64,000 bases of DNA, taken from positions 28,799 to 92,798 of the IMG/VR virus record IMGVR_UViG_3300025141_000047, one strand, 5' to 3'. This document shows positions 1 through 64,000 of this stretch, piece by piece (positions within the stretch are counted from its first letter, which is position 1; every line of letters begins with the position of its first letter). This DNA is from a virus. The notes under the pieces are model-generated. The model saw only the letters and a list, made by a program, of their open reading frames with translations. It did not search any database and was not told where the DNA came from. Both the position numbers and the translations under genes were made by a program.

Positions 1-2066
1 AGTTGCCGCCTCATTGAAGTTGGCGTTCCTCTATGGCAAAGAGGCATAATGAATGAATGGCCTTGCCTTCCAAATCGAACACGATGATGAGCGATTGGGT
101 TTCCTGTTTCAACCCCATTATTGGTTTGAGTCAATAAACTGCCTCTTTCTGTATGATCAGCCATCCTGTGTGAAGAAAATAAGCGTGTAGTCCCGCTTGG
201 AATTGTGCCAATGGCAACACTTGATTCTAAACCGAATGAGTCTTGTATTTTGCTATGTAAAATACGCTCACAATGGAAAATCAAAGTTCGGTCATGCGTG
301 TCATACTGAGAACATTCATCGCTATTTAGTTCAGCATCCCCCGCTTTTCTTGGATTAGGGGCGGATAACCCGCCCATTCCCCATGTTTGATTTGACCATG
401 CCTGAACACGATCATGACCACTACGGACAAATATGCCGCCTGGAATATCCTCTTGTTTGGGCAATTGTATTTTCAAATTAGGCGGAACTGAGTCATTTGG
501 CGCAGAAGGCCGAGTTATTGTTTCACCAGTGTTTGGATCCTCACGGCCAGTCAAAACTTCAAAATCCCTAATTACCGTTCCAAAAGGTGAACCGCCTTTG
601 AGCATCAATTTATTCCCTAAATCATCAACAACGGATATATCATCAAAAACACGATGCTCATTGCTGATTTGAAATAATACACGTTCTGTGTTTGTTTCGG
701 TTTTGGTTCTAAAGGTTCGAGCGTATGATTTTTGCGAACTATCATTTAATGTGTGTGCTGTTTGAACAGCCGCCGTATCAATATCGGTGAGATGGACTCC
801 ATTTGCGCCCGTAGCGACATAGTGATTGCTTCGGGGGTTGGTGTTTGGAAAAATGGACCTTGAATTTTCAAACCTGACAGAAAAGTCTGGGGCTGCTACG
901 TGATTTGTTTTCAATTCCACCCCATAGTCTAACTTCTCAATTCTTAAACGGCCATGTGTGGTCAAATCACCCTCAGTATCGGGGTGCAAAGAAACAATTC
1001 CGTGATATGCGGGTGCTTTTTGCACCCTATCAGGCGGAGGGATTGACGGCATTTGACATGAATTAAGACCTTCAATTGAAAAGCGATTATAGCCATGATT
1101 TGATGAATGTTGAGATGCAAGAATGCCGCTTCTTGAATCATAATTTAGTGCTGGTAAGCCCATGTTTCCGCCATCCATTGGTTTTGCGACCAATCGGTGA
1201 ACTCCAATACTCCCCATGCCTTGAATGAATGGACCGCCGTTTGCAGCACCCCAATACCCCCCATTTGTGCTTGGCGTATTCCGATCCCATGTGATTGCGA
1301 GAGTATGTTTTGGTGGCTCTCCAATGAGAGTAAAGACATTAGTTAATGTTGCACCTGCGGAGGGGGAACCTGTGAGAGTCATAATTGAAGGTATTGTTGC
1401 CTCAATTGTTGCGTATGATGAATGAACTGTGGCTGCCTTTTTGTATCGGAGAGTTGTATTTTCATAATCCCCATCAGCCATTCTTGGACTTCCTGTTGAT
1501 GAAGCGACTCTCAATGAAAATTCATTTGTCAATTCACTTGGAAAACCATTTTTGTTAAGGGTTGCGATTTCTAAATCAACAACTGTTTTGCCCGAACCTT
1601 GCGATTGAAAAACCACCGAATCTATTGTGTATTTTTCAGGAAGAGATTGTCGAATATATCTCGCACGTAGGTATTTTGTTAAATCCCTCTCCCCTTTCAT
1701 TTTGATTCTTCGAGAATTGATTTTGGCGGCAATAAAACGTGTTGCTTCTTCTGTTCCTAAATCATAGGTGTATAGAGCATTATTGTGATCGGCTTTTTGT
1801 TGTTTCAAATCAATTGCTATCACATTTTGTGCCTCAGCAATTGTGGCTGATGCCGCCGCCAAAGGAGTTCGGATTAGAAGCGTGACTCCCTGCCTCCAAT
1901 CTGTTGAATTGACACCAGATTCCCAGTCTTCGATTGTATCTTCATAGGCGGTATCAGGGTATGTGAGGTGCATAGCGAAAATACCCGAAGGATATTCACC
2001 AGTTGATGTTCTGCCCCATGAACCCGTTTCAGCAGGGAATACATACCGAGAATATGATTCAGCCAT
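1..2066 (-). CDS. Very large virion/tail-tip protein, N-terminal part; ORF runs off the left edge
   Basis: Missed by the ORF track because there is no stop in the window. ATG at 2066 (MAESYSRYVFPAETGSWG...) lies 5 nt after the stop of the upstream gene. Frame checked open at ~1163 (KPMDGGNMGLPALNY) and at the edge (HSFIMPLCHRGTPTSM). Function inferred from tail-module position. Confidence 0.75.
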   Translation of the reverse strand, partial: MAESYSRYVFPAETGSWGRTSTGEYPSGIFAMHLTYPDTAYEDTIEDWESGVNSTDWRQGVTLLIRTPLAAASATIAEAQNVIAIDLKQQKADHNNALYTYDLGTEEATRFIAAKINSRRIKMKGERDLTKYLRARYIRQSLPEKYTIDSVVFQSQGSGKTVVDLEIATLNKNGFPSELTNEFSLRVASSTGSPRMADGDYENTTLRYKKAATVHSSYATIEATIPSIMTLTGSPSAGATLTNVFTLIGEPPKHTLAITWDRNTPSTNGGYWGAANGGPFIQGMGSIGVHRLVAKPMDGGNMGLPALNYDSRSGILASQHSSNHGYNRFSIEGLNSCQMPSIPPPDRVQKAPAYHGIVSLHPDTEGDLTTHGRLRIEKLDYGVELKTNHVAAPDFSVRFENSRSIFPNTNPRSNHYVATGANGVHLTDIDTAAVQTAHTLNDSSQKSYARTFRTKTETNTERVLFQISNEHRVFDDISVVDDLGNKLMLKGGSPFGTVIRDFEVLTGREDPNTGETITRPSAPNDSVPPNLKIQLPKQEDIPGGIFVRSGHDRVQAWSNQTWGMGGLSAPNPRKAGDAELNSDECSQYDTHDRTLIFHCERILHSKIQDSFGLESSVAIGTIPSGTTRLFSSHRMADHTERGSLLTQTNNGVETGNPIAHHRVRFGRQGHSFIMPLCHRGTPTSMRRQ

Positions 2067-2071
2067 TGTAT

Positions 2072-5000
2072 TCACCACTTGATTCTTGACGCATACCATG
2101 AGGTCGCATCAGCATAACTCATGCCACGCTTCCATAAAGCAACATCGGATAGGAACCCCGCAAAATGGATAGGTCCAGCCGAGTTCTTGCCATCGCCAAA
2201 AGAACCGCCAGTTCCCGTCACGCCGTATGTCGCCGCACCTGTTTGAAGTGCGGTGAAGTAATCTTGATGCGGTGCAGTTATTGTCTGCCCCCCTTGTGTA
2301 GTCCAACCAGCAAGCAATTTCACGTATGGCGCACCAATCAAAGCACAACCAATTGTAGTCATGTCTTTATCCCGAATTGTTTGAAGTGCCGTTGGAACAT
2401 CTGGGTGATCAGCATCGCCGCCCGAATATCCACTTGCTTGTGTTTCAAAGGTGTTTTTCTTGTTTGGGGAGACTCCCAATGTCCCGTAATTTTGGTCGGA
2501 AACGCTCACAAGGTATGGCGAATAATCAAAAATACCTGCTTCAATCGCCCCTGTTAAGGGGTTGGTAATTCCAACAGTATTGCCCATGTAAAGAAAAGCG
2601 GGAGTTGCCCCACCAGGATCTCTCCCCGCCATAATGAAAGTATGGGCTGATGAAACAACTTCAACTGTTCCGCCAGATACAGTGCTTGGAACAAGAACTG
2701 ACGTTGCTAAAGGACTATTATTTGGATGCGGGTAAAGTTGTTCTGGGAATGAGATCGCAACTGAGATGGCGTTTTTAGTTGTCCCTCCGTGTGCGACAGA
2801 CGGTGAACCTCCAATATGCAATCCGTAAGGTTTCCCATTAGGGGTTCCATCATCGTAAATTGAATGAAAAATAGGTCCTGTTGCGTAATCTGGATTTGAA
2901 GTGGGAGGTCTAAAAATGGCTGAAACAGCCCAACTCGCCCCCAATGGGTTAAAGTCTTTGATTTCACCATGCTCGGCTTCAATTGTTCCTGAATTGTTGT
3001 TAAACAATGCTACAACATCTCCGTGATGGAACAATTTTACTTGGGCATTGTTGGTAGGGTGTTGCATCACTTCATGAGGATGAGTTGGACCATCAATATA
3101 AGCCCCAAAGCCATTTGCCGATGTAATCCGCAACTTTCGATTATACAGGTCTTCTCTCCAAAGGGTATTGGCTTGAGTCAAAGCACCAGTTCCTACGTCT
3201 TCTGTTGAATCATACAGGCTATTTGTTAATCGTGCATAAAAAGCACATTTTCCTTCTGGCTCATTGTTTTGATTCAATACTGTTTGATGATGGAATCCTT
3301 TGAGAGTATCGTTGTTGATCGTGTCTTCATTTTTAACATCTGTAAAGTCTAAAATCGCCACAGGTGCGGTCATTTCTCCGATATTTTGAAAACCTGAAAA
3401 ACCAGTCGGACCTTTTGAAAGAGCGTGTTTGTAAAAATCGGAATAATCGTTATCTGTGCCGTCGCTTATATCAAAAGTCAATCCAGTGTGGCCTCCGCCA
3501 AAGAAAAGAATGCCTTCGGAATCCATCAATGGATAAAGGAACTCAATTTCTTGCCCTACTTCTTCATCAGCAGGGGTGTTAAAAGCCCCCTCATAGAAGA
3601 ATTTGACAAACTTATCTGGGTCTTCAAGAGGGGTGACATACTCCAAATAACATTCGCCCAAAGCACTTTCCGAACCTTGATTGATTGCGATATTTGAAAA
3701 AGTCGCCAATTTATTGTTGATACGAACCAGCCCTAACGCCGACCCTGTTCCAATTGTTTGTCTTGATTGTAAAGTTCGTAAAAAGTAATCCATGACCTTT
3801 CCCTCCACAGTCATGTAAATGAATCGTTTAGCCCCATTATCCCAATTATACGAACCATTACTTGAAGAAAGCCCCGTTGCTGTGGATTTGGTTTTTGCTT
3901 TGAAAATAGACCCAACTCCGTTGTATTCTCTCAAATTTGCATCGGAATCGTTGTAATGGCTAATTGCCCCATGAGGTGCGCCAGTAAAGGTTGTAATTGG
4001 GACAAAGGCTTCTCCATCAGCACCAAGAGGCATTGGTGCGGGAAAAGAGTTCAATTGATACGATTTACTGTTTGTTGCCAACAGCCCTCCATGACCTATG
4101 GCTTGAATTGGTTGATAGGGATAAACCGATCTGTTTGAAATCCAAACCGCAAACTCTCGCCCTGTTGCACCTGGAACGGTGCTATGAATCACAATTGAGA
4201 GTCCTGATTCTCCGTTTCGAGATACCACTTCCGAACCAATGAAAGAACGGACATAACCCATGTGGCCTCCCGTATTCCTTGAGGAACCCTCCAAAGGAGT
4301 ATCATAAGCACTTGACCCTGAATCATTCTTTGCTTGGGGGTGGCCTCCCATGTTTATTTGCCGAATCAATTCATTAACACATTCGGAAAAACCGTTTGAT
4401 TTCAAAGCAATGTTGCGTAGCGAATAGATGTTTGGAATGACGTATTTCAAATCATCTCCATCTGCGTTGATTCCTTTTAATCCTGTGAAATTTTGATGGC
4501 AAATAACTGGTTCACGTAATTCTCGGTTATTATTTGAGCCATACTCATTGAAAATATCCCATTCCAGCCCTCCAAAACCAATATGATCGGGGATTATCAA
4601 AAAATCCTTTAAGCCACTTAAATTAAACGTGTGAGAACTATTAACTCCTAAAAGGGCATCAATTTGCGCCTTGAACAAATCAGCCATACCTGCCGAACTT
4701 GATGAATAATCCAATTTTATTGATTGGGTATGACCTGTAATATCATTTACGATCACGCCACCCAAAGTCACGGTTGCCCCCAAAAAAACTTTACTTGTAG
4801 CCGTTGGTGCTACTGCTGTTAAATTAAGGGCTTCATCACGTTGAGGATAACGTAGGAATGATTCATCAACATAGATTCGATTTGTTGCGTTGTCTATTTT
4901 GTGAACCCTCATCATGTGATAAGTGCAATATCCGAGATCTTCTTTTCCAGTCGGCGCAACAAACCCCTCTCCAACAGTGATGTAAAATTTCTTCCCCAAA

Positions 5001-7066
5001 ACGCCAGTTGATGGGTTAATTTCTGGACCATTGCTGTTTTGAAGCGTGTCATTAAAAAATGGTTCTGTATCATCAACTTGAATGTAAGAATTAGCAGTTC
5101 CGAGAGTTAGGGCATGACCTGTAATCACCGCTTGTATTGAAGGCATTTGTGCTTTTAATCCAAAAGAAAGGTTGTTTGCGGTGGCTTCAAAAGCAATTGA
5201 GTTGTCAAATTCAATTGCCGCTTTGGAGTCTTGCATCCCCCAATCAATAGAATGTCTTGCTTCATAATCTCTCATTTGAACACGATTTTTAGCCGTCATT
5301 GTGCAATCAAGAGTAAGTAAAACCTCGTTCCCAATAGGGTGTATTGAATCGTCTATTCCGTTTGTTTCTTTATAGATGCCATCAACGTCATAGAACATTG
5401 AAGGGAATAAAGGCAATTCAACCAAAGCACGTGTTGAGGCGTAGTCTGTTGATGTTTGCCTATCATTTCTAACCGATACATTCCCTGAACTAACCAACCG
5501 ATCTTTCCATCCTTCTAAAAATCGGTGTTCAACCCATTCTGGTTTTTGATCAGCCCCCCCTTGACCAACGCCGCCTAAAGTCAAAGAAACAGTTGGTGTC
5601 CCAACATCGCCAATCTCCTTGATTGGAATGCTTTCACCAAGATTGAGGTTTCGAGATGTTTCTTTATCGGTTATATCCATCAATTTTGAACGGCCACGTA
5701 TTTCAAGACTTGCATTGCCGTTTTTTATTGTCGTGTTGAACTCTTCGGCACGACCTCGAAGTAAAGCAATTTCAATTGAAACTAAAGACGGATTTCTTGA
5801 TTCGCTTTCTGTCAAAAAATCATCAAAAACAGCATATCTGTTTTTATTTGCAGGTGAAACCAATAGCAAATGTTGATTTTGTTTCACCATGTTGTCAATA
5901 ACATTGAAAACTTGAAGCGTGGATCGTGTCAATTGCGAAGGAGTATTTGTGACCCCATCATAACTTGATAAATCGCTTCCAACATTTGATTTGACGGTCA
6001 TGACATGGTGACTGGGGTTTGCTGTTTCATCGGGGGTGTTTGGGTTCAATACTGCTTTTGGATAGCCATACCCCAACAGACTATCCTTTCTTGTCAATAG
6101 GCAATCGGAGATGTCAATAAAAGGAGAGGGAAAAGAACCTCCAAAGCCGTGTGTTTTGAGAAGGTGGGATTTAATCGGTCTTTTGAACTCTTTTGAAGGC
6201 AATGAAATAATGCCTCCTGGCGCAGTTATTGAAAGTTGAACATCGGAACTGGTTCCAGGTGGTGATGAATAAGGTTTGAGAAGAATGTCGGACAAACTAC
6301 GAAAAACACCTGTTGATACTTCATATAGGGTCGTTGATGCGGGAATCATTTTTTCAACGATTAAATAGCCCTTATGCTCTCCTTCAACGTGATAAGGTCG
6401 TTGATTAACATTGACTTGAGTTGGTGTTAAAGAAACGCCAGCAACAACCTGCCCCGTTAAATCAATGGCGTTGTAATGAACCAAAATCCGACTTGGACCA
6501 CCTGCACTTGTCAAAATTGAAGGAGATTCAATCGAAGCAATAAATGACTCTTTAGTGGGGGTCAAATGCTTGATATATCCATCATTTGTGGGCTTATCAT
6601 CCACCAAAACTGCCTCATGATCGGTGTCTAAACCTTTGATCATGAAGGGCTTTACATCATCAACCGCAATTGCTATGATTTCATCATACACTGATGAAGA
6701 AAGAGTTGCAGCAACATTTGAATTGTAAGAGCCAATCCCTGCTTGAATCACCATTCTATTGAATGGGTTTCCGCCTGAATCTGTTGAATACGATGTTTTG
6801 CTTTTGTTTGAAATTGATGTTGCTTCTCCCAAAAAGACCTTTTCAGTGATATTTACAGAATCGTTTTGCTTCAAAATGGATTGTAGCGACACTTGATCTG
6901 TTTTGTAAATAAACTCATCAACAACTCCTTGAATTGTTTGCTTTACAACTTGCTCATCTGGTGTCGGCATTTGATGTAGGAAAAACTCACCCTCCACTTT
7001 ATTGTAAGAAGTCATGCCTGACATTCCCGCCAAACCTTCATCGTTTGATTCGTTTAAATCAGCCAT
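2072..7066 (-). CDS. Large tail-tip/fibre protein (~1660 aa) with C-terminal LamG/concanavalin-like segment
   Basis: Long G/S/T-rich ORF. C-terminal FAGFLSDVALWKRGMS resembles a LamG end motif. Lies downstream of the tape measure gene. Confidence 0.7.
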   Translation of the reverse strand: MADLNESNDEGLAGMSGMTSYNKVEGEFFLHQMPTPDEQVVKQTIQGVVDEFIYKTDQVSLQSILKQNDSVNITEKVFLGEATSISNKSKTSYSTDSGGNPFNRMVIQAGIGSYNSNVAATLSSSVYDEIIAIAVDDVKPFMIKGLDTDHEAVLVDDKPTNDGYIKHLTPTKESFIASIESPSILTSAGGPSRILVHYNAIDLTGQVVAGVSLTPTQVNVNQRPYHVEGEHKGYLIVEKMIPASTTLYEVSTGVFRSLSDILLKPYSSPPGTSSDVQLSITAPGGIISLPSKEFKRPIKSHLLKTHGFGGSFPSPFIDISDCLLTRKDSLLGYGYPKAVLNPNTPDETANPSHHVMTVKSNVGSDLSSYDGVTNTPSQLTRSTLQVFNVIDNMVKQNQHLLLVSPANKNRYAVFDDFLTESESRNPSLVSIEIALLRGRAEEFNTTIKNGNASLEIRGRSKLMDITDKETSRNLNLGESIPIKEIGDVGTPTVSLTLGGVGQGGADQKPEWVEHRFLEGWKDRLVSSGNVSVRNDRQTSTDYASTRALVELPLFPSMFYDVDGIYKETNGIDDSIHPIGNEVLLTLDCTMTAKNRVQMRDYEARHSIDWGMQDSKAAIEFDNSIAFEATANNLSFGLKAQMPSIQAVITGHALTLGTANSYIQVDDTEPFFNDTLQNSNGPEINPSTGVLGKKFYITVGEGFVAPTGKEDLGYCTYHMMRVHKIDNATNRIYVDESFLRYPQRDEALNLTAVAPTATSKVFLGATVTLGGVIVNDITGHTQSIKLDYSSSSAGMADLFKAQIDALLGVNSSHTFNLSGLKDFLIIPDHIGFGGLEWDIFNEYGSNNNRELREPVICHQNFTGLKGINADGDDLKYVIPNIYSLRNIALKSNGFSECVNELIRQINMGGHPQAKNDSGSSAYDTPLEGSSRNTGGHMGYVRSFIGSEVVSRNGESGLSIVIHSTVPGATGREFAVWISNRSVYPYQPIQAIGHGGLLATNSKSYQLNSFPAPMPLGADGEAFVPITTFTGAPHGAISHYNDSDANLREYNGVGSIFKAKTKSTATGLSSSNGSYNWDNGAKRFIYMTVEGKVMDYFLRTLQSRQTIGTGSALGLVRINNKLATFSNIAINQGSESALGECYLEYVTPLEDPDKFVKFFYEGAFNTPADEEVGQEIEFLYPLMDSEGILFFGGGHTGLTFDISDGTDNDYSDFYKHALSKGPTGFSGFQNIGEMTAPVAILDFTDVKNEDTINNDTLKGFHHQTVLNQNNEPEGKCAFYARLTNSLYDSTEDVGTGALTQANTLWREDLYNRKLRITSANGFGAYIDGPTHPHEVMQHPTNNAQVKLFHHGDVVALFNNNSGTIEAEHGEIKDFNPLGASWAVSAIFRPPTSNPDYATGPIFHSIYDDGTPNGKPYGLHIGGSPSVAHGGTTKNAISVAISFPEQLYPHPNNSPLATSVLVPSTVSGGTVEVVSSAHTFIMAGRDPGGATPAFLYMGNTVGITNPLTGAIEAGIFDYSPYLVSVSDQNYGTLGVSPNKKNTFETQASGYSGGDADHPDVPTALQTIRDKDMTTIGCALIGAPYVKLLAGWTTQGGQTITAPHQDYFTALQTGAATYGVTGTGGSFGDGKNSAGPIHFAGFLSDVALWKRGMSYADATSWYASRIKW

Positions 7067-9435
7067 CAAATCACCGTATATTTGTCAATAAAATAACCTT
7101 GAACTTGTTGTCTTTCAGCATCCGACAACGCCTTATCATACAGAATTATTTCTGCAAATTCGGTGTTTTGGGGTGCTTTATTGTTTGCCGTTCCTGTTTT
7201 AGCGGCAGGGTCGGTGGTTAAAGCCCTGCCGAATAGACCGAAAAGGCGGTCATCGAAACGGAATGGGGTCACTACTTTTCCTACAAAGGTTGATGCAGCA
7301 AAACCATGTTCATGAATAATTGCATTTGTAGTTGCGTGATTGAAAGTTAAGGAGAACAAACCAGCAAGGAAAAAGCCATTTGAAGTTGCCCCACTTGGGG
7401 TCACGGTTGTTTGATTTGTTGTTGCGCCGTTGTTTGTTAAATTGTAATTAGAAGCAGTTGTTCCTTGACCAAAGAATGTTTTTGACGTTGATGCGTTTTC
7501 CCCTATGAAATCATAGGCCGTAAGAGGGGAATATGTAGGCTGATAAGCCATGAAAAACACTGTAAATCCGCCAGTCCCTAAATTATGCGTTATCTCTTTC
7601 GATTCCCCGTCATTTGTTCCAATGTTCACCAATGCGCCATCACTTGAAGTAATTTTCAAAGAAGGATAAGAATTGAAGTTGGGGCTTTGGGCTTGATATG
7701 CCCATGTTCCCACAGCATAAACGCCAAAGTCGTTGCCGCTTTTGTCTGGAAGGTGAGTCACGGTTGCGCCATCGGATAATCCCGTCAAACCATTGACTGG
7801 CAACCAAAGAAGCATATTGCTCTTTAGAGGGGGGTCTGGCTCATCAACTTCGCTCGTTGATGGCGCAGTTCCAATTGTTGAAGGGATTCGGCTTTGTGTT
7901 GAAACAAAGTATGCGGTGTTGTTGTTTCCACTACGATCTGTAAATCGTTGCGATTGAGTAAAAGCCGCCCTTGTAAAAGCGTCTTTTTGGCGGGTCACTT
8001 GATTCGCAACGGCAGCAGATGTATTTTTGTTCCCTCCATCCAAGACCAAATCTGCATTTCCTAAAACCAACCAAATTGGCGTTCCATCGGCATGATCAAA
8101 CAAGAATCCTTGACCCTTTGGGTGATTCTCAATGGTTGCTGCGGTTGTTGCATCATTGGCGAGATGAACAGATTGACAAATGACTCTATTATTGGCGAAG
8201 TCAAGTGAAATAATACGGATTCTTTCTATTGGGTTGTTCATGGGGTCTAAATCATCGGTTGTTGAAAGGAATATATCTGTCCCACTTGTGATGTTTCGAG
8301 TTCGGCCACTTGCTGTTTTCGCCACACCTGTTATTGGGTGTGTTCCTGATTGATTGATAACAGCATTCAAAGAAGAATGCTTGATACGATCCGATTCGAG
8401 ATAATCCAAAGAACCTATATTTGTCCCATAAGTGTAAGCATTGAGATTCAATGTTGATGAAAACCACGTTTGAGAACTTATGTCCTTCAAAGGCAAACCA
8501 GTAGCCAACGATGCTAATTTTTCTAAAGCCGAATAGGTGTCATTGTTTCCGTCTTGCATATCATAAATACGAAAATACCCTAAGTCATTGATATTTTGAA
8601 AATCATAGCCCAAGCACACCAAAGGCGTATCGAACACATTTGATTTTCTCAAAACACCATCTCGACCCTGCGTGGGAGATGATTCGTTTTTGTTGTTGAA
8701 AAAGTGAAGCGAAGGAAAATCTATTTCGTCTTCAAAGTCCCAAAGACCAATTGTTTGATCGTTCACTGTCAAAGGTTGCAGCAAAGGAGGGTTCATTCCT
8801 TTTTCAATACTGATACTTTCAATAATTCCCCTATATTCCCCCCCTCTCCCTCCAATGAAAAGGTCCGATGAAACATTGTCTAAAATCCGTTGTTCAATGA
8901 GATTCAAGGAAGCAACCAAATTTGTGTTCACATAAAGGCGCAATTCATCACCTGTAAATTGAGCAGTAATGAGCATCAATGGTTGCGCCCCTTCGGATAT
9001 GTCGTCTGGGAGGTGTTCTCCGCCCCCGTATGACCCAGAATGGGCTTCATTCAAGGTATTCACGTTAAAGGGGGAAGTGATCGTAAAAACACGGCCAATG
9101 CAATGTATTGAGAATTGGATTGGTGCTGCTTTGAAAGGATGCCCTACTTTCAATTCAAAACAACCTGGTTTGATTACGACTGTTCCGCCATAATTTGGGA
9201 CAACATAGGCATTGATAGTGAATGCACTAAGGATTGAATTAAGTGGGTTTGATTCAATAGGCCGATGTATTCTCCCAATCTTTGTAGCATGGCTCTTTAC
9301 GGTTGTAGCACTTCCAGAATATGTTGGGTGCAAGAGATTTAGTCCTGATTCCTTGAATTGACCCGTAGGAACCACTATTCCATCGGTAAAGCCATTGAAA
9401 CGAATGGCGTTGCTTTTGATTCTGTGTAGCCCCAT
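7066..9435 (-). CDS. Tail protein with two LamG/concanavalin A-like domains
   Basis: Start MGLHRIKSNAIRFNG at 9435, just after the upstream stop. LamG-like motifs LRLYVN...LFIGG...YRGIIESISI and FAEIILYDKALSDAERQQV. Confidence 0.7.
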   Translation of the reverse strand: MGLHRIKSNAIRFNGFTDGIVVPTGQFKESGLNLLHPTYSGSATTVKSHATKIGRIHRPIESNPLNSILSAFTINAYVVPNYGGTVVIKPGCFELKVGHPFKAAPIQFSIHCIGRVFTITSPFNVNTLNEAHSGSYGGGEHLPDDISEGAQPLMLITAQFTGDELRLYVNTNLVASLNLIEQRILDNVSSDLFIGGRGGEYRGIIESISIEKGMNPPLLQPLTVNDQTIGLWDFEDEIDFPSLHFFNNKNESSPTQGRDGVLRKSNVFDTPLVCLGYDFQNINDLGYFRIYDMQDGNNDTYSALEKLASLATGLPLKDISSQTWFSSTLNLNAYTYGTNIGSLDYLESDRIKHSSLNAVINQSGTHPITGVAKTASGRTRNITSGTDIFLSTTDDLDPMNNPIERIRIISLDFANNRVICQSVHLANDATTAATIENHPKGQGFLFDHADGTPIWLVLGNADLVLDGGNKNTSAAVANQVTRQKDAFTRAAFTQSQRFTDRSGNNNTAYFVSTQSRIPSTIGTAPSTSEVDEPDPPLKSNMLLWLPVNGLTGLSDGATVTHLPDKSGNDFGVYAVGTWAYQAQSPNFNSYPSLKITSSDGALVNIGTNDGESKEITHNLGTGGFTVFFMAYQPTYSPLTAYDFIGENASTSKTFFGQGTTASNYNLTNNGATTNQTTVTPSGATSNGFFLAGLFSLTFNHATTNAIIHEHGFAASTFVGKVVTPFRFDDRLFGLFGRALTTDPAAKTGTANNKAPQNTEFAEIILYDKALSDAERQQVQGYFIDKYTVI

Positions 9436-9436
9436 T

Positions 9437-10684
9437 TCACAACCCCACCAACTGTTCGACTGGCGCAAGTTGTAGTTGATATTCCCATACCGAAGCCCCC
9501 GCTTCATAACCTGGATCAAAAGACTGAACTACAACAGGAATCGCAACTCCTTGCCGCAAAAATGGATTAGGTCGAACTGGTTTGTTGTTGATAATATCCA
9601 CTGGGTCATACTGTTCAGTATTTGATTCAGCCGAATGATCGGTTCCAGGTCCAGCAGGTATCAAAAATTGCCTCAACTCTTTATTCCCTGATGTTGAAGC
9701 AATAAGCGTTTCATAGGGGATTCTCACACCAATGATGTATTTTTTTACAGACTTTGCTTGGTCTATTCTCAAAAATTGGGATGAATCAAAAGAAGCGATA
9801 GAATCTGGTAAATCAATTAACGAACCTGTCAAAACCTGTGGGCTAATCAAAGCACCACCAGCACTTGGGTTTGTAATTGAGTTGATGAGATCTTGTAATT
9901 TATCCCCTTTTGTCATTTTAACTCCCGTCACGCCACCAGACATATTGCTTACAAAGAATTGCGAATCCCATGATGTTTTGTTGCCGTCTTTCGTCATTTG
10001 CACTACTGTTGATGTGTTGCCACCAGAACCAGTTGCTACATTGGAAACTGTGATGTGTTCATTTGAATAAGTTCCCGTTGAACCCGTTTGATTTTGATAT
10101 GATACAGCCGCAGCCTGTCCCGCTTTTGTTGAAACAGCCACTTCTGTTGTTAAAGCCACCGTTGCAGTATCAACTTTGATGTTTGCAGCGTTTAACGCAT
10201 TTACAATTGCTGTTGAAAGTGTTGAGGTATTGGTGGTTGATGAATAATCAACATAAACAATGCTTTGGGTTGCTACAACACTTGACAAAGCACCATTATT
10301 CAAAATGATTTCAACAGATTCACCGAGATCGGCATCAATTTGCCCCTTTGTTTGAAACTTAATTGTAGCACCATGCAATTTTGGTTTTATTGTAGTCCAA
10401 TTAACCCCGTATGAATTAAACCATGAAGTCGCCCCTGCGCTTCCAAAAGAAAGAGATAAGTCCATTGACATTTCAGCAGAAGAACTTCCTGTGGCTTGTT
10501 CATCATCTGTAATGATCCCATCTATAACAATCGCAACTGAGGGTTGGTTCAAATCCAATGCGGCACGTGTAGCCAAAAGAGGGATTTGATGAACCAAAAC
10601 GTTTCTTTGAATTGAAATCCCAATGTTTGTTGCTTCGAGTTCAATAATTGTGCTATCTCTTTTGATAAGTTGAATCATTGGCAT
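9437..10684 (-). CDS. Putative distal tail/baseplate hub protein
   Basis: 415 aa ORF directly after the tape measure gene; function from synteny only. Confidence 0.5.
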   Translation of the reverse strand: MPMIQLIKRDSTIIELEATNIGISIQRNVLVHQIPLLATRAALDLNQPSVAIVIDGIITDDEQATGSSSAEMSMDLSLSFGSAGATSWFNSYGVNWTTIKPKLHGATIKFQTKGQIDADLGESVEIILNNGALSSVVATQSIVYVDYSSTTNTSTLSTAIVNALNAANIKVDTATVALTTEVAVSTKAGQAAAVSYQNQTGSTGTYSNEHITVSNVATGSGGNTSTVVQMTKDGNKTSWDSQFFVSNMSGGVTGVKMTKGDKLQDLINSITNPSAGGALISPQVLTGSLIDLPDSIASFDSSQFLRIDQAKSVKKYIIGVRIPYETLIASTSGNKELRQFLIPAGPGTDHSAESNTEQYDPVDIINNKPVRPNPFLRQGVAIPVVVQSFDPGYEAGASVWEYQLQLAPVEQLVGL

Positions 10685-10685
10685 C

Positions 10686-12113
10686 TCAAATCACCCCTCT
10701 TGTAAAGTTCCCGCCTCTTGAACGGTTTCTCATAATTTTACTCACTTCATCGCTAACGGCCTTTGCGATCTCCTTAGCGTTTCCTCCGCCACTTACATTG
10801 ATGGTGATATTATTTGTGCTTGATGAACCGCCGCCTACATCTCCCTTGATTGATACAGGGATTGTTCGACCATCTGGAAGTGGAACAACTGCCTCCGTTC
10901 CGTGTAGCGTGACTGGATAACCGCTTTTCGGACCACTTGCTACTCCCCCATCATTGAATCCCAAGAAATCGGCAGCACCGCCGATCATATCTCCGCCCCA
11001 TTCAAGAGCCTCCGAGATTCCATCTAAAATCCATTCAATTGCCTCGATAATTGGGTCTAAAATTGTCATGATGGCATCCATAGCAACACTGAAATAAGGC
11101 GATAGCCAATCAATAAGAGCCATAATAGACTTCATTACCACTGAGAGAATGCCTGTGATGATGCGAACAATAGGCTCAAGGAATGAAAATACGGCAGAAA
11201 CAAAACGAATCAAAGGTGGGGCTAATTTTGCCCATACCTGAATAAAAATTGATATTACGCTCGCAAATAAAACTGCGATTACCCCTCCAATCACAGCAAT
11301 GTATTCAATAGCAAGGACAGCAAAATCAATGATGCCGCTATCAAAAAGAAAATCAACCATTGCATCAATTGTGTTTTCAATACCTTTGATTAAATCATCC
11401 ATTGTAAGCCCAGTGCTTTTGAAGGCGTTCATTATGATCCCTAAAGCCATGCCAACAAGACCAAAAAAAGTCCCGAAAGCATCAACAATTCTTTGAAGCA
11501 TACCCGCTTCATCCATGCGGGTGACAATATCTCCGATCCCCGTCAATACTGCCGCAATGAATGTGAAGTATAGAACTATGATGTTTGAAAGGAAAACAAA
11601 AATGCCTTCTAAAAACGGTATAAATGCCCCTGCCGACGCTTCAAAGTCAATACCCCCTACTGCATCAATAACTGCCCCTATTGCATCCATAAAAGCATCA
11701 ATAACGCCCTTTCCCGCTTCAATTACAGAACCGAATGCAGCGAAGGCCGACTCACCCCCTCCAAACGATTTTGTGAGGATAAAAATTGCCGCCCCAACCA
11801 ATGCAAAAGCACCCAGAACAAAAATCATAATTGTGTTTATTGAAGTGAAAGCCTTCAAAACACCTGAGACTGGTTTTAGCAATAGGTCGGTTGCTTTACC
11901 CAATTTTTCAGTGACCTCTCCAACTTCCTCGAACACGTCTGTTATCGTTTCAGCCGTGTTTTTCAAATCCACATATTTTCGATAAAACGGACCCAGTGTT
12001 TTGTTAATCAATTTATATTTGACGTTGAGAATGTTTAGTGATTTACCTTGCTCTTTAGCAAGTGTATTCATTTTGGATTGTGCCGATAAGAATTTATTCA
12101 TCTCGTCGCTCAT
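10686..12113 (-). CDS. Tail tape measure protein (475 aa)
   Basis: Long amphipathic/hydrophobic helical repeats. C-terminal FNDGGVASGP...LHGTEAVVPL is typical of tape-measure C-termini. Follows the frameshifted chaperone pair. Confidence 0.85.
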   Translation of the reverse strand: MSDEMNKFLSAQSKMNTLAKEQGKSLNILNVKYKLINKTLGPFYRKYVDLKNTAETITDVFEEVGEVTEKLGKATDLLLKPVSGVLKAFTSINTIMIFVLGAFALVGAAIFILTKSFGGGESAFAAFGSVIEAGKGVIDAFMDAIGAVIDAVGGIDFEASAGAFIPFLEGIFVFLSNIIVLYFTFIAAVLTGIGDIVTRMDEAGMLQRIVDAFGTFFGLVGMALGIIMNAFKSTGLTMDDLIKGIENTIDAMVDFLFDSGIIDFAVLAIEYIAVIGGVIAVLFASVISIFIQVWAKLAPPLIRFVSAVFSFLEPIVRIITGILSVVMKSIMALIDWLSPYFSVAMDAIMTILDPIIEAIEWILDGISEALEWGGDMIGGAADFLGFNDGGVASGPKSGYPVTLHGTEAVVPLPDGRTIPVSIKGDVGGGSSSTNNITINVSGGGNAKEIAKAVSDEVSKIMRNRSRGGNFTRGVI

Positions 12114-12114
12114 T

Positions 12115-12489
12115 TTATCCCTCCATCACTTTTTGGTTATGCCTCTCGAAGAAATCATCCATTCCTTCACCATCGCTCGTTGTGCGTATGGGTTGCCCCT
12201 TATTGCCTCTTCCATGCTTCATTTGCCTTTCAGCCTGTTTCTTCATGCGTTCAATCATCTCCGCCTTCTTGTCGTTAGCGGCTCTAACGATCATATAATC
12301 AAGCATTACACGGTCTGGGGGTTGTTCATCCCAAAAATGAGGGGGGCATCCAAAATGTGTTCCAAGACTGAATGTGATGGCTTGATAAGAAAGAATTGTT
12401 GCCTGTTGAGCATTTAGTGTGGGGCGTTCCTCTTCGGATAAATCCTCATCAAGAAACCCTACTAAATCCTCATAGGTTAATCCAAAGGG
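12115..12489 (-). CDS. Tail assembly chaperone, -1 frameshift extension (gpGT-like)
   Basis: The frame of track ORF 12115..12306 stays open upstream to the slippery heptamer at 12489-12483 (GLTYEDLVGFLDED...FGCPPHFWDEQPPDRVMLDY...). Confidence 0.75.
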   Translation of the reverse strand, partial: PFGLTYEDLVGFLDEDLSEEERPTLNAQQATILSYQAITFSLGTHFGCPPHFWDEQPPDRVMLDYMIVRAANDKKAEMIERMKKQAERQMKHGRGNKGQPIRTTSDGEGMDDFFERHNQKVMEG

Positions 12490-12833
12490 CTTACACCACC
12501 CGCAAACTGCCCGATGATGTCATTTAAATCGGGGAGAACGGTCTTGACAATTGCGCCAACTTCTGGTGTGAGATTTAAAAGATCGGCTTTTGAAAGTGCA
12601 GGTTCGGTTTTTTGGATGCAAGTTGAAAATACATACTTCCAATAGCCGCCCAAATCAATAGTTGGTGCAACTTCACCATCAGCATTCGTGGCGAATGAAA
12701 CAAATTGCGACATTGCTTCTTGTTGCGCCACCCATGAAAGGGGTTTGACAAAAACAACCAAAGTTCCGACAGGGGTTTCAAGTTCGTGTCGAATCGGCGT
12801 GTTGCTCAAAACAAAAGGATTATTCTTCTGCAT
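12477..12833 (-). CDS. Tail assembly chaperone (gpG-like)
   Basis: Start MQKNNPF at 12833. Sits between tail tube and tape measure genes and ends at the slippery site. Confidence 0.75.
   Translation of the reverse strand: MQKNNPFVLSNTPIRHELETPVGTLVVFVKPLSWVAQQEAMSQFVSFATNADGEVAPTIDLGGYWKYVFSTCIQKTEPALSKADLLNLTPEVGAIVKTVLPDLNDIIGQFAGGVSPLD
12483..12489 (-). other. Programmed -1 frameshift slippery site C CCT TTG
   Basis: X XXY YYZ heptamer in the correct phase, one codon before the chaperone stop; the -1 frame is open for ~124 codons. Confidence 0.75.
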
Positions 12834-13170
12834 AATCCTCAACCACTTCTTCTTCTTCTTCAACTTCTTCTGGAGAATCATGTTCAAGCAAACGTGCAAT
12901 CAATTCATCCTTCTTTCCAGATACGGTCAAATCTCGATTTGTTAATTCAACTCGGAGTTCAGTGACGGTCATTGCATCCCATCGGTTTGTTTCAACTTCT
13001 TTGAGGGGGGCAGGTTCGCCCCGAACTGATACTGCAAGGTCGGGAATTGATGTGTGAACTTTCACATCATCAGCCGATAAACCAGGTCCCGCTTTTACAG
13101 AAACCCCGTCAATTCGCCAGTCCAAACTTACTCTTTTTCCATCAACATTTACTGTCCCTGTCAATCGCAT
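12820..13170 (-). CDS. SAP-domain protein with acidic tail
   Basis: Start MRLTGTV at 13170 (GGTGA SD). WDAMTVTELRVELTNRDLTVSGKKDELIARL matches the SAP motif. Confidence 0.75.
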   Translation of the reverse strand: MRLTGTVNVDGKRVSLDWRIDGVSVKAGPGLSADDVKVHTSIPDLAVSVRGEPAPLKEVETNRWDAMTVTELRVELTNRDLTVSGKKDELIARLLEHDSPEEVEEEEEVVEDYAEE

Positions 13171-13210
13171 TATATTCACCGTTGCATTCTTTTGTCTTAA
13201 AGCCTCATCA

Positions 13211-15394
13211 TCAAAGCGTGAAATAAGGCGAGTTCTCCGAAACTTTGAGGTGTCGAACTGCCAGTTCCACTTGAACAATTACCGCCCCTTTGTCTTCTGG
13301 GACTTGATGATCGGCTTTAACAATCGTATAATCCTCAATGGTAATTGTAGCATTTTCACGTGTGCTATTGCTTCCACGCTTTTTCATGCTCAATGTAATG
13401 TCATTTGTGTTTTGATGATGCTTCCGTGTGCGAATCTGTTCCCACAGTTGGTCATCCTCAATCATTGCGCTAAAAGAAAAGGTGTATTCTCGTTGCGCTT
13501 CTGTAATGTCAAGAGGCATTTGAACAGCACCAAGTTGGACTTGATCTGTATCAACAGTATTGCCCTCATAGCCTCGAATAAAATGTCGTGCTTGATTCCC
13601 ATTAGCGATGCTAAACTCAACCTGTGTTGCTCTCAATACAGGTCGCCCAAATACTTCAAAACTCAAGTCTTGGAACAGATATGGCTTTTCACCATTGACA
13701 GCAATACCTGATGCTTTCCTGTTAATTGCTGAATTTGCAGTATTCTCAAACATTCGGTGAGGGGTGAAAACATTTGCCGTGTCGGTATAATGTCGGCCAC
13801 CCTCATAATCAACCTGCAATTTGACTTCGCCCTCAGTATTTGCACTAAATCCGATTTGTTGCACTTTGCATCCATTGTAAAGACGTAGCAGTTGGTTAGA
13901 ACCAGGTGTTGCGTTATCCCTGCGGAACGATTGCTCAATCATGAAAGTTGGAAGCGAGGTATCTCCAAAGAGGGTGTGTTCAACGCCAAATTGGAGTTCT
14001 TTTGTTGTTCCATCAATGTTTGGACTCCCTCTTGAATCTGTTGCGGTGTATTGGAGTCTTTCAACGCCAGCCGATCCAACGGCGTGAGCGAAAAAGAAAG
14101 GTTCTTCAATATACACAAATGCACCACTTACTGCAATTACACGGCGAATCTCATTCTTGAATACAGTCGGCAACGTGTCGTCTTGGCCTGGAATTGTATG
14201 CGTGTCTTTGTCAATAATTTGGATATAATCACCTGCGGCAAACTTTCCAGCGATTGTTGCGCCGAGATTTACTCGCACATCTCTTCGAGCGATTGCAGCA
14301 GCGAGAGGTGCAAGGAGATAAACGGTATTCCCTGCTACTACTGCTCTTGCTAATGCGCCAGTATCAATATCTGCCGCCCCTGTTAAATTTAGTAAGGTAA
14401 TCCCCGTATATGACCCAAACAAAACATCGCCTGTGCTGCTTAGGGTTTTGAATATCCCTCCATTTGCAGCATCAACCGATACGTGGGTATCGGATGGAAT
14501 GTCGGTGAGAAGTGTAATCACACTTGCTGCATCTGTTGAAGTGTTGGTCTTTGCCCCAACAAGAACATGATCTCCCGAAACCAAATTGCTTGTTCCTGTC
14601 AAAGTGCTTGCAGAAACAGCACTAAGGGAATCCGTATCGCCTGTCCCGTATTGCTGTGCTTGATACACTTTAGTTGCGGCAGCGATGTTAAGCGGTTGTT
14701 CTCCGCCTGTAATGCCGCCTGAGCCATCGGAAAGCGTGACAAATTCGCCCTTGCTCTTTGCTACGTGTCCTCCAAGAGCGTATTTCATCCACCTAAAGGT
14801 GTGAGCGTTAAGGGCAAATGAACCGCCAGCAAGGGTTTCTTTACCACTTGTAAGGACATTTACATCTCGACCCATGCCGATGATGTGTTGTTTGCGAACA
14901 TCAATCTCAGGCTCAGGGAGGGAGAAGTTGTCAAGAAGTCCAAAGAATTGATCGGTCTTGACCTGTTGCGCTGCATCAGTCATAGCCGATTCAAAAGTTG
15001 GAGATCGTAGTGAATCAAGAATAAGCAAATCGGATGCGGCGGCATTAGTCGCTGTGGCCGTCACTAATGCGGGTTGAACGGTGATTGTTCCAGCCGTAGT
15101 ATTGTTGGCAATCACATAATAAGTGCGCTTTGTTGAAGCATGGTCATCCGATGTAAAGGCACTTCCACCTGTAATCCTCAAAATACAACCAACAAGGGCG
15201 TTATCTGGGATTTCAACATCAGTTCCACTTCCTGTATGCCAATAATTTGCCGTTCCAATGGTGATAAGGCTTGTATTGCCCGATTTAGAAGTGTGAGTCC
15301 AGCCCGTTGCTGCCCCATCACCAGTCGCCATCAATCCTGTTTCTTTACCCCACGATACTTCGGCAATGTCGCCCTTGTAAATTGTTCCAACCAT
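13211..15394 (-). CDS. Major tail (tube) protein with large internal insertion
   Basis: N-terminal EVSWGKET and C-terminal FMIEQ...YNGCKVQQIGFSANTEGEVKLQVDYEG resemble siphovirus tube proteins; synteny supports it. Confidence 0.7.
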   Translation of the reverse strand: MVGTIYKGDIAEVSWGKETGLMATGDGAATGWTHTSKSGNTSLITIGTANYWHTGSGTDVEIPDNALVGCILRITGGSAFTSDDHASTKRTYYVIANNTTAGTITVQPALVTATATNAAASDLLILDSLRSPTFESAMTDAAQQVKTDQFFGLLDNFSLPEPEIDVRKQHIIGMGRDVNVLTSGKETLAGGSFALNAHTFRWMKYALGGHVAKSKGEFVTLSDGSGGITGGEQPLNIAAATKVYQAQQYGTGDTDSLSAVSASTLTGTSNLVSGDHVLVGAKTNTSTDAASVITLLTDIPSDTHVSVDAANGGIFKTLSSTGDVLFGSYTGITLLNLTGAADIDTGALARAVVAGNTVYLLAPLAAAIARRDVRVNLGATIAGKFAAGDYIQIIDKDTHTIPGQDDTLPTVFKNEIRRVIAVSGAFVYIEEPFFFAHAVGSAGVERLQYTATDSRGSPNIDGTTKELQFGVEHTLFGDTSLPTFMIEQSFRRDNATPGSNQLLRLYNGCKVQQIGFSANTEGEVKLQVDYEGGRHYTDTANVFTPHRMFENTANSAINRKASGIAVNGEKPYLFQDLSFEVFGRPVLRATQVEFSIANGNQARHFIRGYEGNTVDTDQVQLGAVQMPLDITEAQREYTFSFSAMIEDDQLWEQIRTRKHHQNTNDITLSMKKRGSNSTRENATITIEDYTIVKADHQVPEDKGAVIVQVELAVRHLKVSENSPYFTL

Positions 15395-15404
15395 TTTTAA
15401 TTCC

Positions 15405-15845
15405 TCATATTATTGTTTCTAAAGCATCGGCAAATGTAATCACTTCGGCTTGCATTGTGTATCTAAAGAACCTCTTGCTACGGTCCGACAAATCGGTTCT
15501 CGTCTTGAAGATAACCCTATCAAAGTCGTTATTGTTGCCCTTTCTGTGTTTATGAATGATGCGCCGAACCTCGTCACGGAGGGCGGCAAGTCGCTCTCGA
15601 CTCTTGACAGTGCGTATGTCAATGGTGAGATTGACGTTGATATTCACAAAATCAAATAGCAGTTCTGGTTGCGCTTCATTATGAGCCGTTTCAAAAATAC
15701 GGATTACATCATGGTCTTGAAGTCGCCCTCTTTTACCCTCTCCACGATCCAATACCGTAATGTCCTCAATAGAAGGTTTTGGCGATACATTCCAGTTGGA
15801 ATCCAACAAATCACGTATGGCGAGTAAAGCATCCTTAGCCATCAC
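15405..15845 (-). CDS. Putative tail terminator/completion protein
   Basis: 146 aa ORF just upstream of the tube gene; size and position fit. Confidence 0.55.
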   Translation of the reverse strand: MMAKDALLAIRDLLDSNWNVSPKPSIEDITVLDRGEGKRGRLQDHDVIRIFETAHNEAQPELLFDFVNINVNLTIDIRTVKSRERLAALRDEVRRIIHKHRKGNNNDFDRVIFKTRTDLSDRSKRFFRYTMQAEVITFADALETII

Positions 15846-16102
15846 ATCAACCCCAATGTTCTTTTCAAGTCTTCATCCACTTTCCTCTTGTAAGGGCTTG
15901 ATTTTGACAATATATCCACATTTTGGTCAATATCCTCATCATCCATTTCGATGCCATCAGCCTCAGCCATTTTGACCTCACGATCTTTAACCTGTTCTCG
16001 ATATTTGGGTTCACCTTTGATAGCAGCCTCAGTTGAACGGGCTATATTTTTGAAAGAATTGGAAAGTTCTTTCATATACATTTGCATGAATATAAACAGC
16101 AT
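15842..16102 (-). CDS. Hypothetical neck-region protein
   Basis: Coupled ORF between adaptor and terminator genes. Confidence 0.5.
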   Translation of the reverse strand: MLFIFMQMYMKELSNSFKNIARSTEAAIKGEPKYREQVKDREVKMAEADGIEMDDEDIDQNVDILSKSSPYKRKVDEDLKRTLGLM

Positions 16103-17683
16103 TTAACCACCCATACCTGCAACAATAATTGTTTCTTGATAAGGAATTAACATTCGTTTGACCTCTTCATCCAACTTTTGCACTTTTGCATTGAGATCAA
16201 TGTTGCTTGTTCCTTCTGGGAAAAGAACGGTATAATCATCGGTGAGGTATATATCCATGCAAACCATTTTGATGCACACTTCTTTGATTACCTTATCCAA
16301 ATATCGCTCGCCAAAAATATAAGACACTTTGATTGAATGGTTTTCATAGAATGGATATTGATTGTTGAACATGATTGCCCCGTTATCCTCCATAGCCCAC
16401 CAATCCTTTTGACGGGCTTCATCTATGATGTCGGTTTTGAATCGAAGTTGTTTGATTACAATATCAGTTGCTAAATTTGTAGTGAAATCAGTCACCAGTT
16501 GTTCTTGAACCGTGAATACATTCCCTACACGGCTACATCTGGCAACGTATGTTGTCCCACCAGTGGTATAAAACACCAGTCCTTCCCGTTCACCAAAGGT
16601 GCTTGCATCGGCTACGGTGAAATTTGAACCTGCAACATTGGTTATAGCACTTTGAGGGTCATGGACCAATGAGAACTCGAAAGCATCAGGGTCATTTGTA
16701 GCGATGGTTGAATCCTCACCTTCTTCTGTTGAACGCATGGATGAGATCGTGACGAACCCATCTCCTTCATCGCTGTTGGCGGTTGCTAAATACTCATTAT
16801 CAACATTGAGTTGTTTGCTATTTTCTTGTAGCGTTCCTATCGCAATATCGCCACGCCCTGTGGCTGTGTCTTTGTTAATGAGGTTAGCAATGTTTTGTGC
16901 GGTTGTTTTATGCCCAAAATCCCCATCCCACGTGGTTGAAGTCTTTCCACGTTGCAGCGTAGCCGTGTGAGCCACACCAGGACATAGAAACAACTTATTT
17001 GAAGCGGCTATTGAATTTGGTTTGACTTCAAACTTAGCAATTGACGACCCCAATTCACGGTATTTATCGCCTTGCCAAACGCTCAAACGAAGGATGCGTT
17101 GAATCGCCCTGTGGCGAAGATAAACTGCGCCCACATAATCAGTGTAGTATCTCCTTCGATATGGCTTGAATGTTGTAAAGTTGTAATACTGATCAGCCGC
17201 TATGTGTGGCCTCCAATTTTGACGACAAACAGTATCTATGTAATCCTGTTTTTCACGGATAAGCGTTTCAACTTGAGATTTGGTTAAACCTCGCTCTTTG
17301 CTATTGGTGATTGCCGAATTGATTTGTATTTGTGCGCTATTGGCGGTGGTGAATGCTTCGCTGGCTATTTGCTCAACAACAACATTGACATTGCCACTAC
17401 TGCCGCTTTCAACGCTCAATACAGTGTAAGTGTCGCCAAGCGCATTTGCATCATCATAAACAGTAATTGAGGTGTCCTTCTCAATTTTCCAACGCCTGTA
17501 ATTTGCACCAGTTATCGGCAATTTCAAATTGTCGCCATCAACGATGCTATCGGCGGATAATGCAATTGGATCGGGAAGTGGTAATTGAAGAAAATTTGCT
17601 ATGTCATCAACGCTGCAATAAACCAACTCTTCAGGAAACAATGGCGAACTTGGCCTATGTCCTGGATTGTAAATTTCTGGCAA
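16103..17683 (-). CDS. Head-tail adaptor/neck protein with inserted domains
   Basis: YCSVDDIANFL, LIREKQDYIDTVC and IKVSYIFG...IKEVCIKMV segments resemble gp6/gp15-like adaptors, separated by long insertions. Confidence 0.65.
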   Translation of the reverse strand: MPEIYNPGHRPSSPLFPEELVYCSVDDIANFLQLPLPDPIALSADSIVDGDNLKLPITGANYRRWKIEKDTSITVYDDANALGDTYTVLSVESGSSGNVNVVVEQIASEAFTTANSAQIQINSAITNSKERGLTKSQVETLIREKQDYIDTVCRQNWRPHIAADQYYNFTTFKPYRRRYYTDYVGAVYLRHRAIQRILRLSVWQGDKYRELGSSIAKFEVKPNSIAASNKLFLCPGVAHTATLQRGKTSTTWDGDFGHKTTAQNIANLINKDTATGRGDIAIGTLQENSKQLNVDNEYLATANSDEGDGFVTISSMRSTEEGEDSTIATNDPDAFEFSLVHDPQSAITNVAGSNFTVADASTFGEREGLVFYTTGGTTYVARCSRVGNVFTVQEQLVTDFTTNLATDIVIKQLRFKTDIIDEARQKDWWAMEDNGAIMFNNQYPFYENHSIKVSYIFGERYLDKVIKEVCIKMVCMDIYLTDDYTVLFPEGTSNIDLNAKVQKLDEEVKRMLIPYQETIIVAGMGG

Positions 17684-17696
17684 CGATTATCCCCCC

Positions 17697-18083
17697 TTAA
17701 TCATGGAGGGTAATTGGGGGCTTGCCGCCCTTTCCTCGCTTCATGTGTTTGATTGCGTTTCTTCGAGTTGGGCATGACGACAAAGGAACATCTGGGCTTG
17801 GGCAAGCCATAGGGTCCCCATGACATACTGGGCAATCGCCAAACTTCATCAATTCCCATGATGCCTCAAAAATAGATTTTCTCATAGATGCTTCATCAGG
17901 GTCGTATTCAGGCGATTTTCCGCCGTCATAAGGTGGCCTTTTTTGAGGTTTAGGATTGTCATAAGGAGATGGAGGTTTTTCTTTTGGCTTATACTCAGGG
18001 TGAGGGTTAGATCCATCACGGTATGGTTCGCTTTTTTTATCATCTGGTCGTTTTTTGGGGTCGGGGGTGTAAGGATTGCTCAT
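17697..18083 (-). CDS. Pro/Lys-rich protein with internal leader-like motif (IFEASWELMK) and a Cys-rich tail
   Basis: Start MSNPY at 18083 overlaps the upstream stop (ATGA). Motif at ~17844-17873. Confidence 0.65.
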   Translation of the reverse strand: MSNPYTPDPKKRPDDKKSEPYRDGSNPHPEYKPKEKPPSPYDNPKPQKRPPYDGGKSPEYDPDEASMRKSIFEASWELMKFGDCPVCHGDPMACPSPDVPLSSCPTRRNAIKHMKRGKGGKPPITLHD

Positions 18084-18412
18084 TGATGGTGTCCTCCTAA
18101 GTTGTAATACATCGCTTCTCCACATACGGCACATTCAGGAGTCCAACAGAAGTGAAGCATCCCACACGCAATACAGCGTGTTCCTGAGCCAATGTTTTGA
18201 ATATCCTGTGCTTGTTGTTTTGTGACCTTAACAAACGTAGTCCCTGCACGATCCATGTTCTCTTTGCTGAATGGTGAATCATCCTCAGCAATTGATCCTT
18301 GAGTTGTGGCTATCTCAAACATTCGAGAGTTCCTTCGCTTCTTAATCTCAAGCGAAGTATCGAGGTCCATTTCGCCTACTTCAAGTCTTGGCATGGGGTA
18401 TTTCCCCCTCAT
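18080..18412 (-). CDS. Small Zn-ribbon protein
   Basis: CIACG...CAVCG; ATGA-coupled on both sides. Confidence 0.65.
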   Translation of the reverse strand: MRGKYPMPRLEVGEMDLDTSLEIKKRRNSRMFEIATTQGSIAEDDSPFSKENMDRAGTTFVKVTKQQAQDIQNIGSGTRCIACGMLHFCWTPECAVCGEAMYYNLGGHHQ

Positions 18413-18759
18413 GCACGTGCGCCAGTAATCGTGACACGAAGGATAATGCCTGTTCCAGCCGTAATATCTCCTGAAAGGTTGAGTCCTGTTGCTTCAACAA
18501 GTGCGACATTTGCACCGCCACCATCAGCAGGATCGGTTTGGGCATAAGCCTTGATTTTGCTATTTGCACGATCATACTCAAACACATATCCTCCTGTGTT
18601 TTCAATTTGAATCAATTCTGCGTTTCCGACCCAATCTGTTGCTGCGAATGCAATTCCGCCAGCATCCCATGTAGTGTCATCTGTTGCGACTTTAAGCGAA
18701 ACCGTCAAGCGGTTTCCTGTCACATTTGTTCTGCCTATTTGTTCTGTTTCAACGGCCAT
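18409..18759 (-). CDS. Putative virion structural (decoration-like) protein
   Basis: 116 aa, beta-rich; GAGGA SD and an upstream ATATAAA box. Confidence 0.6.
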   Translation of the reverse strand: MAVETEQIGRTNVTGNRLTVSLKVATDDTTWDAGGIAFAATDWVGNAELIQIENTGGYVFEYDRANSKIKAYAQTDPADGGGANVALVEATGLNLSGDITAGTGIILRVTITGARA

Positions 18760-18808
18760 GTTTATTCCTCAGTGTGTCTTTGTTTATATCCCTTTTCATA
18801 AAAAATGC

Positions 18809-19330
18809 CTATTCAGTAAGGATAATGATTCTAACAACGGATGGAGGGGCTAATACACCTGGATGGGCGCAAGCCAAATTTATTCTAACTTGACCACAAA
18901 CAAGACCATTCCAAGCAGCAGGTTCAGTGATTGCACCAGCCCCCGATTCGGAGGCAGATGTGGTCGAAACTGAAAAATGAAGTGAGTTCTGTGCATTGGC
19001 CGTTCCTTGATTTGATCCTTGCGTGACTTCGTGCATAGAAACCATATTTGCCCCAGAACCAGTAAAGTTCAATTTACTGATTTTATCAAAATAGGGGAGT
19101 TCAGCACCGCTACCGTCTTCAATATCCATGAACCATTCCATCTCACCAAGATTAGAAGACGATCCAAGAGTAGTCGCATCCGTAGCATCAACAATAACTT
19201 TTGACACCTTTCCATTTATTTTAACCTGAACAGAAGGAGTTCCGCCGTCAATTACAACAACATGACGATTTACACGGCAACGGCTGAGGTAGTTCTCGCC
19301 ATCGGTGAAGGTTTGTCTGTTATTTGTCAT
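18809..19330 (-). CDS. Putative virion structural protein
   Basis: Start MTNNRQ at 19330; lies in the capsid operon and is followed by a T-run. Confidence 0.6.
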   Translation of the reverse strand: MTNNRQTFTDGENYLSRCRVNRHVVVIDGGTPSVQVKINGKVSKVIVDATDATTLGSSSNLGEMEWFMDIEDGSGAELPYFDKISKLNFTGSGANMVSMHEVTQGSNQGTANAQNSLHFSVSTTSASESGAGAITEPAAWNGLVCGQVRINLACAHPGVLAPPSVVRIIILTE

Positions 19331-19343
19331 GACACACACCTAT

Positions 19344-19727
19344 TTATACTGATAAAAGTTCAATCAATTCAGCCTTCTTAGAGGTGTTTTTAACAGCGAT
19401 TCCACGTTCTTTGCATAGAGCCATCAATTTTGCTCTTGTCATAGATGAATAATCAATAGTTTCCTCAGTTGCCTCTTCGACCTGTTCTTCAACGATCTCT
19501 TCAACCGTAGGCTCAATTGTAGCCTTCATTGCTTCTGTCTTTTCATCTGGAGCATCGTCAATGATTTTCCACATTGTTGCACCATTAGCGATGCCTGGTT
19601 TGATCATCTCATCAACAAACTGTGTTGGGAGTTCTCGAATCATTCCACGTGAAAATCCAGTTCTAACGCCATTCAATGCAAATTCGGTATATGCACGTGC
19701 GCCCACATATTGGACTTTAATTCCCAT
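19344..19727 (-). CDS. Protein with C-terminal HeH/LEM/Rho-N-like domain
   Basis: Start MGIKVQY. DYSSMTRAKLMALCKERGI...KKAELIELL is a helix-extended-helix motif after an acidic linker. Confidence 0.7.
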   Translation of the reverse strand: MGIKVQYVGARAYTEFALNGVRTGFSRGMIRELPTQFVDEMIKPGIANGATMWKIIDDAPDEKTEAMKATIEPTVEEIVEEQVEEATEETIDYSSMTRAKLMALCKERGIAVKNTSKKAELIELLSV

Positions 19728-19737
19728 GAGGAACACC

Positions 19738-20145
19738 TCAACGGTAAAGGAAAGTCACTCGGTATTTATCTGCGGCAAGACTGTTTGCATCAGCAGCGAA
19801 CTTGATGAGGGTTGATGTGTGATCGCCCTCAGCCATTCGACCTGCGGCAGTTGTAAAGTTGTAGTGTCCCAGAACGCCAATCAATTCAGTTCCAGCAACA
19901 CAGTTGGTTGCGAGAGCCAAGTCGTAAGTCGTAGCGGTGTTTGCGCTTGTTGCAGTAAGTTCAACAATCGCCAGATGAACAGTTCCATTTGCCGCATTTG
20001 AACCAATTGGGCTTTGTAGCCAATCAGTATCGCCAGCGTCAATCAGTGTTCCAGCGTTGTTCACTTTGGTTAATCCTCCGACTCCACTCCAAAGAGGGGT
20101 GTTCAAGATTACAGTTCCATTTCCAGTTATGTTTGCGTTTGCCAT
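19738..20145 (-). CDS. Putative capsid decoration/minor capsid protein
   Basis: True start MANANITG at 20145 (GGAGATGA SD), directly after MCP. The longer track ORF overlaps MCP and is unlikely. Confidence 0.6.
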   Translation of the reverse strand: MANANITGNGTVILNTPLWSGVGGLTKVNNAGTLIDAGDTDWLQSPIGSNAANGTVHLAIVELTATSANTATTYDLALATNCVAGTELIGVLGHYNFTTAAGRMAEGDHTSTLIKFAADANSLAADKYRVTFLYR

Positions 20146-20176
20146 GTTATCATCTCCATTGTTTGTTTTTTGAATA

Positions 20177-21325
20177 TCAGGCGGATAGGTCACGGATCTT
20201 GCCGTGTGCGCCATAAAAGAGTTGCCAAAGTTCACCCATTGTGTGGAAGAGTCCGACTTGACCAAGACGGTTGATACCGAATGGATCGCCAGTCTCGATT
20301 CCGCTTTCGTGGTAAAGAGTTGGTTTTGCTGTGCAGAAATACATATAGTCTGTATCAAGCATATAGATGCGAGATAGGCCACCAGTTGGTGCATGAACGT
20401 CTTTTGCAGGGATGATAGGAACGCCGTTGTAGGTTGCGACTACAAAGCCACCTTCCATACCAGGGATTCCTTGAACACCGTTCACGGAGGGGGTGACTCT
20501 CTTCATCTCAGTAAATCGTTGCTGAGGCTGCAAGAGTTGTTGAATTTTCTCGATGGTATCATACCCTGTGAGCATGACCTTTGGCTGACCTCCACGTTCC
20601 CAGACACTTCGGAACATTCCATCAAGAATGTTCAAGGTCAAAGGTCGTTCAGCACCAGCAGTTCCCATATCCACGTTTGCATCGAACCAGTCGTTTGCGC
20701 CAGTGGAGTTGCGAGTAATTGAATACATATTGTGGTCTGTCAAAGCCGAAATATCGCCAAAGGAAGCAGGTTCACTGAAAGACGATGATGTAGCACGATC
20801 AATGGATTCAAAGTTGTTTCCAGCGACAGTATCAACATCTCGAAGAAGCATCTTGTTGATTGATTCAGCGTGGGATTTTGACATCTCCATCTTGATAACT
20901 GCTCTTGCATCGCCCAGTCCATCATCCTTGTCTGCAAGGAACATGGCGGTTTCGCTGAGGTCAAACTTGGAAGCCACAGTCTTTGGCTTGGTGCTGACTT
21001 CTGCAAATGTTGGCTTGGTGGAATCAGGTAGCGCACCGTTCTCAGGAAGACCTACTGCATCAGTTGGCTTTCCAGTCACGACACGCCATCCAGACTTCTC
21101 CCAGGGTTTCTTAGGAAGAATTGAGAATGCGTTGAACTCTTGGTTCAATTGCGACCAGACTTTGCGGCCAAATATCGCTTGGTAAGTTCCAGCAGTTGAG
21201 GACATCAACGGTGAATCAGCCTTGAGTAAGTCTGTTCCGCTATATGCCCATGCGTTTGTTCCAGCACCCGCACCGTAGTAAAGGCGTTCCATGTCTTCGA
21301 TTGTTCGGATATATCCTTGCGTCAT
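20177..21325 (-). CDS. Major capsid protein (HK97 fold, magrovirus/HGTV-1-like)
   Basis: Start MTQGYIRTIEDMERLYYG with GGAGATGA SD. IFGRKVWSQLNQEFNAFSILPKKPW is recognisable from magrovirus-type MCPs. Follows the protease. Confidence 0.92.
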   Translation of the reverse strand: MTQGYIRTIEDMERLYYGAGAGTNAWAYSGTDLLKADSPLMSSTAGTYQAIFGRKVWSQLNQEFNAFSILPKKPWEKSGWRVVTGKPTDAVGLPENGALPDSTKPTFAEVSTKPKTVASKFDLSETAMFLADKDDGLGDARAVIKMEMSKSHAESINKMLLRDVDTVAGNNFESIDRATSSSFSEPASFGDISALTDHNMYSITRNSTGANDWFDANVDMGTAGAERPLTLNILDGMFRSVWERGGQPKVMLTGYDTIEKIQQLLQPQQRFTEMKRVTPSVNGVQGIPGMEGGFVVATYNGVPIIPAKDVHAPTGGLSRIYMLDTDYMYFCTAKPTLYHESGIETGDPFGINRLGQVGLFHTMGELWQLFYGAHGKIRDLSA

Positions 21326-21354
21326 CTTTTTCATCTCCATTTATTTTTTGATTT

Positions 21355-22683
21355 TCACTCGCCTCGCAAAGCACGTTGAGCGAGCATTTCTGCTGCTCGC
21401 CAGCCATCAAGGTCTGTTCCCATTGCATTGAACTCATCATGAGTCGGCACACGGATGGAAGTTGTAGGTTGGGTTGGTGAAACATCGCTCTTTTGTAGCG
21501 ATGCGTTCTCGGACTTGAGCATTGCGATCTCTTCACGGAGGGAGTTGAGTTGAACTCCAACATCGTTTGCCTTTCGCATCTCAATAGCCTGAGTTGTTTC
21601 AGCGTTGTATCGCTCTTGCCATTCTTTCTCAACAAGACCCTTTACTGCTTCTTCATCACGGAGAGCAGCGTAGGTTCGATAGCCCTTTTCCAATGTTTCA
21701 GGAGTCAAGGACTTGATAACGTTTCCATTGCCTTTTGGTGCGTTCATTTTCATTGATGGCGCACGTGGGGCTTTGATGACATTTTGATTGCCGCTTGGGG
21801 ATGGGAGAGAAGGATAGGATGGCTCGGATGCACCTTCGCCAGAACCTACTTCATCGCCTTGTCCTCGATGGGAATATCCGCCACGACCTTGTTCAAGAAG
21901 GTATGCCTTCTCTAAGCCGAAGTGACCACGAACTGCATTCAAATCAACGCCAGATTCATGAGCGAACTTTTCAAGTGTGGTGATATAGTCAAGAGCCGCT
22001 TCATCCGCATGGGATTTCTGGGTGTCTTGGTATTCATCGCTCTTTTCTTCCTTTTCTTCGGATTTTTCGCTCAGTTCTTTGAGGACTGAGTTCAGTCCAG
22101 CCTTTATTTCATTCAGGGTTTCAGTATTGCTCATATTATCATCTTCCATTTTTAGTATTGTGTAGGTTGATTCTGGGTTTATTCCTTTCTTGCATAGCGT
22201 GATTTCATGCAATTCAAGATCGGTAATCTCTCTATGGTTTCCAAGTTCTGGTGTGGTTTTACTCACACGGAATAGGGCTTGACCGCCAATCGAGAATGCT
22301 CGCAAGTCACCGTTGCGAATTTGCTTTTGCACTTCACGTGCTTTTTGAATGTCGCTGCGGATTTTGCAGACGACGAAGAGGCCGTGATCATCAACTTCGG
22401 ATTTCCAAACACGGCCTTCTGCATCGGTGTGGTCGCCAACGACTTCACCAACTTGGATTCCTGAATGTGCTAACTGAACATTGCGGAATGCTTTGTTATC
22501 CATGAATTGACCGAATGCTTTCTTTAGAGCAGCAGTTGGGATTCTATCTCCCTGCTTATCGACCATATCAACAGATGCGTAGCCAGCAACAAAGAGTTCG
22601 CCTTGACTACCTGATGACTTCAACAAAAAATCCGATCCTTCCGCATTCCATGATGCGGTGTGGAGTTCGAGACTGGTCGCCAT
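21355..22683 (-). CDS. Prohead protease (HK97 family) fused to a scaffold-like C-terminus
   Basis: GYASVDMVDKQGD, catalytic H (LAHSG), FSIGG and LHEITL motifs; acidic coiled-coil C-terminus. Confidence 0.9.
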   Translation of the reverse strand: MATSLELHTASWNAEGSDFLLKSSGSQGELFVAGYASVDMVDKQGDRIPTAALKKAFGQFMDNKAFRNVQLAHSGIQVGEVVGDHTDAEGRVWKSEVDDHGLFVVCKIRSDIQKAREVQKQIRNGDLRAFSIGGQALFRVSKTTPELGNHREITDLELHEITLCKKGINPESTYTILKMEDDNMSNTETLNEIKAGLNSVLKELSEKSEEKEEKSDEYQDTQKSHADEAALDYITTLEKFAHESGVDLNAVRGHFGLEKAYLLEQGRGGYSHRGQGDEVGSGEGASEPSYPSLPSPSGNQNVIKAPRAPSMKMNAPKGNGNVIKSLTPETLEKGYRTYAALRDEEAVKGLVEKEWQERYNAETTQAIEMRKANDVGVQLNSLREEIAMLKSENASLQKSDVSPTQPTTSIRVPTHDEFNAMGTDLDGWRAAEMLAQRALRGE

Positions 22684-22725
22684 TGATTCTAACGACTTTG
22701 TGTAATCCTATATGAAGGGATATGT

Positions 22726-25700
22726 TCAAATCTCTTCTGCTTCCGACCTATCATCAGGTTCGGCTTCTTGCTCATCAGCCATTTCCTGTTGCGTTTTTAG
22801 GGGCATTCTTAGAGTTGCAGTTCCATTTTGAACATCTATTACTGCTTGTTCCCCTGTTGCGGAGTCTTTAACCTGCAAATGTTTCATTGGAATCTCTTCA
22901 ACTTCTTCGGATTCTTTGGGATCGTAAAATGTAGTCCCGCTATCCTCTATGAGTTCTGTTGGACCTCTTGGGGCGGTAATATCGGCTTGCATCCCCGCCC
23001 ATGCGCCACCATCTGGTGAAATACGATTCATTCTCGGAAACATATTTTCGATAATATCATCATCTATTGCTTCATTAACAGTCCATTTTTTCCCATCATC
23101 TGTCCTTTCAAGGCCATATTCTCCTGAAAACATCTCAAGCATTTTCTCATTGAGTCCTTTGACATTATCCAACAAGTATTCTGTTGTTTTTGCCGTATCA
23201 TCCTCAGTTATTGTCTTACGTGCCTGTTGCATAGTGTGTGCTACATTATCGCCTTCTTCATTTTCACCAATGATTGATGGCGCACGTAGCAAGGTCTTTT
23301 TTACAATACTCAATTTTCGAGGTCGCTTTCTTTTCAGGGTTGAATGAAGTGGCTGATGAGTTCCACCATCACTTGAAGTGACTGTCCCACCTGCCGCAGC
23401 ACCGCCTCCCCCTGCCGCAGCACCTTCTTTCAATAAATCAACTGCGACTGGACCCCATAATGGAATGTCATTTTGTGCTTTTGTGAACATGGCTTCGTTT
23501 CCTTCAAATGTTGAGATGGTGAAGCCCTTTCCATCAAATTCACCCTTTACAATTACAGGATCATAAATTGAAGGATATACCAATTTTATTTGATTGGGAT
23601 AGACAATGAGTTCAGGCATTGGAGGATAGAATGCTTTAGCGATGGAATCCTTTGCGTATCTAATCCACTTTGGGTGGACTTCTTTTTCTTTCATGAATGT
23701 TGAACGTGAATCTCGAATTAACAATTCATCATCGTCAAAATTATGTATCGCTTTTCCTAAACCTTCTTGATCGGTTGATACGCAATTAGTGGGCATTGGA
23801 AAATGCACATTTTCTGTTGAATCATAAAGTGTCCTTAACGCATTGATACGATCTTCAAGGGGTTCAAGGTGCATATCTGTTCCTTTGTGAACCAACAAAT
23901 CAACTACTTTGAGGGTCTTTCCATCCAAATATCCATCAAAAGTAAAATCCCCTTTTATTTCACGCAATTGCTTCTTTATTGAACTGGGCAATTTATCTGT
24001 TTTCAAATGATTACCTTTTCTTTCAATGAACATTCGCTCTCCTTGCGGCATTTTTTGAACTATCCAATCTCCTGAGAATCCACGCAACTTATCCATGTCA
24101 TCTAATTTGTGAATCGTGTATGCTGGAATGATTTTGGTTGTAAAAACGCCAGTTGGTTCATAGTCCTCCGCTTTGAGAATGCTTCCTGTTGCGATAGGCG
24201 AAAGTCCTCTATGGTCTAAAGCCGATAAAGCATGAATATCTCTTTGCTTCGGCATAACATTTGACTCCAATAGTGAAGGCAATACTGCCTTTATTTTGTT
24301 TTCATGAACAGTTCTTTGCATAATGTTGAACGGTTCTTCGGCCATTCCAAAACTGATGCCCCCGCTTTGAGGATCATGTTTCCATGTAAGCGTTGCTGGC
24401 ATTTCATGACCCCAAAGGTGGGTGTTTCCAGTATTGTAAGTGGGAGGGGTTGTAGCAAATGATGTAGGATGAACGGGTCCAAGTTGTTTCAATTGCATTG
24501 CTATTTTGTTTCCATTCATTGTTGGGGCTAAGGCTCGGTATTCTTCCCCCATATTCATTTTCTTCATAGCAAAATCAGCCGCACCTGCAAGTTGTTGTAG
24601 GTTTCCACGTGCGAGAGTTGCTTGTTCCATGTTTGTTGGATCGGAGGGATTAAGGATTTGAGGTCCAAGTTGTTTCATCACCCTTTGAGCCATATTGTTC
24701 ATCACTTTACCCATGTGCATATCATTTGCGGCGAATAAAGCGTTGTGATTATCCCAGTATGTAGGGTTTGATGAGGGGTGTTCTTCACGGAACATACCGA
24801 TTCTTGGTGAACCCATATCTGCTTGACCAGATAAAGAACGCCCTAAACGACTCATCATCATTTGGTCGGATGGGACAATCATTCGGCCTCCTTGACCTTG
24901 AACTTCACTGGGATGCAAAAAATGAAGGTTTGAAGCATGACTCCAATTCGCCCTCCGCTTCTCGAAAAAGTCGGCATCGTTGAAATTTGATGTTAAAGAG
25001 GCGTGTGATGGATTATTCTTTGCATCAGGATGGTTGGAGATGTGAGGAAAGTGGCTTCCCCCATCGGATTCATAGGTGTCAAGCATACTGTTTGAAACGC
25101 CCATTAAAGCCTCATCAAGCCAACCGCCGCCGAAAACTTTTGGGTATGTTTGACTCATTATGTCATGCAATGAATTTGAATCACGCCCCACGCCTCCCCA
25201 GGGCTGAAATATGTCCCACCAATGATGGGTATGCGATGGTTCAACGCCATTCGCCATCTCAACAAAAGGACTGACAAAGTGCAAATCAGCACTTGCTTCA
25301 TCACTTTTCATAAACTCGGCGTTTGGCATCATTTGAGGAATTGGTTCTTTTGCAGGGCAAACTGGACCATGACGATCACTTGCCCTGCGCCACCATTGAA
25401 GGAGAGGAATATATCTCGCTCGAAATGAGCGTAATGCCCGACCCCATGAAATCCCCGCCTTTTCGCTCATTTTGTTTTTCAACACTTTAGCATCAGGTGA
25501 GTTCATGTCTTTTTTTGTAGCCATCTGTTGCATCAGCCCCAAAAACTGTTCTCGTTGATCCTCAGTGTTATATTCCAAACCAAACAGATAAGGCAACAAA
25601 CCCAATCGCTTTTGCCATTCATTGATTTTCCCATCACGGTATTCGTCATCGGAATATGTGCTGTATCTATTCCGATCACGTGTCATCAAATCATGCAACG

Positions 25701-26181
25701 TTTCTTTTGGCTGACCATATCGGGCAATATCAAAATTAAGACGGCTTTCATGTTCAGCAATTGCTTTGAGATGAGGCATGGCGTGAGCCAAATGTTCAGC
25801 GTATGCAGGGTCGCCCCATGCTGCGCCATGAAGCAACGGGCAACTGTTTGATTTCATGCCGAATGGTTGATGTTCGCCAAACTGATTTTCTGGCGATGCA
25901 ATAGGCCAGTCTGTTAATGGATTGTTTGAAACCTTTGTATGCCCCGCTACAAAATCAGCATGAGTAGGTATTTTCATTTGAGATACCGCCATTGGTGCGG
26001 ATAAATCGGTCATTCTAAACTCAGGCAATTCAGGTGTCATGCCTCCAAGCATGGTTGCCGTGTCTTGAGGCGTTTCTTGACCGTCTGGGATTTGACCTGC
26101 ATAATGCTTAAAATCAAATGCTGATGCTTTGTGAATTGAAAGGATTGCATCTGTTCGCAGCCTATCTAATTCAAGCGTCAT
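22726..26181 (-). CDS. Large head-associated protein containing a divergent ATP-dependent DNA ligase adenylation domain
   Basis: WIVQKMPQGER (motif I), FTFDGYL (III), VVDLL (IIIa), PLEDRINAL, ELLIR (IV) and WIRY at ~23635-24172. Confidence 0.7.
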   Translation of the reverse strand: MTLELDRLRTDAILSIHKASAFDFKHYAGQIPDGQETPQDTATMLGGMTPELPEFRMTDLSAPMAVSQMKIPTHADFVAGHTKVSNNPLTDWPIASPENQFGEHQPFGMKSNSCPLLHGAAWGDPAYAEHLAHAMPHLKAIAEHESRLNFDIARYGQPKETLHDLMTRDRNRYSTYSDDEYRDGKINEWQKRLGLLPYLFGLEYNTEDQREQFLGLMQQMATKKDMNSPDAKVLKNKMSEKAGISWGRALRSFRARYIPLLQWWRRASDRHGPVCPAKEPIPQMMPNAEFMKSDEASADLHFVSPFVEMANGVEPSHTHHWWDIFQPWGGVGRDSNSLHDIMSQTYPKVFGGGWLDEALMGVSNSMLDTYESDGGSHFPHISNHPDAKNNPSHASLTSNFNDADFFEKRRANWSHASNLHFLHPSEVQGQGGRMIVPSDQMMMSRLGRSLSGQADMGSPRIGMFREEHPSSNPTYWDNHNALFAANDMHMGKVMNNMAQRVMKQLGPQILNPSDPTNMEQATLARGNLQQLAGAADFAMKKMNMGEEYRALAPTMNGNKIAMQLKQLGPVHPTSFATTPPTYNTGNTHLWGHEMPATLTWKHDPQSGGISFGMAEEPFNIMQRTVHENKIKAVLPSLLESNVMPKQRDIHALSALDHRGLSPIATGSILKAEDYEPTGVFTTKIIPAYTIHKLDDMDKLRGFSGDWIVQKMPQGERMFIERKGNHLKTDKLPSSIKKQLREIKGDFTFDGYLDGKTLKVVDLLVHKGTDMHLEPLEDRINALRTLYDSTENVHFPMPTNCVSTDQEGLGKAIHNFDDDELLIRDSRSTFMKEKEVHPKWIRYAKDSIAKAFYPPMPELIVYPNQIKLVYPSIYDPVIVKGEFDGKGFTISTFEGNEAMFTKAQNDIPLWGPVAVDLLKEGAAAGGGGAAAGGTVTSSDGGTHQPLHSTLKRKRPRKLSIVKKTLLRAPSIIGENEEGDNVAHTMQQARKTITEDDTAKTTEYLLDNVKGLNEKMLEMFSGEYGLERTDDGKKWTVNEAIDDDIIENMFPRMNRISPDGGAWAGMQADITAPRGPTELIEDSGTTFYDPKESEEVEEIPMKHLQVKDSATGEQAVIDVQNGTATLRMPLKTQQEMADEQEAEPDDRSEAEEI

Positions 26182-27083
26182 TCGAAATCATCACCAGGCC
26201 AGCATCGGTCACAACGATTGACTGTTCCACCCCTGGCTGAATGAGTTGATGGCCTACCGCAATCGCCACATGATTTTGGTTTTTCTTCTTTAGCGAGGTG
26301 GTCTTTGACCTGTTTCAACAATCCCTCAATCTCACCGATCATTCCGAGATTGTTTCGCCCTGCGTGTTTTGTTAAAGAGGCGAGGCGTTGCTCGATAGTG
26401 TCAATGTTTGGCGGATTCTTACGTGTGCCGCCAGCATCGTTGTAGTGCATATGTAGGCTACTGCTTTTTGCAGTATATCCTTTTTGAGCATACGCAGGGA
26501 TTTTAGCGGTTTCACTGATAGTGGATTTTTTAGGTCCATCGTTTGTTGCAGGGTATGTGCCGTTAGTTGTAAATCCGTGTGCATTAACAGGCATCCCGCC
26601 ATCAACGTTTTGGAATTGAGGGAATAGGTTCTCAACACTTGATTCTTGACTGTATTTTTTGAGTTCTTTGGATTTAGGATAGCACGTTTCGCAAGACCCG
26701 CCTTCATCATCTTCCATGCACATTGAATTACAAGTGGTGTTTTTGACTACAATGCCCATCTCTTGAAGAATCTCGGTGGTCTTATCCATTTTAAGAGGCG
26801 CACATTCGGGGTCGTCAGCACAAGCCGAACAGCCGCCATCTTCGTCAAGAGCAATTTCGTGAAGGCCACAAACATATTTTTCACCATCAAATTGACGCTT
26901 TGATATTTTATTCTTGTTGCCTTTTGGTGTAGGCAATTCAGGTGCTTTTCTTTGACCACGATCTGATTTGTATTGCTTAGAAGTTGTTTTCTTTTCAACA
27001 ATACTTTTCAATAAGTCTTGAACATCGGCCAAAAGAAGTCCTTCTGGGGTATCAGTCATTGGATTAAACCATTGTGCGCTCAT
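26178..27083 (-). CDS. Hypothetical head-module protein with several Cys clusters
   Basis: Start MSAQWF (ATGA overlap); CxxC motifs and several hydrophobic-x-K sites. Confidence 0.6.
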   Translation of the reverse strand: MSAQWFNPMTDTPEGLLLADVQDLLKSIVEKKTTSKQYKSDRGQRKAPELPTPKGNKNKISKRQFDGEKYVCGLHEIALDEDGGCSACADDPECAPLKMDKTTEILQEMGIVVKNTTCNSMCMEDDEGGSCETCYPKSKELKKYSQESSVENLFPQFQNVDGGMPVNAHGFTTNGTYPATNDGPKKSTISETAKIPAYAQKGYTAKSSSLHMHYNDAGGTRKNPPNIDTIEQRLASLTKHAGRNNLGMIGEIEGLLKQVKDHLAKEEKPKSCGDCGRPSTHSARGGTVNRCDRCWPGDDFE

Positions 27084-27397
27084 GCTGTTCTCACCTGCTT
27101 TTCTGCTGCTTCCCAATCCTTGAGGACTTCATCTCTTGATTTTAAGAACAAATCACCGCTTCCTGAAAAGGGCGTATTATCCACTGGAACTTGTCGATTA
27201 AGAGGATCAAATGTTTCATCGGCGTGAGGGGTGGTGTATTTTTTCCATCCATGCTTTCTCATTAACAACTCAGGGTCACCCATTGCTTTTGCTAATGTGG
27301 TGTTTTCAGCCTCAAGTGCCTGGACTCTTTGATTAAGAACACGGACTTCGCCAATCAGTTCTTTGAGAATGTCAATTTGCTCTTGTTCATCGCTCAC
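27080..27397 (-). CDS. Small coiled-coil head-module protein
   Basis: GTGA-coupled ORF with an N-terminal heptad pattern. Confidence 0.6.
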   Translation of the reverse strand: MSDEQEQIDILKELIGEVRVLNQRVQALEAENTTLAKAMGDPELLMRKHGWKKYTTPHADETFDPLNRQVPVDNTPFSGSGDLFLKSRDEVLKDWEAAEKQVRTA

Positions 27398-27834
27398 ATT
27401 CCCACCCCCATGCCGCCTTGAGGTGGCATTCCTTGTTGCGGAGGCATATTCATTGGAGGTTGTTGTTGCATTGCTGCGGCCATTGGATCGTTAGCCCCGC
27501 CGACTGGTGCAAGTGGTTGCATTCCCGCAATTGAAGCGTGGGCTTCTCGAATCATTGAAATGTCTTGAGAGAGAGATAGGATTTTTTGGCGTAGTGCCTC
27601 CATGTTTTTTTGTAGGGCAAGCGTAGGCTCGGATTCAACATTGGTTGCACGTGCTTGCGACATAATTTGGTTCATCTCATTACATTGAGAGGCAAGTGTT
27701 TGAATGCCGTCATCAATAGCGTTAATCAAAAGTGCCGCAGGTGCGGTTGAAACAGAAGTCACAGGGTCGTTTTTGTAAAGGTCATAGATGTGCGCTGATT
27801 GGCGACGATCCACCCATCCTTCCATTTTCCACAT
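27394..27834 (-). CDS. Coiled-coil protein with Q/P/M-rich tail
   Basis: Coupled ORF between portal and protease genes. Confidence 0.6.
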   Translation of the reverse strand: MWKMEGWVDRRQSAHIYDLYKNDPVTSVSTAPAALLINAIDDGIQTLASQCNEMNQIMSQARATNVESEPTLALQKNMEALRQKILSLSQDISMIREAHASIAGMQPLAPVGGANDPMAAAMQQQPPMNMPPQQGMPPQGGMGVGM

Positions 27835-27837
27835 TGT

Positions 27838-28176
27838 TCAAACCACCCGATGAGGCGTGTAAAATCCTGTTGCTCGGCCATGACGACTTACGCCCTGAGC
27901 AACCGCATTTTCAGTGCCGTTATAATCGGATGCCGTGTTATCAAATTGAGGGATGACTCCCATGAATACATCAGCAGGTTGATTTTTAGAAACTGATTTT
28001 TGAACTTGGTCGTGAAGTGCTAAATCGGACTTTAACATTGATAGTGCATTTTCAGCCGCCATAATCCCTGCGGAGATTGCGCTTGCATCATTTGAGGCAA
28101 TTGCCTTTTGGATTCCTTCAACTGCGGCCAACGCCCTTCGAGCCATTGGGTCCATCTTCTCGATAATATCAAACAT
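27838..28176 (-). CDS. Small head-module protein
   Basis: GGTGA SD; helical; follows the portal gene. Confidence 0.6.
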   Translation of the reverse strand: MFDIIEKMDPMARRALAAVEGIQKAIASNDASAISAGIMAAENALSMLKSDLALHDQVQKSVSKNQPADVFMGVIPQFDNTASDYNGTENAVAQGVSRHGRATGFYTPHRVV

Positions 28177-28206
28177 CTTCGCTCACCCTTTCGCAGTATC
28201 TCCCAC

Positions 28207-30009
28207 TTATTGACTGTTGCCCCTTGAACCGCCCAAACCATGCCGTTTTTCTGTTTCTTTGATTTGGTGGTCAATGGCTTTTTCCTGTGGAGATTTATGT
28301 TCTCTTTTGTCCGTCTTTACAGATGCAGCCGAAGGCGCACCATCAACACGTCGAATCATACCTGGACTTTCACCGCCGCTTTGACGTGTGTTTTCGCTTT
28401 GAGTCCTCAAAGGCGGTAAATCAGTTCCAGCAGTTGTAGCGAGGGAATCAGCAAAAGGAATAGACCCCCTGCTTGAATCAAAATTGGTTCGCTTAAACAT
28501 CATGTTTGGATCGGAGAGCATTTCATCTCCTTTTTGCACAGGTTGTCCTCCGCCCTGTTGTTGCTGCTGTTGTTGAGCCTGTGCCGCAGCGACTTCTTGA
28601 GGGTTTGGTTGCTTGAAATCAAAGTGAAGTATTTTGTCATCTATTCCATCACGGAGGTTTGCCTCATAACCTGCTTGCTTCATTTGCATCATGTTGCGAA
28701 TAGCCATCTCATCTCTTCGCAATTGCATAATTTCATCCTCTTCCTCATGTGGATTTAGAAGAAGTTCCCATTCTTTGATTTCAAAAGCCTCAGTAATTTG
28801 AGGGAATAATACCCGATTGTAAATTGATTGTGCAAATGCTACGGCTCGGTTGCTCACCACGATCTGCATTCCTTCGTTATTAAGTCCACCACCAGACACA
28901 TCATTCATGAAAACATTTGATACTCCAAAGAATGCTGCGATTCTTTGTCTTATGTCATCCTTAATTGGGATATATTGCAGTTCTTCGAGGGTGTCCATCA
29001 TACGCACATACTCAAGACCTCCACGCCCAGATTCGGTTTCAACACCAATTGTTGGAATGTAAGACGGATCACGCTCAAGGTGTTCCTGAATGTTTCTGGC
29101 GGTTCGCTCAACCGTTTCCATGTTGGATGATTTGATGACCATAACGCCTCTCGGCATACGCTTCTTTTGATACGCTGAATAGACATAATTATCCATAGCG
29201 ATGAGGGTATTGACCTGCCTCCACATTGTTGCGATAGGGCTTCGGCCATACAATTTACTGGGCGACCACTTACTGAGATGAATGACCTCGCCCTCAGTAT
29301 ATACTTGTCCTTTTCCAACACCTGCAAGGTTCATGTAATGGATCGGAACAACAGGCATCCCCGTTGCAGGGCATTTGTCCTTTGGGTCGCTGGTTCGATA
29401 AGTCCTATCAACCAATGAAGTGTATTGGCTTCCACCACGAACCCCTCTTTTATCAGCAAGCATACGCATGAAAATAGGGTCGGCACGTGTAATCTCCTTC
29501 ACCCTAAAAAACATGACCTTCTTTGTATCGGGATCAACAAAGTATTCCTTTGTAAGTATCAGGTAAGCATCATCAACAACGTTCAAGTCCATTTCGACTT
29601 CTTTCATAATTTCAATGAAACTTTGCATCATTCCATTTTTGCTTTCAAGTAATGCCTCAGCGTATTCCAATTCGGATTTATCCGCTTTACGGACTTCTCC
29701 GCCGCATTTTCCACAGGATTCAACCTCTTGATGGAACTTTTCATCACATTCCCTGCATTTTACTACAAACTTTGGTTTCCACCCGTAGCCTTTTCTAAAT
29801 GCTTCAACAGAAAGGTGATTGAGAATTGAGCGCAAAACTACGCATTCAAAGGTGGCTGCATAAAGAGCAGGTATCGTAATCCCTTGTAAAAGAGGGGGTT
29901 CTTGAATCCCAGATTGAAATAATGGCATTGTGGGCATGGGCGTTGTGTGCCTTTCCATGTCAATGCCTATCGCTGAAAATAAGCGTTCCATCCTCTCTTT
30001 ATCAGCCAT
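28207..30009 (-). CDS. Portal protein with Zn-ribbon insertion
   Basis: DLNVVDDAYLIL, EVIHL...LYGRSP, MPRGVMVI and IAAFFGVS portal motifs; CRECD...CGKCG insert. Confidence 0.9.
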   Translation of the reverse strand: MADKERMERLFSAIGIDMERHTTPMPTMPLFQSGIQEPPLLQGITIPALYAATFECVVLRSILNHLSVEAFRKGYGWKPKFVVKCRECDEKFHQEVESCGKCGGEVRKADKSELEYAEALLESKNGMMQSFIEIMKEVEMDLNVVDDAYLILTKEYFVDPDTKKVMFFRVKEITRADPIFMRMLADKRGVRGGSQYTSLVDRTYRTSDPKDKCPATGMPVVPIHYMNLAGVGKGQVYTEGEVIHLSKWSPSKLYGRSPIATMWRQVNTLIAMDNYVYSAYQKKRMPRGVMVIKSSNMETVERTARNIQEHLERDPSYIPTIGVETESGRGGLEYVRMMDTLEELQYIPIKDDIRQRIAAFFGVSNVFMNDVSGGGLNNEGMQIVVSNRAVAFAQSIYNRVLFPQITEAFEIKEWELLLNPHEEEDEIMQLRRDEMAIRNMMQMKQAGYEANLRDGIDDKILHFDFKQPNPQEVAAAQAQQQQQQQGGGQPVQKGDEMLSDPNMMFKRTNFDSSRGSIPFADSLATTAGTDLPPLRTQSENTRQSGGESPGMIRRVDGAPSAASVKTDKREHKSPQEKAIDHQIKETEKRHGLGGSRGNSQ

Positions 30010-31243
30010 TTATTACAGCCTCCTTAATCTCTTCAAACCCTTCAATAGAAAGATTCCATGATTTCAAAAGTCTTACTTGCTTTTGAGGTTTAGAATGTGA
30101 ATATGTGAGGCATTTTTTGGCATCCTCGTCATCCTCAAGAGCCTTTTTCAATATCATGATTTCACTTCTCTTTTGAGTCAAATGTGGCAAAGACACATCA
30201 AGTGCCTTAGCGACTGAGAACTCCCCCTCAATCACTAAACCCTTGCCTTCGGCTATAATTCCTCGCACACCGAGTTCCGTGTTAAGTGCATAGGCATATT
30301 CCTTGCATACCCTTGAATTAAAAGGAAGAATGACTCTTGGAACTCCACGTGGGCTAATTTCAATTGTGCCGCCAACTTCATAGAGATCGCCAATCAAAGC
30401 CCCTGCGTCTTTCACTATGATGTCGTTTTTCTTTAATCCATAAAATAAACCTTTATCATTGTTTTTTGAGCCTGAACCCAATGCTTCAATGTCATATAGG
30501 AATCCATGTGATTTGATGAGCATAGCAATTTTGGTGGTGCTGCCCTTTACACCATAAGATTGTAGCGATTGGGTATTCATGCTTCCATATTCGTCAAGAA
30601 CCTCATGCGCTTTCTGTAAAGAATTTCTTTCTGGTCGGCTTAAGCGTTCCTCTTTTGTAATTCGATTTGACCAACTTTCGTAAGCCGAGTCGTTTCCATC
30701 CGACCAACTCTTCACAAATCGCCTAAATGGAATCTCCAAAGAATCTGTATTCTTGTGCAACATATTCCAATCAAAGTCTGTAAAGGGGAGAGAATCAACA
30801 ATATCGGGTGATACTGAGGGGAATGATTTCAACAGCGACTTTCTTTCTTCAATAATCAAAGGCTCAATGATTTGAACCATCTCATCTCTTCCAGATTTTA
30901 TGAATAGGTCAATTATCTCCGAACCCTGCATACCGAAATTATCAACAAACCATGTTTTTGAAACTGGAACAGGCGATGTAGCGGTTTCAACTTCGGTTCC
31001 TGGTTGATTGTTGCCGCCACCCATGTTAGCAGAATCAAAACCTTCGATTGCTGCGTCTTCACGTGGACTCCCTGCTGACTCATCCTTTTGTTGAGATGCC
31101 GCTTTTTTCTTTTGGTCAAGCAACTTCTTTTCTTGGAGATTGTTCTTCAATTCCATTTCAACTAACTTAGAATCAAGAACCTTGATAATCGCATCTGTTG
31201 GCGATTGAACGTCAAAAACGCCTTCTATTCTTTTATCAAACAT
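30002..31243 (-). CDS. Protein with degenerate C-terminal LAGLIDADG-like domain
   Basis: AGALIGDLYEVGGTI...ALDVSLPHLTQKR resembles the LAGLIDADG helix and the LPYL-x-x-K end motif; acidic catalytic residue not evident. Confidence 0.5.
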   Translation of the reverse strand: MFDKRIEGVFDVQSPTDAIIKVLDSKLVEMELKNNLQEKKLLDQKKKAASQQKDESAGSPREDAAIEGFDSANMGGGNNQPGTEVETATSPVPVSKTWFVDNFGMQGSEIIDLFIKSGRDEMVQIIEPLIIEERKSLLKSFPSVSPDIVDSLPFTDFDWNMLHKNTDSLEIPFRRFVKSWSDGNDSAYESWSNRITKEERLSRPERNSLQKAHEVLDEYGSMNTQSLQSYGVKGSTTKIAMLIKSHGFLYDIEALGSGSKNNDKGLFYGLKKNDIIVKDAGALIGDLYEVGGTIEISPRGVPRVILPFNSRVCKEYAYALNTELGVRGIIAEGKGLVIEGEFSVAKALDVSLPHLTQKRSEIMILKKALEDDEDAKKCLTYSHSKPQKQVRLLKSWNLSIEGFEEIKEAVING

Positions 31244-32672
31244 TTGCCCACCCTAACCTACTTTGCCATACTTCTGCATCTAAAATCACGATGCTTTCTC
31301 GATATTCTTTTGTTGCTTGAACGCCCAATGCAAGAGCAATAACCATGTCGTCATGACCGCCCAAACTCTCCATACGCCCGTTATCCAACATGGTGAACGT
31401 GGAGAGTTCAGTCAATAAAGTGTTCATCAATCTCCGTGTCCCTCCTTCGTCTTTGTAGGGTATATTCAACTTGCCCTGTTCAAATTGCAGTTGGAGGGTA
31501 TGAATTAAAGCCTCTTTCTTCATACGGCTCATATTGAATGGTTTTATTGGGAGATCGCTTATCTCGTTTAGCACTTGATTGAATGCAATTGCGAAGTTAT
31601 TTGTTTCAAGTTCAATGATAACAGGGTTGAATCTGGCATTCAATTCTATGATTTTATCAATTTGAGATGAAAAGTCCATTCCTTTCTCATGGTGGGTGTG
31701 GATAATGTGTTTGTTTTTATTCTCATCAACTGCAATAACCATCATACAGGTATAGTCGGCTCTCCGATCTGCTGAGATTGCAGGATCCCAACCAATGTAG
31801 TAATTGTAGGCTTCACCATCATGTGGATAATAAGACAACGCCAATTCCTCGTCTTTGACCTTGTTTAGCACTTCTTCAGGGAATAGACTCGCCTCGCTCG
31901 CAATTGGTTTGCACAGGTATTCTCTTGTGAATGCAATAGAGGTCATGTCATTGCGTCTTGAATTTAGAGCATCCAAAGACCAACGCTCAGGAAACAAACA
32001 TTCTCCTGTTTGCTCATTGATAGCAGGGTATTCTCGAACAGCGTATGATTTCAACTTCTTCAATTCGGCGTAAAGATCGGTATATGAAAACGGAGTCCCA
32101 ACAATGCACAGTTGAGCCGTGTGGTGAAGAACTGGAAGCAAAGCCGTGTAAAACCATGAGGATATATGCTTGAGTTGGGTTTGTGCTTCACTTGACAAAA
32201 TATCGTCAAGCACCACGATTTGAGGGTGCGCCCCACGAACCGCTTTTCCAACAGACATAGCCGAGATAGATGATTTGTTGGTGAACTTGAACTTCTGTTT
32301 TGCCCAACCTCTCTTTGGTTTTAGGTGTTGGAGAGCAGGTATTGATTCAATCAATTCATTCATTTTTCCCATGTGTTCAATAGATTGGTGCTGGCTGTGG
32401 GAAAAGAACAATACTTCTGTGCCTGGATTGTAAGCCATTTTCCAAAGGAGATAAACTCGATAGAAAACAGACTTTCCATGATCACGGCTGGCTATAATGC
32501 AGGTTTTACTGTTGTTTTCCGACAAATCATACCATTCTTGATGGAACTTTGTTAATATCCAGGGGTTCTTTTCATCATATTTTCCACAGATTTCTTCAAA
32601 AAAATACTTGAAGTCACGGCGACCCATTTCAAAATCAACATTAGCAGTTAATTGTTTAAGACCCTCCGACAT
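31236..32672 (-). CDS. terL: Terminase large subunit
   Basis: Walker A ASRDHGKS, Walker B VVLDDIL, coupling motif GTP, nuclease IGWDPA...DYT and HDDMVIALAL. Confidence 0.95.
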   Translation of the reverse strand: MSEGLKQLTANVDFEMGRRDFKYFFEEICGKYDEKNPWILTKFHQEWYDLSENNSKTCIIASRDHGKSVFYRVYLLWKMAYNPGTEVLFFSHSQHQSIEHMGKMNELIESIPALQHLKPKRGWAKQKFKFTNKSSISAMSVGKAVRGAHPQIVVLDDILSSEAQTQLKHISSWFYTALLPVLHHTAQLCIVGTPFSYTDLYAELKKLKSYAVREYPAINEQTGECLFPERWSLDALNSRRNDMTSIAFTREYLCKPIASEASLFPEEVLNKVKDEELALSYYPHDGEAYNYYIGWDPAISADRRADYTCMMVIAVDENKNKHIIHTHHEKGMDFSSQIDKIIELNARFNPVIIELETNNFAIAFNQVLNEISDLPIKPFNMSRMKKEALIHTLQLQFEQGKLNIPYKDEGGTRRLMNTLLTELSTFTMLDNGRMESLGGHDDMVIALALGVQATKEYRESIVILDAEVWQSRLGWANV

Positions 32673-32681
32673 ATTAGATCA

Positions 32682-34937
32682 CTACTCGAATAAATCATTC
32701 ATGCTGGTCCATGAAGGTTCTTTTGTTTCACCATCTGCTGATAACTCATTAAGAATACGTGGGGCGAGGAAAGCAGAAAATCGGTTATCATAATCACCAG
32801 TATTCATGTGAGCCAAACCCCCCATGTGTAGCGGTAAATCCTCTCCACCTGCAAATGAAATCTCTTGATCGGAACTCAAACTGTTTGTTTGAAACATATT
32901 TGCCAATTGTTTTAATTTTTCATTTGAATAAGCGGAATCCCCAATGCGGCTATACCCATGACCTTCTATCGGTTTTATTCGCTGTTTGAAATCTTTTGGA
33001 GTTAGCGAAGTAATATCCCGCATCGAATTAAATAATTCCCTGTCTTCAAACGGGGGTAAGGCTTGAACTTGTGTTCCGTCAAGTGGTCGCATTGAACGTT
33101 CTCCTAACAAATAGCCAGGAAGTTCATGTGATTTTGCACCGAGATTTACACCCCTTTCAAGTGGAAAATCAAACATTCCAGTGGAAGTATTGTATCGTGG
33201 AGAAAGCATATTTGGACCTTTTATTGAAGGAGAACTTCTTCCCTTTGCATTGATTATTTTTTGTCCTTCGGGGGAAGAGGACATGATTCTTGAGCCATCC
33301 TCTCTAAACCATCCGTAGGGATTGCGTTTTGTTCCTTTTGGAAGACCTTCATGCCTCTTGGGAGTAATCATGCGAGAGCGAACCAACTGCCGATCAGAAC
33401 GCTTCAGTGGCTCAGGGCGTTCACCAATAATGCGAGGCATTGGGGGGTAAGGTGGAGATTTACTCCACCTTGTTCCTTTTCCGTTCCATTTTCCAGGAAT
33501 ATGCAAGAACCGATCCATTTCATCTATTCGGTCTTTTTTTGAACGTTTAGAGGAACCACCGCCTCCCGAAGCCATACTCATAATGCCATCCATGTCAAGA
33601 GCCAAAGCATTTGCTACTTCTGGAACCTTAAAGAAACCTCTTTCATCAAACTGTTTTTCATGACCAACGCCAAAACCTAAAATATGATCATTTGTAGTGG
33701 CTGATGCCGTATCAATATATCCTTCAGGATTTAACCAAACCGCAGGGTCGGTTTTTAATTTACCAAACATTCTCAAATCATTCATCGTGAGCCTTTTCAA
33801 AAGATCGCTTGCCGAATCAAGTTCTAAAGAATCGGCTGAACGCCGATACTCAGTTGGCGTTTTTGAATCAATTGCCGTTAAGTCTTGACGTTTTGGTTTT
33901 TCTTTAGTTTTTTTTTTAGAACCCTTTGCGGCTTTTTTTGCCCCTTCGGTGGCTTTGTCATCGGGCTTTTTGCCCTTCATACCTGCCGCTACCATATCGG
34001 CAGCACGTTGCGTTGCTGTCTTTTTTCCTTTTTCGGTTGCCGCAGGTGGTGTTTCGACCTTCTTAGCCTTCTTTGGTGTCTTTGGCTTAATTGTCTTTTT
34101 TGCTGCGTTTGAAACCGTTTTATCGGGTTTTGGAGTTTCTTTTGCTTTCGCCTTCGCTTTTCTTTTCTTTTTCCGTTCTTGGACTTTATCAAAATCAGCC
34201 ATTGCCTTTAGACCTTTTTCATCAAGTTTTGAATCATCAGTTTCATACTCAGGTTCTTCACCCAGTCTTTCCGATTTTCGATTTTGAACACGGTTAAACA
34301 ATTCTTCCGCCATTTCTTCTTTGGTCGGTGTGGCTTTTGGAATTGTCTTTGCGGCCTCAGCAACCGTTGGATCGGGTTGAGGCTCAGGCGTTGGCTTAGG
34401 TGTTGGCTCAGGTGTTGGCTCAGGCGTTGGCTGCGCTTCTGGCTGAGTCATCACGTCAAATGCAGGGTCAAAAGCGGCGGCGTGTTCAGGTGAACTTTCA
34501 AGTGGAGTTTCAAACCCCTCGTTTTCTGTTTGATATGCGGAATCATCTTGATGATCGGTGGGGTTGGTGATGTCGTTAGTGAAATCGGATTCATCAGGTG
34601 TTGGCTCAGGCGTTGGCTCAGGTGTTCGCTCTATTGATTCGGGCAACAATCGGCTTTCATCCGTAATTGGGAGAGATGATGCGACTTCGCCCCTTTGTGC
34701 TGGCAACAATCGTCTTTCATCCGTAATCACCTTATTCGCAGGGGGGGATGATACAACTTGTTCTTGAGGCATAACTTGTTCTTGAGGCATAACTTTGGTT
34801 CGTTGTGGACCCATTGTTGGGGCAAGCATTGAACGCAAACGCTCATTGCCTCTTTGTTGCCTAAAATCCCTTCTTTGTTGTCGGCCATCACGCCAACCTT
34901 TGTAAATGAAATCTAAAGCCTCTTCACGATCTTGCAT
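32682..34937 (-). CDS. Low-complexity protein (PTPE repeats, Lys-rich), putative internal head protein
   Basis: 751 aa ORF with an acidic PTPE region followed by a K-rich region. Confidence 0.65.
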   Translation of the reverse strand: MQDREEALDFIYKGWRDGRQQRRDFRQQRGNERLRSMLAPTMGPQRTKVMPQEQVMPQEQVVSSPPANKVITDERRLLPAQRGEVASSLPITDESRLLPESIERTPEPTPEPTPDESDFTNDITNPTDHQDDSAYQTENEGFETPLESSPEHAAAFDPAFDVMTQPEAQPTPEPTPEPTPKPTPEPQPDPTVAEAAKTIPKATPTKEEMAEELFNRVQNRKSERLGEEPEYETDDSKLDEKGLKAMADFDKVQERKKKRKAKAKAKETPKPDKTVSNAAKKTIKPKTPKKAKKVETPPAATEKGKKTATQRAADMVAAGMKGKKPDDKATEGAKKAAKGSKKKTKEKPKRQDLTAIDSKTPTEYRRSADSLELDSASDLLKRLTMNDLRMFGKLKTDPAVWLNPEGYIDTASATTNDHILGFGVGHEKQFDERGFFKVPEVANALALDMDGIMSMASGGGGSSKRSKKDRIDEMDRFLHIPGKWNGKGTRWSKSPPYPPMPRIIGERPEPLKRSDRQLVRSRMITPKRHEGLPKGTKRNPYGWFREDGSRIMSSSPEGQKIINAKGRSSPSIKGPNMLSPRYNTSTGMFDFPLERGVNLGAKSHELPGYLLGERSMRPLDGTQVQALPPFEDRELFNSMRDITSLTPKDFKQRIKPIEGHGYSRIGDSAYSNEKLKQLANMFQTNSLSSDQEISFAGGEDLPLHMGGLAHMNTGDYDNRFSAFLAPRILNELSADGETKEPSWTSMNDLFE
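34375..34795. repeat. Intragenic short repeats
   Basis: 12-bp PTPE units at ~34375-34435 and ~34596-34625; a near-identical 26-bp pair at 34641 and 34702; an 18-bp tandem AACTTGTTCTTGAGGCAT at 34755-34790. Confidence 0.8.
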
Positions 34938-34941
34938 GAAA

Positions 34942-35964
34942 TCACCGCCTTAGATTTGTTGTCGTGTTTCGCTCTTGAATTGATTTGCGAAGTGAAAGAA
35001 TATCGGAATAGGCCGTCAATTGAGAATCGAATGATGTGGCGATAGGCATTGGCGCACTCATGCCCATTGCCCGTTGATTCATGCGCTGATTTGCTGCTTG
35101 ATAATTTTTAGTCTGTTGTTGAGATTGCTGATTGGCCTTTCCACGTGCAGCACCGCCAGTGCTTCCGAATCGAGAAGTTGCACCAAAAGAAGCAATATCC
35201 ATCAATTTGCCCATACCTGAACGGTTCTTGAGCCATGATTGCTTATCGCCGCCTTGTCCTTGCTGAATCGTTTGCATATCCTGTGCCGATTGGAATTGTT
35301 GCGCCATATCTTGAACTTGATTGCTAACGCCACCTTGACCTTGAGCCTGTTGTTGCTGAGGTGCGGTTTGAGTTGTAGCCCCCTGTCCTGTTGCATCCTG
35401 AGAGGTTGCATCAGTAGCACCTGCGTTTGGATTGGGTGCGCCGCCTCCTGTTTCAGTATTGCCTTCGCCCGTAGTGTCGGCATTGGCATTCATCGTTTCT
35501 ATTGTTTTGGTTTCAGCAACCTCTCCATCAGCCCCCATCGTTGTTTCTGTTTTGACTTTATCTGCTTGAGCATCACTTCCAGTCACCGAATTATCAGGCG
35601 TGATTTGTGATTGCCCCAACTGAGCCAATGTTTGGTCTTGACCCTCAGCACCAGCAATTCCTGTGGGTTGATTCATTCCTGGTGTTGTTTGAGGAAGTGT
35701 TTGAATGCCCCCTTTATTTTGAATTGCGGAGTTTGTTGCATTCAAGGCTTGTTGCTGCTTACCTGTTTTCAGCGCACCCGCTTGTTGGTTATATTGATCT
35801 TTATCCATTCCTGTTCTATTGCGATGTATTGCGCCCCCAACAAACGGTAATTTGGTCATCACCCCACCACCTGGTAATTTAGATTGACCAAGAATTTTGA
35901 CAATATCCTCACTGGAATGCCCCTGTGCATCAAGTCTTGCTCTTAAAATCAAATCATCATTCAT
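34942..35964 (-). CDS. Q/G/T-rich low-complexity protein, putative internal virion protein
   Basis: 340 aa coupled ORF. Confidence 0.6.
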   Translation of the reverse strand: MNDDLILRARLDAQGHSSEDIVKILGQSKLPGGGVMTKLPFVGGAIHRNRTGMDKDQYNQQAGALKTGKQQQALNATNSAIQNKGGIQTLPQTTPGMNQPTGIAGAEGQDQTLAQLGQSQITPDNSVTGSDAQADKVKTETTMGADGEVAETKTIETMNANADTTGEGNTETGGGAPNPNAGATDATSQDATGQGATTQTAPQQQQAQGQGGVSNQVQDMAQQFQSAQDMQTIQQGQGGDKQSWLKNRSGMGKLMDIASFGATSRFGSTGGAARGKANQQSQQQTKNYQAANQRMNQRAMGMSAPMPIATSFDSQLTAYSDILSLRKSIQERNTTTNLRR

Positions 35965-37867
35965 TAAAAATCACCTTTACTGTTTGAACTTCATTATGAG
36001 TCATGCCAAATGCTTTGGCTACATTTTCCCAGTCGCCTCGACTGTGATAAATTGATACTATGTCGGAATTTGGTCTTTTCATGCTATTGCCAATTGTAGT
36101 CACATCGGATATTGAACTAATGGATCGTGGAGATTTAGTTAATGTGGTTTCCATCACTTCTTTCTTAGCGATTTCTAACTGAACATTTTCAAGCATTTCT
36201 TTCAAGACTTGCTCATCGGTCATATCATCGGATTTTCCAAATGAAGGGAATAATGTTTCATATCCATAACCGAGCCGAGTCATTAAATTATCCAAGAAAC
36301 CTTTCCCCCTTTTTTGATTCGCAACAGGCGGTGAGGGATAAGCGTTTAGGGATTGCATGGGGGGTGAAGGGGGTTTTTGTTGAGATGCCATAGGAGGGGC
36401 AGGTGCTTCTGGTCTTACAGGAGTTGGAATTGCACCGTGAATTGCCGCATTAGGTTTTGCAGGTTCAGGGTCGGGTCGAATTAGATGAGAGGGAGGTTGT
36501 TGGACCGCTTCTTGAATAGGCGTTTTAGGTGCGCCACCACCGAACTCAGTATTGAGGTCTTGCTGTGGAGGGGCGACAGTTGAAGGCATTCCTCCTTGAA
36601 CCCCCAGATTTGGAGTAAATCGAGATGCGGGTTGTTGCTCATCAACTGGCGATCCAATCGCTGCGCCTTTCGGCATAACTGCATCCCCCGCCCACTCAGG
36701 GGGTTTTCCGCCAGCCATCAATTCATCTCGCTTTGCAGCCATCAATTGTTCTGCTCGATTCATACCCATGCCGTCATATTTTCCAGAATAAGCATTTTGA
36801 TGAACTCGTTTTGATGTTTCTTCATCCCACCCGTAATGCTTTTCATACATAGAAAGCATTTTTTTGCTTGGATTTTCATTGTGATAATATGAATGCCCAG
36901 TTGTGTTGTTGATAGCATGGCCTCTCATTTCAGGGGCAATAAATTGAAGAAGGCTGTCTCTTGAATTAGCATTTGCTTCTCTATGCTCAATCATACGTTG
37001 CCCCATAGCCTCTTCCGAATGTATTCCATGATCTAAACCTCCGCTATGTGCAATGCCTCCGAACTTTTTGAACTCAGGCAACCCACGCAATGCCTGTAAA
37101 GCAGCGAACTGCAACTGTTCTGGATTGGCCGTTGGGTAAGCATCTCTAATTCCTTGAACAGTCAAACCGAACTTGGCTCTCAACTTTGGGTCTTTGAGAT
37201 AAAGCGTATCAGCGTGTAAAATGGTTGGGCTTATCTCATCACTTGCATTTGGAACTTTGAGATCGGGGTATTTTTCCTTGCGTAATGCTTGTAGCCCAAC
37301 AGAATACGGTCGAGCGTATGATTCCGCCTTCTTTGTGTTTTTACTGATATATTGAGTAATCAATGCGCCTTGAGCATTATGGCTTCCTTGACCTTTGATG
37401 CCCAAAACAGGTGTCCTCCATGCTTGAACTGCAACATAATTCCCCATGTCTTGAGTAAATGCGAGAGGGATTTCAGGAGATACAATACCATTTGCCGCCC
37501 CCTTTTGACGGTTGATTTCATTTGTCTTATTGATTGCTTCATTGATTATAGGCGCACCTGCATTTACCGCTTTTTGAAATGCTTGATGCCACGCTTGAGG
37601 GTTTGCCGCTTCACCTTGATTGATTGTGGCGACCTCTTGTGGCGTTAGCCCACCAATGCCTTGACTTATCGCCATTTTGACAGCATCGGCTTCAACACCT
37701 GCGAAGTTATCATGATTAAGATCGTGGTGTTTGTCGCTTAATGCAGCATATCCCTCATCAATGCTATTGCTTCCAAGCATAGCCTGAATGAACTCATGTA
37801 TATTGAAAACACCGTTTCCTTTGCGGATCAAGTAATCATCAAGAACTACAAGAGGCATGATAATCAC
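35957..37867 (-). CDS. Hypothetical protein with Pro-rich linker, putative internal virion protein
   Basis: 636 aa coupled ORF. Confidence 0.6.
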   Translation of the reverse strand: MIIMPLVVLDDYLIRKGNGVFNIHEFIQAMLGSNSIDEGYAALSDKHHDLNHDNFAGVEADAVKMAISQGIGGLTPQEVATINQGEAANPQAWHQAFQKAVNAGAPIINEAINKTNEINRQKGAANGIVSPEIPLAFTQDMGNYVAVQAWRTPVLGIKGQGSHNAQGALITQYISKNTKKAESYARPYSVGLQALRKEKYPDLKVPNASDEISPTILHADTLYLKDPKLRAKFGLTVQGIRDAYPTANPEQLQFAALQALRGLPEFKKFGGIAHSGGLDHGIHSEEAMGQRMIEHREANANSRDSLLQFIAPEMRGHAINNTTGHSYYHNENPSKKMLSMYEKHYGWDEETSKRVHQNAYSGKYDGMGMNRAEQLMAAKRDELMAGGKPPEWAGDAVMPKGAAIGSPVDEQQPASRFTPNLGVQGGMPSTVAPPQQDLNTEFGGGAPKTPIQEAVQQPPSHLIRPDPEPAKPNAAIHGAIPTPVRPEAPAPPMASQQKPPSPPMQSLNAYPSPPVANQKRGKGFLDNLMTRLGYGYETLFPSFGKSDDMTDEQVLKEMLENVQLEIAKKEVMETTLTKSPRSISSISDVTTIGNSMKRPNSDIVSIYHSRGDWENVAKAFGMTHNEVQTVKVIFNE

Positions 37868-39321
37868 TTTTTGCCGACAAGCCCCATCTCTTGGCCTAAA
37901 GCCATATCAACAAAAGCCCTGTAAGGTTTTTCCTCTTCATTCAATTTAGTTCCGCCAGTTGGTGCTGATGCAGTATCGCTATTTGCCTGTGCGCCAACCT
38001 TTCCTTCGTTTCCAAGTTCTGGTGTAGCCTTTGTCAATTTGTTAAGGCGTTGAAGCAACTTCTCAATTTTACGCTTCATGCTCATAATCTCGGCTCTTGT
38101 GAGGTTTGGCTTTGATTTAGCAAAGAGGGGGTCATGGGTGCTGAGAGGGTCGCCTACGGCATCCCTTGAAAATCGCTTTGTTGATGTTCCCATTCGAGAT
38201 ATAGACGGGGTTTTTGTCCCAGAACCGATAGTCCCTCCTTGAACTGCGCCTCGCTTTGTTCCAACACCTCTCGTATCAGCGTGATGCGTTAATCCTCTTG
38301 GCAATGAACCCATTTGTCGCCGCATACGCTCATTTGCCTTCTTTCTTTCCCATGCGATAGGGTCACGCAATCGAAGAGGGATTCTGTCGGTTCTTGAACG
38401 GCCTACACCTCTAATTGCTTCACTGTGTTTGTTTGGATGGAATGCTTGACGCTTTGAGCCACGATCAATGTCTTGCTCAAGGTTTCCAGCCCGCCGCTTT
38501 GTCATGGATTTAATTTGTCGGCCTCCACGTGCTGCCTTCTTTTTCTTTGCTTGACGCTTCTTTTTTCGCTTTCGCTTTGCTTTTGATTTGCGTTCATCTT
38601 CATCGGATTCTTCATCATCATACATTCTTCGGCCTTTGTATTTTCTTTTGCCTTTGATAACGCTATCCCATGTATGGGTGAATATATCTTCACTTGTTGT
38701 AAAATCATCGGAATTAGAAGTGTTTCCAAAATCGGGATTATGAACCTTTTTGGGCGGACCACTATCAATGTCTTTACCGCTACCGTCAGTTGCCTCACAC
38801 AACATACATGACTTTTTGGAATTATCCTCCATCCAAACTTGACGGCCACAATGACATTTACCATCCTTAATTGCTTTTCCAAGCATACCTGGAACCAAAG
38901 TGTTGCTTTGGCCGTATTTGAGATTTGGACCTTCTGATCTAACGGAACCTGCATTGAATCCATTTGACAAACCAATGCCGTTTCTATTCAAATCCATTCC
39001 AACCCCTGCTTCAAGCATGGTTTGTTCCTGTTCAAATTGGGGCGATCTCCCTAAAGTATCGTCAATTTTCTCAGGTTTGATGCTTACATGGGGGATTTTT
39101 GCCGCCAATTCACGCATTGCACGTTCTTTTCTCTTTTGGGGGTCACGCTGATCACGGCTATTGCCGTCTTCTGGTGTTTCACGGCCATGATGGGATAAAC
39201 CGTCGCTATCCTCATTTGGGTTAATATCATGGTCAAGAATTTCACGTGGGTTGAATCCACCCATCATCTCTTGAGTTCTCGGAGTCCAAAGAACGGGTTC
39301 TCTTGGATTACTACTGACCAT
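37864..39321 (-). CDS. Protein with internal leader-like motif (IFTHTWDSVIK) preceding a highly basic K/R region
   Basis: Motif at ~38653-38685 followed by GKRKYKG...KAKRKRKKKRQAKKKK. Confidence 0.65.
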   Translation of the reverse strand: MVSSNPREPVLWTPRTQEMMGGFNPREILDHDINPNEDSDGLSHHGRETPEDGNSRDQRDPQKRKERAMRELAAKIPHVSIKPEKIDDTLGRSPQFEQEQTMLEAGVGMDLNRNGIGLSNGFNAGSVRSEGPNLKYGQSNTLVPGMLGKAIKDGKCHCGRQVWMEDNSKKSCMLCEATDGSGKDIDSGPPKKVHNPDFGNTSNSDDFTTSEDIFTHTWDSVIKGKRKYKGRRMYDDEESDEDERKSKAKRKRKKKRQAKKKKAARGGRQIKSMTKRRAGNLEQDIDRGSKRQAFHPNKHSEAIRGVGRSRTDRIPLRLRDPIAWERKKANERMRRQMGSLPRGLTHHADTRGVGTKRGAVQGGTIGSGTKTPSISRMGTSTKRFSRDAVGDPLSTHDPLFAKSKPNLTRAEIMSMKRKIEKLLQRLNKLTKATPELGNEGKVGAQANSDTASAPTGGTKLNEEEKPYRAFVDMALGQEMGLVGKK

Positions 39322-39751
39322 CCTTCAACCTCCTTCGGATAGAACGATAAACAACATCAATTTCATTTGGTAATGACATATACCATTGAGCCAAAGAAGG
39401 AACACGTGCGTATGACTTTGACATTGGAAGCATTTTCTGTTTGAGATCGGTGATAATCTGTGTTCCATCTAAAAGTGAAATACAATCGGCTAAGGAATTT
39501 TCTTTCAACACTTTCAAATCGTCAATCAATAATCGTGTGACTACCAAAGAGCCGAGTATTTCTGCAACGATGTTCTCAGGGAACTCCAAATGTTCGGCAA
39601 CGGCTTCCGACCAACGTTTGACGACCATATCAACAGAATTGGTGTAAGCCATTAAATCTCCGATAGTCCATTCATCCTTTGGTTTCTTACTGTTAAGCCG
39701 AATATAATGTTCGGGTATATCCTTGAGCATCAATTGACGAATTGTTTTCAT
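39311..39751 (-). CDS. Hypothetical protein
   Basis: Start MKTIRQ overlaps the upstream stop (TAATG). Confidence 0.6.
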   Translation of the reverse strand: MKTIRQLMLKDIPEHYIRLNSKKPKDEWTIGDLMAYTNSVDMVVKRWSEAVAEHLEFPENIVAEILGSLVVTRLLIDDLKVLKENSLADCISLLDGTQIITDLKQKMLPMSKSYARVPSLAQWYMSLPNEIDVVYRSIRRRLKDGQ

Positions 39752-40458
39752 TAACTCATCACCCCTGATGCAACAAGACGCTGTTTCAATTCCACCCATT
39801 CTTGAGGTGATTTTTCCGAATAGAATTGTTGAAGCACATTGAGTATTGATACGGATTGCTTATCCTCAATTGTTTCGGCCTTCTCCATCCACTTTGTCAA
39901 TTCAACCAAAGTATCTCGAACTTCACGATGAACCTTCAAAGCGGTTTCAACATCACGCATTTCAATAACCTCTTCCTCATCATCAAATTGGTTTTCCACG
40001 TGATCAAGAACACGGCCAAGCAAACGATCTAAACGGTTCATATTTTTCTCAACACGCCCCAATGATTCATGGACTGTTTTCATAGCGTTTGGCAACGCTT
40101 CAATATGAACGTGTTGTTGAATTATTGGTTTTGTATGCTTCTCCATGTGAGTTGATACAAGGCTACTGGCAACCCCCAACTCAATTGCGAAGTCATCAAT
40201 ACCTGCTATTCCTTCAAGGATTGCCTTTTCAATTTGAGAACGGTTTGGGTCGGTGCAAATGGGGCATGAGGTATTGCTATTATTGTAATACTCACCAGAA
40301 TGCCTTCTCATGTGCCGATGAGTTGTTCCCTCAGCCCATTGATATTCTAAATCACAGTCTTTGACATCAAGAGAACCTTCAAGGATTTTCTTTTCGATTA
40401 AATCACGTTCTGGGTGCTGACAGAAGGAGCAATTTTTCCTTGTCTGCCGACCAGCCAT
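39751..40458 (-). CDS. Tandem Zn/HTH-repeat DNA-binding protein, candidate terminase small subunit
   Basis: Two repeats, CSFCQHPERDLIEKKILEG...HMRRH and CPICTDPNRSQIEKAILEG...HMEKH, then a coiled coil. Confidence 0.55.
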   Translation of the reverse strand: MAGRQTRKNCSFCQHPERDLIEKKILEGSLDVKDCDLEYQWAEGTTHRHMRRHSGEYYNNSNTSCPICTDPNRSQIEKAILEGIAGIDDFAIELGVASSLVSTHMEKHTKPIIQQHVHIEALPNAMKTVHESLGRVEKNMNRLDRLLGRVLDHVENQFDDEEEVIEMRDVETALKVHREVRDTLVELTKWMEKAETIEDKQSVSILNVLQQFYSEKSPQEWVELKQRLVASGVMS

Positions 40459-40480
40459 AATTTATCCCACCACCGTTGGC

Positions 40481-40708
40481 TTAATTGGTCTTTTGATAGT
40501 TCTTATGGGTATGACATAGGTTATTCTCATCCAAATTCCCATGCCGTTTGCATCTTTCGCCAGATTTTGTAATGGCGACACAAACCTCTTTGGTTTCTTT
40601 TCTTTTATTCATTATGATTCTTACATCATCCATGTCAAAATCACCATCGCCGTCTTGATCAAAGGGGGTCAAGAGGGGGCTATATGGGAGGGGGTTAAAC
40701 CGCCTCAT
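40481..40708 (-). CDS. Small protein with EF-hand-like loop and C3H Zn finger
   Basis: DQDGDGDFDMDD; CVAITKSGERCKR...CHTH. Start MRRFNP at 40708. Confidence 0.6.
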   Translation of the reverse strand: MRRFNPLPYSPLLTPFDQDGDGDFDMDDVRIIMNKRKETKEVCVAITKSGERCKRHGNLDENNLCHTHKNYQKTN

Positions 40709-40719
40709 TCCCGATGAGG

Positions 40720-40968
40720 CTACCGAAAAGAAGCAAATTGGCGAACTGCAATTGCGAAAGTGAATAGCAAACCGAATGCTCCCATCAAAACCTGTGTGGA
40801 GGTGAGTTCCGATCCTCTCCAAACAAGCATGACGAACATAGACATCATGAATGAGATAATAAAAATCATTGTTGCACTTTCAACCAACATTTTGTTGGGG
40901 CTGAGAATTGCGTTTGGTGCGCTGTAAAAATTTAGGTCTTGGCTGTTATCTGGTTGTTGATTGGTCAT
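40720..40968 (-). CDS. Small two-TM membrane protein
   Basis: Two hydrophobic helices; ATGA-coupled. Confidence 0.65.
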   Translation of the reverse strand: MTNQQPDNSQDLNFYSAPNAILSPNKMLVESATMIFIISFMMSMFVMLVWRGSELTSTQVLMGAFGLLFTFAIAVRQFASFR

Positions 40969-41606
40969 AGAACTGTTGCCCCCATTGCTGCACCCTTAGC
41001 GACTGTCGTTCCGAAGCCACCTTGTTGCTGGACTTGGTTTCCAAGCATTCCTCCAAGCAAACTGCCGAAGAATCCTGGTTGTTGTTGCGGATTCATACTC
41101 ATCCCCATTGAATGTGCTTGCATGAACATCTGTCTTTGTTGCTCATTCATTGCGATGGTTTGCTGTGCAGATGATTGAAGGCGAGTCATGGTCAAGCCGA
41201 GATTTTCTGGTGAAAGCGTGTTGATTGATGCTGGTAAAGAAGCGGCATCAAGGGTGATTTTACCCGCTTCGTCTTGAACAAAGGAAACTTGAGTAAAGAA
41301 CTCCTTAATTGACAATCGAACTACTTCTCCGATTAAATCCATGACCAAACCAATGTTTTGTGTAGTGATAAATTGCGCTACTGGGTCATTAAGTTGAAGC
41401 AAACGTGCGGTTGCGGTGACGGGATCGTTAGCCATCTGTTGCATCATTGGGTTTTGCGCCATTTGCATTCCCATCATAGAAGGGTCCATGCCCATTCCCA
41501 TGCCATTGTTCATGCCCATTCCCATGCCTTGCATTCCCATTTGTTGTTGAGGCGCACCAAATTGGGTGCTGCTTTGTGCCGTGTCGTTTCTTCCAAACCA
41601 TCCCAT
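40965..41606 (-). CDS. Q/M/G-rich protein with glycine-zipper-like C-terminus
   Basis: MGMQGMGMGMNNG repeats; GFFGSLLGGMLG...GAAMGA. Confidence 0.6.
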   Translation of the reverse strand: MGWFGRNDTAQSSTQFGAPQQQMGMQGMGMGMNNGMGMGMDPSMMGMQMAQNPMMQQMANDPVTATARLLQLNDPVAQFITTQNIGLVMDLIGEVVRLSIKEFFTQVSFVQDEAGKITLDAASLPASINTLSPENLGLTMTRLQSSAQQTIAMNEQQRQMFMQAHSMGMSMNPQQQPGFFGSLLGGMLGNQVQQQGGFGTTVAKGAAMGATVL

Positions 41607-41615
41607 GTCATTCAC

Positions 41616-42572
41616 CTACTGTTGAATTGCGCCTTCTTGACGAGCCATTAACTGTGCATTCATAGCACTTTGCATAGCAACTCCATTTGCCATAGCGTTT
41701 CTTTGAGCCATTACTGTTTCCGCTTGTAAAGCCCGTAAATCAAAAGTCACCTGCACAATATCCACCACCCCAGATGTTGGATTTGGGAGTTGAGTTAATT
41801 GAACTCCTTTGCTGTGTTGTGCGTCTTTGTGAATCATAGCAAAGAACGGTTCATATTTCAACAATGATTCACTGGTGCTTCTATTCTTTGCTTGTGAACC
41901 GCCCATCAGTGCGCCAACACCAGGAATGCGATTGAACTTTGTTCCTTTTGAAGCAATGCGGCTGAATCCTTCCTCAGCCATTTCATGTTCTTGAACTAAA
42001 GACTTCAAAGTGTGAAATATGTGAAGGTGTGCGGGGCAAAGAGAACTGCTCATTTCATCGCCGTGATCGCCATGTGTTCTCGCCAAAGGTTTTCGAGCAT
42101 TCCCTGTTTCTTCATCAAACCAATAGATGTCGGCTAAAGAAAGCCCTGTTGATTCATCAACAATGTGTGCATAGGCATTATCTCCTTCAAGGAATCTCCG
42201 AATATCAACGCCGCAACAAGCGCATTCATGTGCTGCATTGTAGCGATAGATTTTGAAAAGTCCCAGATTGTAATTTGGTGGCCTCAATGCTTTCCTGAGC
42301 ATTTTGATGTTTTGTTTTCGAGCCTTCTTAGGGTTCTTTGCATTCTGTTTCAATTGAATTTCAACAGTTGGAATCAATTGCTCATCCCCCACATCTCCCG
42401 TTGAACCTGCACTTGCCATCTCAGCACGTTGTTGCGATTTTAGCAACTCATAAGAAACCCCTGTTTGAGAGGACACTATTTTCAATTGCTCATCGTCTAA
42501 ACCATGCAATTTCAAGCCTCTTTGATAAGGCAAATATGACATCGGGTTCAATGCTCTTGCATTCCACGCCAT
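41616..42572 (-). CDS. Hypothetical protein with putative Zn site
   Basis: Start MAWNA (GGGAGG SD); CACCG...LCPAH. Confidence 0.6.
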   Translation of the reverse strand: MAWNARALNPMSYLPYQRGLKLHGLDDEQLKIVSSQTGVSYELLKSQQRAEMASAGSTGDVGDEQLIPTVEIQLKQNAKNPKKARKQNIKMLRKALRPPNYNLGLFKIYRYNAAHECACCGVDIRRFLEGDNAYAHIVDESTGLSLADIYWFDEETGNARKPLARTHGDHGDEMSSSLCPAHLHIFHTLKSLVQEHEMAEEGFSRIASKGTKFNRIPGVGALMGGSQAKNRSTSESLLKYEPFFAMIHKDAQHSKGVQLTQLPNPTSGVVDIVQVTFDLRALQAETVMAQRNAMANGVAMQSAMNAQLMARQEGAIQQ

Positions 42573-42609
42573 TAACCCTCCCATAACTGACAACATGATA
42601 AGGGTTCTC

Positions 42610-43341
42610 CTACAAAGAATCCAATAATTCAATTAAACTCTTTTCAACGTTAATTCCGTGTTGAGAAGACATAGCCATCACCTCAGCACGAATACCTGCT
42701 TTACGCAATCGTTTCAAAGAGTCACGGAAAGGGGCGACAATGGGGTGTTCCTTTTGTAATCCTAAGTTCCAAAGCGTTTCAGCCCGATCATCCCACCAAA
42801 TATCCATTTTATTCACCATTAAACAAAATAAGCGAGGGGTATATTTTTTTGAGTTCTTTTTTGCTTTGCGTGATATTTTTTTGGTGATGTCTTTTTTGGT
42901 GATGTTATCCACCAGATAAGAAAGACTCGCCGCAGCATCCATAGCAAACTGCATCGAAGTCATGGCTCGGTGATCAACCATGAAAATAACCAGTTCAACA
43001 TTTCTTCCGAACATATCATCAATCCAAAGGTTGCGAAACATTGAATCCCCTGCAATATCTGTTGTAGTAATTGGTTTTTTCACCTTCACCATGCGAACCT
43101 GTTTTCGAGATTCTTGAGGTTGCCTAAATCCTGTTTGAGTATTGGATTTGGGGTGTGCAGTTCTCATGTGAAACGGAATAGGGTCAATATCACCTGGAAC
43201 AGTGAGGTATTGATCAAGAGTTGTCTTTCCAACCATTGATGGTCCGTAAATCCCGACTCTAAACGGTCTAAGAATGCGATATAATGTGTAAAGGGCTGAG
43301 GCGGAGGCCATAACCATGTGTCCCGCAATTAGGGCTGACAT
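42610..43341 (-). CDS. Ras-superfamily small GTPase with hydrophobic N-terminal helix
   Basis: G1 GPSMVGKTT, G2 RT, G3 DIAG, G4 NKMD, G5 MSS. Confidence 0.85.
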   Translation of the reverse strand: MSALIAGHMVMASASALYTLYRILRPFRVGIYGPSMVGKTTLDQYLTVPGDIDPIPFHMRTAHPKSNTQTGFRQPQESRKQVRMVKVKKPITTTDIAGDSMFRNLWIDDMFGRNVELVIFMVDHRAMTSMQFAMDAAASLSYLVDNITKKDITKKISRKAKKNSKKYTPRLFCLMVNKMDIWWDDRAETLWNLGLQKEHPIVAPFRDSLKRLRKAGIRAEVMAMSSQHGINVEKSLIELLDSL

Positions 43342-43351
43342 GGTTCAAGCC

Positions 43352-43576
43352 TCAATTGAAAATTCCTTTGATTTTCTCCCAAACGTCTGTTGGCGATAGC
43401 CCCACTACATCGAGTCCGATTAAGATCGCAAAAGTCAAGGCGATTCCGCCAATTAAAGCAACAAATGTCCTGACCCATCCAGCAACCCTCTCCATTTTTC
43501 TTTCGTAAGCATTTTCAGCGAGTATTTGCGACATCGCTTCGGTTTGTCGCTCTTGTTGAGTTGTGAAAGGCCACAT
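43352..43576 (-). CDS. Small single-TM membrane protein
   Basis: FVALIGGIALTFAILIGL helix. Confidence 0.65.
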   Translation of the reverse strand: MWPFTTQQERQTEAMSQILAENAYERKMERVAGWVRTFVALIGGIALTFAILIGLDVVGLSPTDVWEKIKGIFN

Positions 43577-43595
43577 GATTACACCCAAGAGTCAA

Positions 43596-44036
43596 TCATT
43601 CTTCTTTCTTGTCATTCGGGATTCCAAATGTGTTTTGTGTTGGCGGCGCATATTGGCCTTGTTGGTTTTGCCAATAATTTTGTTTAGATGCCCTGCGTTG
43701 AGCCAAACGTGCTTGTTGTCGTTGCCACTTATCCACTTGATTTTCTCTTGAGAACTCAGCCCTCATAGCCAAAGAATCTCGAATGCCGCCTACATGGAAA
43801 AGAACCATTGAAGTGCAAAGGAAACCAAAAGCGATCAATCCGTATTGTAGCCCCATTTCACCTGCCCCTGCATCTGGGAGATACCAACCTGCGTGAGAAA
43901 TTGCTACTGCGATCCCCGTCAAAAGGGCTTGCCATAGCAACATCGCAATGAGGTTAATGTCAATTCTGTTTGTATCGTCGGGCATATATGGGGGCGGATA
44001 AAAGCCCCGTTGCTGTTTTTCATCAGGTTTAGTCAT
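43596..44036 (-). CDS. Two-TM membrane protein with Q-rich tail
   Basis: Two hydrophobic helices; AGGTGA SD. Confidence 0.65.
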   Translation of the reverse strand: MTKPDEKQQRGFYPPPYMPDDTNRIDINLIAMLLWQALLTGIAVAISHAGWYLPDAGAGEMGLQYGLIAFGFLCTSMVLFHVGGIRDSLAMRAEFSRENQVDKWQRQQARLAQRRASKQNYWQNQQGQYAPPTQNTFGIPNDKKEE

Positions 44037-44175
44037 CGGTATTCACCTTTTCCTTGTTTTTGAAGTAAAAGGCAAGCGCATGATTAACAAAGGATGATTT
44101 GGACTCACGCCCTCGTTCTGCTTCCATTTTAACAAAAAGTTGCTCTCTCATCACAACAGAAACGTGCTTGCCCAT
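44029..44175 (-). CDS. Ribbon-helix-helix (CopG-like) regulator, 48 aa
   Basis: Below the track cut-off. MGKHVSVVMREQLFVKMEAERGRESKSSFVNHALAFYF shows the RHH strand-helix-S-K-S-helix pattern; GGGAGGT SD. Confidence 0.7.
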   Translation of the reverse strand: MGKHVSVVMREQLFVKMEAERGRESKSSFVNHALAFYFKNKEKVNTDD

Positions 44176-44255
44176 TGATACCTCCCATGCTTGACAGGTA
44201 TATGAACTATGACGGTATAAACAACATGAAATAAGAGGGGAAGTGTGGATATATC
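44176..44255. promoter_or_regulatory. Divergent promoter region
   Basis: Intergenic between divergent genes. TTCATATA lies 23 nt before the RHH ATG, and the same octamer lies 25 nt before the protease ATG (22683). Confidence 0.45.
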
Positions 44256-44768
44256 ATGTCCGATGTGAATTTGATTGAAGCGGTGCATACCCTACGATCA
44301 TACAACATTGCATTAAATGGAATGACAAATGACCCTCAAAGCATCTCTTCATGGATTACTCGATATGCTGAGAACTCAGGAAAAGCCCCTAATTTTACCC
44401 AAGAGGCCGCTATTGGTTTGCTTTGTCATTTAGGAAACCCAATTTATGTGTATGCAAATCTAAGCCCTCTTCAACAACAATGGTCTGGGATATTCGCAAG
44501 TGCGGAACAGGTTTTGATTCAAGAAGCAAACTGGCAAAACACCCAACATTCGCAAAATAGCCAAACCTCTTTTGCACGATTGTTTGGAACAGATAAAGAA
44601 TGGATTCAACTTTACGCTCAATCACTACAATATCCAATGGATATTTCATTTGAGTATTTTGTGAATAAAATTATCTCCGATCTCCGAACCTGTCAAGGTT
44701 CAAGTGGTGCAGGTGGAATCTCTCATTCACCAATGACTCCGCCGAGTATGCAACAACAGATACCTTAG
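44256..44768 (+). CDS. Hypothetical protein, the only credible plus-strand gene
   Basis: 170 aa ORF filling a gap with no competing minus-strand gene; stop overlaps the convergent MTase stop. Confidence 0.65.
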   Translation: MSDVNLIEAVHTLRSYNIALNGMTNDPQSISSWITRYAENSGKAPNFTQEAAIGLLCHLGNPIYVYANLSPLQQQWSGIFASAEQVLIQEANWQNTQHSQNSQTSFARLFGTDKEWIQLYAQSLQYPMDISFEYFVNKIISDLRTCQGSSGAGGISHSPMTPPSMQQQIP

Positions 44769-47059
44769 AATAAAGTGCGTTGCGCTGGCTGAGGATTCTT
44801 TGCACGTTCCCATGCTGATTGGAATGCGTCTTGATCAATGTTCGCCATAGCCATAAGTTCTCCAACCGTTCCTCTTGTGTTTGGATCGGAACTTGAAAGG
44901 TCTTTTCGACCCAATTCATGGATTGTAAATCCAGCATCACGCAACGGTTCAACAATTGAAGGGTGCATTGAATTGAAAACCGTAGTCGGAATGCCCCTGT
45001 TCTTTGCATCAATCATTTGTTGAATGAGCCGTTCTTGCTCATCCTTTCCAAAGAAACCATGTGCGCCCTCTTCACCAAAGTAAGGAGGGTCAAATGTCAA
45101 TAGGTTCTTGTCGGCTTTCATTTGGTCTTTGATGTCGTCATAGAACTCAAAGGCATTACCTGTTCTCCAATCCCAGTCTTTCATAGCATCATGCCAGGGT
45201 GTGAAATCATGTTCCCCGACCCCCCCTCGAATTGGAGTTGGTCGGAAAGCGTTGCCCCCTGGTTGAATACGGCCTTTGTATCGGTCTTTTTCAGGGTCGT
45301 AAAATCCAGCATCCTTCATTTGTTGGAAAAATGAACCTGCTAATTCTTCATCTTCGGGGATATGTTGCTTTGAACGTGTAGTTCCTGGTGGAGTTGAATA
45401 TGGATTATCCCATGAAGGCATTTCTTTTCCTTTGCCGTATCGAACCAAACTGTTGAAGCCAGTCAATTGAAGCATATAGAAAATCTCAGCCATTTTATCA
45501 TACTCTTCGGGAGTTGCAGTTCCACTTGCTGCCTTTTCCCTCAATCCAGCGTATTGATTGCGGAGATTGTAAAAATGTGCTGGAATAAAAGTTCTGTTGC
45601 CTTCACCGAAACGATTCTTCATCTCTTCCGTCATTGTTCCGATATTCATTTGACCTAATGTTGGATGAGGGATTGTGATTGGTTCGCCCACCCCCACATT
45701 GTATTGTTCAGGGTCTATTTTCATTGGTTCTCGGATGATTCTTCGCATTAAATTGCCTATATCTGGGTTTATGTCGTTAATGATTGCTCTTGATGGTTTA
45801 AACCCCAATGAGAGTCCTCCACCACCACCGAATGTTTCAATCATTTCACGATCTCCAAGCGTTTCACGCAATGCGCCCATTATTTGGGAATACATGGGAT
45901 TGTTTTTGACTCCTTGAAGTCGAAACGCCGTAGGTAATGCTTGCCTTCGGCTAAAATCGCCAGACGATGGATGCGGCATCTTTTCAAGACTCATTTCATC
46001 TCGTATTTGTATGCTCTCTAAAGCCCTGCGGATAACATCGCCAGATAAAGCAGCATCCCATGATTCAAGACCTGCATTTGTCAAATCACGTGGATCGAAG
46101 TAAATTCCATGTGTTCCTGTGGTGATTCCACGTGATAATGCAGGGCGTAAATCCCCTGTAATGCTCATTGGAACTGGAACCCCTTCAAATCGGTGTCCTG
46201 ATGGATCAACATATTCCAAATAACGGCCTCCGCCTTGTTGTATGCTATCTCTCACCCTATCTGGTGCTTCATTTTGAGCAAACTGCAAAGGTATTTTCAA
46301 CAATGGATCAACTGAACCAGATACTTTGTAGTCAAGCGGCTCACGCCAGGGATGCCCTGCATCGACACGATACCTTCTATTATCAAATTGGAATCTCTTT
46401 CTTCCAAGAGAACGGTCTTTGATGTCATAAACGTCATACCCAAATCGAGGGGCTTCAATCAATTGCCCACCTGCATTCCAAGAAACTTGGGCATCGCCGT
46501 ATGGATTGCGATCCAAAACAATTTCTTGATTCATCCCTAAAATCTCTTGAGGACTACGCTTTCCTTCTATCAAGTCCATGAGTTCTTGATGTTCTAAATT
46601 TCCTCTCGACCATAGGTGTTCAGTTCGTTGTGGGTTTTTTCTTGGGTCTTTTTCCCTCAACACATACGCATTTTTTTGGGCGTTCCTACTCACGTCAAAA
46701 TGAGGGTCACGGAGAGGTAAAAAATTAGAGATTGATGTTAAACTATCCCCTATTTTCGGAAAGTTCCTTTTTACTGTCAAAACGCCTGTATCTCGCCTAA
46801 TATCTCCACTTGGCAAGCGACCAGGTGATATATGACCTGCATTCGCTAAATTTCTAAATGCCGATATGTTGAATGGTCGTTCCTTTTTATCGCCAGAAGG
46901 ATAATTGCGCCAATCTTCACGGAAAGTGTTTAATTGACCTTTCATGTTCTCAAGAGGATATGCGTTCACGCCATCTAATGAAATCGTTCCTAATTCTGGC
47001 CGATCTCGCTTTTGAGTATCGAGGCTATCCCACCACGCCTTCTCGAATATGTCCGACAT
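44765..47059 (-). CDS. Unknown N-terminal domain fused to a Dam-like (D12 class) N6-adenine DNA methyltransferase
   Basis: FRLQGVK, ETFGGGG, IINDINPD, GFNSLVRY and FDPPY motifs; C-terminal QRTLF. Confidence 0.85.
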   Translation of the reverse strand: MSDIFEKAWWDSLDTQKRDRPELGTISLDGVNAYPLENMKGQLNTFREDWRNYPSGDKKERPFNISAFRNLANAGHISPGRLPSGDIRRDTGVLTVKRNFPKIGDSLTSISNFLPLRDPHFDVSRNAQKNAYVLREKDPRKNPQRTEHLWSRGNLEHQELMDLIEGKRSPQEILGMNQEIVLDRNPYGDAQVSWNAGGQLIEAPRFGYDVYDIKDRSLGRKRFQFDNRRYRVDAGHPWREPLDYKVSGSVDPLLKIPLQFAQNEAPDRVRDSIQQGGGRYLEYVDPSGHRFEGVPVPMSITGDLRPALSRGITTGTHGIYFDPRDLTNAGLESWDAALSGDVIRRALESIQIRDEMSLEKMPHPSSGDFSRRQALPTAFRLQGVKNNPMYSQIMGALRETLGDREMIETFGGGGGLSLGFKPSRAIINDINPDIGNLMRRIIREPMKIDPEQYNVGVGEPITIPHPTLGQMNIGTMTEEMKNRFGEGNRTFIPAHFYNLRNQYAGLREKAASGTATPEEYDKMAEIFYMLQLTGFNSLVRYGKGKEMPSWDNPYSTPPGTTRSKQHIPEDEELAGSFFQQMKDAGFYDPEKDRYKGRIQPGGNAFRPTPIRGGVGEHDFTPWHDAMKDWDWRTGNAFEFYDDIKDQMKADKNLLTFDPPYFGEEGAHGFFGKDEQERLIQQMIDAKNRGIPTTVFNSMHPSIVEPLRDAGFTIHELGRKDLSSSDPNTRGTVGELMAMANIDQDAFQSAWERAKNPQPAQRTLF

Positions 47060-48183
47060 TATGCCCCCTCCCCTCGATTAAGCCTTATTTTCCCAACCTG
47101 TGGTTTGTTGATATATGAAACATTAGGAACATCACCATCCATACAGGCCAAGCAATTTGCGCTCTCTTCTGGACCGTATGTTGCGTTTGGAACGCAAGCC
47201 TTTGCCGATGAATTGGGGTCATCTTTCGGACAAAAATGCGTATCTCCAACTATTGCTGAATCAGGCAACATTCCCGTATTGACAAGCCATTCATCCCATA
47301 CTTCTGATCTCAATGTTTGAGGATGGTCTAAGACCCTGCGCTGTCCTGGATTCAAAACTCCGTGTTCTCCAACAACATTTCGATTCCATTCATCATCAAT
47401 CGTTTGATTCCTAAACGGCATTGACATTCTTAATCTAACATTTGGAGGCAACGCATCATGAGCATAACCTCTTGCTGACAAGACTTTATTCACCATTCCA
47501 AACTCTCTTGTTGGAATCCAATGAATCACGTCTGGATTCAAAGTCGCCATATCAAGAAGCATAGCCAAATGTTCAGGTGAATGCAAATCTCCCGAATCAA
47601 ACATACGGAATACGGGATAGCCGTTATGTGATTCTGTGGGGATCTGTGAAGCCAATTGAGAATGATAACCGATAGGGTCTTGCAGCATATCATTGTAAGC
47701 CTTTAATTGATTTCGAGTCGCATTGTTGTTATTGTAGGTGAATCCCTCAGCATAGCACCCATAGCAAGTTGAATCTCTTTTGTCTTTCAAATGTTTTCCA
47801 GTCGCACATAGTTCCGTTGGATATGATGTTGAGCGTGAAGGCATTGTTGTTGTTTCAGCCAAATAAACAGGCAAACGTCTATCCGAATCCCCCATTGGAT
47901 TGCTAAAATCAATGTTAGGAAGGTTTCTTGTTGCGTGGTGTTCCGCCAACAGGTTTTGATTCAAAGGATAATTCATTTTGACCTTACGAAGATCGGTCAT
48001 TTTTCTTTCGCCTTCGGGCGAATTGATGTAATTTTGAACTTCAATACCGCCCTTTGGGAACTTTTCAGGGGCATAAAGCAACTCATTCCACGTGAAATCC
48101 ATTGGGTCAATTTGCTTTTGACCTCTTGGACCGTCAATCAAAGGCATTTTTAACAATGACCAAACGGTTTCAAAGGCTTGCAT
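47059..48183 (-). CDS. Leader-bearing Gp88-like Cys-rich protein (possible Fe-S/radical-SAM-like fold)
   Basis: MQAFETVWSLLK leader; C...CYGCYA, FRMFDSGDL, WIPTRE and C-terminal CP...C...CLAC. Confidence 0.65.
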   Translation of the reverse strand: MQAFETVWSLLKMPLIDGPRGQKQIDPMDFTWNELLYAPEKFPKGGIEVQNYINSPEGERKMTDLRKVKMNYPLNQNLLAEHHATRNLPNIDFSNPMGDSDRRLPVYLAETTTMPSRSTSYPTELCATGKHLKDKRDSTCYGCYAEGFTYNNNNATRNQLKAYNDMLQDPIGYHSQLASQIPTESHNGYPVFRMFDSGDLHSPEHLAMLLDMATLNPDVIHWIPTREFGMVNKVLSARGYAHDALPPNVRLRMSMPFRNQTIDDEWNRNVVGEHGVLNPGQRRVLDHPQTLRSEVWDEWLVNTGMLPDSAIVGDTHFCPKDDPNSSAKACVPNATYGPEESANCLACMDGDVPNVSYINKPQVGKIRLNRGEGA

Positions 48184-48188
48184 AAATC

Positions 48189-48533
48189 TCAATCCTTCTT
48201 CACTTTAGCATGAAGCCGCCTAAGCGTTTCACTTTGGAGGTTTGCTGGCTTTCTGGTTGCAGGTTTCTTTGGAGGCTCATTCCCCTTTGCCCTCGCAATC
48301 ATACGATCCATCGTTGAATTTCCAGTTGGGTTGTCTTTCTTTGGTTTTTCAGTGGCCTTATTTTCCTTTGGCTTATTTATTTCAGCCATATTATCATCAA
48401 CTGCCGCATCAATATCCTTGTTGCGGTCACTTTCATTCCACCATGCTTCTTTAGCGAGTAAATCCCATACACGGTCAAAGCATTCGCCAGCCATGTGATC
48501 GGCAAAGCGACTTTGGCTATCAATTTGACTCAT
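48189..48533 (-). CDS. Leader-bearing small basic protein
   Basis: CFDRVWDLLAK near the N-terminus; coupled on both sides. Confidence 0.6.
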   Translation of the reverse strand: MSQIDSQSRFADHMAGECFDRVWDLLAKEAWWNESDRNKDIDAAVDDNMAEINKPKENKATEKPKKDNPTGNSTMDRMIARAKGNEPPKKPATRKPANLQSETLRRLHAKVKKD

Positions 48534-49852
48534 CTAAAGTCGTCAAGAAGAGTCTTTTGTTGATTTGAGCCGAGAATCCCACGACCTATTGCATTTGATA
48601 CTGAACCGTGAACAACATTCCCAATCATTTGATCAAGCGCATTTATTCTTTTCCCTGATGAGGCTATGTAAGGAGATGCTGACATAGCCGATGAAATATC
48701 ATAATCGGGGCGAATGCCTTGAATCATCATTACTTCTTGTGGAGTTAATTTACGATTGTAGGCGAGGGTGGGCATATTGTGAGTAATTCCTGTCACATGA
48801 GAAGTTATTGGTTTTCGATGTTGGAATGTGGTCGGCAAACCTGTTTTTTTGCTTGTTGCGTTTAAATCATGCCATTGTGGATATTCGCCCTTGTGTTTTC
48901 CAGTTCCAGGATTTGTCCCGCCCGATTGAGATATGAAACTTGTATTCATGAGGTATTCTGCAACTTCTGGGCTGATGTTTCCCTGTGCAAGCATCCCATC
49001 AATCACGGCTTTCCTTTGTGGCTTATTTTCTTGCTCATCACGTTCAAGGTGCGGCAAATAATCCAAAACGCTTGGACTCATTTTTGTCCCAGGTATTGGT
49101 TTGCGATCACGATGATAATGCGTTGGTTCGGCTTTCCAACCTTCGCCAATGAATGTTCGGCCTCTTGTTGAAGGTGCGCCAAAATTGATTGCATCCAATT
49201 TAGGATGGTTGCGAAGCAATTGCATTACACGCTTTTGAAACGGTTTGCTCACATAAGGTTCAAGCAAATGTGGGTTTTCTTGAATGAATTTTGCTACTGC
49301 TGGTGCTTCTTCAAGCGACCATGATTGAAGGTCAATGTCTGGGTGCTTCATCATCTGTTCAACGGTGTAAAGTGCGTTTCCGATCATTGGGAATGCCGAC
49401 ATACGACTTTCATGAATTTCTTCATCTGTTTTACCTGCTGGTCCAGTCCTTCTTTGGGCATTTGTGAATGCTTGACAAGGAGGTGAGGCGTGATAATGGA
49501 TTTTGCGACCTTGTGATAAGTCGGCGTATTGTTCGACTAAATCATCAGGATGAAGCATACCTTGTTCTGTTCCGATATAGCCCTCAATGATTTTTCCATC
49601 ATGGTTTGCTCGCCTTACATCATTTGCTGCTCTCCATGCTTCAACCGATGCTAATGTTGGAATCCCTGCTCTCGATAGCCCCTCATCCATGCCGCCCATC
49701 CCTGCAAACTCCGTAAAAGCCCCCCAGTCATTACGCATTGGCATTTGAGGGAAACGTCTGTCAAAATCAGCCCTCATCTGTTGTAAATCCCAATCTGTGG
49801 GGGCTTTCATGAGCATAGATGACCAAGCCTCCTGAAATAAAGGCTCGCTCAT
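48530..49852 (-). CDS. Leader-bearing C5-cytosine DNA methyltransferase
   Basis: Motif I EFAGMGG, IV SPPCQAF, VI LEEA, VIII TRGRTF, IX RKLTPQEVMMIQG, X QMIGNVV; leader LFQEAWSSMLMK. Confidence 0.88.
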   Translation of the reverse strand: MSEPLFQEAWSSMLMKAPTDWDLQQMRADFDRRFPQMPMRNDWGAFTEFAGMGGMDEGLSRAGIPTLASVEAWRAANDVRRANHDGKIIEGYIGTEQGMLHPDDLVEQYADLSQGRKIHYHASPPCQAFTNAQRRTGPAGKTDEEIHESRMSAFPMIGNALYTVEQMMKHPDIDLQSWSLEEAPAVAKFIQENPHLLEPYVSKPFQKRVMQLLRNHPKLDAINFGAPSTRGRTFIGEGWKAEPTHYHRDRKPIPGTKMSPSVLDYLPHLERDEQENKPQRKAVIDGMLAQGNISPEVAEYLMNTSFISQSGGTNPGTGKHKGEYPQWHDLNATSKKTGLPTTFQHRKPITSHVTGITHNMPTLAYNRKLTPQEVMMIQGIRPDYDISSAMSASPYIASSGKRINALDQMIGNVVHGSVSNAIGRGILGSNQQKTLLDDFR

Positions 49853-49936
49853 AGTTGTCTGCATAATCGCCCCAGATAAAAGCCTATCCCTTTCATCAGG
49901 TGGATGGAGAGGCTTTAATAACAAAACACTCAAGAT

Positions 49937-50035
49937 TCAAAATGGCGGCAACCATCCCTCCTGTTTCACTTTGTAATTCTCACGAATAACTTCTCGGAGT
50001 TGGGCTTCCGACAACTTTTGGTTGCCGCCACCCAT
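49937..50035 (-). CDS. Possible 32-aa peptide
   Basis: ATG 2 nt after the upstream stop (MGGGNQKLSEAQLREVIRENY...). Confidence 0.3.
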   Translation of the reverse strand: MGGGNQKLSEAQLREVIRENYKVKQEGWLPPF

Positions 50036-50037
50036 TT

Positions 50038-51558
50038 TCAAGCGAGATCCTCATCGAAGTCTATTCCATCCCAGGCATCTTTGTCTAAATTGTGAACACG
50101 TTCTAACATCTCAGCAGGTGTAAGATCGTTAATTGAGCGACCATCTCCGACACCTTTCCAATTAGCGATTGCATCCAAATCATCAAAGTGCCTCAAACTC
50201 ATGAATTGATTGTTCCTTATTGCTGAATCGCCCGTTGATGAGTCGGTTGCCCATCTCGTTTTGGGATTGCCGCAACCGACACATGGAGGGGCTAAAACAT
50301 CTGACCCCCTATTGCCTATGCCTCTTAAGGGTCGCATGGTGAGGGGGTCAATGTTCATTTCAACACGACCCATTTTGTTGTTTTCACCTAACACGCCAAA
50401 CCATTGTTTAGGATCCCCTGCAAAAGAAGGATTCCAAACTCCTATGCCTTCGCTTCCTTCAAATTGATACCCCCTGCATTTCGGGCAAAACACATCATGT
50501 GGTGGCTTGCCACCGTCAATCACCGTAGGTATTTTTCTTTGAGTTCTTGCCACAAAATCCCTATCCAGCATCATTTCAGGGAATAACTCAGGATATTTTT
50601 TTGCATTCTCTCTTTGGTTTATGAATCCATAAGGTCCACCCTCAAGCGGAGAAGTTCGGGCGAGCCGATCTCCATAGAACGGTAGGATTCCATAACCCTC
50701 TTCATCCCATATATCCCCTGCATCGGAACGGAGATCATACATCATGCTATCATAAGGCTTGCTTGCATCGGGGCAGTATTCCTTTCTTCCATCCTCCGAG
50801 ATTATGCAACGCTCACACACTTCTTTGTCGGGGTGTTCTTCGGTGGTGATTCTTGGGTAATAGTGGTAATTTTTGTTGCCAAAAATAGGCGCATCTCTTG
50901 GTTTGACCATCTTTTGTCGTTCCACATACGGTTCTCCGCCCCTATCGGTGTAAGTCCGATCCTCCCATCTTTCGCCAACCCCTGCATCCCTTCTTCGACC
51001 TGTGATTGGATGCCAGGGTCCAGAATAAGTTCCTGGTGCGACTTTGTATGTTTTCCCATCATCGTCTATGAACTCATCATTTTTTGGGCGATCCCACGAC
51101 CATTCAAGACCTTCTGGGGTCAAAGAAGGGGGGTGTAATCCATCAGGGGCGTTGCTACATGGTCTTTGACTTGCACCTAATCGGTGAGTCATCCCTTCGT
51201 ATTCATCATCGCCTGATGAATGAAATGTCATGAGATTTTCCGATTTTTCCCTGTTTCTTGCGTAAGGTTCGTATTTTTTGTCATATTCAATGATTTTATC
51301 AATTTGTTCAGGGGTGAATTGATGCCCAAAATATGTTTTGCCTTTGCGGTATTTATCCATTATCAATTCATTATATCCCTTATCGGCAAACCGATCCAAT
51401 ATCGAAAGGACAATTGGGTGTTGTGTTCTCCTTGTTTTTTCATACATTGCTTGAGGGAAGGATTGCGTTTCAAACTGGTGAAGTTCTTCGGGCAGCGTTT
51501 CAAAAACCGTTGAGTCATAATCCTTGAGCAAAACCCAAGCGGTGTCGAAAGCGGTCAT
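50038..51558 (-). CDS. Leader-bearing hypothetical protein with CxxC motifs
   Basis: MTAFDTAWVLLK; CERC, CPKC and CVGC. Confidence 0.75.
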   Translation of the reverse strand: MTAFDTAWVLLKDYDSTVFETLPEELHQFETQSFPQAMYEKTRRTQHPIVLSILDRFADKGYNELIMDKYRKGKTYFGHQFTPEQIDKIIEYDKKYEPYARNREKSENLMTFHSSGDDEYEGMTHRLGASQRPCSNAPDGLHPPSLTPEGLEWSWDRPKNDEFIDDDGKTYKVAPGTYSGPWHPITGRRRDAGVGERWEDRTYTDRGGEPYVERQKMVKPRDAPIFGNKNYHYYPRITTEEHPDKEVCERCIISEDGRKEYCPDASKPYDSMMYDLRSDAGDIWDEEGYGILPFYGDRLARTSPLEGGPYGFINQRENAKKYPELFPEMMLDRDFVARTQRKIPTVIDGGKPPHDVFCPKCRGYQFEGSEGIGVWNPSFAGDPKQWFGVLGENNKMGRVEMNIDPLTMRPLRGIGNRGSDVLAPPCVGCGNPKTRWATDSSTGDSAIRNNQFMSLRHFDDLDAIANWKGVGDGRSINDLTPAEMLERVHNLDKDAWDGIDFDEDLA

Positions 51559-52034
51559 ATCAAGTCATCCTCGCTTACTTTGGAATTAGGTCTTGTCAAT
51601 TCACCACTTTCAAGCCTTTTCATGGCTTCTTCAACTGGTTTTCCCCTAAACGTGCGTCTTGTTGATCGGGTTTCATCCTTTGTTGATTGAAGTTCATGCC
51701 TTTCTTTCATCTCAGGGTCGGCAGCCCAATTTTCTTTTCGCTTTTCTTGATCACGTGCTATCCGTCTTGCATTCTCTTCCGAGCCTGGTTCATAAGTTCT
51801 CAAAGCATTCTTTTCACGTTGCTTCATTCGAGATGCTTCATTCGCCCAATAATGAACAACACCACGACTTACTGGTATTCCTTCCTCGTTAAACAAACGC
51901 CATATTGCCGCTTGGCTCATCCCTTCGGATGCAAGTTGAGCAATACGCTTAATGTCCTCTTCGGTGAGCGTGTATCTCCGATCTGCTGCTGGCATTTTCA
52001 TCAAGTCCCAAGCGGTGTCAAAGGCGTTCACCAT
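51555..52034 (-). CDS. Leader-bearing helix-turn-helix protein
   Basis: AFDTAWDLMK; LTEEDIKRIAQLASEGMSQAAIWRLF...VSRGVVHYW. Confidence 0.75.
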   Translation of the reverse strand: MVNAFDTAWDLMKMPAADRRYTLTEEDIKRIAQLASEGMSQAAIWRLFNEEGIPVSRGVVHYWANEASRMKQREKNALRTYEPGSEENARRIARDQEKRKENWAADPEMKERHELQSTKDETRSTRRTFRGKPVEEAMKRLESGELTRPNSKVSEDDLI

Positions 52035-52582
52035 CCCGCCTCCCTAAGTTGCTGGCGATATTCATTTAATTGGTTTTTTCGTTTTTGTTTTGCTTGTTCC
52101 CATTCAAACCAAATATCATCGGAAGCATCAAGGTCTTCCATCTCGGAGAGTTCTGCAATTGCTTGTTGTCGCCCCTGTTCAGTCATAGGCCAGCGTATCT
52201 CTTCTAAATCCATACTTGGGTATGGTCCTTGTTCGTGAATAGATATGTGCTTAGGTTCAATGCGGTGTGGATAGCCATGAGTTATTATTTCAGGAAGATT
52301 TGAAGTTGTATTCATTCGCCTGTGAGGGACAGATTCAATCCCCTCGTCTGTGATGTGTAGTATGGTTGGTGGGCTTCCAGAACGGGTCGCCTGTTTCCTC
52401 GCATGATACCTTGCCTCTTTTTCATCCCCCGCCATGAAAAAGGCAGCAGGGTTGCGTCTAAAAGAGGGGCGAGGATCTTTTTGGGCTTTTGTTCCACCAC
52501 TTAGGATCTTTTGCGCCGAAGCAAAATCGGTTCCGTGATAGGGCATTTTGAGTAAAGACCATGCGGTATCGAAGGCGGTCAT
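52028..52582 (-). CDS. Leader-bearing ADP-ribosyltransferase-like protein
   Basis: MTAFDTAWSLLK then MPYHGT...KILSGG...EARYHA...ILHI...IEPKHI, a Tpt1/KptA-like ART pattern. Confidence 0.7.
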   Translation of the reverse strand: MTAFDTAWSLLKMPYHGTDFASAQKILSGGTKAQKDPRPSFRRNPAAFFMAGDEKEARYHARKQATRSGSPPTILHITDEGIESVPHRRMNTTSNLPEIITHGYPHRIEPKHISIHEQGPYPSMDLEEIRWPMTEQGRQQAIAELSEMEDLDASDDIWFEWEQAKQKRKNQLNEYRQQLREAGW

Positions 52583-53664
52583 GATAACTCCCCCCTTTCA
52601 TGTTGGCGCATCATCTCTTTTCGCCATTCATCAACCTTATTTGACCATTCATCCCATCGTAGCCGATCAAGTGAAATCTGCTTTGCTGCCCTTGCTCTTG
52701 GTTTTTTAGGTCCATGAATGACTTGCAGGGCTTCTGGAGGTATTGCATTGGGGGATGCCATATAACCCATCCCTTCATTCATGGAAGGATTTTTTATTGC
52801 CTCGCTTGGAAAGTGCAACAAAACAGGATCGCCCAAGTTCCTCTCATCCGAGCGTATTTTTGAATATGAAATTGCTGCGTCTGGGTCATCGGAGTAAAAG
52901 ACCAATGGCGGCAAGAATTGATTTGCTCGTTGAGGTTGGATGCCCTCTCGCATAATTTGAGGCAAAACATCGGTTGTTGTGCCGTGATACGGCATTTTCA
53001 TCAAATCCCATGATTTTTTGAATAATTCTGGGTTTGGGGCAACGGGGGAGTCGCCCCTGTAAGGGAATAATTTTGCATTGGGGTGCGCTTGAGAAAGAGC
53101 CGTAGCCATAACTTCTAACAACTCCATGCGCCTACTTATCCGTTTTGGTGTTTCATCGGGGCGACCCCAACCTGGTGCTGGACTTCTCCCAAAATCAGTA
53201 TCGTAAGCATCAAACAAAGGTTCGCCATCCCAAGCCCCTACTTGGTTTGCTGCCGTTCTTCCTTCTCCTTGAGATAATGAAGCACCATCATAAACCCGAT
53301 AATTGCCATCGTTGTCACGATATGCGAACAACTCTCCCATTGCCCCATGTAAAGCCATCTCCCTTCCCTTTTGTGGCCTACCATCCTCCCAAGCATCAGT
53401 ATAATTTTGAATAGATATGTTAATTGGAGGGTATCTTTGTTGATAGGGTTTGAGAATCGGATCTAAATGATCTGTATGTTCTGCATGAAAATCCCAATCA
53501 CTTGATGAGGTATCATCCCCTTCTTCGACCTTATCTCTCCCCCAAATCTGTTTCCGCTTCGGATGCCTCCATTCATAAGAAGGGGAATTAGGATCTAATT
53601 CCAATGAACCTGGCACTACGGGCATTTTCATCAAGTCCCAAACGTGGGTAAATGATGATGGCAT
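52579..53664 (-). CDS. Two-module protein: leader + unknown domain, internal leader + ART-like domain
   Basis: MPSSFTHVWDLMK at the start; internal LFKKSWDLMK then MPYHGT...IMREGIQP...VFYSDD...IPPEAL. Confidence 0.72.
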   Translation of the reverse strand: MPSSFTHVWDLMKMPVVPGSLELDPNSPSYEWRHPKRKQIWGRDKVEEGDDTSSSDWDFHAEHTDHLDPILKPYQQRYPPINISIQNYTDAWEDGRPQKGREMALHGAMGELFAYRDNDGNYRVYDGASLSQGEGRTAANQVGAWDGEPLFDAYDTDFGRSPAPGWGRPDETPKRISRRMELLEVMATALSQAHPNAKLFPYRGDSPVAPNPELFKKSWDLMKMPYHGTTTDVLPQIMREGIQPQRANQFLPPLVFYSDDPDAAISYSKIRSDERNLGDPVLLHFPSEAIKNPSMNEGMGYMASPNAIPPEALQVIHGPKKPRARAAKQISLDRLRWDEWSNKVDEWRKEMMRQHERGELS

Positions 53665-53708
53665 GAATGGTGCAAGCCTCATTAAAACATAAACCCATTC
53701 CCACCAAC

Positions 53709-53778
53709 AAAAAAAAAAGCGTAGGATTTCCCAGTTTAGACACGGTTCAGGGGCTTGCCCCAATCCCAACAAAAAAAA
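53709..53778 (-). terminator. Two oligo-T tracts (archaeal-type terminator candidates)
   Basis: T8 and T10 on the minus strand, each followed by GTTGG, in an intergenic gap. Confidence 0.45.
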
Positions 53779-53973
53779 TCTAACGAATCAACAAATGTCT
53801 TTGAAGCCGCATGATTCGATGGGTCGCAAATGGGGCTTAATTCCGCCCGTATATTGGCTCAATCCATACATTCGCAGCACGTTTGACAAACGCTCTCTTC
53901 GCCATAGCAAAGGCTCTTGCACATTAACTGCGAGGTTGAGGTTATAAATTAAACCTTCTCAGCCCTGTTAGGG

Positions 53974-54609
53974 CTATTGGTCGTTGATATATGGGCGTGG
54001 CATCCTTGCCGTTGGCTCTTGGAACATCAAGCCTTCTGTTGCTCTTTGGTGCGCTTCTAATCCCCCTGGGTTCTCAAGCGTATATGCTGCAATTTCATGG
54101 GCGGTTCTGTCATTTACTCCATCATCTCGAATCATCGGCAAACCAACTGCTTGATGCCCCCATTCATGGCTGAGAGTTGAAATGATATTGTCAATAATGC
54201 GTCTTTCCGTATCAGGAGGCAAAGACATATCTCCCACATCATGCAAACCGTAATCTTGATCAGGTATCATGTTGGGTAAATTGACCGCCACATATTCATC
54301 CAGATATTTTGTTTGTGGAGATGAAATCGGGCGGATTCTTGAACCGCCCATTCGATATGGAGTCCCGTAGTAATCCTCAATCTCTCCCGCCATTGCCTCA
54401 TCATTACGTTCAGCCTCCGCAGCATCAAGGTAAGGCGTAGTGCTTCCCTGCATTTCAGGGGGTGCGCCGATTTGATAGATTGGTTTTACCTGCTGATCGG
54501 TAAATCCTTGAATATATCCTCCGCTTCTTCCATGCCTTTCATCACTTGTCATATTGGGTGCAAACACGAAGTCTTTCAGCAAATCCCAAGTGGTGTCAAA
54601 TGCCGTCAT
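53974..54609 (-). CDS. Leader-bearing HExxH zincin-like protein
   Basis: MTAFDTTWDLLK; VNL...LSHEWGH...HEIAAY. Confidence 0.75.
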   Translation of the reverse strand: MTAFDTTWDLLKDFVFAPNMTSDERHGRSGGYIQGFTDQQVKPIYQIGAPPEMQGSTTPYLDAAEAERNDEAMAGEIEDYYGTPYRMGGSRIRPISSPQTKYLDEYVAVNLPNMIPDQDYGLHDVGDMSLPPDTERRIIDNIISTLSHEWGHQAVGLPMIRDDGVNDRTAHEIAAYTLENPGGLEAHQRATEGLMFQEPTARMPRPYINDQ

Positions 54610-55159
54610 TGTCCTCTCTCTCCCTCAGTGATGGTATATCACCTTGTAATTGCCACATAGCCTCATGTTCTCTTTCCAACACCCAATCACGGTGTTGCTC
54701 ATCTAATTCTTCATCGGTTTCCTTCACCCCATACCAGTCTTCGGCACCAGGTCCAAACCAAGCATTCTTTCCTAACTCCCTCGCCCAATGTTGTAATAGG
54801 TCTGTGCTATCAAGAGCAACGCCAGCACCAAAGGTTGGGGAGTCATGCAAGTGTTCATGCTCAAGAACATGGATGAGGTCGGCCATATTCAGTTCATTGT
54901 CTGGATCAAAATCTCTCCAATGTTCATGTGCTAAATTGACCACTGGAACATTACCTGCGGCATTATCCCAGAAAGCCTCATTTTCGGCTGTATCTTGGAT
55001 TCTATCGGGGTCAAATGATTCCATCTCGTCGTGATACACCCATCTGCGGGGAATAACCATTGATCTTGTTGGCGCATATCCTAATGCGTTTTCTTTGCCT
55101 TCTTCTGGATTAAATGTGAAATCCTTGAGCAAAGCCCAAGCCGTATCAAATGCCGTCAA
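54596..55159 (-). CDS. Leader-bearing HExxH zincin-like protein
   Basis: TTG start overlapping the upstream stop; TAFDTAWALLK; VNL...LEHEHLH...HEAMW. Confidence 0.72.
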   Translation of the reverse strand: MTAFDTAWALLKDFTFNPEEGKENALGYAPTRSMVIPRRWVYHDEMESFDPDRIQDTAENEAFWDNAAGNVPVVNLAHEHWRDFDPDNELNMADLIHVLEHEHLHDSPTFGAGVALDSTDLLQHWARELGKNAWFGPGAEDWYGVKETDEELDEQHRDWVLEREHEAMWQLQGDIPSLREREDNDGI

Positions 55160-56025
55160 AACCACACCGCCTTGAACTTGCTCTTGGTTTCATTGTATTT
55201 GTTTTTAGCGGCAATTTTCAATGTTGGGTTCTTGATTTTGTGCGCCAACCTGCGAGCCGCTTTGAGTTCGGACAACTTAACGCCACAGTCAATGCCTCGC
55301 TTCTTGCACCACTTGACCAAATCCTCAGTCGCAAGGTTCGCACCAGAACTCTCAACAAACGGACAGCCGCCAAGACCACCGATGCTGGAATCAAACTCTT
55401 GAATGCCGTTTGAATATCCAGTCCCTACATTGTTCATCAAATGACGGCCATGATGGAGATGCAAAGCCAAGTCATGTGTAAATTCCTGTGCAGTATCTAT
55501 TCCCGTTGATATGTCAAAAGGCGTTGCCGTTCCTTTGGTGTCGCATAAAACAATTTTCTTTCCAAACCTCAAACCGTGTTGGATCGCCAATGCAAGTGAT
55601 TCCTTACTTGACTCAAACGCCTCCGAGATATAAACACGGACAAGTTCAGGGTCTATCCCATCAAGGGCTTCCTCGTAGTTGTCGAGAATGCGTTCTAATT
55701 TCAATCCGTAGTTGGCAACATTGAATGTGTCGCATGGTGAAAAGAAAATGTTGTAATGAGTCATGCCTGATGCAATCGCCCGATCCATCCCTCTTTGATT
55801 AGGGACAAGAACTGAAAATCCTGTCTTATCATCAAAGGCAGCGCACACCTGTTCAGCATCAGCCATGTTCGGAACGGCCTTTGGATGAACAAACGATGTG
55901 ATTTCAATTTGAGTCAAGCCAGCATCACGGAGATGTTTGATGAGTTGGATTTTATCATCGGTGGATGGAACGTGCGGCAGGTTTTGTAGCCCGTCACGTG
56001 GTCCGACTTCAAAAATGCGAATCAT
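55156..56025 (-). CDS. hmgL: Hydroxymethylglutaryl-CoA lyase (DRE-TIM family), no leader
   Basis: EVGPRDGLQN, SFVHPKAVP, LVPN, DT, HLH, GLGGCPF and NLATEDL; ATGA-coupled start. Confidence 0.88.
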   Translation of the reverse strand: MIRIFEVGPRDGLQNLPHVPSTDDKIQLIKHLRDAGLTQIEITSFVHPKAVPNMADAEQVCAAFDDKTGFSVLVPNQRGMDRAIASGMTHYNIFFSPCDTFNVANYGLKLERILDNYEEALDGIDPELVRVYISEAFESSKESLALAIQHGLRFGKKIVLCDTKGTATPFDISTGIDTAQEFTHDLALHLHHGRHLMNNVGTGYSNGIQEFDSSIGGLGGCPFVESSGANLATEDLVKWCKKRGIDCGVKLSELKAARRLAHKIKNPTLKIAAKNKYNETKSKFKAVWF

Positions 56026-56513
56026 GGCTCTCCCCCCTTCGGATAAATCCCATAGAGCCGTAGCATTCGCCACTTCTCATCCTCGTCAATTCCTGGCGTT
56101 CCAGTCCATGCGCCATATTCTTGAAAACGTTCCCAATCATTATCCACCTTTGCTTGAAGGCGAGCCTTTTCGTCTTCATCAACGTCTTCGCTATTCAATC
56201 CAAACATCGACACTTGATTCCATAAATCATCGGTATAAGGGGGATGAAGTGCTTGGTGCATATTCTCATGCCCCATTATTTGCATAACTCTCTCCATCAA
56301 CTCTTCATCTGTTCGAAATACACGTTGTTGCCCACCCCATCCATCGGGGTCATCAGGATGGTTTGTTTTGAAATCGGAAACATGACTGGCGAGATTGACA
56401 TAAGGCGTATCTGTTATTGGATCGTAAGCACCTTGTTGGATGATACCTGGAAAACCTGTATCGTATCGGAACTCTTTGAGCAAAGCCCAAGCAGCATCAA
56501 AACAATTAGACAA
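56022..56513 (-). CDS. Leader-bearing HExxH zincin-like protein
   Basis: TTG start with GGGAGG SD; CFDAAWALLK; VNL...MGHENMH...QEYGAW. Confidence 0.72.
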   Translation of the reverse strand: MSNCFDAAWALLKEFRYDTGFPGIIQQGAYDPITDTPYVNLASHVSDFKTNHPDDPDGWGGQQRVFRTDEELMERVMQIMGHENMHQALHPPYTDDLWNQVSMFGLNSEDVDEDEKARLQAKVDNDWERFQEYGAWTGTPGIDEDEKWRMLRLYGIYPKGGEP

Positions 56514-58014
56514 TGTAAGCCCTCCCGCAATCAAAAGGACAGGAAACTCCGCCGAGCATTCGATTATACATGACCTCTTCACCTGGCTTTATCAATCTCC
56601 CACAGACTTTGCAGTTGCCTGAGTATTTAGCAGGGAATTTACCCGAAAAAGGTTGAGCCTTCATCAAGCCCCATGATTTCATAAAGGCTCTTGAAGAATC
56701 AAAATCAACTCCACGATCTTCTGCTAAACCGTATTGGTTAATAATGTCATCAAGCAAAGCATCGCTTCCAAATTTAGGGTCATAGTAATGCCAGGGTGTT
56801 CTCATGTAAGGATTTGACTTGACCTTCGGTTTCAATCCCCAACCCTGTTGGCGGAATGAACCAGTCGGCTCACCGAACCTTTCTTTCAATGCTTCAAGGA
56901 GTTCTGGGTTTTCGTCATAACCATAGGGTGGAATGGTTGAAAGCGCATCATTCCCCAAAATATAATCATCCCAACGATTCTTTCCTTTCACCCAATCAAC
57001 AGGAACGGAGTCATAGTTCTCAAAGAACATTTCAGGATTGGCAATAGCAAAATCAAGCGAGTCAGGATCGGAGAGCATGGTGTTAAGCGTTGCTTGCCTT
57101 GCCGTTTCAAAATTGTTATCCATGTATTGAGATAATTCATCTCGCAACTGCAAACGCCCAATGCCCTCTTGAATGTCTTGCGGCAAATCACCAAAGCCTT
57201 CAATTCCTTCATCTGGCAATTTTTGGATTTGGCGAATCAAGGCTCTTGACGTGCGCTCGGCTTGTTTCTTCCTGTTCCTTGCATCATCAATGTCGCCAAA
57301 TTGGAAGTTGCCAGCACCAGTTCTTTTTCCTGTTGTTGCCGTTTGGTCAAGAATTGCATTGATGAGATTTCTTTTTGTTCGACTGCTCTCGTTAGCGTCA
57401 ATGTTTGCATCTCTAATCCTTTTGACATAACGATCTCCAACATCAGGATGACTCTTCATTCCTTGACGGAACTTGAGGCTTTCATGCGGATATTCCGACA
57501 TATAGGCAACGAACTCAGCCACACTTTTTTCATCCGAGTTCGAATTAGTATTGAACAACCCATACCCTCCACGCTGCCTGTTTGCTTGTAATTCTTGCCA
57601 ATCGTAATTCATACGCTCAGGGTCGGTTAAGTCGTGGGCGGAATGCCCTGCCTCATGAGATGCCGTATTACCAATCTGGCGAATCGCTGCTTGTTCCTTT
57701 GCATCTCGCATCCTTTTGCCATATTCTTCTGCTGGAAAATCATTGTTCATCATCATGTCATTATATTCTTCACGTGAAACGATGTCCTTTGCGTTTGCCC
57801 TTCTGTAAATCTCACCAGGATAAATCCAATCACGACCAACCACTTCACGATCATAATCGGAATAAGTCAAGTCGCCCTCATCATCACGCCCAATAGGAAC
57901 TCGATAACGGTAAGTTTCATCTCCCGAAGTAAAGTGGACTCCGAAGGGATCATTCCTTCTCCGTTCTCCTAAGAAACGGCCACCCACCTTGAAGTCGGAT
58001 TTCTTAATCATCAA
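56506..58014 (-). CDS. HExxH zincin-like protein with internal leader and C-terminal Zn finger
   Basis: ASHEAGH...AEFVAY; AFMKSWGLMK then AKYSGNCKVCG...C...C. Confidence 0.7.
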   Translation of the reverse strand: MMIKKSDFKVGGRFLGERRRNDPFGVHFTSGDETYRYRVPIGRDDEGDLTYSDYDREVVGRDWIYPGEIYRRANAKDIVSREEYNDMMMNNDFPAEEYGKRMRDAKEQAAIRQIGNTASHEAGHSAHDLTDPERMNYDWQELQANRQRGGYGLFNTNSNSDEKSVAEFVAYMSEYPHESLKFRQGMKSHPDVGDRYVKRIRDANIDANESSRTKRNLINAILDQTATTGKRTGAGNFQFGDIDDARNRKKQAERTSRALIRQIQKLPDEGIEGFGDLPQDIQEGIGRLQLRDELSQYMDNNFETARQATLNTMLSDPDSLDFAIANPEMFFENYDSVPVDWVKGKNRWDDYILGNDALSTIPPYGYDENPELLEALKERFGEPTGSFRQQGWGLKPKVKSNPYMRTPWHYYDPKFGSDALLDDIINQYGLAEDRGVDFDSSRAFMKSWGLMKAQPFSGKFPAKYSGNCKVCGRLIKPGEEVMYNRMLGGVSCPFDCGRAYIV

Positions 58015-58850
58015 TACCCCTCCAACCATTTTGGTTTGCCGTGAACGGTCAATTCATTTGGATTATCCGAATACGGTTCAAGGAGTTCCAGATAATTAAG
58101 GAAGTGTCGCAACTTGTAATTAGGGTCGTTGGCTTTATCGGTTCTTTCAAAATTATTGAGAATACGTGAGGCAGGGTGCTGAATGCCATAAGAACCCAAC
58201 AAGGCTTCTTGGTGGCTTTCTGGATCATCAACAGCCCACCCCATCTCTTGCCCGAACATATCAAGGTCAAACATACGAACTAAACCTTTTGAATCAACGC
58301 CATAATTTTGATGTTGCCGATCTCCAACCAATGCTGATAATATCGTATCAACTTCTCGAATCTGTTCATCCGAACCATCAACACGGTTCAAACGTGGCTG
58401 AACACGATATTTATTTTCCATCCCAACCATTTCATTCTCCCATATCGGTAAAGAGGGCGAACCCATCTCTCCCACGATAGGGTAGCCTATTTCTTCTAAA
58501 AATCGGATTGAATCATCATGTTGCCCTCTTTTGTCAAATTGCCTTTGATGCCATGTGCCGAGATAAGGCACTTTAGCGACAAAATCCTTGTCAAGTGGAT
58601 GGGTAAATGTTCCAACCTTTGTGCCTTCTCCTAAAAAATCGGGGTATTTATCTGGGGATTCAATGGCTGTATCTCCATCAATTTCTTTGTGAGTTCTTCT
58701 GTCTCGAAACCTTTCCCCATCTTCTTCTGGATTAGGATATAGACTCAAATAAGAATCAATGTATTCCAAGTCTAACAAATGTTCAGCATTCTCACGCCAA
58801 TTCGGAACGTATTGTTTCAAAATACCCCACGCTCGGTCAAAGGCGGTCAT
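58011..58850 (-). CDS. Leader-bearing protein-kinase-like protein
   Basis: MTAFDRAWGILK; LGEGT loop, VAKVP lysine, GDRQHQNYG catalytic loop and MFDLD. Confidence 0.75.
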   Translation of the reverse strand: MTAFDRAWGILKQYVPNWRENAEHLLDLEYIDSYLSLYPNPEEDGERFRDRRTHKEIDGDTAIESPDKYPDFLGEGTKVGTFTHPLDKDFVAKVPYLGTWHQRQFDKRGQHDDSIRFLEEIGYPIVGEMGSPSLPIWENEMVGMENKYRVQPRLNRVDGSDEQIREVDTILSALVGDRQHQNYGVDSKGLVRMFDLDMFGQEMGWAVDDPESHQEALLGSYGIQHPASRILNNFERTDKANDPNYKLRHFLNYLELLEPYSDNPNELTVHGKPKWLEGY

Positions 58851-59371
58851 GTCTTATACCTCCGCATCAATTCATCAATGTGAGCCTGTCTTTCATCAGC
58901 CCCATATTCACTTCCCGATGTAGCAACAATTGGATGATCCCAACCGTGTTCATCGTTTCTCCCCATCAGTCCTTCAATCAATTCCCACATTTCATTTGAG
59001 TCCATCTCTTCAAATTGTAGGTCGGGGAATGGACTTTTGGACTCATGATCTCGGACTCCCCCAATTTGAGTAAAACCCGCACCAGTATGGCCTTCATCTC
59101 CTTCTAAACGGTGTATTTGTTCTGTTTTTGGGGCAATTCTCACGATTGGCTCTCCTTCGTGCATTGGAGTATCAAGCATTTGTGAACCAAAAACGGCATA
59201 GGCGAGGGCGGTGTCTAAATCAGGAGTCCAATATCCCGTATCGGCCATGCCTTGTTTTGCCCCTTGATATAGGGTTTCATGTTCGTGAAAAGACGAAAGA
59301 GGATCGGAGGGGTCGTCAATGATTTCATAGGGCATTTTTAGCAAGTTCCATGCTCGGTCAAAGGCGGTCAT
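58847..59371 (-). CDS. Leader-bearing ART-like protein
   Basis: MTAFDRAWNLLK; LYQG...YWTPDLDTALAYA. Confidence 0.6.
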   Translation of the reverse strand: MTAFDRAWNLLKMPYEIIDDPSDPLSSFHEHETLYQGAKQGMADTGYWTPDLDTALAYAVFGSQMLDTPMHEGEPIVRIAPKTEQIHRLEGDEGHTGAGFTQIGGVRDHESKSPFPDLQFEEMDSNEMWELIEGLMGRNDEHGWDHPIVATSGSEYGADERQAHIDELMRRYKT

Positions 59372-59840
59372 TATTCCACCTCTCAAGTGCTTCATTTGCT
59401 AATGGGGTCATGGCGGCTCTCCATCTATGCCTTGTTGGTTGTTTAGGCAAAGGTAAATCGTCAGCATCCATAGCGGCATAATACTTGTCATTCATTTCCT
59501 TTTCCCAATCCGCATAGGGTTGCCCTCTCCATATCTCCTGTGAATGTTCGGCGGGAATATCAAACGGATAATAACCATAACCCGCATATTCGTCATAATC
59601 ACCAACGCCTTCTATGGTTCGTGGTAAATAATGGACTAAGGGGGCTTCGTCGGGTTTTGCTGAACCGAGAGCATAAGCGAGAGCCGTAGCCATAGAATCG
59701 CTCGCCCAAATCCCTTTACGATCCTTTTCAACCTGCCTTGCAGGTATTACGCCTTCTTGCATGGCTTGATCGTAGTATTTGTCCTGTGTCCCTCGTAGTG
59801 GTGCTTTCACCACATACCATGCTCGGTCAAAGGCGGTCAT
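59358..59840 (-). CDS. Leader-bearing ART-like protein
   Basis: MTAFDRAWYVVK; LRGT...QEGVIP...IWASDSMATALAYA...IPAEH. Confidence 0.62.
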   Translation of the reverse strand: MTAFDRAWYVVKAPLRGTQDKYYDQAMQEGVIPARQVEKDRKGIWASDSMATALAYALGSAKPDEAPLVHYLPRTIEGVGDYDEYAGYGYYPFDIPAEHSQEIWRGQPYADWEKEMNDKYYAAMDADDLPLPKQPTRHRWRAAMTPLANEALERWNNDRL

Positions 59841-59995
59841 GACTCTCCCTTCCTCAAACCATTCCAACAAAGTTCTTGCAGTTCTTCATCACTGGTGAAT
59901 ATCACTACATTGCTTCCGAGATCGTCAAGAGCCATCCACATTGTAAAGAAACCTGCAATGAAAGCAAGAACAAACCAGACCCACAGATTAAACAT
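59837..59995 (-). CDS. Small single-TM protein, 52 aa
   Basis: Below the track cut-off. AGGAGGTGA SD; MFNLWVWFVLAFIAGFFTMWMAL; ATGA overlap with the next gene. Confidence 0.65.
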   Translation of the reverse strand: MFNLWVWFVLAFIAGFFTMWMALDDLGSNVVIFTSDEELQELCWNGLRKGES

Positions 59996-60017
59996 TATAT
60001 CACCTCCTTATTCTTCA

Positions 60018-63000
60018 TCATGAATAATCCCTCAAACGGTTAAACAATGCAAAGGCTTCATCATTTGACATGGCGGGGTTATCGGACATACCCTGCCAAA
60101 ACTCAACGTCACGTGGAAACACCTTCATGAAATTATCATAAATCGCTTGTTGTTTTGGAGAGTTCTCAAACAAACTTCTATCAGGCATATTCGCCAGCAA
60201 TTCAGCAAGCCGTGTTGATTTAGGAAGAGGGTAAGAATCGTGCAATGCGCCTATTGTTTGGATGAAATCTGTGTTTGGGTTATCGTCTTGCGGGTTGAAC
60301 CATCTCGGACCACTTCTGTATTTTATCCCTGAGTCATCACTTTGACCACCTTCTCCGTAGTTGCTAACATAGTCTTCTTCACCAGTTCCTAAATCCATGA
60401 CTCTTTTTCCGTCTTCTGGCTGCATCCCTTCATCAGCCGCATAATTTGACCCTCGAACTCTAAAATTGGTCGGAAGTGTTCTTGGACCTCTCGCATCAGC
60501 AAACGGTAATTTTCCATTATTCCCGTAGGCCATTCCAATTGGATATTTGTTATTTGGATCAACTATGAATGGCATTGGATTAGGGAACAAGCCTATTGCT
60601 TCGTCATCGTTCCCAGGTGTATTGAACGTTCTTACCGAACTCACAGGGAGTATGGCTCTTTTTCCAGGGTTCAATGCGAGATAACGCATCAACGGATTAT
60701 CTCTCATACGGTCTTTTAATTCAAACAATCTATCTGGCCTATCTCTAAATCCGCCACTCCATTCTTTACCTGAGATTGAATCAAAACGTTCTTTGGCGGC
60801 TGCTATGTCCTCTTCGGTTGGATTGCCAGTTATCCTATTCCAAGTATCAACGGCTTCTTCATAGGATTGGTGGTATAGGTCTTTACCTGCGGCTTCTCTC
60901 TCGGCTTTTGTTTGAAAAGTCCATTGCTCATCCCTCATACTGGGGTGATCGTAAGCCATCTTCATATCAAGGTAAGGCTGGCGGTTTCGATTGTATGTAG
61001 CCATGTCTTCATCTGTCATTTCGTATTTTGATTGCAGTTCTCCTGGGTGTCGCTTGAATCGAGCAAATTTGCCTTCTTCATCAAACATAGGGGCGAACCC
61101 CTTCACGTAATGTGAAAAATCTATGTTGTCTTGGAGATTGATACCTTCTGGAGTTATCCCAAACAATTCTTCATATTGAGGATTTTCCCTCATGATTTCA
61201 TCAAAAGGCTGTCGAGAATATGGGCGGCGTAATCTTGTTGAATAAGGAAGAGGCTTACCTGTTTCAGCATCCAAAGGAACGTTGCCTCCCGCTTGAGGTC
61301 GGAAAACTCTTTCCGATACATATTTTGGCATACCATACACTGGGTCCATCTCAAATCCAACTGAACGTGTTGGCAAATCCTGTCCGAACATTTTCGCTGC
61401 CGCCTTATCTCTTGCATCATAAGTGTCTCCTTCTTTACGTGGCCTTAACATTGGTCCGTAAGGTCCATCATAACCGCCCGTTCCAACTCGCATTGTTGGC
61501 GAACCTCTAAGGTAAAACGATGTTAGAAGCGGCCTTCCCGTTTCGTCTAATCCAATGTTCGGACCTAATCTCGAAGACGCATCAAGTTGTAAAAATCTCA
61601 GCAATGGGTCATCCCATTCACCACCACCTATGTTGCTCATGCGTTTATTTTCGTCATACCGATCTCTCCCCGCTTCCATCGACAACTGCTTATATCGCCG
61701 CAACTCTTGATTCAAAGCATTGGCTAAACGCCCTTGCGGGGTATCGGGTCCGTATGTGGGTTTGAATTTATCAGGTTCCTCTCGGTTCTGTTGGGCAAAG
61801 TTCCTCGCCCATTCATGAACATTAACACCTTGTCTTTGAAGGAACTCACGGCCACGTGCTGTGTCTAATTCAGCGTTATTCCATGCCGCAGCCAAGTCAT
61901 CTGGAACGTTTTGACCTGCGAACTTGTGACCCGCCACATTATCACGGAACATATCTTGCCAAGTGTAGTCATCAAAGTATTCGTCATCAGGCCACCTTTT
62001 TCTCGGACCCGACGATACATCAGGGACTACATCGACTTTATCTTGCATGATCGCTCGGATTTTTCCTTCATCATCACCAAATCCAACTTCTCCCATCGGA
62101 GTCATTGGCGCAACTGGATAACCCATCGCTGCAAGTGCGTGGCTAAAGGCAATCGGCAATGTAGCCCCTGCGTTTAATTTGAAAACTTTGTTTGGATTGG
62201 CAGGGTTTTGATAAACGGCTTTTGTTCTCTTGTCAATGAATGGACCGCCCCGATGTGCAAATTGTCGCTGAGGCATAGCAGGGTCAAGTCTTTGCCCGTA
62301 AGTCCTCATCCATTCCATCTGTTCAGGAGTTATGTCGCCGCCCATTCCAATTGGGAAAGGCGGTATATCAGCCTTGATCAACAGTTCTTCATAAGAATTA
62401 ACTTCAATCACTTCTATTTTGGTGATGGAGTCCCACGCAACCTCAGCAGGATCGGAACTCGCAACGAACATATCATGGTCTTTATCCGCTTCCGAAAAAT
62501 CAGTTCCCATTGCCTGTTGCTTACAGGCGTTGTATTCCATCAAGGCTTGGCGAACCTGGTCTTTGCGAAGTTGCTCTTTGTCGCTATCATACTCATGGCC
62601 GCTTATATCCACATCACGTGGCAATGGGTCATGAGGGGGGTTATGTTTCCAAGTTGAGGCTATACGATCATATTCCTCTCGGCTTTCCCAATCAAGATCC
62701 CATATCTCAAGTTGCACCTCAACCCTTGATGCAAACTCTTCACAGTCCTTATCGGAATAAACGTCTTCCAATTCACGGTGCAATAGTTCCATGCCCCAAG
62801 TATCAATAGGAATGGCGTTGATGGTTTCTTTCAAAGAACGGCAACATTGACCTGCGCTTGCATCATAACCTGCTTTATCGGCATCATCACGCATCACATT
62901 TTCGAGTCCATCTTGTAATATCCGATTTGAAAGATCCGTAGCAGCCCTTTGCTGTGGCGATAATTCCTCATAAGGAACGTTCACCTTCCAGTTTGGTTCC

Positions 63001-63383
63001 TTAATGATAGAATCCCACGATCTGCGAAAATAGTCCTCCATTCCCTTTGGAGGCTTACCATACATTGCTTTCATTTTAGCACGTGCCGCAGCATCAGCAA
63101 CAAGACTTTCAGCCATCGCCTGTTCTATTTCATCCGAAGCATCACTGGTTTCGCAAAAACCATGTTCACCACCACATGAGCAAGGGCAACAGTCCTCCGC
63201 TTTATCGGGCATATTATGGCCTCTTAAACCACACTTCCAACAAGTTTCACAGCATTCCTCAGCCTCATGAGTTTCCTGATACCCTGTTGCACATTTGCCA
63301 CATTGAACCGTTCCATCATCATGTTCGATAAGAGGGTGTATTTTGGTGATAGAGTCCCAACTTGCATTGAAAATATCCACCAT
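60018..63383 (-). CDS. Putative polyprotein with three leader-like motifs: Cys-rich module, helical module, degenerate kinase-like module
   Basis: IFNASWDSITK (start), YFRRSWDSIIK (~63000-63030) and EVAWDSITK (~62418-62444). Confidence 0.7.
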   Translation of the reverse strand: MVDIFNASWDSITKIHPLIEHDDGTVQCGKCATGYQETHEAEECCETCWKCGLRGHNMPDKAEDCCPCSCGGEHGFCETSDASDEIEQAMAESLVADAAARAKMKAMYGKPPKGMEDYFRRSWDSIIKEPNWKVNVPYEELSPQQRAATDLSNRILQDGLENVMRDDADKAGYDASAGQCCRSLKETINAIPIDTWGMELLHRELEDVYSDKDCEEFASRVEVQLEIWDLDWESREEYDRIASTWKHNPPHDPLPRDVDISGHEYDSDKEQLRKDQVRQALMEYNACKQQAMGTDFSEADKDHDMFVASSDPAEVAWDSITKIEVIEVNSYEELLIKADIPPFPIGMGGDITPEQMEWMRTYGQRLDPAMPQRQFAHRGGPFIDKRTKAVYQNPANPNKVFKLNAGATLPIAFSHALAAMGYPVAPMTPMGEVGFGDDEGKIRAIMQDKVDVVPDVSSGPRKRWPDDEYFDDYTWQDMFRDNVAGHKFAGQNVPDDLAAAWNNAELDTARGREFLQRQGVNVHEWARNFAQQNREEPDKFKPTYGPDTPQGRLANALNQELRRYKQLSMEAGRDRYDENKRMSNIGGGEWDDPLLRFLQLDASSRLGPNIGLDETGRPLLTSFYLRGSPTMRVGTGGYDGPYGPMLRPRKEGDTYDARDKAAAKMFGQDLPTRSVGFEMDPVYGMPKYVSERVFRPQAGGNVPLDAETGKPLPYSTRLRRPYSRQPFDEIMRENPQYEELFGITPEGINLQDNIDFSHYVKGFAPMFDEEGKFARFKRHPGELQSKYEMTDEDMATYNRNRQPYLDMKMAYDHPSMRDEQWTFQTKAEREAAGKDLYHQSYEEAVDTWNRITGNPTEEDIAAAKERFDSISGKEWSGGFRDRPDRLFELKDRMRDNPLMRYLALNPGKRAILPVSSVRTFNTPGNDDEAIGLFPNPMPFIVDPNNKYPIGMAYGNNGKLPFADARGPRTLPTNFRVRGSNYAADEGMQPEDGKRVMDLGTGEEDYVSNYGEGGQSDDSGIKYRSGPRWFNPQDDNPNTDFIQTIGALHDSYPLPKSTRLAELLANMPDRSLFENSPKQQAIYDNFMKVFPRDVEFWQGMSDNPAMSNDEAFALFNRLRDYS

Positions 63384-63496
63384 ATCTAACCGCATACGGC
63401 AGTTTGAAATAAAACCATCCCAACTACTTGACATTCCTAACAACTTTTTCCCCAAATTTTTTCCTCGTAGCATCTGGGGTCAATGGCCGCCCCAAC

Positions 63497-63509
63497 AAAA
63501 AAAAAAAAA
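63497..63509 (-). terminator. T13 tract followed by GTTGG
   Basis: Same (T)nGTTGG context as the tracts at 53709 and 53771. Confidence 0.4.
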
Positions 63510-63560
63510 CATCTCCAGACTTACCCCGCACAGACAAAAAACGGGGGGCTGCGTGGCCTC

Positions 63561-63910
63561 ACTGGGTCGGCACACCCAGTCCATAGGCTCTCAGTGATGC
63601 GTTCTGTGGTGATACGGGCGAGTCGCAGACTCGCCCCCCCTCGCTCAGTCGGTTGGCTCAGTGGATCGTGGCGTGGTCGGTGGTTCTGTGGCGATGCACC
63701 CAGTCATGCACCCAGTCTGCCCTTCACCTCGCTCAGTCTGTGGCGATAGGTGGCGTTCTGGCGGGTTCTGTGGCGTTATCTGCACACCCAGTCCGATACT
63801 CAGTCAAACACCCAGTTCAACGCTCATTTAGGCTCAATCTGTGGCGTTATCGGCGCATTTCGAGGCACACCCAGTCCAAAACCACGCTAAACACCCAGTC
63901 CGACACCCAA
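63561..63910. repeat. Non-coding iteron-like repeat cluster
   Basis: CACCCAGT x7 (63573, 63697, 63709, 63785, 63809, 63868, 63892), CTGTGGCG x4, CTCAGT x5, and an inverted pair at 63561-63580. Confidence 0.8.
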
Positions 63911-64000
63911 AAACGCTGCATCCAGGCTCTATCGGGACAATTTATCGCAACACTTTGTCTTATTTCTCACCGATCTCAACAACACACCGAGCCTCACGGC

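What the first reader, a model, noticed from the sequence alone, without database searches (positions are those of the whole stretch)
44765..63383. Array of 14-15 unrelated enzymes sharing one N-terminal leader (MTAFDxAWxLLK): candidate capsid-targeting tag for a virion-delivered effector set
Seen: genes starting at 63383 (IFNASWDSITK), 59840 (AFDRAWYVVK), 59371 (AFDRAWNLLK), 58850 (AFDRAWGILK), 56513 (CFDAAWALLK), 55159 (AFDTAWALLK), 54609 (AFDTTWDLLK), 53664 (SFTHVWDLMK), 52582 (AFDTAWSLLK), 52034 (AFDTAWDLMK), 51558 (AFDTAWVLLK), 49852 (LFQEAWSSMLMK), 48533 (CFDRVWDLLAK), 48183 (AFETVWSLLK) and, degenerately, 47059 (IFEKAW) all carry F-x3-W-x-hydrophobic-hydrophobic-K. After the Lys, similarity between cargo families stops and the cargo domain usually starts at once (e.g. 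K|MPYHGT). Synonymous codon variation points to selection on the peptide. Known: phage T4 packages internal proteins via a ~10-aa N-terminal capsid targeting sequence removed by prohead protease gp21, and it injects the ADP-ribosyltransferase Alt and the anti-restriction protein IPI*. Inference: this is an analogous modular tag in an archaeal virus, an amphipathic helix that docks on the scaffold/prohead and is cut after Lys, delivering ARTs, peptidases, kinases and methyltransferases at infection. I cannot verify whether it has been described.
Basis: partly seen in the sequence, partly recalled or inferred. Interest (0 to 1): 0.95.

Follow-up and report, generated by a model that had tools for sequence, protein, structure and literature searches.

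The report
Shared address tag on magrovirus enzymes
An abundant group of ocean viruses of marine archaea puts the same 12-residue peptide in front of more than a hundred unrelated enzyme families. The peptide ends in the same Leu-Leu-Lys pattern that borders the parts of the virus's own head proteins, so it is probably a label for loading the enzymes into the virus head and releasing them there, though neither step has been shown.

Summary
In this 92.8-kb magrovirus record, 14 genes of the 44.8-63.4 kb array begin with one peptide, M-T-A-F-D-x-A-W-x-L-L-K. There is also one degenerate copy, four internal copies in the array, and about eight more elsewhere in the genome (18 strict matches against 0.7 in shuffles).

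- **Spread:** the same peptide heads 251 distinct cargos (122 BLAST clusters) on about 70 related IMG/VR contigs.
- **Level of selection:** it is written with synonymous codons.
- **Host genomes:** it was not found in 200 Poseidoniales genomes, except on a viral contig in one single-cell genome.
- **Boundary:** similarity stops two residues after the Lys.
- **Link to the head protease:** the tag's hydrophobic-hydrophobic-Lys end matches the only conserved sites of that kind in the head proteins. These are both borders of the S78 protease domain, two scaffold-linker sites and the capsid-protein propeptide border.

A cut after Lys by the head protease is therefore well motivated. Loading into the prohead, as with the T4 capsid targeting sequence, is the best reading but is unproven (about 0.5).

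Cargo checks: one ADP-ribosyltransferase fold, two DNA methyltransferases, GP88 and HExxH enrichment hold up; the kinase is only a lead. A conserved HMGL-like enzyme inside the array is never tagged.

The parts
63342..63383 (-). N-terminal tag (W-D-S-I-T-K subtype) of gene 60018-63383 (1121 aa)
63000..63032 (-). second, internal tag copy in the 1121-aa protein (about residue 120 from the 63383 start)
62418..62447 (-). third, internal tag-like copy (A-W-D-S-I-T-K) in the 1121-aa protein
59805..59840 (-). canonical tag of gene 59358-59840 (160 aa, no family hit)
59336..59371 (-). canonical tag of gene 58847-59371 (174 aa). It resembles the largest cargo cluster in relatives; membership was not tested by a search.
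58815..58850 (-). canonical tag of gene 58011-58850 (279 aa, kinase-like lead only)
56659..56685 (-). tag near the C-terminus of gene 56506-58029 (507 aa, HExxH), directly followed by a 50-aa zinc-ribbon module
56475..56513 (-). tag (TTG start, Shine-Dalgarno-like GGAGGG 6 nt upstream) of gene 56022-56513 (163 aa, HExxH)
55156..56022 (-). HMGL-like enzyme inside the array with no tag. None of the 21 orthologs whose N-terminus was recovered has one, so it serves as an internal negative control.
55124..55159 (-). canonical tag (TTG start) of gene 54596-55159 (187 aa, H-E-H-x-H)
54574..54609 (-). canonical tag of gene 53974-54609 (211 aa, HExxH; nearest Atlas clusters are M85/M91-type zinc proteases, lead only)
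53626..53664 (-). N-terminal tag of the two-module gene 52579-53664 (361 aa)
52996..53022 (-). internal tag at the module junction of 52579-53664, directly followed by the M-P-Y-H-G-T start of an ADP-ribosyltransferase-like module
52547..52582 (-). canonical tag of gene 52028-52582 (184 aa). The model shows the tag as helix 3-11, then the first strand of an ADP-ribosyltransferase fold.
51996..52034 (-). tag of gene 51555-52034 (159 aa)
51523..51558 (-). canonical tag of gene 50038-51558 (506 aa, no family hit)
49805..49852 (-). variant tag (S-E-P-x-F-x-x-A-W-S-S-M-L-M-K) of the C5 DNA methyltransferase 48530-49852
48450..48494 (-). variant tag (L-L-A-K end) of small gene 48189-48533
48148..48183 (-). 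tag of the GP88-family gene 47059-48183. Close homologs are all tagged. Distant PF17338 homologs from elsewhere are untagged and shorter.
47027..47059 (-). degenerate tag (F-x3-W only) of the N6 DNA methyltransferase 44765-47059
38653..38682 (-). internal tag in 37864-39321, followed at once by a very Lys/Arg-rich region that looks like a core protein
17844..17870 (-). tag in the small protein 17697-18134 of the structural module, directly before a zinc ribbon. A tag or a degraded copy of it stands before the ribbon in the four relatives whose junction was printed.
22618..22635 (-). S-D-F-L-L-K (K22) just before the S78 protease domain of 21355-22683; present in 51 of 51 orthologs
22150..22167 (-). 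T-Y-T-I-L-K (K178) at the junction of the protease and scaffold domains; 51 of 51
21712..21783 (-). two N-V-I-K sites (K304, K324), islands of conservation in the low-complexity scaffold linker; 47 of 51
21221..21238 (-). T-D-L-L-K (K40) at the end of the capsid-protein propeptide in 20177-21340; 60 of 60. Homology to the HCTV-1 capsid protein begins at residue 40.

Best explanation
The 12-residue peptide M-T-A-F-D-x-A-W-x-L-L-K is a portable protein-level address. It forms a short amphipathic helix whose Phe, Trp and Leu share one face. It sits in front of a fast-changing set of enzymes, or at the junctions of multi-module proteins.

Proposed steps:
1. The helix docks the cargo onto a component of the assembling prohead (scaffold-protease, capsid-protein interior or core).
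2. The S78 head protease then cuts after the Lys, as it is inferred to do at the matching sites in the capsid protein, in itself and in the scaffold. This releases the native cargo inside the head.
3. The cargos leave with the DNA at the next infection and act as early host-takeover or anti-defence enzymes.

Shown: the tag, its modularity, selection at the peptide level, restriction to viruses, fast cargo turnover, and the match of its end to the conserved head-protein sites. Inferred: the cut. Inferred more weakly: docking, packaging and injection.
For: - **Statistics and position.** 18 strict hits against 0.7 expected. 234 of 307 unique tags have Met at -3 or -4, and information collapses after +10.
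- **Peptide-level selection.** Synonymous codons vary among the tags.
- **Unrelated cargos.** 251 cargos fall into 122 BLAST clusters, 81 of them singletons. They include unrelated folds and families: an ADP-ribosyltransferase, C5 and N6 methyltransferases and GP88.
- **The tag is added to a shared enzyme core.** Distant GP88 homologs elsewhere lack it.
- **Not a property of the region.** The HMGL-like gene in the array is untagged in every ortholog whose N-terminus was recovered.
- **Fast cargo turnover.** A relative with a 95% identical capsid protein shares only about 5 of the 17 array genes as clear orthologs. Short DNA matches at the tags recur many times.
- **Link to the protease.** The only conserved hydrophobic-hydrophobic-Lys sites are K22 and K178, which flank the Pfam S78 domain (matched at residues 22-183), K304 and K324 in the scaffold linker, and K40 and K150 in the capsid protein. 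There are no conserved equivalents with Arg or Glu.
- **Propeptide border.** K40 is where homology to the HCTV-1 capsid protein begins, and HVTV-1 has Lys-Ala-Asp at the aligned spot.
- **Core-protein-like cargos.** Two tagged proteins continue straight into very basic Lys/Arg-rich tails.
- **Genome position.** Tagged genes lie on the strand of the structural genes, upstream of the terminase gene, in all three genomes mapped.
- **Shape of the tag.** Its helical hydrophobic moment is 0.46-0.66, in the top 2.5% of shuffles, and the AlphaFold model shows helix 3-11.
- **Cargo repertoire.** It mirrors that of effectors delivered in virions in PMC5512222.
Against:
- The protease's specificity is inferred only from conservation, and the head proteins are 60-97% identical, so conservation alone is weak there. 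The stronger points are the site positions at domain borders and in a variable linker.
- Leu-Leu-Lys is a short motif.
- The invariant Phe and Trp lie 8 and 4 residues before the cut. That is beyond the usual reach of protease subsites, so a second, unknown partner is implied.
- About 20 different cargos per genome, some 760-1120 aa long, is a heavy load.
- Both methyltransferases also end in clamp-binding-like peptides, noted by other readers and not tested here. This suggests they work at the replication fork.
- Two weaker copies lie on the replication-arm strand.
Confidence: 0.5

Rival explanations
1. The tag is a docking helix for another shared partner and is not cut. It would recruit many viral enzymes to one viral or host hub, such as a chaperone or thermosome, a replication or degradation machine, a membrane site or a virus factory. 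The mode would resemble the F-x3-W-x2-L helix of p53 binding MDM2.
For: Phe, Trp and Leu lie on one helical face and the hydrophobic moment is high. Phe and Trp are invariant far from the putative cut. N-terminal peptides that direct proteins to GroEL are known in T4 (reference 29 listed in PMC10052503). The methyltransferases carry C-terminal clamp-binding-like ends, so they may act in the cytoplasm (sequences; not tested).
Against: This reading does not explain the invariant Lys. It also does not explain the match to the conserved Lys sites at the borders of the protease, scaffold and capsid-protein propeptide. Internal copies sit exactly at module junctions. No chaperonin gene is present in this record. 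No candidate hub was identified.
Confidence: 0.2
2. The tag is only a processing site. The viral protease, or a host one, trims the peptide and splits multi-module proteins in the cytoplasm. This would activate the enzymes or time their action, without loading them into the head.
For: The end of the tag matches the conserved head-protein Lys sites. Internal tags occur at module junctions in 52579-53664, 56506-58029 and 60018-63383. Zincin-like peptidases are themselves frequent cargos: 24 of 251 carry HExxH, against a rough estimate of about 1.4 expected from residue frequencies. PMC5512222 proposes such peptidases as processors of multi-domain effectors.
Against: Removing 12 N-terminal residues that do not pack on the cargo (low pLDDT for residues 1-10) is unlikely to control activity. 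Established knowledge says prohead proteases of this family act inside proheads. A mere cut site would not need an invariant Phe and Trp 4-8 residues upstream.
Confidence: 0.15
3. The conservation acts on DNA or RNA, not on the peptide. It would be a recombination joint for swapping gene cassettes, or a signal for starting translation.
For: Short 30-60 nt DNA matches at the tags recur between otherwise non-homologous arrays. A Shine-Dalgarno-like G-rich stretch precedes most tags.
Against: Synonymous codons vary freely at every conserved residue. The tag also occurs in-frame inside proteins, far from any start. The HMGL-like gene in the same array has a normal start without the tag in every ortholog whose N-terminus was recovered. 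A role as a recombination joint could still be a side effect.
Confidence: 0.04

Closest known systems
Capsid targeting sequence (CTS) of phage T4 internal proteins IPI-III and Alt (Mullaney and Black 1996; reviewed in PMC3012670)
   Same: A peptide of about 10 residues at the N-terminus is the only conserved part of a diverse, fast-evolving set of proteins. It ends at the cut site of the phage's own prohead protease. The cargos include an ADP-ribosyltransferase and anti-restriction proteins. [quoted passage not shown]
   Different: There is no sequence similarity. The cut here would be after Lys by an S78 (HK97-type) protease, not after Glu by gp21. The host is archaeal. The scale is larger: up to about 20 tagged genes per genome and 122 cargo clusters across the clade. 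The tag is reused inside multi-module proteins. Packaging is unproven here.
Phage P1 Dar system; the N-terminal 30 residues of DarB act as a capsid signal (PMC9024508, PMC12810830)
   Same: A large DNA-modifying enzyme is loaded into the head by an N-terminal signal that can also carry a foreign protein. DarA is trimmed by the prohead protease. The function is anti-restriction.
   Different: In P1 the signal is specific to one protein, and loading depends on an ordered set of helper proteins. Here one short peptide is shared by many cargos.
Polyvalent proteins and MuF-fused effectors of phages and conjugative elements (Iyer et al. 2017, PMC5512222)
   Same: The domain repertoire is the same: ADP-ribosyltransferases, zincin-like HExxH peptidases, DNA methyltransferases and kinase-like domains. 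They are encoded beside the packaging and head genes and are proposed to travel with the DNA and to be processed by proteases.
   Different: In polyvalent proteins the domains are fused into one giant polypeptide or to a head protein. Here most are separate small genes, each with its own 12-residue tag. A few proteins have 2-4 modules with the tag at the junctions.
Encapsulin cargo-loading peptides
   Same: A short terminal peptide on unrelated enzymes directs them into a shell built from an HK97-fold protein. This rests on established knowledge.
   Different: Those peptides are usually C-terminal, of the Gly-Ser-Leu type, and are not removed. Here the peptide is N-terminal, of the Phe/Trp/Leu type, and ends in a putative cut site. 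Binding to the shell is untested.

Membership tests
T4-type capsid targeting sequence system | One short N-terminal peptide shared by otherwise unrelated proteins | tested here: met
   Logo of 307 tags; 122 cargo clusters
T4-type capsid targeting sequence system | The peptide ends at the cut site of the virus's own prohead protease | tested here: inconclusive
   The tag's end equals the conserved Lys sites at the borders of the protease, scaffold and capsid-protein propeptide. The specificity is inferred, not measured.
T4-type capsid targeting sequence system | Hypervariable cargo locus in which only the tag is conserved | tested here: met
   A relative with a 95% identical capsid protein shares about 5 of 17 array genes as clear orthologs; tag DNA recurs
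T4-type capsid targeting sequence system | Cargos are present in the virion and injected | not testable with these tools
   No proteome of these uncultured viruses is at hand
T4-type capsid targeting sequence system | The tag is sufficient to load a foreign protein | not testable with these tools
T4-type capsid targeting sequence system | Homology to the T4 CTS, and a gp21-type protease that cuts after Glu | tested here: not met
   The sequence is different. The protease matches Pfam Peptidase_S78. The putative cut is after Lys.
Encapsulin cargo-loading peptide | Shell made of an HK97-fold protein | tested here: met
   SU10_MCP Pfam hit and homology to halovirus capsid proteins. The fold of that family is established knowledge; my own model failed.
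Encapsulin cargo-loading peptide | C-terminal Gly-Ser-Leu-type peptide that is kept on the cargo | tested here: not met
   The tag is N-terminal, of the F-x3-W-x-L-L-K type, and ends in a putative cut site
Polyvalent / MuF-fused effectors | Effector domains (ADP-ribosyltransferase, zincin peptidase, methyltransferase) encoded beside the head and packaging genes | tested here: met
Polyvalent / MuF-fused effectors | Domains fused into one giant polypeptide or to a MuF or portal domain | tested here: not met
   Most are single-domain genes; no MuF Pfam hit in the proteins scanned
ADP-ribosyltransferase fold (cargo 52028-52582) | ADP-ribosyltransferase core fold | tested here: met
   Model pLDDT 81.6. 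Top PDB matches are KptA/Tpt1, DarT, exotoxin A and RES. Viral matches include an RNA 2'-phosphotransferase and DarT. E-values are weak (1.5e-3 and worse in PDB).
ADP-ribosyltransferase fold (cargo 52028-52582) | Complete catalytic motif set | tested here: inconclusive
   His16 of Y-H-G-T is invariant in 17 family members. The other catalytic positions were not assigned.
Peptidase_S78 prohead protease (21355-22683) | Pfam match above the curated cut-off | tested here: met
   43.5 bits against a cut-off of 21, residues 22-183

The most novel reading that the evidence does not exclude
A whole clade of abundant marine archaeal viruses uses one portable 12-residue label, removed by the head protease, to load a rapidly exchanged arsenal into the capsid and inject it with the DNA. 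The arsenal holds 7 to more than 20 enzymes per virion, drawn from over 100 families: ADP-ribosyltransferases, zinc peptidases, DNA methyltransferases, kinase-like proteins, zinc-ribbon proteins and basic core proteins. It would be the first effector-delivery signal known in an archaeal virus and the most widely reused capsid-loading tag known in any virus.
Probability: 0.45. Interest if true: 0.85.

Novelty: new variant of a known kind. Interest (0 to 1): 0.75.

Why it matters
Magroviruses are among the most abundant archaeal viruses of the surface ocean, and their hosts are uncultured, so almost nothing is known about how they take over a cell.

- **It picks out the conflict proteins.** A recognisable tag singles out, from sequence alone, the 10-25% of each genome that most likely forms the host-takeover or counter-defence set. 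It does so even though nearly all of these proteins have no family match.
- **It makes claims testable without a culture.** Lys+1 N-termini can be sought in viral-fraction metaproteomes. Tag-reporter loading can be tried with three recombinant proteins.
- **It may be a tool.** If confirmed, it gives a compact cargo-loading signal for HK97-type shells.
- **It extends a known principle.** The T4 and P1 way of loading internal proteins would then reach the archaeal branch of tailed viruses.

Tried and rejected
- **AlphaFold model of the capsid protein**, meant to place K40 relative to the N-arm: it failed (mean pLDDT 34) and was not used.
- **PHROGs scan of 20 proteins:** only four matches, all to families of unknown function, two of them marginal (E about 0.01). 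Pfam names only 4 of the 17 array genes.
- **Papers with N-terminal sequencing of halovirus capsid proteins** (J Virol 2013, PNAS 2013) are not held. A citable source for the HK97 cut after Lys103 was not found, so that point rests on my own memory only.
- **Literature:** no paper in the library contains the motif strings, and two of the main magrovirus papers, searched by keyword, mention no such N-terminal motif.
- **Rfam** over 43-64 kb: nothing.
- **tRNAs:** none.
- **Viral chaperonin gene:** none in this record.
- **Rejected: common descent of one paralog family.** The cargos include unrelated folds and families.
- **Rejected: a DNA-level signal as the main cause.** Codons vary, in-frame internal copies exist, and the HMGL gene is untagged.
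- **Rejected: a host motif.** There were 4 single hits in 200 Poseidoniales genomes; three lie deep inside long reading frames (two look like CTP synthase) and the fourth is in a short frame without a start Met. The 2 Glaciecola hits in 596 Gb do not fit the tag pattern.
- **A profile search for the tag** in the 1.84-billion-protein library was not run. About 34 bits of information cannot reach significance there.

Full report
**What the window is.** The window is bases 28799-92798 of a 92,798-bp linear IMG/VR virus record estimated to be 88% complete. It encodes the following, all on the minus strand:
- a large terminase (31236-32672);
- a portal (28207-30009);
- a Peptidase_S78 prohead protease fused to a scaffold region (21355-22683);
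- a SU10-type major capsid protein (20177-21340).

In the phage collection the capsid protein matches only haloarchaeal siphoviruses (HVTV-1, HCTV-1, HCTV-5; about 33% identity) and one Methanofastidiosa virus. That is the signature reported for magroviruses (PMC5434244). A 106-kb contig in a Poseidoniales single-cell genome (AG-422-I20) carries a capsid protein 81% identical to the window's. All 11 tag matches of that 1.2-Mb genome lie on that contig. The archaeal-virus assignment therefore holds.

**The observation.**
- The strict pattern F-x3-W-x-[LIVMS]-[LIVMT]-K occurs 18 times in the six-frame translation of the genome, against 0.7 in residue shuffles.
- With looser rules there are about 25 copies. 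Fourteen head array genes and one copy is degenerate (47059). Four lie inside array proteins (63000-63032, 62418-62447, 52996-53022, 56659-56685). Two lie elsewhere in the window (38653-38682, 17844-17870). Six lie upstream of the window.
- Codons for the conserved Thr, Ala, Phe, Asp, Leu and Lys vary freely, so selection acts on the peptide.

**How general it is.** A back-translated pattern found 78 stretches on about 70 IMG/VR contigs of 4-143 kb, many with several copies.
- From these I collected 307 unique tags. The logo is M(-3) T A F D x A W x L L K(+8), then Ala/Met and Pro. Less than 0.35 bits per column remain from +11 on.
- 234 of the 307 have Met at -3 or -4. Twenty-eight lie more than 40 residues into an open frame with no Met within six residues.
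- The 251 distinct cargos form 122 BLAST clusters, 81 of them singletons.
- Of five contigs tested, four have capsid proteins 64-77% identical to the window's; other tag-bearing loci reach about 60%. The fifth, with a single internal copy, had no match. Three mapped genomes carry 7, about 13 and about 22 tags. Most of these lie upstream of the terminase gene on the strand of the structural genes.
- A stricter 12-residue DNA pattern hit only 3 places in 596 Gb of prokaryotic genomes. The only real one is the viral contig above.
- A looser pattern gave 4 single hits in 200 other Poseidoniales genomes. Three are deep inside long reading frames (two look like CTP synthase); the fourth lies in a short frame with no start Met.
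- No paper in the library holds the motif, and two of the main magrovirus papers, searched by keyword, do not describe it.

**Controls inside the array.**
- The HMGL-like enzyme (55156-56073; its real start is probably the inner Met) is conserved across the clade. It starts without a tag in each of the 21 orthologs whose N-terminus was recovered. The tag is therefore not a property of the region or of translation starts.
- Close homologs of the GP88-family cargo (61-96% identity) all carry the tag. Distant PF17338 homologs from elsewhere are shorter and untagged. The tag was therefore added to a shared enzyme core.
- A relative whose capsid protein is 95% identical shares only about 5 of the 17 array genes as clear orthologs: the HExxH gene 56022, HMGL, the C5 methyltransferase, the small gene 48189, and the C-terminal half of the N6 methyltransferase. 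DNA matches of 30-60 nt at the tags recur many times. The array is a hypervariable locus whose constant element is the tag.

**Cargo identity.**
- Pfam names the C5 and N6 DNA methyltransferases, GP88 and HMGL.
- For 52028-52582, a 17-member alignment gave a model with pLDDT 81.6. The tag forms helix 3-11 (pLDDT about 61) and leads straight into the first strand at Y-H-G-T.
- The best PDB matches of that model are KptA/Tpt1, DarT, exotoxin A, pertussis toxin S1 and RES. Viral matches include an RNA 2'-phosphotransferase and DarT. This is an ADP-ribosyltransferase fold with weak E-values but a fully consistent list.
- HExxH occurs in 24 of 251 cargos, against a rough estimate of about 1.4 expected from residue frequencies.
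- The kinase-like and M85/M91-like labels are leads only.
- Small zinc-ribbon modules and two very basic Lys/Arg-rich proteins also follow tags.
- The repertoire parallels that of the 'polyvalent' early effectors of phages (PMC5512222).

**The link to the head protease.** I aligned 51 protease-scaffold and 60 capsid-protein orthologs and asked which hydrophobic-hydrophobic-X tripeptides are kept in at least 85% of them.
- With X = Lys there are six sites. K22 and K178 flank the Pfam S78 domain exactly (matched at residues 22-183). K304 and K324 are two N-V-I-K islands in an otherwise variable scaffold linker. K40 and K150 are in the capsid protein.
- With X = Arg or Glu there are none.
- K40 ends a short propeptide. 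Homology to the HCTV-1 capsid protein begins at residue 40, and HVTV-1 has Lys-Ala-Asp at the aligned position.
- In the more distant group (about 37% identical protease) the N-terminal site persists as I-x-[IL]-[LV]-K in an otherwise unrelated stretch.
- The residues after these Lys (Ser, Met, Ala) are those most frequent after the tag's Lys.
- The propeptides of the capsid protein and of the protease also hold a Trp 9-10 residues before the Lys.

I read this as the protease's cut motif, with the tag as a compact version of it. This is inference from conservation and position. No cleavage has been measured, and my recollection that HK97 gp4 cuts gp5 after Lys103 could not be checked here.

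**Mechanism.** The tag is an amphipathic helix. Its hydrophobic moment is 0.46-0.66, in the top 2.5% of shuffles, and Phe, Trp and the second Leu share one face.
- The invariant Phe and Trp lie too far from the Lys for ordinary protease subsites. This suggests a docking contact in addition to the cut.
- The closest working model is the T4 capsid targeting sequence. There, diverse internal proteins keep only a short N-terminal peptide that takes them into the scaffolding core and is removed by the prohead protease (PMC3012670). The P1 DarB signal is a second example (PMC9024508).
- HVTV-1, the nearest cultured relative, has a T=13 head (PMC12810830). A roomy capsid is therefore plausible.
- I put the cut at about 0.6 and loading into the head at about 0.5. 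Injection follows only if loading is true.
- Rivals are a docking helix for another hub, a processing-only site, and a DNA-level signal. The last is largely refuted.

**What could not be done.** The capsid-protein model failed. No proteome or transcript timing is available.

**Relation to earlier scan notes.** The same tag was flagged and followed up on an overlapping window of this genome (e1-5979622), with the same reading. I reached my reading before opening those notes and tested it independently.

**Verdict.** The feature is real, strong and confined to a virus lineage. It is undescribed in the literature I could search. It is best filed as a new variant of the capsid-targeting-sequence principle, in an archaeal virus and on an unusually large scale. 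Its function is still inferred.

Noticed in passing
window 63570-63900: Six copies of the 10-mer RCACCCAGTC (two of them in tandem) lie in the gene-poor, GC-richer last 450 bases of the record, just upstream of the first array gene. There are 9 matches in the window against 2.5 expected, and 6 of them are here. This may be a set of iterons or a regulatory or terminal element.
   Followed up: partly
window 55156-56073: An HMGL-like (pyruvate carboxyltransferase-type) enzyme sits inside the array. It is conserved in more than 20 related viruses at 36-80% identity and is never tagged. It looks like an auxiliary metabolic gene of this virus clade.
   Followed up: partly
window 37864-39321; L194:3969-4226 (genome about 21969-22226): Two proteins have a tag followed at once by an extremely Lys/Arg-rich stretch. 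They resemble DNA-condensing core proteins that would be released by a cut.
   Followed up: partly
window 44765-47059: Only residues 338-754 of the N6 DNA methyltransferase (the methyltransferase part) are conserved in a close relative, at 72%. The first 337 residues are replaced. Both methyltransferases end in Q-x-x-L-x-x-F-like peptides that other readers called clamp-binding.
   Followed up: no
L167 (HVTV-1 68622-72563): In halovirus HVTV-1 a 1313-aa protein annotated as 'zeta toxin' lies a few genes upstream of the prohead protease gene. This is roughly the position of the window's 1151-aa head protein (22726-26181).
   Followed up: no
L166 / G011 contig C2: A Poseidoniales single-cell genome (AG-422-I20) holds a 106-kb contig with a capsid protein 81% identical to the window's and 11 tags. 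This is direct evidence for the host of this virus clade.
   Followed up: yes
window 60018-63383: The first array gene has three tag copies of the W-D-S-I-x-K subtype in its first 350 residues. It therefore looks like a chain of three small modules plus an 800-aa body. The same subtype marks the basic protein at 38653-38682.
   Followed up: partly

Follow-up and report, generated by a model that had tools for sequence, protein, structure and literature searches.

C-terminal PIP-like peptides and a shared N-terminal leader on two DNA methyltransferases of an uncultured marine archaeal tailed virus: a candidate clamp address

The large eukaryotic methyltransferase DNMT1 is tethered to PCNA through a PIP-type motif in its N-terminal regulatory region, and maintenance methylation follows replication at the fork. 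In T4 and RB69, the C-terminal peptides of the gp43 polymerase, gp33 and gp55 bind the gp45 clamp. Bacterial proteins bind the beta-clamp through a QL[SD]LF motif, for which the five-residue consensus is Qxx[LM]F, the Dalrymple motif.

Archaeal PCNA is bound by the C-terminal PIP motifs of PolB, PolD DP2, the RFC large subunit, FEN1, RNase HII/H2 and NreA, with the consensus QxxLxxFx (PMC7776575). No description of DNA methyltransferases as archaeal PCNA clients was found in the literature. The T4 internal proteins IPI-III and Alt carry a capsid-targeting sequence that is cut off by the prohead protease (PMC3012670). The magroviruses, tailed viruses of about 100 kb, are linked to Marine Group II/Poseidoniales, and 26 of 26 genomes encode a DNA polymerase, a clamp and a clamp loader (PMC5434244).

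We examined two DNA methyltransferases in a 64,000-nucleotide stretch of viral DNA, referred to here as the window. The window is part of G000, a viral genome of 92.8 kb that encodes 93 proteins. The first enzyme carries these features:

48530..49852, minus strand: divergent C5 cytosine DNA methyltransferase, 440 aa, with leader and tail
49805..49843, minus strand: its N-terminal leader, PLFQEAWSSMLMK, aa 4-16
48533..48562, minus strand: its C-terminal tail, QQKTLLDDFR, aa 431-440

The start of the C5 reading frame was placed at ATG 49852, the most likely position, because orthologues begin MSEALF... or MGEALF.... The protein matched PF00145 at 46.4 bits (curated cut-off, 22) as well as phrog_116 and phrog_363. 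It contains motif I (FxGxG, here FAGMGG at aa 49-54) and motif IV (PCQ, here PPCQ at aa 124-127) and thus belongs to the PF00145 class, with predicted methyltransferase activity. The ENV motif is probably LEEAP and the QxRxR motif probably TRGR, both assigned by eye. The PF00145 match stops 15 residues before the stop codon, and the protein ends in SNQQKTLLDDFR. Orthologues end in QKTLFDQF or QRRLMDYN, and distant homologues in QSKLTDF.., QRTLLEQY, QTRLF, QTNLFDW, QKRLF or QKRLW. The leader was kept in G001, G003, P0168 and P0169, and an AFDxAW type was seen in P0172, P0174 and P0175.

The second enzyme is Dam-like:

44765..47059, minus strand: D12 (Dam-like) N6-adenine methyltransferase, 764 aa, two modules
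47021..47053, minus strand: its N-terminal leader, DIFEKAWWDSL, aa 3-13
45995..46042, minus strand: its degenerate internal leader, GDVIRRALESIQIRDE, aa 340-355, at the junction of N-module and methyltransferase
44768..44782, minus strand: its C-terminal tail, QRTLF-COOH, aa 760-764, after a Pro/Gln-rich linker

From N- to C-terminus, the D12 protein consists of the leader, an unassigned N-module (aa ~15-335), the internal leader, the methyltransferase domain and the tail. A profile search with PF02086 gave 36.4 bits (Pfam cut-off, 22), and phrog_56 (DNA methyltransferase) matched aa 499-745 (E = 5.5e-18). Both FxGxG (FGGGGG, aa 410-415) and DPPY (aa 657-660) are present, and the protein is a member of the PF02086 class. 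The division into two modules is mirrored in relatives, as G003 and P0004 have the methyltransferase half alone. At the position of the internal leader P0005 has GDIFQLAWESLQIEDE, and the stand-alone P0004 begins with its counterpart, MDSNVFEKAWRNYLESLQIQDE. The D12 protein ends ...NPQPAQRTLF, and G001-G003, P0002 and P0003 have QRTLF, QQRLF or QQTLF; no tail was seen in P0004, which is 56% identical to the D12 domain. The N-terminal leader was kept in G001, G002 and P0005, and a low-confidence AF2 model placed a helix at aa 3-14. The original prediction had read QQKTLLDDFR and QRTLF at the two C-termini and leader-like sequences at both N-termini. The ORF translations confirmed the former, and DIFEKAWWDSL and PLFQEAWSSMLMK bore out the latter.

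Two genes separate the methyltransferases:

47059..48192, minus strand: GP88-family protein (PF17338, E = 6.5e-18) with leader FMQAFETVWSLLKMP and no tail
48189..48533, minus strand: 114-aa basic protein with leader-like CFDRVWDLLAKE and no tail; an orthologue is present in G003

The leader of both window methyltransferases follows the pattern xFxxAWxxLxK. These are variants of MTAFDxAWxLLK, which stands at the head of 12 G000 proteins under a strict pattern and of more by eye; beyond the two enzymes, it is carried by one more methyltransferase and by some twenty otherwise unrelated proteins of the late arm. Strict matches numbered 12/93 in G000, 13/110 in G003 and 15/99 in G011, the last count including a few non-N-terminal chance matches, and nearly all were in the late arm. 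The leader is thus a short N-terminal peptide on unrelated proteins whose genes accompany those of the head. Leader genes and head genes share a strand, and the latter include an S78 prohead protease. The leader also marks module boundaries and recurs inside large late proteins.

By analogy with T4, in which diverse internal proteins have only the capsid-targeting sequence in common (PMC3012670), the most likely role of the leader is to direct these enzymes into the procapsid, to which we assign somewhat less than an even chance. The leader could instead be an N-terminal helix for another factor, such as a group II chaperonin of virus or host or an early-injection apparatus, or a remnant of recombination at a common 5' cassette. 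The methyltransferases would then act in the producing cell only, which is compatible with clamp docking. A thermosome-like gene within the G011 leader-gene array and the near identity of adjacent leaders speak for such a reading. Against it, paralogous leaders diverge strongly yet retain F-x-x-A-W-x-x-L-x-K, the peptide also occurs at module junctions and within large late proteins, all carriers lie in the late, head-proximal arm with the S78 protease, and the T4 sequence is a working precedent. A leader with no part in packaging also stays close to, and just under, even odds.

The C-terminal tail was more narrowly distributed. The pattern [QK]x[TS]L[FWL], which was defined post hoc with the data already seen, occurred within the last 14 residues of 6/93 G000 proteins, compared to 0.11 on average, and never more than 2, over 2000 shuffles. 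These six proteins are exactly the six DNA methyltransferases of the genome (chance of that set, 1/C(93,6) = 1.3e-9), and they fall into four families: PF00145 (two), PF02086 (two), PF01555 and phrog_11619. Tails had been proposed for both window enzymes, and this held for the two, with a scope that proved wider. The codons of the tails differ, indicating conservation at the peptide level.

In the methyltransferases, the Pfam and PHROG matches break off 15-19 residues upstream of the stops. Among 80 IMG/VR C5 methyltransferases with 39-68% identity to the early-arm C5 enzyme, 77 end just after the last helix of the fold (...MRWIGERI...), and only the three nearest have the tail. Conservation of the C-terminal peptide, the check attached to the original prediction, was found in homologues at several distances. 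All orthologues in the sister contigs G001-G003 keep a tail. Among the homologues of the early-arm C5 enzyme, 75/120 clusters end Q..L[FW], and further ones end QKSIFDF or QxELGWL. Of the 12 full-length homologues nearest to the window's C5 enzyme (28-57% identity), about 7 are tailed, several with the leader too; no tail was seen in its G011 orthologue or in P0172, P0173 and P0176. By these comparisons, the tail is an extension outside the catalytic fold, kept at 28-100% identity while the linker varies.

We compared the tails with those of replication proteins. G011 is syntenic with G000 (77% identity in MCP and TerL, 67% in portal), and its products include an RFC-like ATPase, a clamp and a PolB whose C-terminus is AKPLF. 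The 260-aa clamp has a predicted PCNA fold (pLDDT 88.9), and its top Foldseek matches were archaeal PCNAs (E ~1e-14). G011 methyltransferases end in QKTLW and GRLF, and L[FW]-COOH was found in only 4/99 proteins of that genome. In a second virus, G009, PolB ends TEWL and four methyltransferases end REWL, AEWL, LGWL and SEWL; a W[LI] C-terminus was found in 6/84 proteins. Across 31 genomes sampled from a single archaeal phylum, all FEN1 C-termini were PIP-like, and three were QKTLF, QKTLF and QSRLF. RNase HII in these three genomes ends PRKLF, KTLDKF and QSKLW. No link was found between the genomes with FEN1 ending QKTLF and this virus. The tail form, judged by sequence, is thus one used by accepted PCNA clients: viral PolB, cellular FEN1 and RNase HII.

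Tail conservation, the tails of clamp clients and the cellular counterparts together suggest that the tail is most likely a truncated PIP-type (L-[FW]-COOH) clamp-docking peptide, with a probability of roughly 0.7. The PIP-box-like reading of the original prediction drew support from the PolB tails of relatives, from cellular FEN1 and RNase HII and from the PCNA-fold clamp of G011, but in form it held less well, as QRTLF departs from the canonical Q-x-x-L-x-x-F/W box. Neither window tail fits the stricter Q-x-x-[LIM]-x-x-[FYW]-[FYWL]. QRTLF-COOH stops at position 5, without the aromatic pair at positions 7-8, and QKTLLDDF has Q1 and L4 with its sole aromatic at position 8, not 7. The sister methyltransferase tails QPSLLDFL and QIRLSDYW satisfy the canonical consensus, and QRSIFDEW is a further box on the methyltransferases of relatives.

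A viral PCNA had been put forward as a possible partner. A search of G000 for a clamp, a clamp loader and a DNA polymerase (PolB) turned up none that could be recognised, which left the host clamp alone. PolB was likewise not found in G001-G004 or G005-G007, nor a G011-type clamp in G000-G007. The lack of a recognisable clamp in G000 points to host PCNA as the likely partner of the tails. The nearest portal proteins are those of haloarchaeal and Methanomassiliicoccales tailed viruses, and G000 encodes an ERCC4+HhH nuclease along with a weak TFIIB repeat. Poseidoniales as the host is a guess from the literature.

The same lack of a clamp in G000 would also fit a genuine short linear motif bound by a viral or host hub other than PCNA, for instance the scaffold of a replication factory, a helicase/primase or a chaperonin. 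Alternatively, DNA enzymes might have in common a C-terminal signal for degradation or turnover. The most frequent tails, xTL[FW]-COOH, do fall outside the canonical PIP consensus. However, the same tail ends the PolB of relatives and archaeal FEN1 and RNase HII, and the C-termini of PolB, FEN1 and RNase H2 are established PCNA-binding sites (PMC7776575). Sister methyltransferases have fully canonical boxes, and the PCNA-fold clamp of G011 adjoins PolB. A different partner is therefore improbable, at about one chance in six.

QRTLF, QKTLF and QTTLF, right at the C-terminus, also fit Qxx[LM]F, as would be expected of a beta-clamp motif (QL[SD]LF type) in a virus of bacteria. This is very unlikely given the archaeal-virus portals, the ERCC4+HhH nuclease and TFIIB repeat of G000, the PolB of G011, the tail-less C5 cousins of bacterial phages and the archaeal FEN1 proteins with the same terminal peptide. 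A bacterial DnaN-type partner was rejected on the archaeal-virus head genes and on the PCNA-fold clamp and RFC-type loader of G011. Coincidence, which short, degenerate motifs and a pattern picked post hoc might invite, is negligible when six tails, on methyltransferases only, are set against 0.11 expected and these are kept at 28-100% identity with varying linkers while same-family cousins are tail-less.

Taken as a truncated PIP-type peptide and combined with the shared leader, the tail suggests that both enzymes probably act on viral DNA at the replication fork, methylating it there, and that they may also travel in the virion. We propose that two orphan methyltransferases, one Dam-like (m6A) and one m5C, each bear, beyond the catalytic fold, two short peptides that would serve as addresses. 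At the C-terminus, QRTLF-COOH or QKTLLDDF-R would act as a short linear motif of PIP type, carried on a flexible linker that is basic or rich in Pro, and would dock the enzyme on archaeal PCNA, presumably that of the host. Docked methyltransferases would sit on the ring behind the replisome and methylate nascent viral DNA ahead of host restriction enzymes; the other four methyltransferases of the virus carry the same putative docking tail. The leader would be a separate tag to the procapsid, as with the T4 capsid-targeting sequence, possibly removed by the S78 prohead protease, and packaged methyltransferases would enter the next cell along with the DNA. In its fullest form, the leader would load methyltransferases and other effectors into the capsid, and after ejection the tail would park them on host PCNA. 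A virus without its own polymerase, clamp and loader would then obtain protective methylation on the host replisome from the first replication round, before viral gene expression. This full sequence of events is speculative, and we consider it unlikely.

Similar to the T4 internal proteins, the proteins encoded near the head genes share a short N-terminal peptide as the sole feature common to many unrelated members, and a prohead protease is present. Unlike in T4, the leader sequence is unrelated, the protease is of the S78 HK97 type, the leader also occurs at internal module junctions, and cleavage and encapsidation are predictions here. With the tail and the shared leader combined, cargo loading in a tailed virus of archaea becomes open to direct test.

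Like the magroviruses, this appears to be a marine archaeal tailed virus of about 100 kb with a halovirus-like head module, and G011 has PolB, clamp and RFC of the magrovirus type. Unlike in the magroviruses, no PolB and no G011-type clamp were found in G000-G007. The tail forms differ by lineage (xTL[FW]-COOH, QKS[IL]FDF and xEWL); each fits the PolB of its own virus, and the first also fits some archaeal FEN1 and RNase HII. Tail type could therefore serve as a sequence-only clue for virus-host or virus-clamp pairing among uncultured marine archaeal viruses.

As with the peptides that bind gp45 and the beta-clamp, a terminal Leu-Phe peptide occurs on several proteins, including non-polymerases. 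Those systems belong to bacterial viruses and bacterial-type clamps, whereas the clamp found in this lineage, that of G011, adopts a PCNA fold. The tails resemble those of the known archaeal PIP clients in being short and C-terminal, with Gln followed by Leu at +3 and then an aromatic, and in hanging from a flexible linker that is not part of the fold. They differ in that the carriers are viral DNA methyltransferases and that the commonest form is Q-x-T-L-[FW]-COOH, lacking the aromatics of positions 7 and 8. Binding of the tails to PCNA would mean that viruses of archaea have repeatedly fixed a clamp address to unrelated DNA-modifying enzymes. This would be convergent with DNMT1-PCNA coupling and would explain in a simple way how restriction of nascent viral DNA is avoided. 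The likeness to DNMT1 is the putative PIP-type tethering of a DNA methyltransferase to a sliding clamp; unlike DNMT1, these are unrelated small prokaryote-type enzymes (Dam-like, C5 and N4/N6) with independently acquired C-terminal tails and a likely role in anti-restriction.

Both DNA methyltransferases of the window were found to end in a short PIP-type peptide (here called the tail), a putative dock for PCNA. The original prediction gave QRTLF as the end of the Dam-like enzyme and QQKTLLDDFR as that of the C5 enzyme, and both C-termini were read in the ORF translations. The D12 (Dam-like) ORF encodes 764 aa ending NPQPAQRTLF; it scored above the Pfam cut-off for its family, carries FGGGGG and DPPY, and has a phrog_56 match that reaches residue 745. 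The C5 enzyme is 440 aa long from the ATG at 49852, most likely the start because orthologues start there, and ends NQQKTLLDDFR. It scored above the Pfam cut-off for C5 methyltransferases, with the match stopping 15 residues before the stop codon, and carries FAGMGG and PPCQ. The leader-like N-termini claimed for the two proteins were also present: DIFEKAWWDSL in the D12 protein and PLFQEAWSSMLMK in the C5 enzyme (consensus MTAFDxAWxLLK).

To place these tails in the whole record (G000; 92,798 bp, linear, CheckV completeness 88%), 93 non-overlapping ORFs were scanned for [QK].[TS]L[FWL] within the last 14 residues. Six of the 93 proteins carried the pattern, against 0.11 expected from shuffling (maximum 2 in 2000 trials); the pattern was picked after the data had been seen, and the effect is far larger than such a choice could yield.

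Tailed proteins of the whole record (record positions unless marked as window)
10425-10982: methyltransferase, C-terminus QTTLFQEGEE
12000-13241: methyltransferase, C-terminus QMTLW
14344-15627: methyltransferase, C-terminus QKTLFQDW
20746-21972: methyltransferase, C-terminus KKSLFDY
window 44765-47059, minus strand: D12 methyltransferase, C-terminus QRTLF
window 48530-49852, minus strand: C5 methyltransferase, C-terminus QKTLLDDFR

The six carriers are the sole DNA methyltransferases found by family scans of the whole record (phrog_11619, E = 1.7e-45; PF00145, E = 8e-60; PF01555, E = 7.5e-36; PF02086, 30.9 bits). The tail observation thus holds and extends to every DNA methyltransferase found in G000. 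Origin of the tails from a common DNA cassette was ruled out, as their codons differ from one another; selection therefore acts at the level of the peptide. Left out of the count was a 123-aa early protein (L001:4088-4459 of G000, plus strand) with a weak TFIIB-repeat match, whose C-terminus, EQSFDDFMNR, has an acidic F-D-D-F end resembling the LLDDFR of the window's C5 enzyme.

The C-terminal peptide proved to be conserved among homologues. In three sister contigs, where these proteins are 57-96% identical, every orthologue has a tail (QRTLF, QQRLF, QKTLFDQF, QRRLMDYN, QMKLW, KRLFDY or QTTLF). The D12 family comprises only five clusters among 5.8 billion proteins; beyond the sisters, two members end QQTLF and a third (56% identity) is tail-less. 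For a C5 enzyme encoded in the early arm of G000, outside the window, the 120 best clusters of homologues (45-100% identity) were read, and 75 of them end in Q..L[FW]. Others end QKSIFDF or Q(Q/E)ELGWL, and tail-less members stop directly after the last conserved helix. As a control, C5 methyltransferases from IMG/VR that belong to its subfamily (39-68% identity) were read: the tail was present in the nearest 3 of 80, the other 77 ending ...MRWIGERI..., and in 11 of 80 in a second set. A 'phages' collection yielded no close tailed relative of the early-arm enzyme.

A viral-contig scan with the window's C5 enzyme as single query gave no match. HMMER, run in full against 1.84 billion representatives, recovered homologues of this enzyme. 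Of the 12 closest at full length (28-57% identity), about 7 are tailed (QSKLTDF.., QRTLLEQY, QTRLF, QTNLFDW, QKRLF, QKRLW, QQRLY), several of them also bearing the leader. Methyltransferases of other relatives end in fully canonical boxes (QPSLLDFL, QIRLSDYW, QRSIFDEW). The pattern across homologues therefore describes a lineage-specific add-on, kept while the preceding linker drifts.

To compare the tails with cellular clamp clients, the C-termini of 31 FEN1 genes were read in the archaeal phylum containing a Thermoplasmata MAG. All 31 were PIP-like: three ended exactly QKTLF, QKTLF and QSRLF, and others QK[NS]LFDF or QxSLDxFF. RNase HII of those three genomes (G027, G131, G052; L344-L346) ends PRKLF, KTLDKF and QSKLW. 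In archaea, PolB, FEN1 and RNase H2 count as established PIP clients through their C-termini (PMC7776575). The truncated form Q-x-T-L-[FW]-COOH is thus most likely a clamp peptide in natural use, borne here by viral methyltransferases. The FEN1 loci L314, L341 and L315 of the same genomes show a truncated PIP form ending L-[FW]-COOH, as on RNase HII (PRKLF, QSKLW).

Two related viruses encode a polymerase next to which the methyltransferase tails can be set. G011 (99.9 kb) is syntenic with G000, its capsid protein and terminase being 77% and its portal 67% identical, and encodes the following replication genes.

Replication genes of G011 (locus L223)
7454-8437: RFC-like ATPase
10996-11778: PCNA-fold clamp, 260 aa, directly upstream of PolB (AlphaFold and Foldseek)
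11775-14129: PolB

The AlphaFold model of the 260-aa protein reached pLDDT 88.9, and Foldseek matched it best to archaeal PCNAs (E ~1e-14, probability 1.0). In G011, PolB ends AKPLF, a C5 methyltransferase QKTLW and a leader-bearing methyltransferase-like protein GRLF; only 4 of 99 proteins have an L[FW]-COOH end. In G009 (complete, 64.8 kb), the C-terminus TEWL of PolB is matched by REWL, AEWL, LGWL and SEWL on four methyltransferases, and W[LI] ends occur in 6 of 84 proteins. Polymerase and methyltransferases thus share a tail type that is particular to each virus lineage. Taken together, these comparisons make it probable (about 0.7) that the tails are clamp-docking peptides.

Three further ORFs of these viruses could encode clamp-docking proteins. 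In G011, an ORF of 192 aa that lies immediately upstream of the RFC-like gene (L223:6845-7423) ends KGATLW, and a 63-aa ORF just after PolB (L223:14136-14327) ends QTSLEKWGAWE. The sole W-L-tailed G009 protein besides PolB and the methyltransferases is a candidate client of 222 aa ending KQAVLDWL (L228:13961-14629, minus strand).

Neither G000 nor its close sisters were found to encode a PolB, and a profile built from the G011 clamp family found no clamp homologue in them. In G000 the RFC-like ATPase was likewise not found, and hhalign of two ORFs against the clamp family was negative. Pfam PCNA_N and PCNA_C were also silent in G000, which says little because the same models miss even the fold-verified G011 clamp. 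At the G011 RFC site the flanking genes lie side by side in G000, and the clamp and PolB site is occupied by a PAPS reductase and a small methyltransferase. The core of the viral replisome seems to have been lost or replaced inside a single lineage. On the simplest reading, the G000 tails address the host's PCNA; a very divergent clamp in G000, or one outside the 88% complete record, may serve instead.

G000 belongs with the archaeal tailed viruses of magrovirus/halovirus type (PMC5434244). Almost all genes of the window lie on the minus strand. A tailed-virus head module is encoded in the window.

Head module (window positions)
20177-21340: SU10-type capsid protein
21355-22683: S78 prohead protease
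28207-30009: portal protein
31236-32672: large terminase

In an annotated phage collection, the closest portals were those of the haloarchaeal tailed viruses HVTV-1, HCTV-1 and HCTV-5 and a Methanomassiliicoccales virus. The early arm, outside the window, encodes an ERCC4+HhH nuclease, a PD-(D/E)XK nuclease and a PAPS-reductase-like protein. Searches for the host pointed to no specific lineage: the thermosome-like protein of G011 had matches of at most 50% identity over many archaeal phyla, in the sampled phylum the viral HMG-CoA lyase matched in 1 of 121 genomes (34% identity), and TerL matched in 0 of 401 genomes. Rhodopsin, taken to mark surface Poseidoniales, matched in 0 of 10 genomes, with control genomes likewise without a match. 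Magroviruses have been associated with Poseidoniales (PMC5434244), and this published association is the sole basis on which Poseidoniales may be named as host.

The leader, under a strict pattern, heads 12 of 93 proteins in G000, 13 of 110 in the sister contig G003 and 15 of 99 in G011, the last including a few chance matches away from the N-terminus. Nearly all carriers lie in the late arm, adjoining the head genes. One is a Cys-rich GP88-family protein (PF17338) encoded between the two methyltransferases (47059-48192, minus strand), whose G011 orthologue is much longer (809 aa). The G011 leader-gene array also contains a thermosome-like (group II chaperonin) gene (L227:10761-12305; G011 90761-92305, plus strand).

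The D12 protein itself consists of two fused leader-headed modules. Its N-module (aa ~15-335, window 46055-47017) is conserved, with invariant VSGSVDP, GGRYxE and SRGxxTGTHGxYFDPxDxT, and G011 encodes it as a separate protein headed by a leader of its own (26% identity). It had no match in Pfam, PHROG or ESM Atlas, and an AF2 model of aa 1-345 was unusable (pLDDT 42.8 from a 5-sequence alignment). The junction holds a degenerate leader, GDVIRRALESIQIRDE, where relatives read GDIFQLAWESLQIEDE; the stand-alone methyltransferase of a relative starts MDSNVFEKAWRNYLESLQIQDE. The leader thus marks module starts, a pattern compatible with a protease-processed cargo tag or with the shuffling of genes as modules.

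Leader-mediated delivery of the methyltransferases in the virion is a reasonable, tentative hypothesis with slightly less than even odds. The internal proteins of T4, unrelated proteins sharing only a capsid-targeting sequence (PMC3012670), offer a precedent for such a leader; cleavage and encapsidation here are putative. In our literature search, neither PIP-tailed methyltransferases of archaea or viruses nor the leader sequence came up in any paper. Compared with the known clients of the PIP/PCNA system, PIP-tailed viral methyltransferases would constitute a new client class.

What the first reader, a model, noticed from the sequence alone, without database searches (positions are those of the whole stretch)
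52579..63383. The leader recurs internally at domain boundaries, suggesting protease-processed polyproteins
Seen: internal copies LFKKSWDLMK|MPYHGT (~52996-53025, directly before an ART domain), AFMKSWGLMK|AQP (~56659-56688, before a Zn finger), and YFRRSWDSIIK and EVAWDSITK within the 60018-63383 protein. Two copies in that gene are near-identical in DNA (62417-62436 vs 63341-63360). The Dam-like domain is preceded by SLEK|MP. Inference: adjacent leader-cargo cassettes have fused and are separated again by cleavage. The motif therefore does not need a free N-terminus, which argues against a translation-initiation or export signal.
Basis: partly seen in the sequence, partly recalled or inferred. 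Interest (0 to 1): 0.8.

Follow-up and report, generated by a model that had tools for sequence, protein, structure and literature searches.

The report
Shared tag marks fused cargo modules
In an uncultured ocean virus of archaea, a ten-residue peptide tag that normally starts about twenty accessory proteins also sits exactly at the joints of three larger proteins. Related viruses encode the joined pieces as separate tagged genes, so these are fused cassettes, but whether they are cut apart again is still unproven.

Summary
Internal tag copies are at 52996-53022, 56659-56685, 63000-63029 and 62418-62444. The DNA near-identity is 20 of 21 bases, at 62415-62435 against 63339-63359.

The fused-cassette reading is shown by comparison. 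For all three proteins, relatives encode the modules separately, and the homology breaks fall on the tag.
- **361-aa protein:** the N module stands alone in P0022. The ART-fold module stands alone, with the tag at its N-terminus, in more than 10 cluster representatives.
- **1121-aa protein:** modules A, B and C occur alone or in other combinations.
- **507-aa protein:** the Zn-finger tail exists as 62-aa tagged proteins.

The tag therefore works at the N-terminus, internally or at the C-terminus. SLEK|MP is not a tag copy.

Cleavage is not shown. Support for it is circumstantial. The tag ends in hydrophobic-hydrophobic-Lys. The same tripeptide is conserved in the capsid protein (K|AD, invariant out to haloviruses), in the S78 protease-scaffold protein and in a 1153-aa head protein, there just before a variable Gly/Ala linker.

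This scan already noted the tag in this genome (e1-5979622) and analogous tagged cargo arrays in bacterial phages. The magrovirus papers I read do not mention it.

The parts
52579..53664 (-). 361-aa two-module protein: tag, N module, tag, ART-fold module
   Evidence: ORF and translation. P0022 (213 aa) matches residues 2-215 only. P0024-28 and P0032 (144-164 aa) match 214-360 with the tag at their N-terminus. A fused orthologue, 66% identical, is in L003.
53626..53652 (-). N-terminal tag FTHVWDLMK|MP of the 361-aa protein
   Evidence: matrix score 25.6. AF2 predicts a helix at residues 4-12.
52996..53022 (-). Internal tag FKKSWDLMK|MPYHGT at the junction of the N module and the ART module
   Evidence: score 17.0. 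No start codon upstream. AF2 predicts a helix at 212-222 between the modules. Conserved as FKKSWNLMK|MPFHG in L003.
52579..52995 (-). ART-fold module (Tpt1/KptA-like NAD-binding fold), paralogous to the neighbouring gene 52028-52582
   Evidence: pLDDT 81-97. Foldseek E 1e-4 to 2e-3 against Tpt1/KptA, followed by DarT and ART toxins. BLASTP E 1e-9 against the neighbouring gene.
56506..58011 (-). About 501-aa HExxH protein (homologues start at MIKKSDF) carrying a tag followed by a Zn-finger tail
   Evidence: H125, E126, H129 and H132 are invariant. No Pfam or PDB sequence match.
56659..56685 (-). Tag FMKSWGLMK. It is the native C-terminal tag of the family, here internal and hybrid with the Zn-finger cassette's leader.
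   Evidence: 12 of 16 aligned homologues end ...FMKSW(E/G)MMR at the stop codon. AF2 predicts a helix at 445-456 with pLDDT below 50.
56506..56658 (-). 50-aa 4-Cys Zn-finger module
   Evidence: It stands alone as the 62-aa proteins P0055 and P0056, with a canonical N-terminal tag and 81-82% identity.
60018..63383 (-). 1121-aa three-module protein: tag, A (Cys-rich), tag, B, tag, C
63342..63371 (-). Tag 1, FNASWDSITK, N-terminal after MVDI
63000..63029 (-). Tag 2, FRRSWDSIIK, between modules A and B. A Met is retained 3 codons upstream (MEDYF).
   Evidence: P0052-54 start with module B at their own N-terminal tag and align to residues 119-326. P0051 has A, then this tag, then a different module.
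62418..62444 (-). Tag 3, (A)EVAWDSITK, between modules B and C. The Phe position has been lost.
   Evidence: P0046-50 (822-839 aa) and L004:2146-4683 are module C alone with an intact N-terminal tag. Their alignments start at residue 314 or 316.
21355..22683 (-). S78 prohead protease fused to a scaffold-like C-terminal half; the candidate processing enzyme
   Evidence: Pfam PF04586, E 4.9e-11. FLLK|S, YTILK|M, NVIK|AP and NVIK|S are conserved next to variable linkers in 47 unique homologues.
20177..21340 (-). Major capsid protein with a putative maturation site ...TDLLK|ADSPL (K40|A41)
   Evidence: Pfam SU10_MCP. The site is conserved in 80 loci. K-A-D is invariant against the HVTV-1 and HCTV-1 capsid proteins, at the end of their roughly 100-aa N-terminal extension.

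Best explanation
**Setting.** The window is from a magrovirus-like tailed virus of marine group II archaea. Its genome is 92.8 kb. The capsid protein is 33% identical only to those of haloarchaeal siphoviruses.

**The tag.** About two dozen accessory proteins carry one short amphipathic helix. Type 1 reads F-(D/E)-x-A-W-x-L-L-K. Type 2 reads F-x-x-(A/S)-W-D-S-I-T-K. Both keep the face F(i), W(i+4), L/I(i+7), and both end in hydrophobic-hydrophobic-Lys.

**Shown here.**
- The tag is position-independent: N-terminal in most genes, C-terminal in the 450-aa HExxH family, internal in fusions.
- The internal copies in 52579-63383 lie exactly at the joints of modules that related viruses encode as separate tagged genes or in other combinations.

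**Inferred.**
- Fusion and fission happen by in-frame recombination within or next to the tag. The 507-aa junction holds one hybrid tag: its first half comes from the upstream protein's C-terminal tag, its second half from the Zn-finger cassette's leader.
- The F/W/L face docks the protein to a component of the assembling head (scaffold half of the protease protein, capsid interior or portal). A changeable set of enzymes would thus be loaded and delivered with the DNA: ART-fold proteins, DNA methyltransferases, HExxH proteins and Zn fingers.
- The S78 prohead protease cuts after the terminal Lys. That would remove N-terminal tags and separate fused modules, as phage T4 does with its capsid-targeting sequence.
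For: **Fusion is shown.**
- 361-aa protein: the homology ranges of the stand-alone forms meet at the tag. A fused orthologue occurs in an independent assembly.
- 1121-aa protein: module C stands alone in P0046-50 and L004. B and A occur in other combinations in P0051-54. All breaks fall at tags.
- 507-aa protein: 12 of 16 homologues end at the tag. The Zn finger stands alone with its own tag.

**The tag is a peptide signal.** Synonymous sites vary between copies. AF2 predicts a helix for the tags at residues 4-12, 212-222 and 445-456, each outside the confidently folded cores.

**The case for cleavage is circumstantial.**
- The capsid protein has LLK|AD, with K-A-D invariant out to haloviruses, at the boundary of their N-terminal extension.
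- The protease-scaffold protein has conserved Phi-Phi-K sites followed by variable linkers.
- The 1153-aa head protein has a conserved W-x6-LLK|EG followed by a hypervariable Gly/Ala linker.
- D-Phi-Phi-K occurs 18 times against 7.1 expected. 7 of the 18 have a Trp upstream, and all 7 are tags or head proteins.
- Decay is asymmetric. Where nothing follows the tag, F..W is invariant but LLK becomes MMR. Where an upstream tag already exists, the F or the F/W half is lost but the ..IK| end is kept (tag 3 of the big protein; P0035).

**Context.** The array lies directly upstream of the terminase, portal, protease and capsid genes and is co-oriented with them.

**Precedent.** In T4, diverse internal proteins share only a capsid-targeting sequence (PMC3012670). 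Phage effector proteins, including ARTs and methyltransferases, are packaged in heads (PMC5512222).
Against: - There is no virion, proteomic or cleavage data for any magrovirus.
- A C-terminal tag with nothing after it shows that the tag can work without being cut.
- Phi-Phi-K is a common tripeptide, so only its conservation pattern carries weight, not its count.
- Spacing differs. W to K is 9-10 residues in the head proteins but 4-5 in the tag.
- The P1' residue is not constrained.
That points to a role in the cell rather than in the capsid.
- The asymmetric decay rests on only three cases.
- The N modules were folded at low confidence, so 'inter-domain linker' rests mainly on homology breaks.
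Confidence: 0.55

Rival explanations
1. Docking tag only, with no cleavage. The helix binds its receptor wherever it sits in the chain. The fused proteins stay intact as small 'polyvalent' proteins. Internal copies are extra docking sites or relics of the fusion.
For: The tag is native at the extreme C-terminus in 12 of 16 homologues of the 507-aa protein, where nothing can be cut off. The residue after Lys is variable. No cleavage data exist.
Against: Lys (or Arg) is kept at the end of nearly all copies. Internal copies that lost F or W still keep the ..IK| end. The same ending marks conserved boundaries in the capsid, protease and 1153-aa head proteins.
Confidence: 0.25
2. The proteins are processed, but by the array's own HExxH (zincin-like) proteins rather than the S78 prohead protease. 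This could happen after delivery into the host, as proposed for bacterial polyvalent proteins.
For: Four HExxH proteins lie in the array: 53974, 54596, 56022 and 56506. Their motif residues are invariant. Iyer et al. 2017 propose zincin-like metallopeptidases as the processors of multidomain phage effectors (PMC5512222).
Against: The HExxH assignment rests on the motif only. There is no Pfam or PDB sequence match, and the fold model is poor. The tag's ending matches sites in the classical substrates of the head protease.
Confidence: 0.1
3. The tag addresses proteins to something other than the capsid. Candidates are a host or viral hub protein, the viral chaperonin or a replication factory. 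The F-x3-W-x2-L face would dock into a hydrophobic cleft, as in p53-MDM2-type interactions.
For: The triad F(i), W(i+4), L/I(i+7) is the most conserved feature across types 1 and 2 and the C-terminal variant. DNA methyltransferases are among the tagged proteins. Tagged genes also occur outside the late arm, near 81-87 kb in G001.
Against: The main array is co-oriented with the head genes and lies directly upstream of them. The terminal Lys and its match to head-protein boundaries would be left unexplained. The cargo repertoire (ART, methyltransferase, peptidase) is that of known head-delivered effectors (PMC5512222).
Confidence: 0.09
4. Chance resemblance or assembly artefact: the internal copies are accidental matches, or genes merged by sequencing errors.
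For: The internal copies score lower than the N-terminal ones (15.8-17.0 against 25-32). This is close to the 95th percentile of the shuffle maximum, 16.1.
Against: Three such hits are seen where about 0.3 above score 12 are expected. The homology breaks coincide with the motif in seven independent comparisons. Fused forms recur in independent assemblies: L003, L001/G005, P0002 and P0051-54.
Confidence: 0.01

Closest known systems
Capsid targeting sequence (CTS) of phage T4 internal proteins IPI-III and Alt, removed by prohead protease gp21 (PMC3012670)
   Same: A short shared peptide of about 10 residues sits on otherwise unrelated, fast-changing accessory proteins that include an ADP-ribosyltransferase. 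It ends in a residue that matches the putative head-protease site. The genes lie with the head genes.
   Different: There is no sequence similarity. The ending is Lys, not Glu. The protease is S78 (HK97-type), not gp21-type. The tag also works internally and at the C-terminus and serves as the joint of fused modules. The host is archaeal. Neither loading nor cutting has been shown.
Polyvalent proteins of phages and conjugative elements (Iyer, Burroughs, Anand, de Souza, Aravind 2017, PMC5512222)
   Same: The domain repertoire is similar: ART, DNA methyltransferases, HExxH peptidase-like domains and Zn-binding modules. Delivery with the DNA and proteolytic release of domains are proposed for them.
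   Different: Here the set is mostly split into single-domain genes, each with its own tag. Only two- and three-module fusions occur. The joints carry one defined peptide. No MuF-type head-anchoring domain was identified.
Propeptide- and polyprotein-type processing of head and ejection proteins in giant phages (phiKZ, SPN3US; PMC5694885, PMC7411985, PMC10052503)
   Same: Many head-internal proteins are cut by the prohead protease at a short consensus. In those phages, paralogous families of ejection proteins are known.
   Different: The protease family and site differ, and those systems have experimental proof. They have no single tag that is reused as N-terminal, internal and C-terminal signal.
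Encapsulin cargo-loading peptides and the C-terminal encapsidation segment of the HK97 protease (from my own knowledge, not read here)
   Same: A short terminal peptide docks cargo to the inside of an HK97-fold shell. It can sit at either end of the cargo.
   Different: The sequences are unrelated and are not cleaved. There, cargo is metabolic rather than a diverse effector set.

Membership tests
T4-type capsid targeting sequence system | One short peptide shared by otherwise unrelated proteins encoded by one virus | tested here: met
   21 strict copies in the 92.8-kb genome, on proteins with different or no Pfam families.
T4-type capsid targeting sequence system | The peptide is N-terminal and is removed by the prohead protease | not testable with these tools
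   Most copies follow the start codon within 2-4 residues, but internal and C-terminal copies exist. Removal cannot be observed here. Only the site resemblance can.
T4-type capsid targeting sequence system | Sequence or protease homology to T4 (gp21-type protease, site after Glu) | tested here: not met
   The protease is Pfam S78, PF04586. The tag ends in Lys.
T4-type capsid targeting sequence system | The tag is sufficient to load a protein into the prohead | not testable with these tools
   This needs an expression experiment.
Protease-processed viral polyprotein | Several independently functional modules in one reading frame | tested here: met
   The modules occur as separate genes in relatives.
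Protease-processed viral polyprotein | Defined cleavage sites at the module junctions, matching the viral protease's specificity | tested here: inconclusive
   The junction tags end in Phi-Phi-K, like the conserved boundaries in the capsid, protease and head proteins. The protease's specificity is not known experimentally.
Protease-processed viral polyprotein | Cleavage products are observed | not testable with these tools
   The virus is uncultured and no proteome is available.
Polyvalent proteins (Iyer et al. 2017) | Very large multidomain proteins that combine many effector domains | tested here: not met
   The largest has 1121 aa and three modules. Most cargo proteins have a single module.
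Polyvalent proteins (Iyer et al. 2017) | Characteristic domain repertoire (ART, DNA methyltransferase, zincin-like peptidase) | tested here: met
   ART fold. C5 and D12 methyltransferases. HExxH is met at motif level only.
ADP-ribosyltransferase superfamily (module 52579-52995) | ART fold | tested here: met
   Foldseek probability 1.00, E 1e-4 to 2e-3, about 97 aligned columns at rmsd 3.2-3.6 against Tpt1/KptA, followed by DarT and ART toxins.
ADP-ribosyltransferase superfamily (module 52579-52995) | Catalytic H-Y-E or R-S-E residues in place | not tested
   YHGT and the (F/Y)YS strand are conserved in alignment A2. The third catalytic position was not mapped.

The most novel reading that the evidence does not exclude
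The tag would be a three-in-one device of archaeal tailed viruses. It would act as a position-independent loading signal for the capsid, as the cutting site of the head protease, and as an in-frame recombination joint. Effector modules could then be fused, split and reshuffled without losing delivery. It would be the first indication that archaeal head-tailed viruses inject a changeable enzyme arsenal with their DNA.
Probability: 0.35. Interest if true: 0.8.

Novelty: new variant of a known kind. Interest (0 to 1): 0.62.

Why it matters
Marine group II archaea and their viruses are abundant in the surface ocean, but neither can be grown, so how these viruses take over their hosts is unknown. 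A readable address tag gives a sequence-only way to list the proteins a virus probably delivers with its DNA: ART-fold enzymes, DNA methyltransferases and peptidase-like proteins.

The split and fused forms show how such effector sets evolve, as cassettes joined and separated at the tag itself. The tag is short and works at either end or inside a chain. This suggests a simple experimental handle for loading foreign proteins into HK97-type shells. It also links the 'many small tagged genes' layout to the giant polyvalent proteins of bacterial phages.

Tried and rejected
**Searches that gave little or nothing**
- Megablast of 44000-64000 against named phages: no match.
- The search for related loci with the 361-aa protein in viral contigs: none.
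- The same tool with alignment A1: only 1 viral locus and 3 metagenome loci.
I therefore could not check whether the stand-alone N module P0022 and a stand-alone ART gene are neighbours.
- Pfam gave nothing for 9 of the array proteins.
- A PDB profile search with A1 gave nothing below E 0.1.

**Models**
- AF2 folded the N module of the 361-aa protein and most of the 507-aa protein at low confidence. Burial of the tags could therefore not be judged from models. Homology breaks were used instead.

**Readings rejected**
- A translation-start or DNA-level signal: the tag occurs at C-termini, and synonymous sites vary.
- Internal translation starts: there is no start codon before 52996. A Met is, however, retained before tag 2 of the big protein.
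- SLEK|MP as a decayed leader.
- A rule that internal copies are basic (FKKSW, FRRSW) and N-terminal ones acidic: both kinds occur in both positions.
- The tag as a feature shared with haloarchaeal relatives: HVTV-1 has no hit.

**Literature**
- I could not read the J Virol 2013 paper with N-terminal sequences of the HVTV-1 capsid protein. It is not held.
Full report
**What the window is.** All long ORFs in the window are on the minus strand. The structural genes identified are:
- portal, 28207-30009
- large terminase, 31236-32678
- S78 prohead protease with a long C-terminal extension, 21355-22707
- HK97-type capsid protein, 20177-21340

The capsid protein's only named relatives are those of the haloarchaeal siphoviruses HVTV-1, HCTV-1 and HCTV-5, at 32-33% identity. 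Philosof et al. 2017 report exactly this for magroviruses (PMC5434244). The record is one contig of 92,798 bases. 250 IMG/VR contigs encode close capsid relatives.

**The tag.** Most genes between 44.7 and 63.4 kb begin with M-T-A-F-D-x-A-W-x-L-L-K.
- A loose regex finds 16 copies in the window, all in coding frames of the minus strand.
- The stricter pattern finds 21 in the whole genome.
- There are two forms. Type 1 is F-D/E-x-A-W-x-L-L-K. Type 2 is one residue longer, F-x-x-A/S-W-D-S-I-T-K.
- Both keep F(i), W(i+4) and L/I(i+7), one face of a helix, and both end in Lys.
- Across 13 copies, identity is 0.68 at codon positions 1+2 and 0.49 at position 3. 35% of identical residue pairs use different codons. 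Selection therefore acts on the peptide.
- Three consecutive genes (59831, 59362, 58841) do share about 20-24 identical leader bases. So short DNA homology between copies also exists.

**Checking the observation.**
- A matrix built only from N-terminal copies scores the internal type-1 copies 17.0 and 15.8. Shuffled proteomes give 0.3 hits above 12 on average.
- The DNA near-identity is 20 of 21 bases, at 62415-62435 against 63339-63359.
- No start codon precedes the copy at 52996.

**Are the internal copies at module boundaries?** Yes, and this is the main result.

(a) *361-aa protein, 52579-53664.* An exhaustive HMMER search of cluster representatives gave 22 relevant hits.
- P0022 (213 aa) covers residues 2-215 and stops where the internal tag begins.
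- P0024-28, P0032 and others (144-164 aa) cover 214-360. The internal tag corresponds to their own N-terminal M-x-A-F-x-x-A-W-x-L-x-K, followed by (A/M)PYHGT.
- P0023 joins the same module to a different 311-aa partner through an intact tag.
- P0035 joins it to yet another module through a decayed tag that keeps only ..VIK|AP.
- The fused form recurs in an independent metagenome contig at 66% identity, with FKKSWNLMK|MPFHG (L003).
- The C module is also a paralogue of the next gene, 52028-52582.

(b) *1121-aa protein, 60018-63383.* Numbering is from MVDIF. Tags lie at residues 5-14, 119-128 and 314-322.
- P0046-50 (822-839 aa) and L004:2146-4683 are module C alone with an N-terminal tag. They align from residue 314 or 316.
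- P0052-54 start with tag plus module B (aligned to 119-326), then continue through another tag into an unrelated module.
- P0051 has tag, module A, tag, then a different module.

(c) *507-aa HExxH protein, 56506-58029.*
- 12 of 16 aligned homologues, and 16 of the 20 database hits by length, are 438-465 aa and end with the tag itself: ..DSSRAFMKSW(E/G)MMR, then stop.
- Only the window, P0002 and G005 add the 50-aa Zn finger. P0013, P0014 and L003 add a different 110-aa Cys-containing module.
- The Zn finger exists as 62-aa proteins with a canonical N-terminal tag (P0055 and P0056).
- The junction in the window holds one tag. Its first half (FMKSW) is that of the upstream family. Its second half (GLMK|A.PFSG) is that of the Zn-finger cassette.
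- This is what recombination between two tag copies would leave. That step is inference.

**Structure.** With shallow alignments, AF2 folded only the ART module well (pLDDT 81-97).
- The internal tag is a helix at residues 212-222, just before the first strand of that domain. The N-terminal tag is a helix at 4-12.
- Foldseek places the module in the ART superfamily, closest to Tpt1/KptA, then DarT and ART toxins.
- In the 507-aa model the tag is a low-confidence helix at 445-456, between the last helix of the body and the Zn ribbon.
- These models agree with an exposed linker helix, but they are too weak to prove it.

**Is it cut?** This cannot be shown here. The observations that bear on it are as follows.
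1. The capsid protein reads ..NAWAYSGTDLLK|ADSPL in all 80 related loci. K-A-D is invariant in an alignment with the HVTV-1 and HCTV-1 capsid proteins. It sits where their roughly 100-residue N-terminal extension ends and the shared body begins. A maturation site is expected there.
2. The protease-scaffold protein keeps ..SW.A.GSDFLLK|S at its N-terminus, while the residues before it vary. It also keeps YTILK|M, NVIK|AP and NVIK|S next to poorly conserved linkers.
3. The 1153-aa head protein next to the protease keeps L-W-x-P-V-A-I-x-L-L-K|E-G, followed by a hypervariable Gly/Ala/Ser stretch, across diverse homologues.
4. D-Phi-Phi-K occurs 18 times in the proteome against 7.1 in shuffles. The seven with a Trp just upstream are five tags plus the capsid and 1153-aa proteins.
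5. Decay is asymmetric.
   - C-terminal copies keep F..W invariant but end MMR.
   - Tag 3 of the big protein lost its Phe, though all stand-alone orthologues keep it.
   - P0035 lost F and W but kept VIK|AP.

   This fits two separable jobs, docking (F/W/L) and cutting (Phi-Phi-K). It rests on three cases.

Points against cleavage:
- C-terminal tags cannot be cut off.
- The spacing from W to K differs between head proteins and tags.
- Phi-Phi-K is a common tripeptide.
- The residue after Lys is free.

I put cleavage at the tags at about one in two.

**The SLEK|MP claim.** The 764-aa protein 44765-47059 is also a fusion. In G001 the Dam-like part is its own ORF. That ORF begins 22 residues before the equivalent SIQK|MP, with no F..W tag. 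The dipeptide context is conserved, but it is not a leader copy and not the fusion joint.

**Comparison with known systems.**
- The logic matches T4's capsid targeting sequence, where only a short peptide is shared by diverse internal proteins and the prohead protease removes it (PMC3012670).
- The cargo repertoire matches that of head-delivered effectors and polyvalent proteins (PMC5512222). That paper also suggests zincin-like peptidases as processors. Since four HExxH proteins sit in the array, I keep this as a rival.
- There is no sequence relation to T4. The protease family differs. Unlike T4, the tag also works internally and at the C-terminus.
- HVTV-1 has no such tag.
- Three magrovirus papers do not mention it.
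- Within this scan, the tag was already described for this genome (e1-5979622). Analogous tagged arrays were noted in several bacterial phages.

**Verdict.** The fused-cassette reading is demonstrated by comparative evidence. The free-N-terminus argument is strengthened. Cleavage remains plausible but unproven. It is a new variant of a known kind of system, in an archaeal virus group where nothing of the sort has been reported.

Noticed in passing
window 37864-39324, tag at 38653-38682: A tag, FTHTWDSVIK, sits 214 residues into a protein and is followed by a 260-residue, extremely Lys/Arg-rich tail. The same arrangement occurs in G001 (FTYAWDSVLK|AKRRYK). It is a candidate DNA-condensing internal head protein.
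   Followed up: partly
window 17700-18110, tag at 17844-17870: The tag FEASWELMK is followed by a 48-residue CPxC Zn-finger tail and preceded by a Pro/Lys-rich low-complexity stretch. An orthologue is in G005 (FDTSWDLMK|FGDCPV). A Met 4 residues upstream leaves open whether the tag is internal or N-terminal.
   Followed up: partly
window 53974-54609, 54596-55165, 56022-56513, 56506-58011: Four different proteins in the array carry HExxH-type motifs (HEWGH, HEHLH, HENMH, HEAGH). None matches a Pfam family. They are possible zincin-like peptidases among the cargo.
   Followed up: partly
window 22726-26187, site near 23430-23440: The 1153-aa head protein has a conserved L-W-x-P-V-A-I-x-L-L-K|E-G followed by a hypervariable Gly/Ala/Ser linker in more than 50 related loci. 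It looks like a protease site at a domain end.
   Followed up: yes
window 58815-59831: Three consecutive genes share about 20-24 identical bases of leader DNA (ATGACCGCCTTTGACCGAGC.TGG). Other copies differ at synonymous sites. This suggests recent duplication or gene conversion among neighbours.
   Followed up: partly
window 55156-56073; L004:7944 and 8378: The untagged HMG-CoA-lyase-like gene starts MIRIFEV. In L004 the cassette inserted just before it starts MIRIFEVAWDSITK, with 18 of 22 bases shared. L004 has three extra tagged cassettes at this spot, so it may be a site of cassette insertion.
   Followed up: partly
G003 and G004 (IMG/VR contigs of 80.5 and 77.7 kb): In G003 both tag copies lie within about 2 kb of one contig end. 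G004 has only one copy. Both contigs probably break off at or before the tagged array, perhaps because the array is hypervariable or repetitive. Counts of tags in fragments are therefore underestimates.
   Followed up: no
window 44765-47059: The Dam-like methyltransferase is fused to an unrelated 340-residue N module in the window and in G002. In G001 it is a separate ORF. The joint carries no tag.
   Followed up: yes
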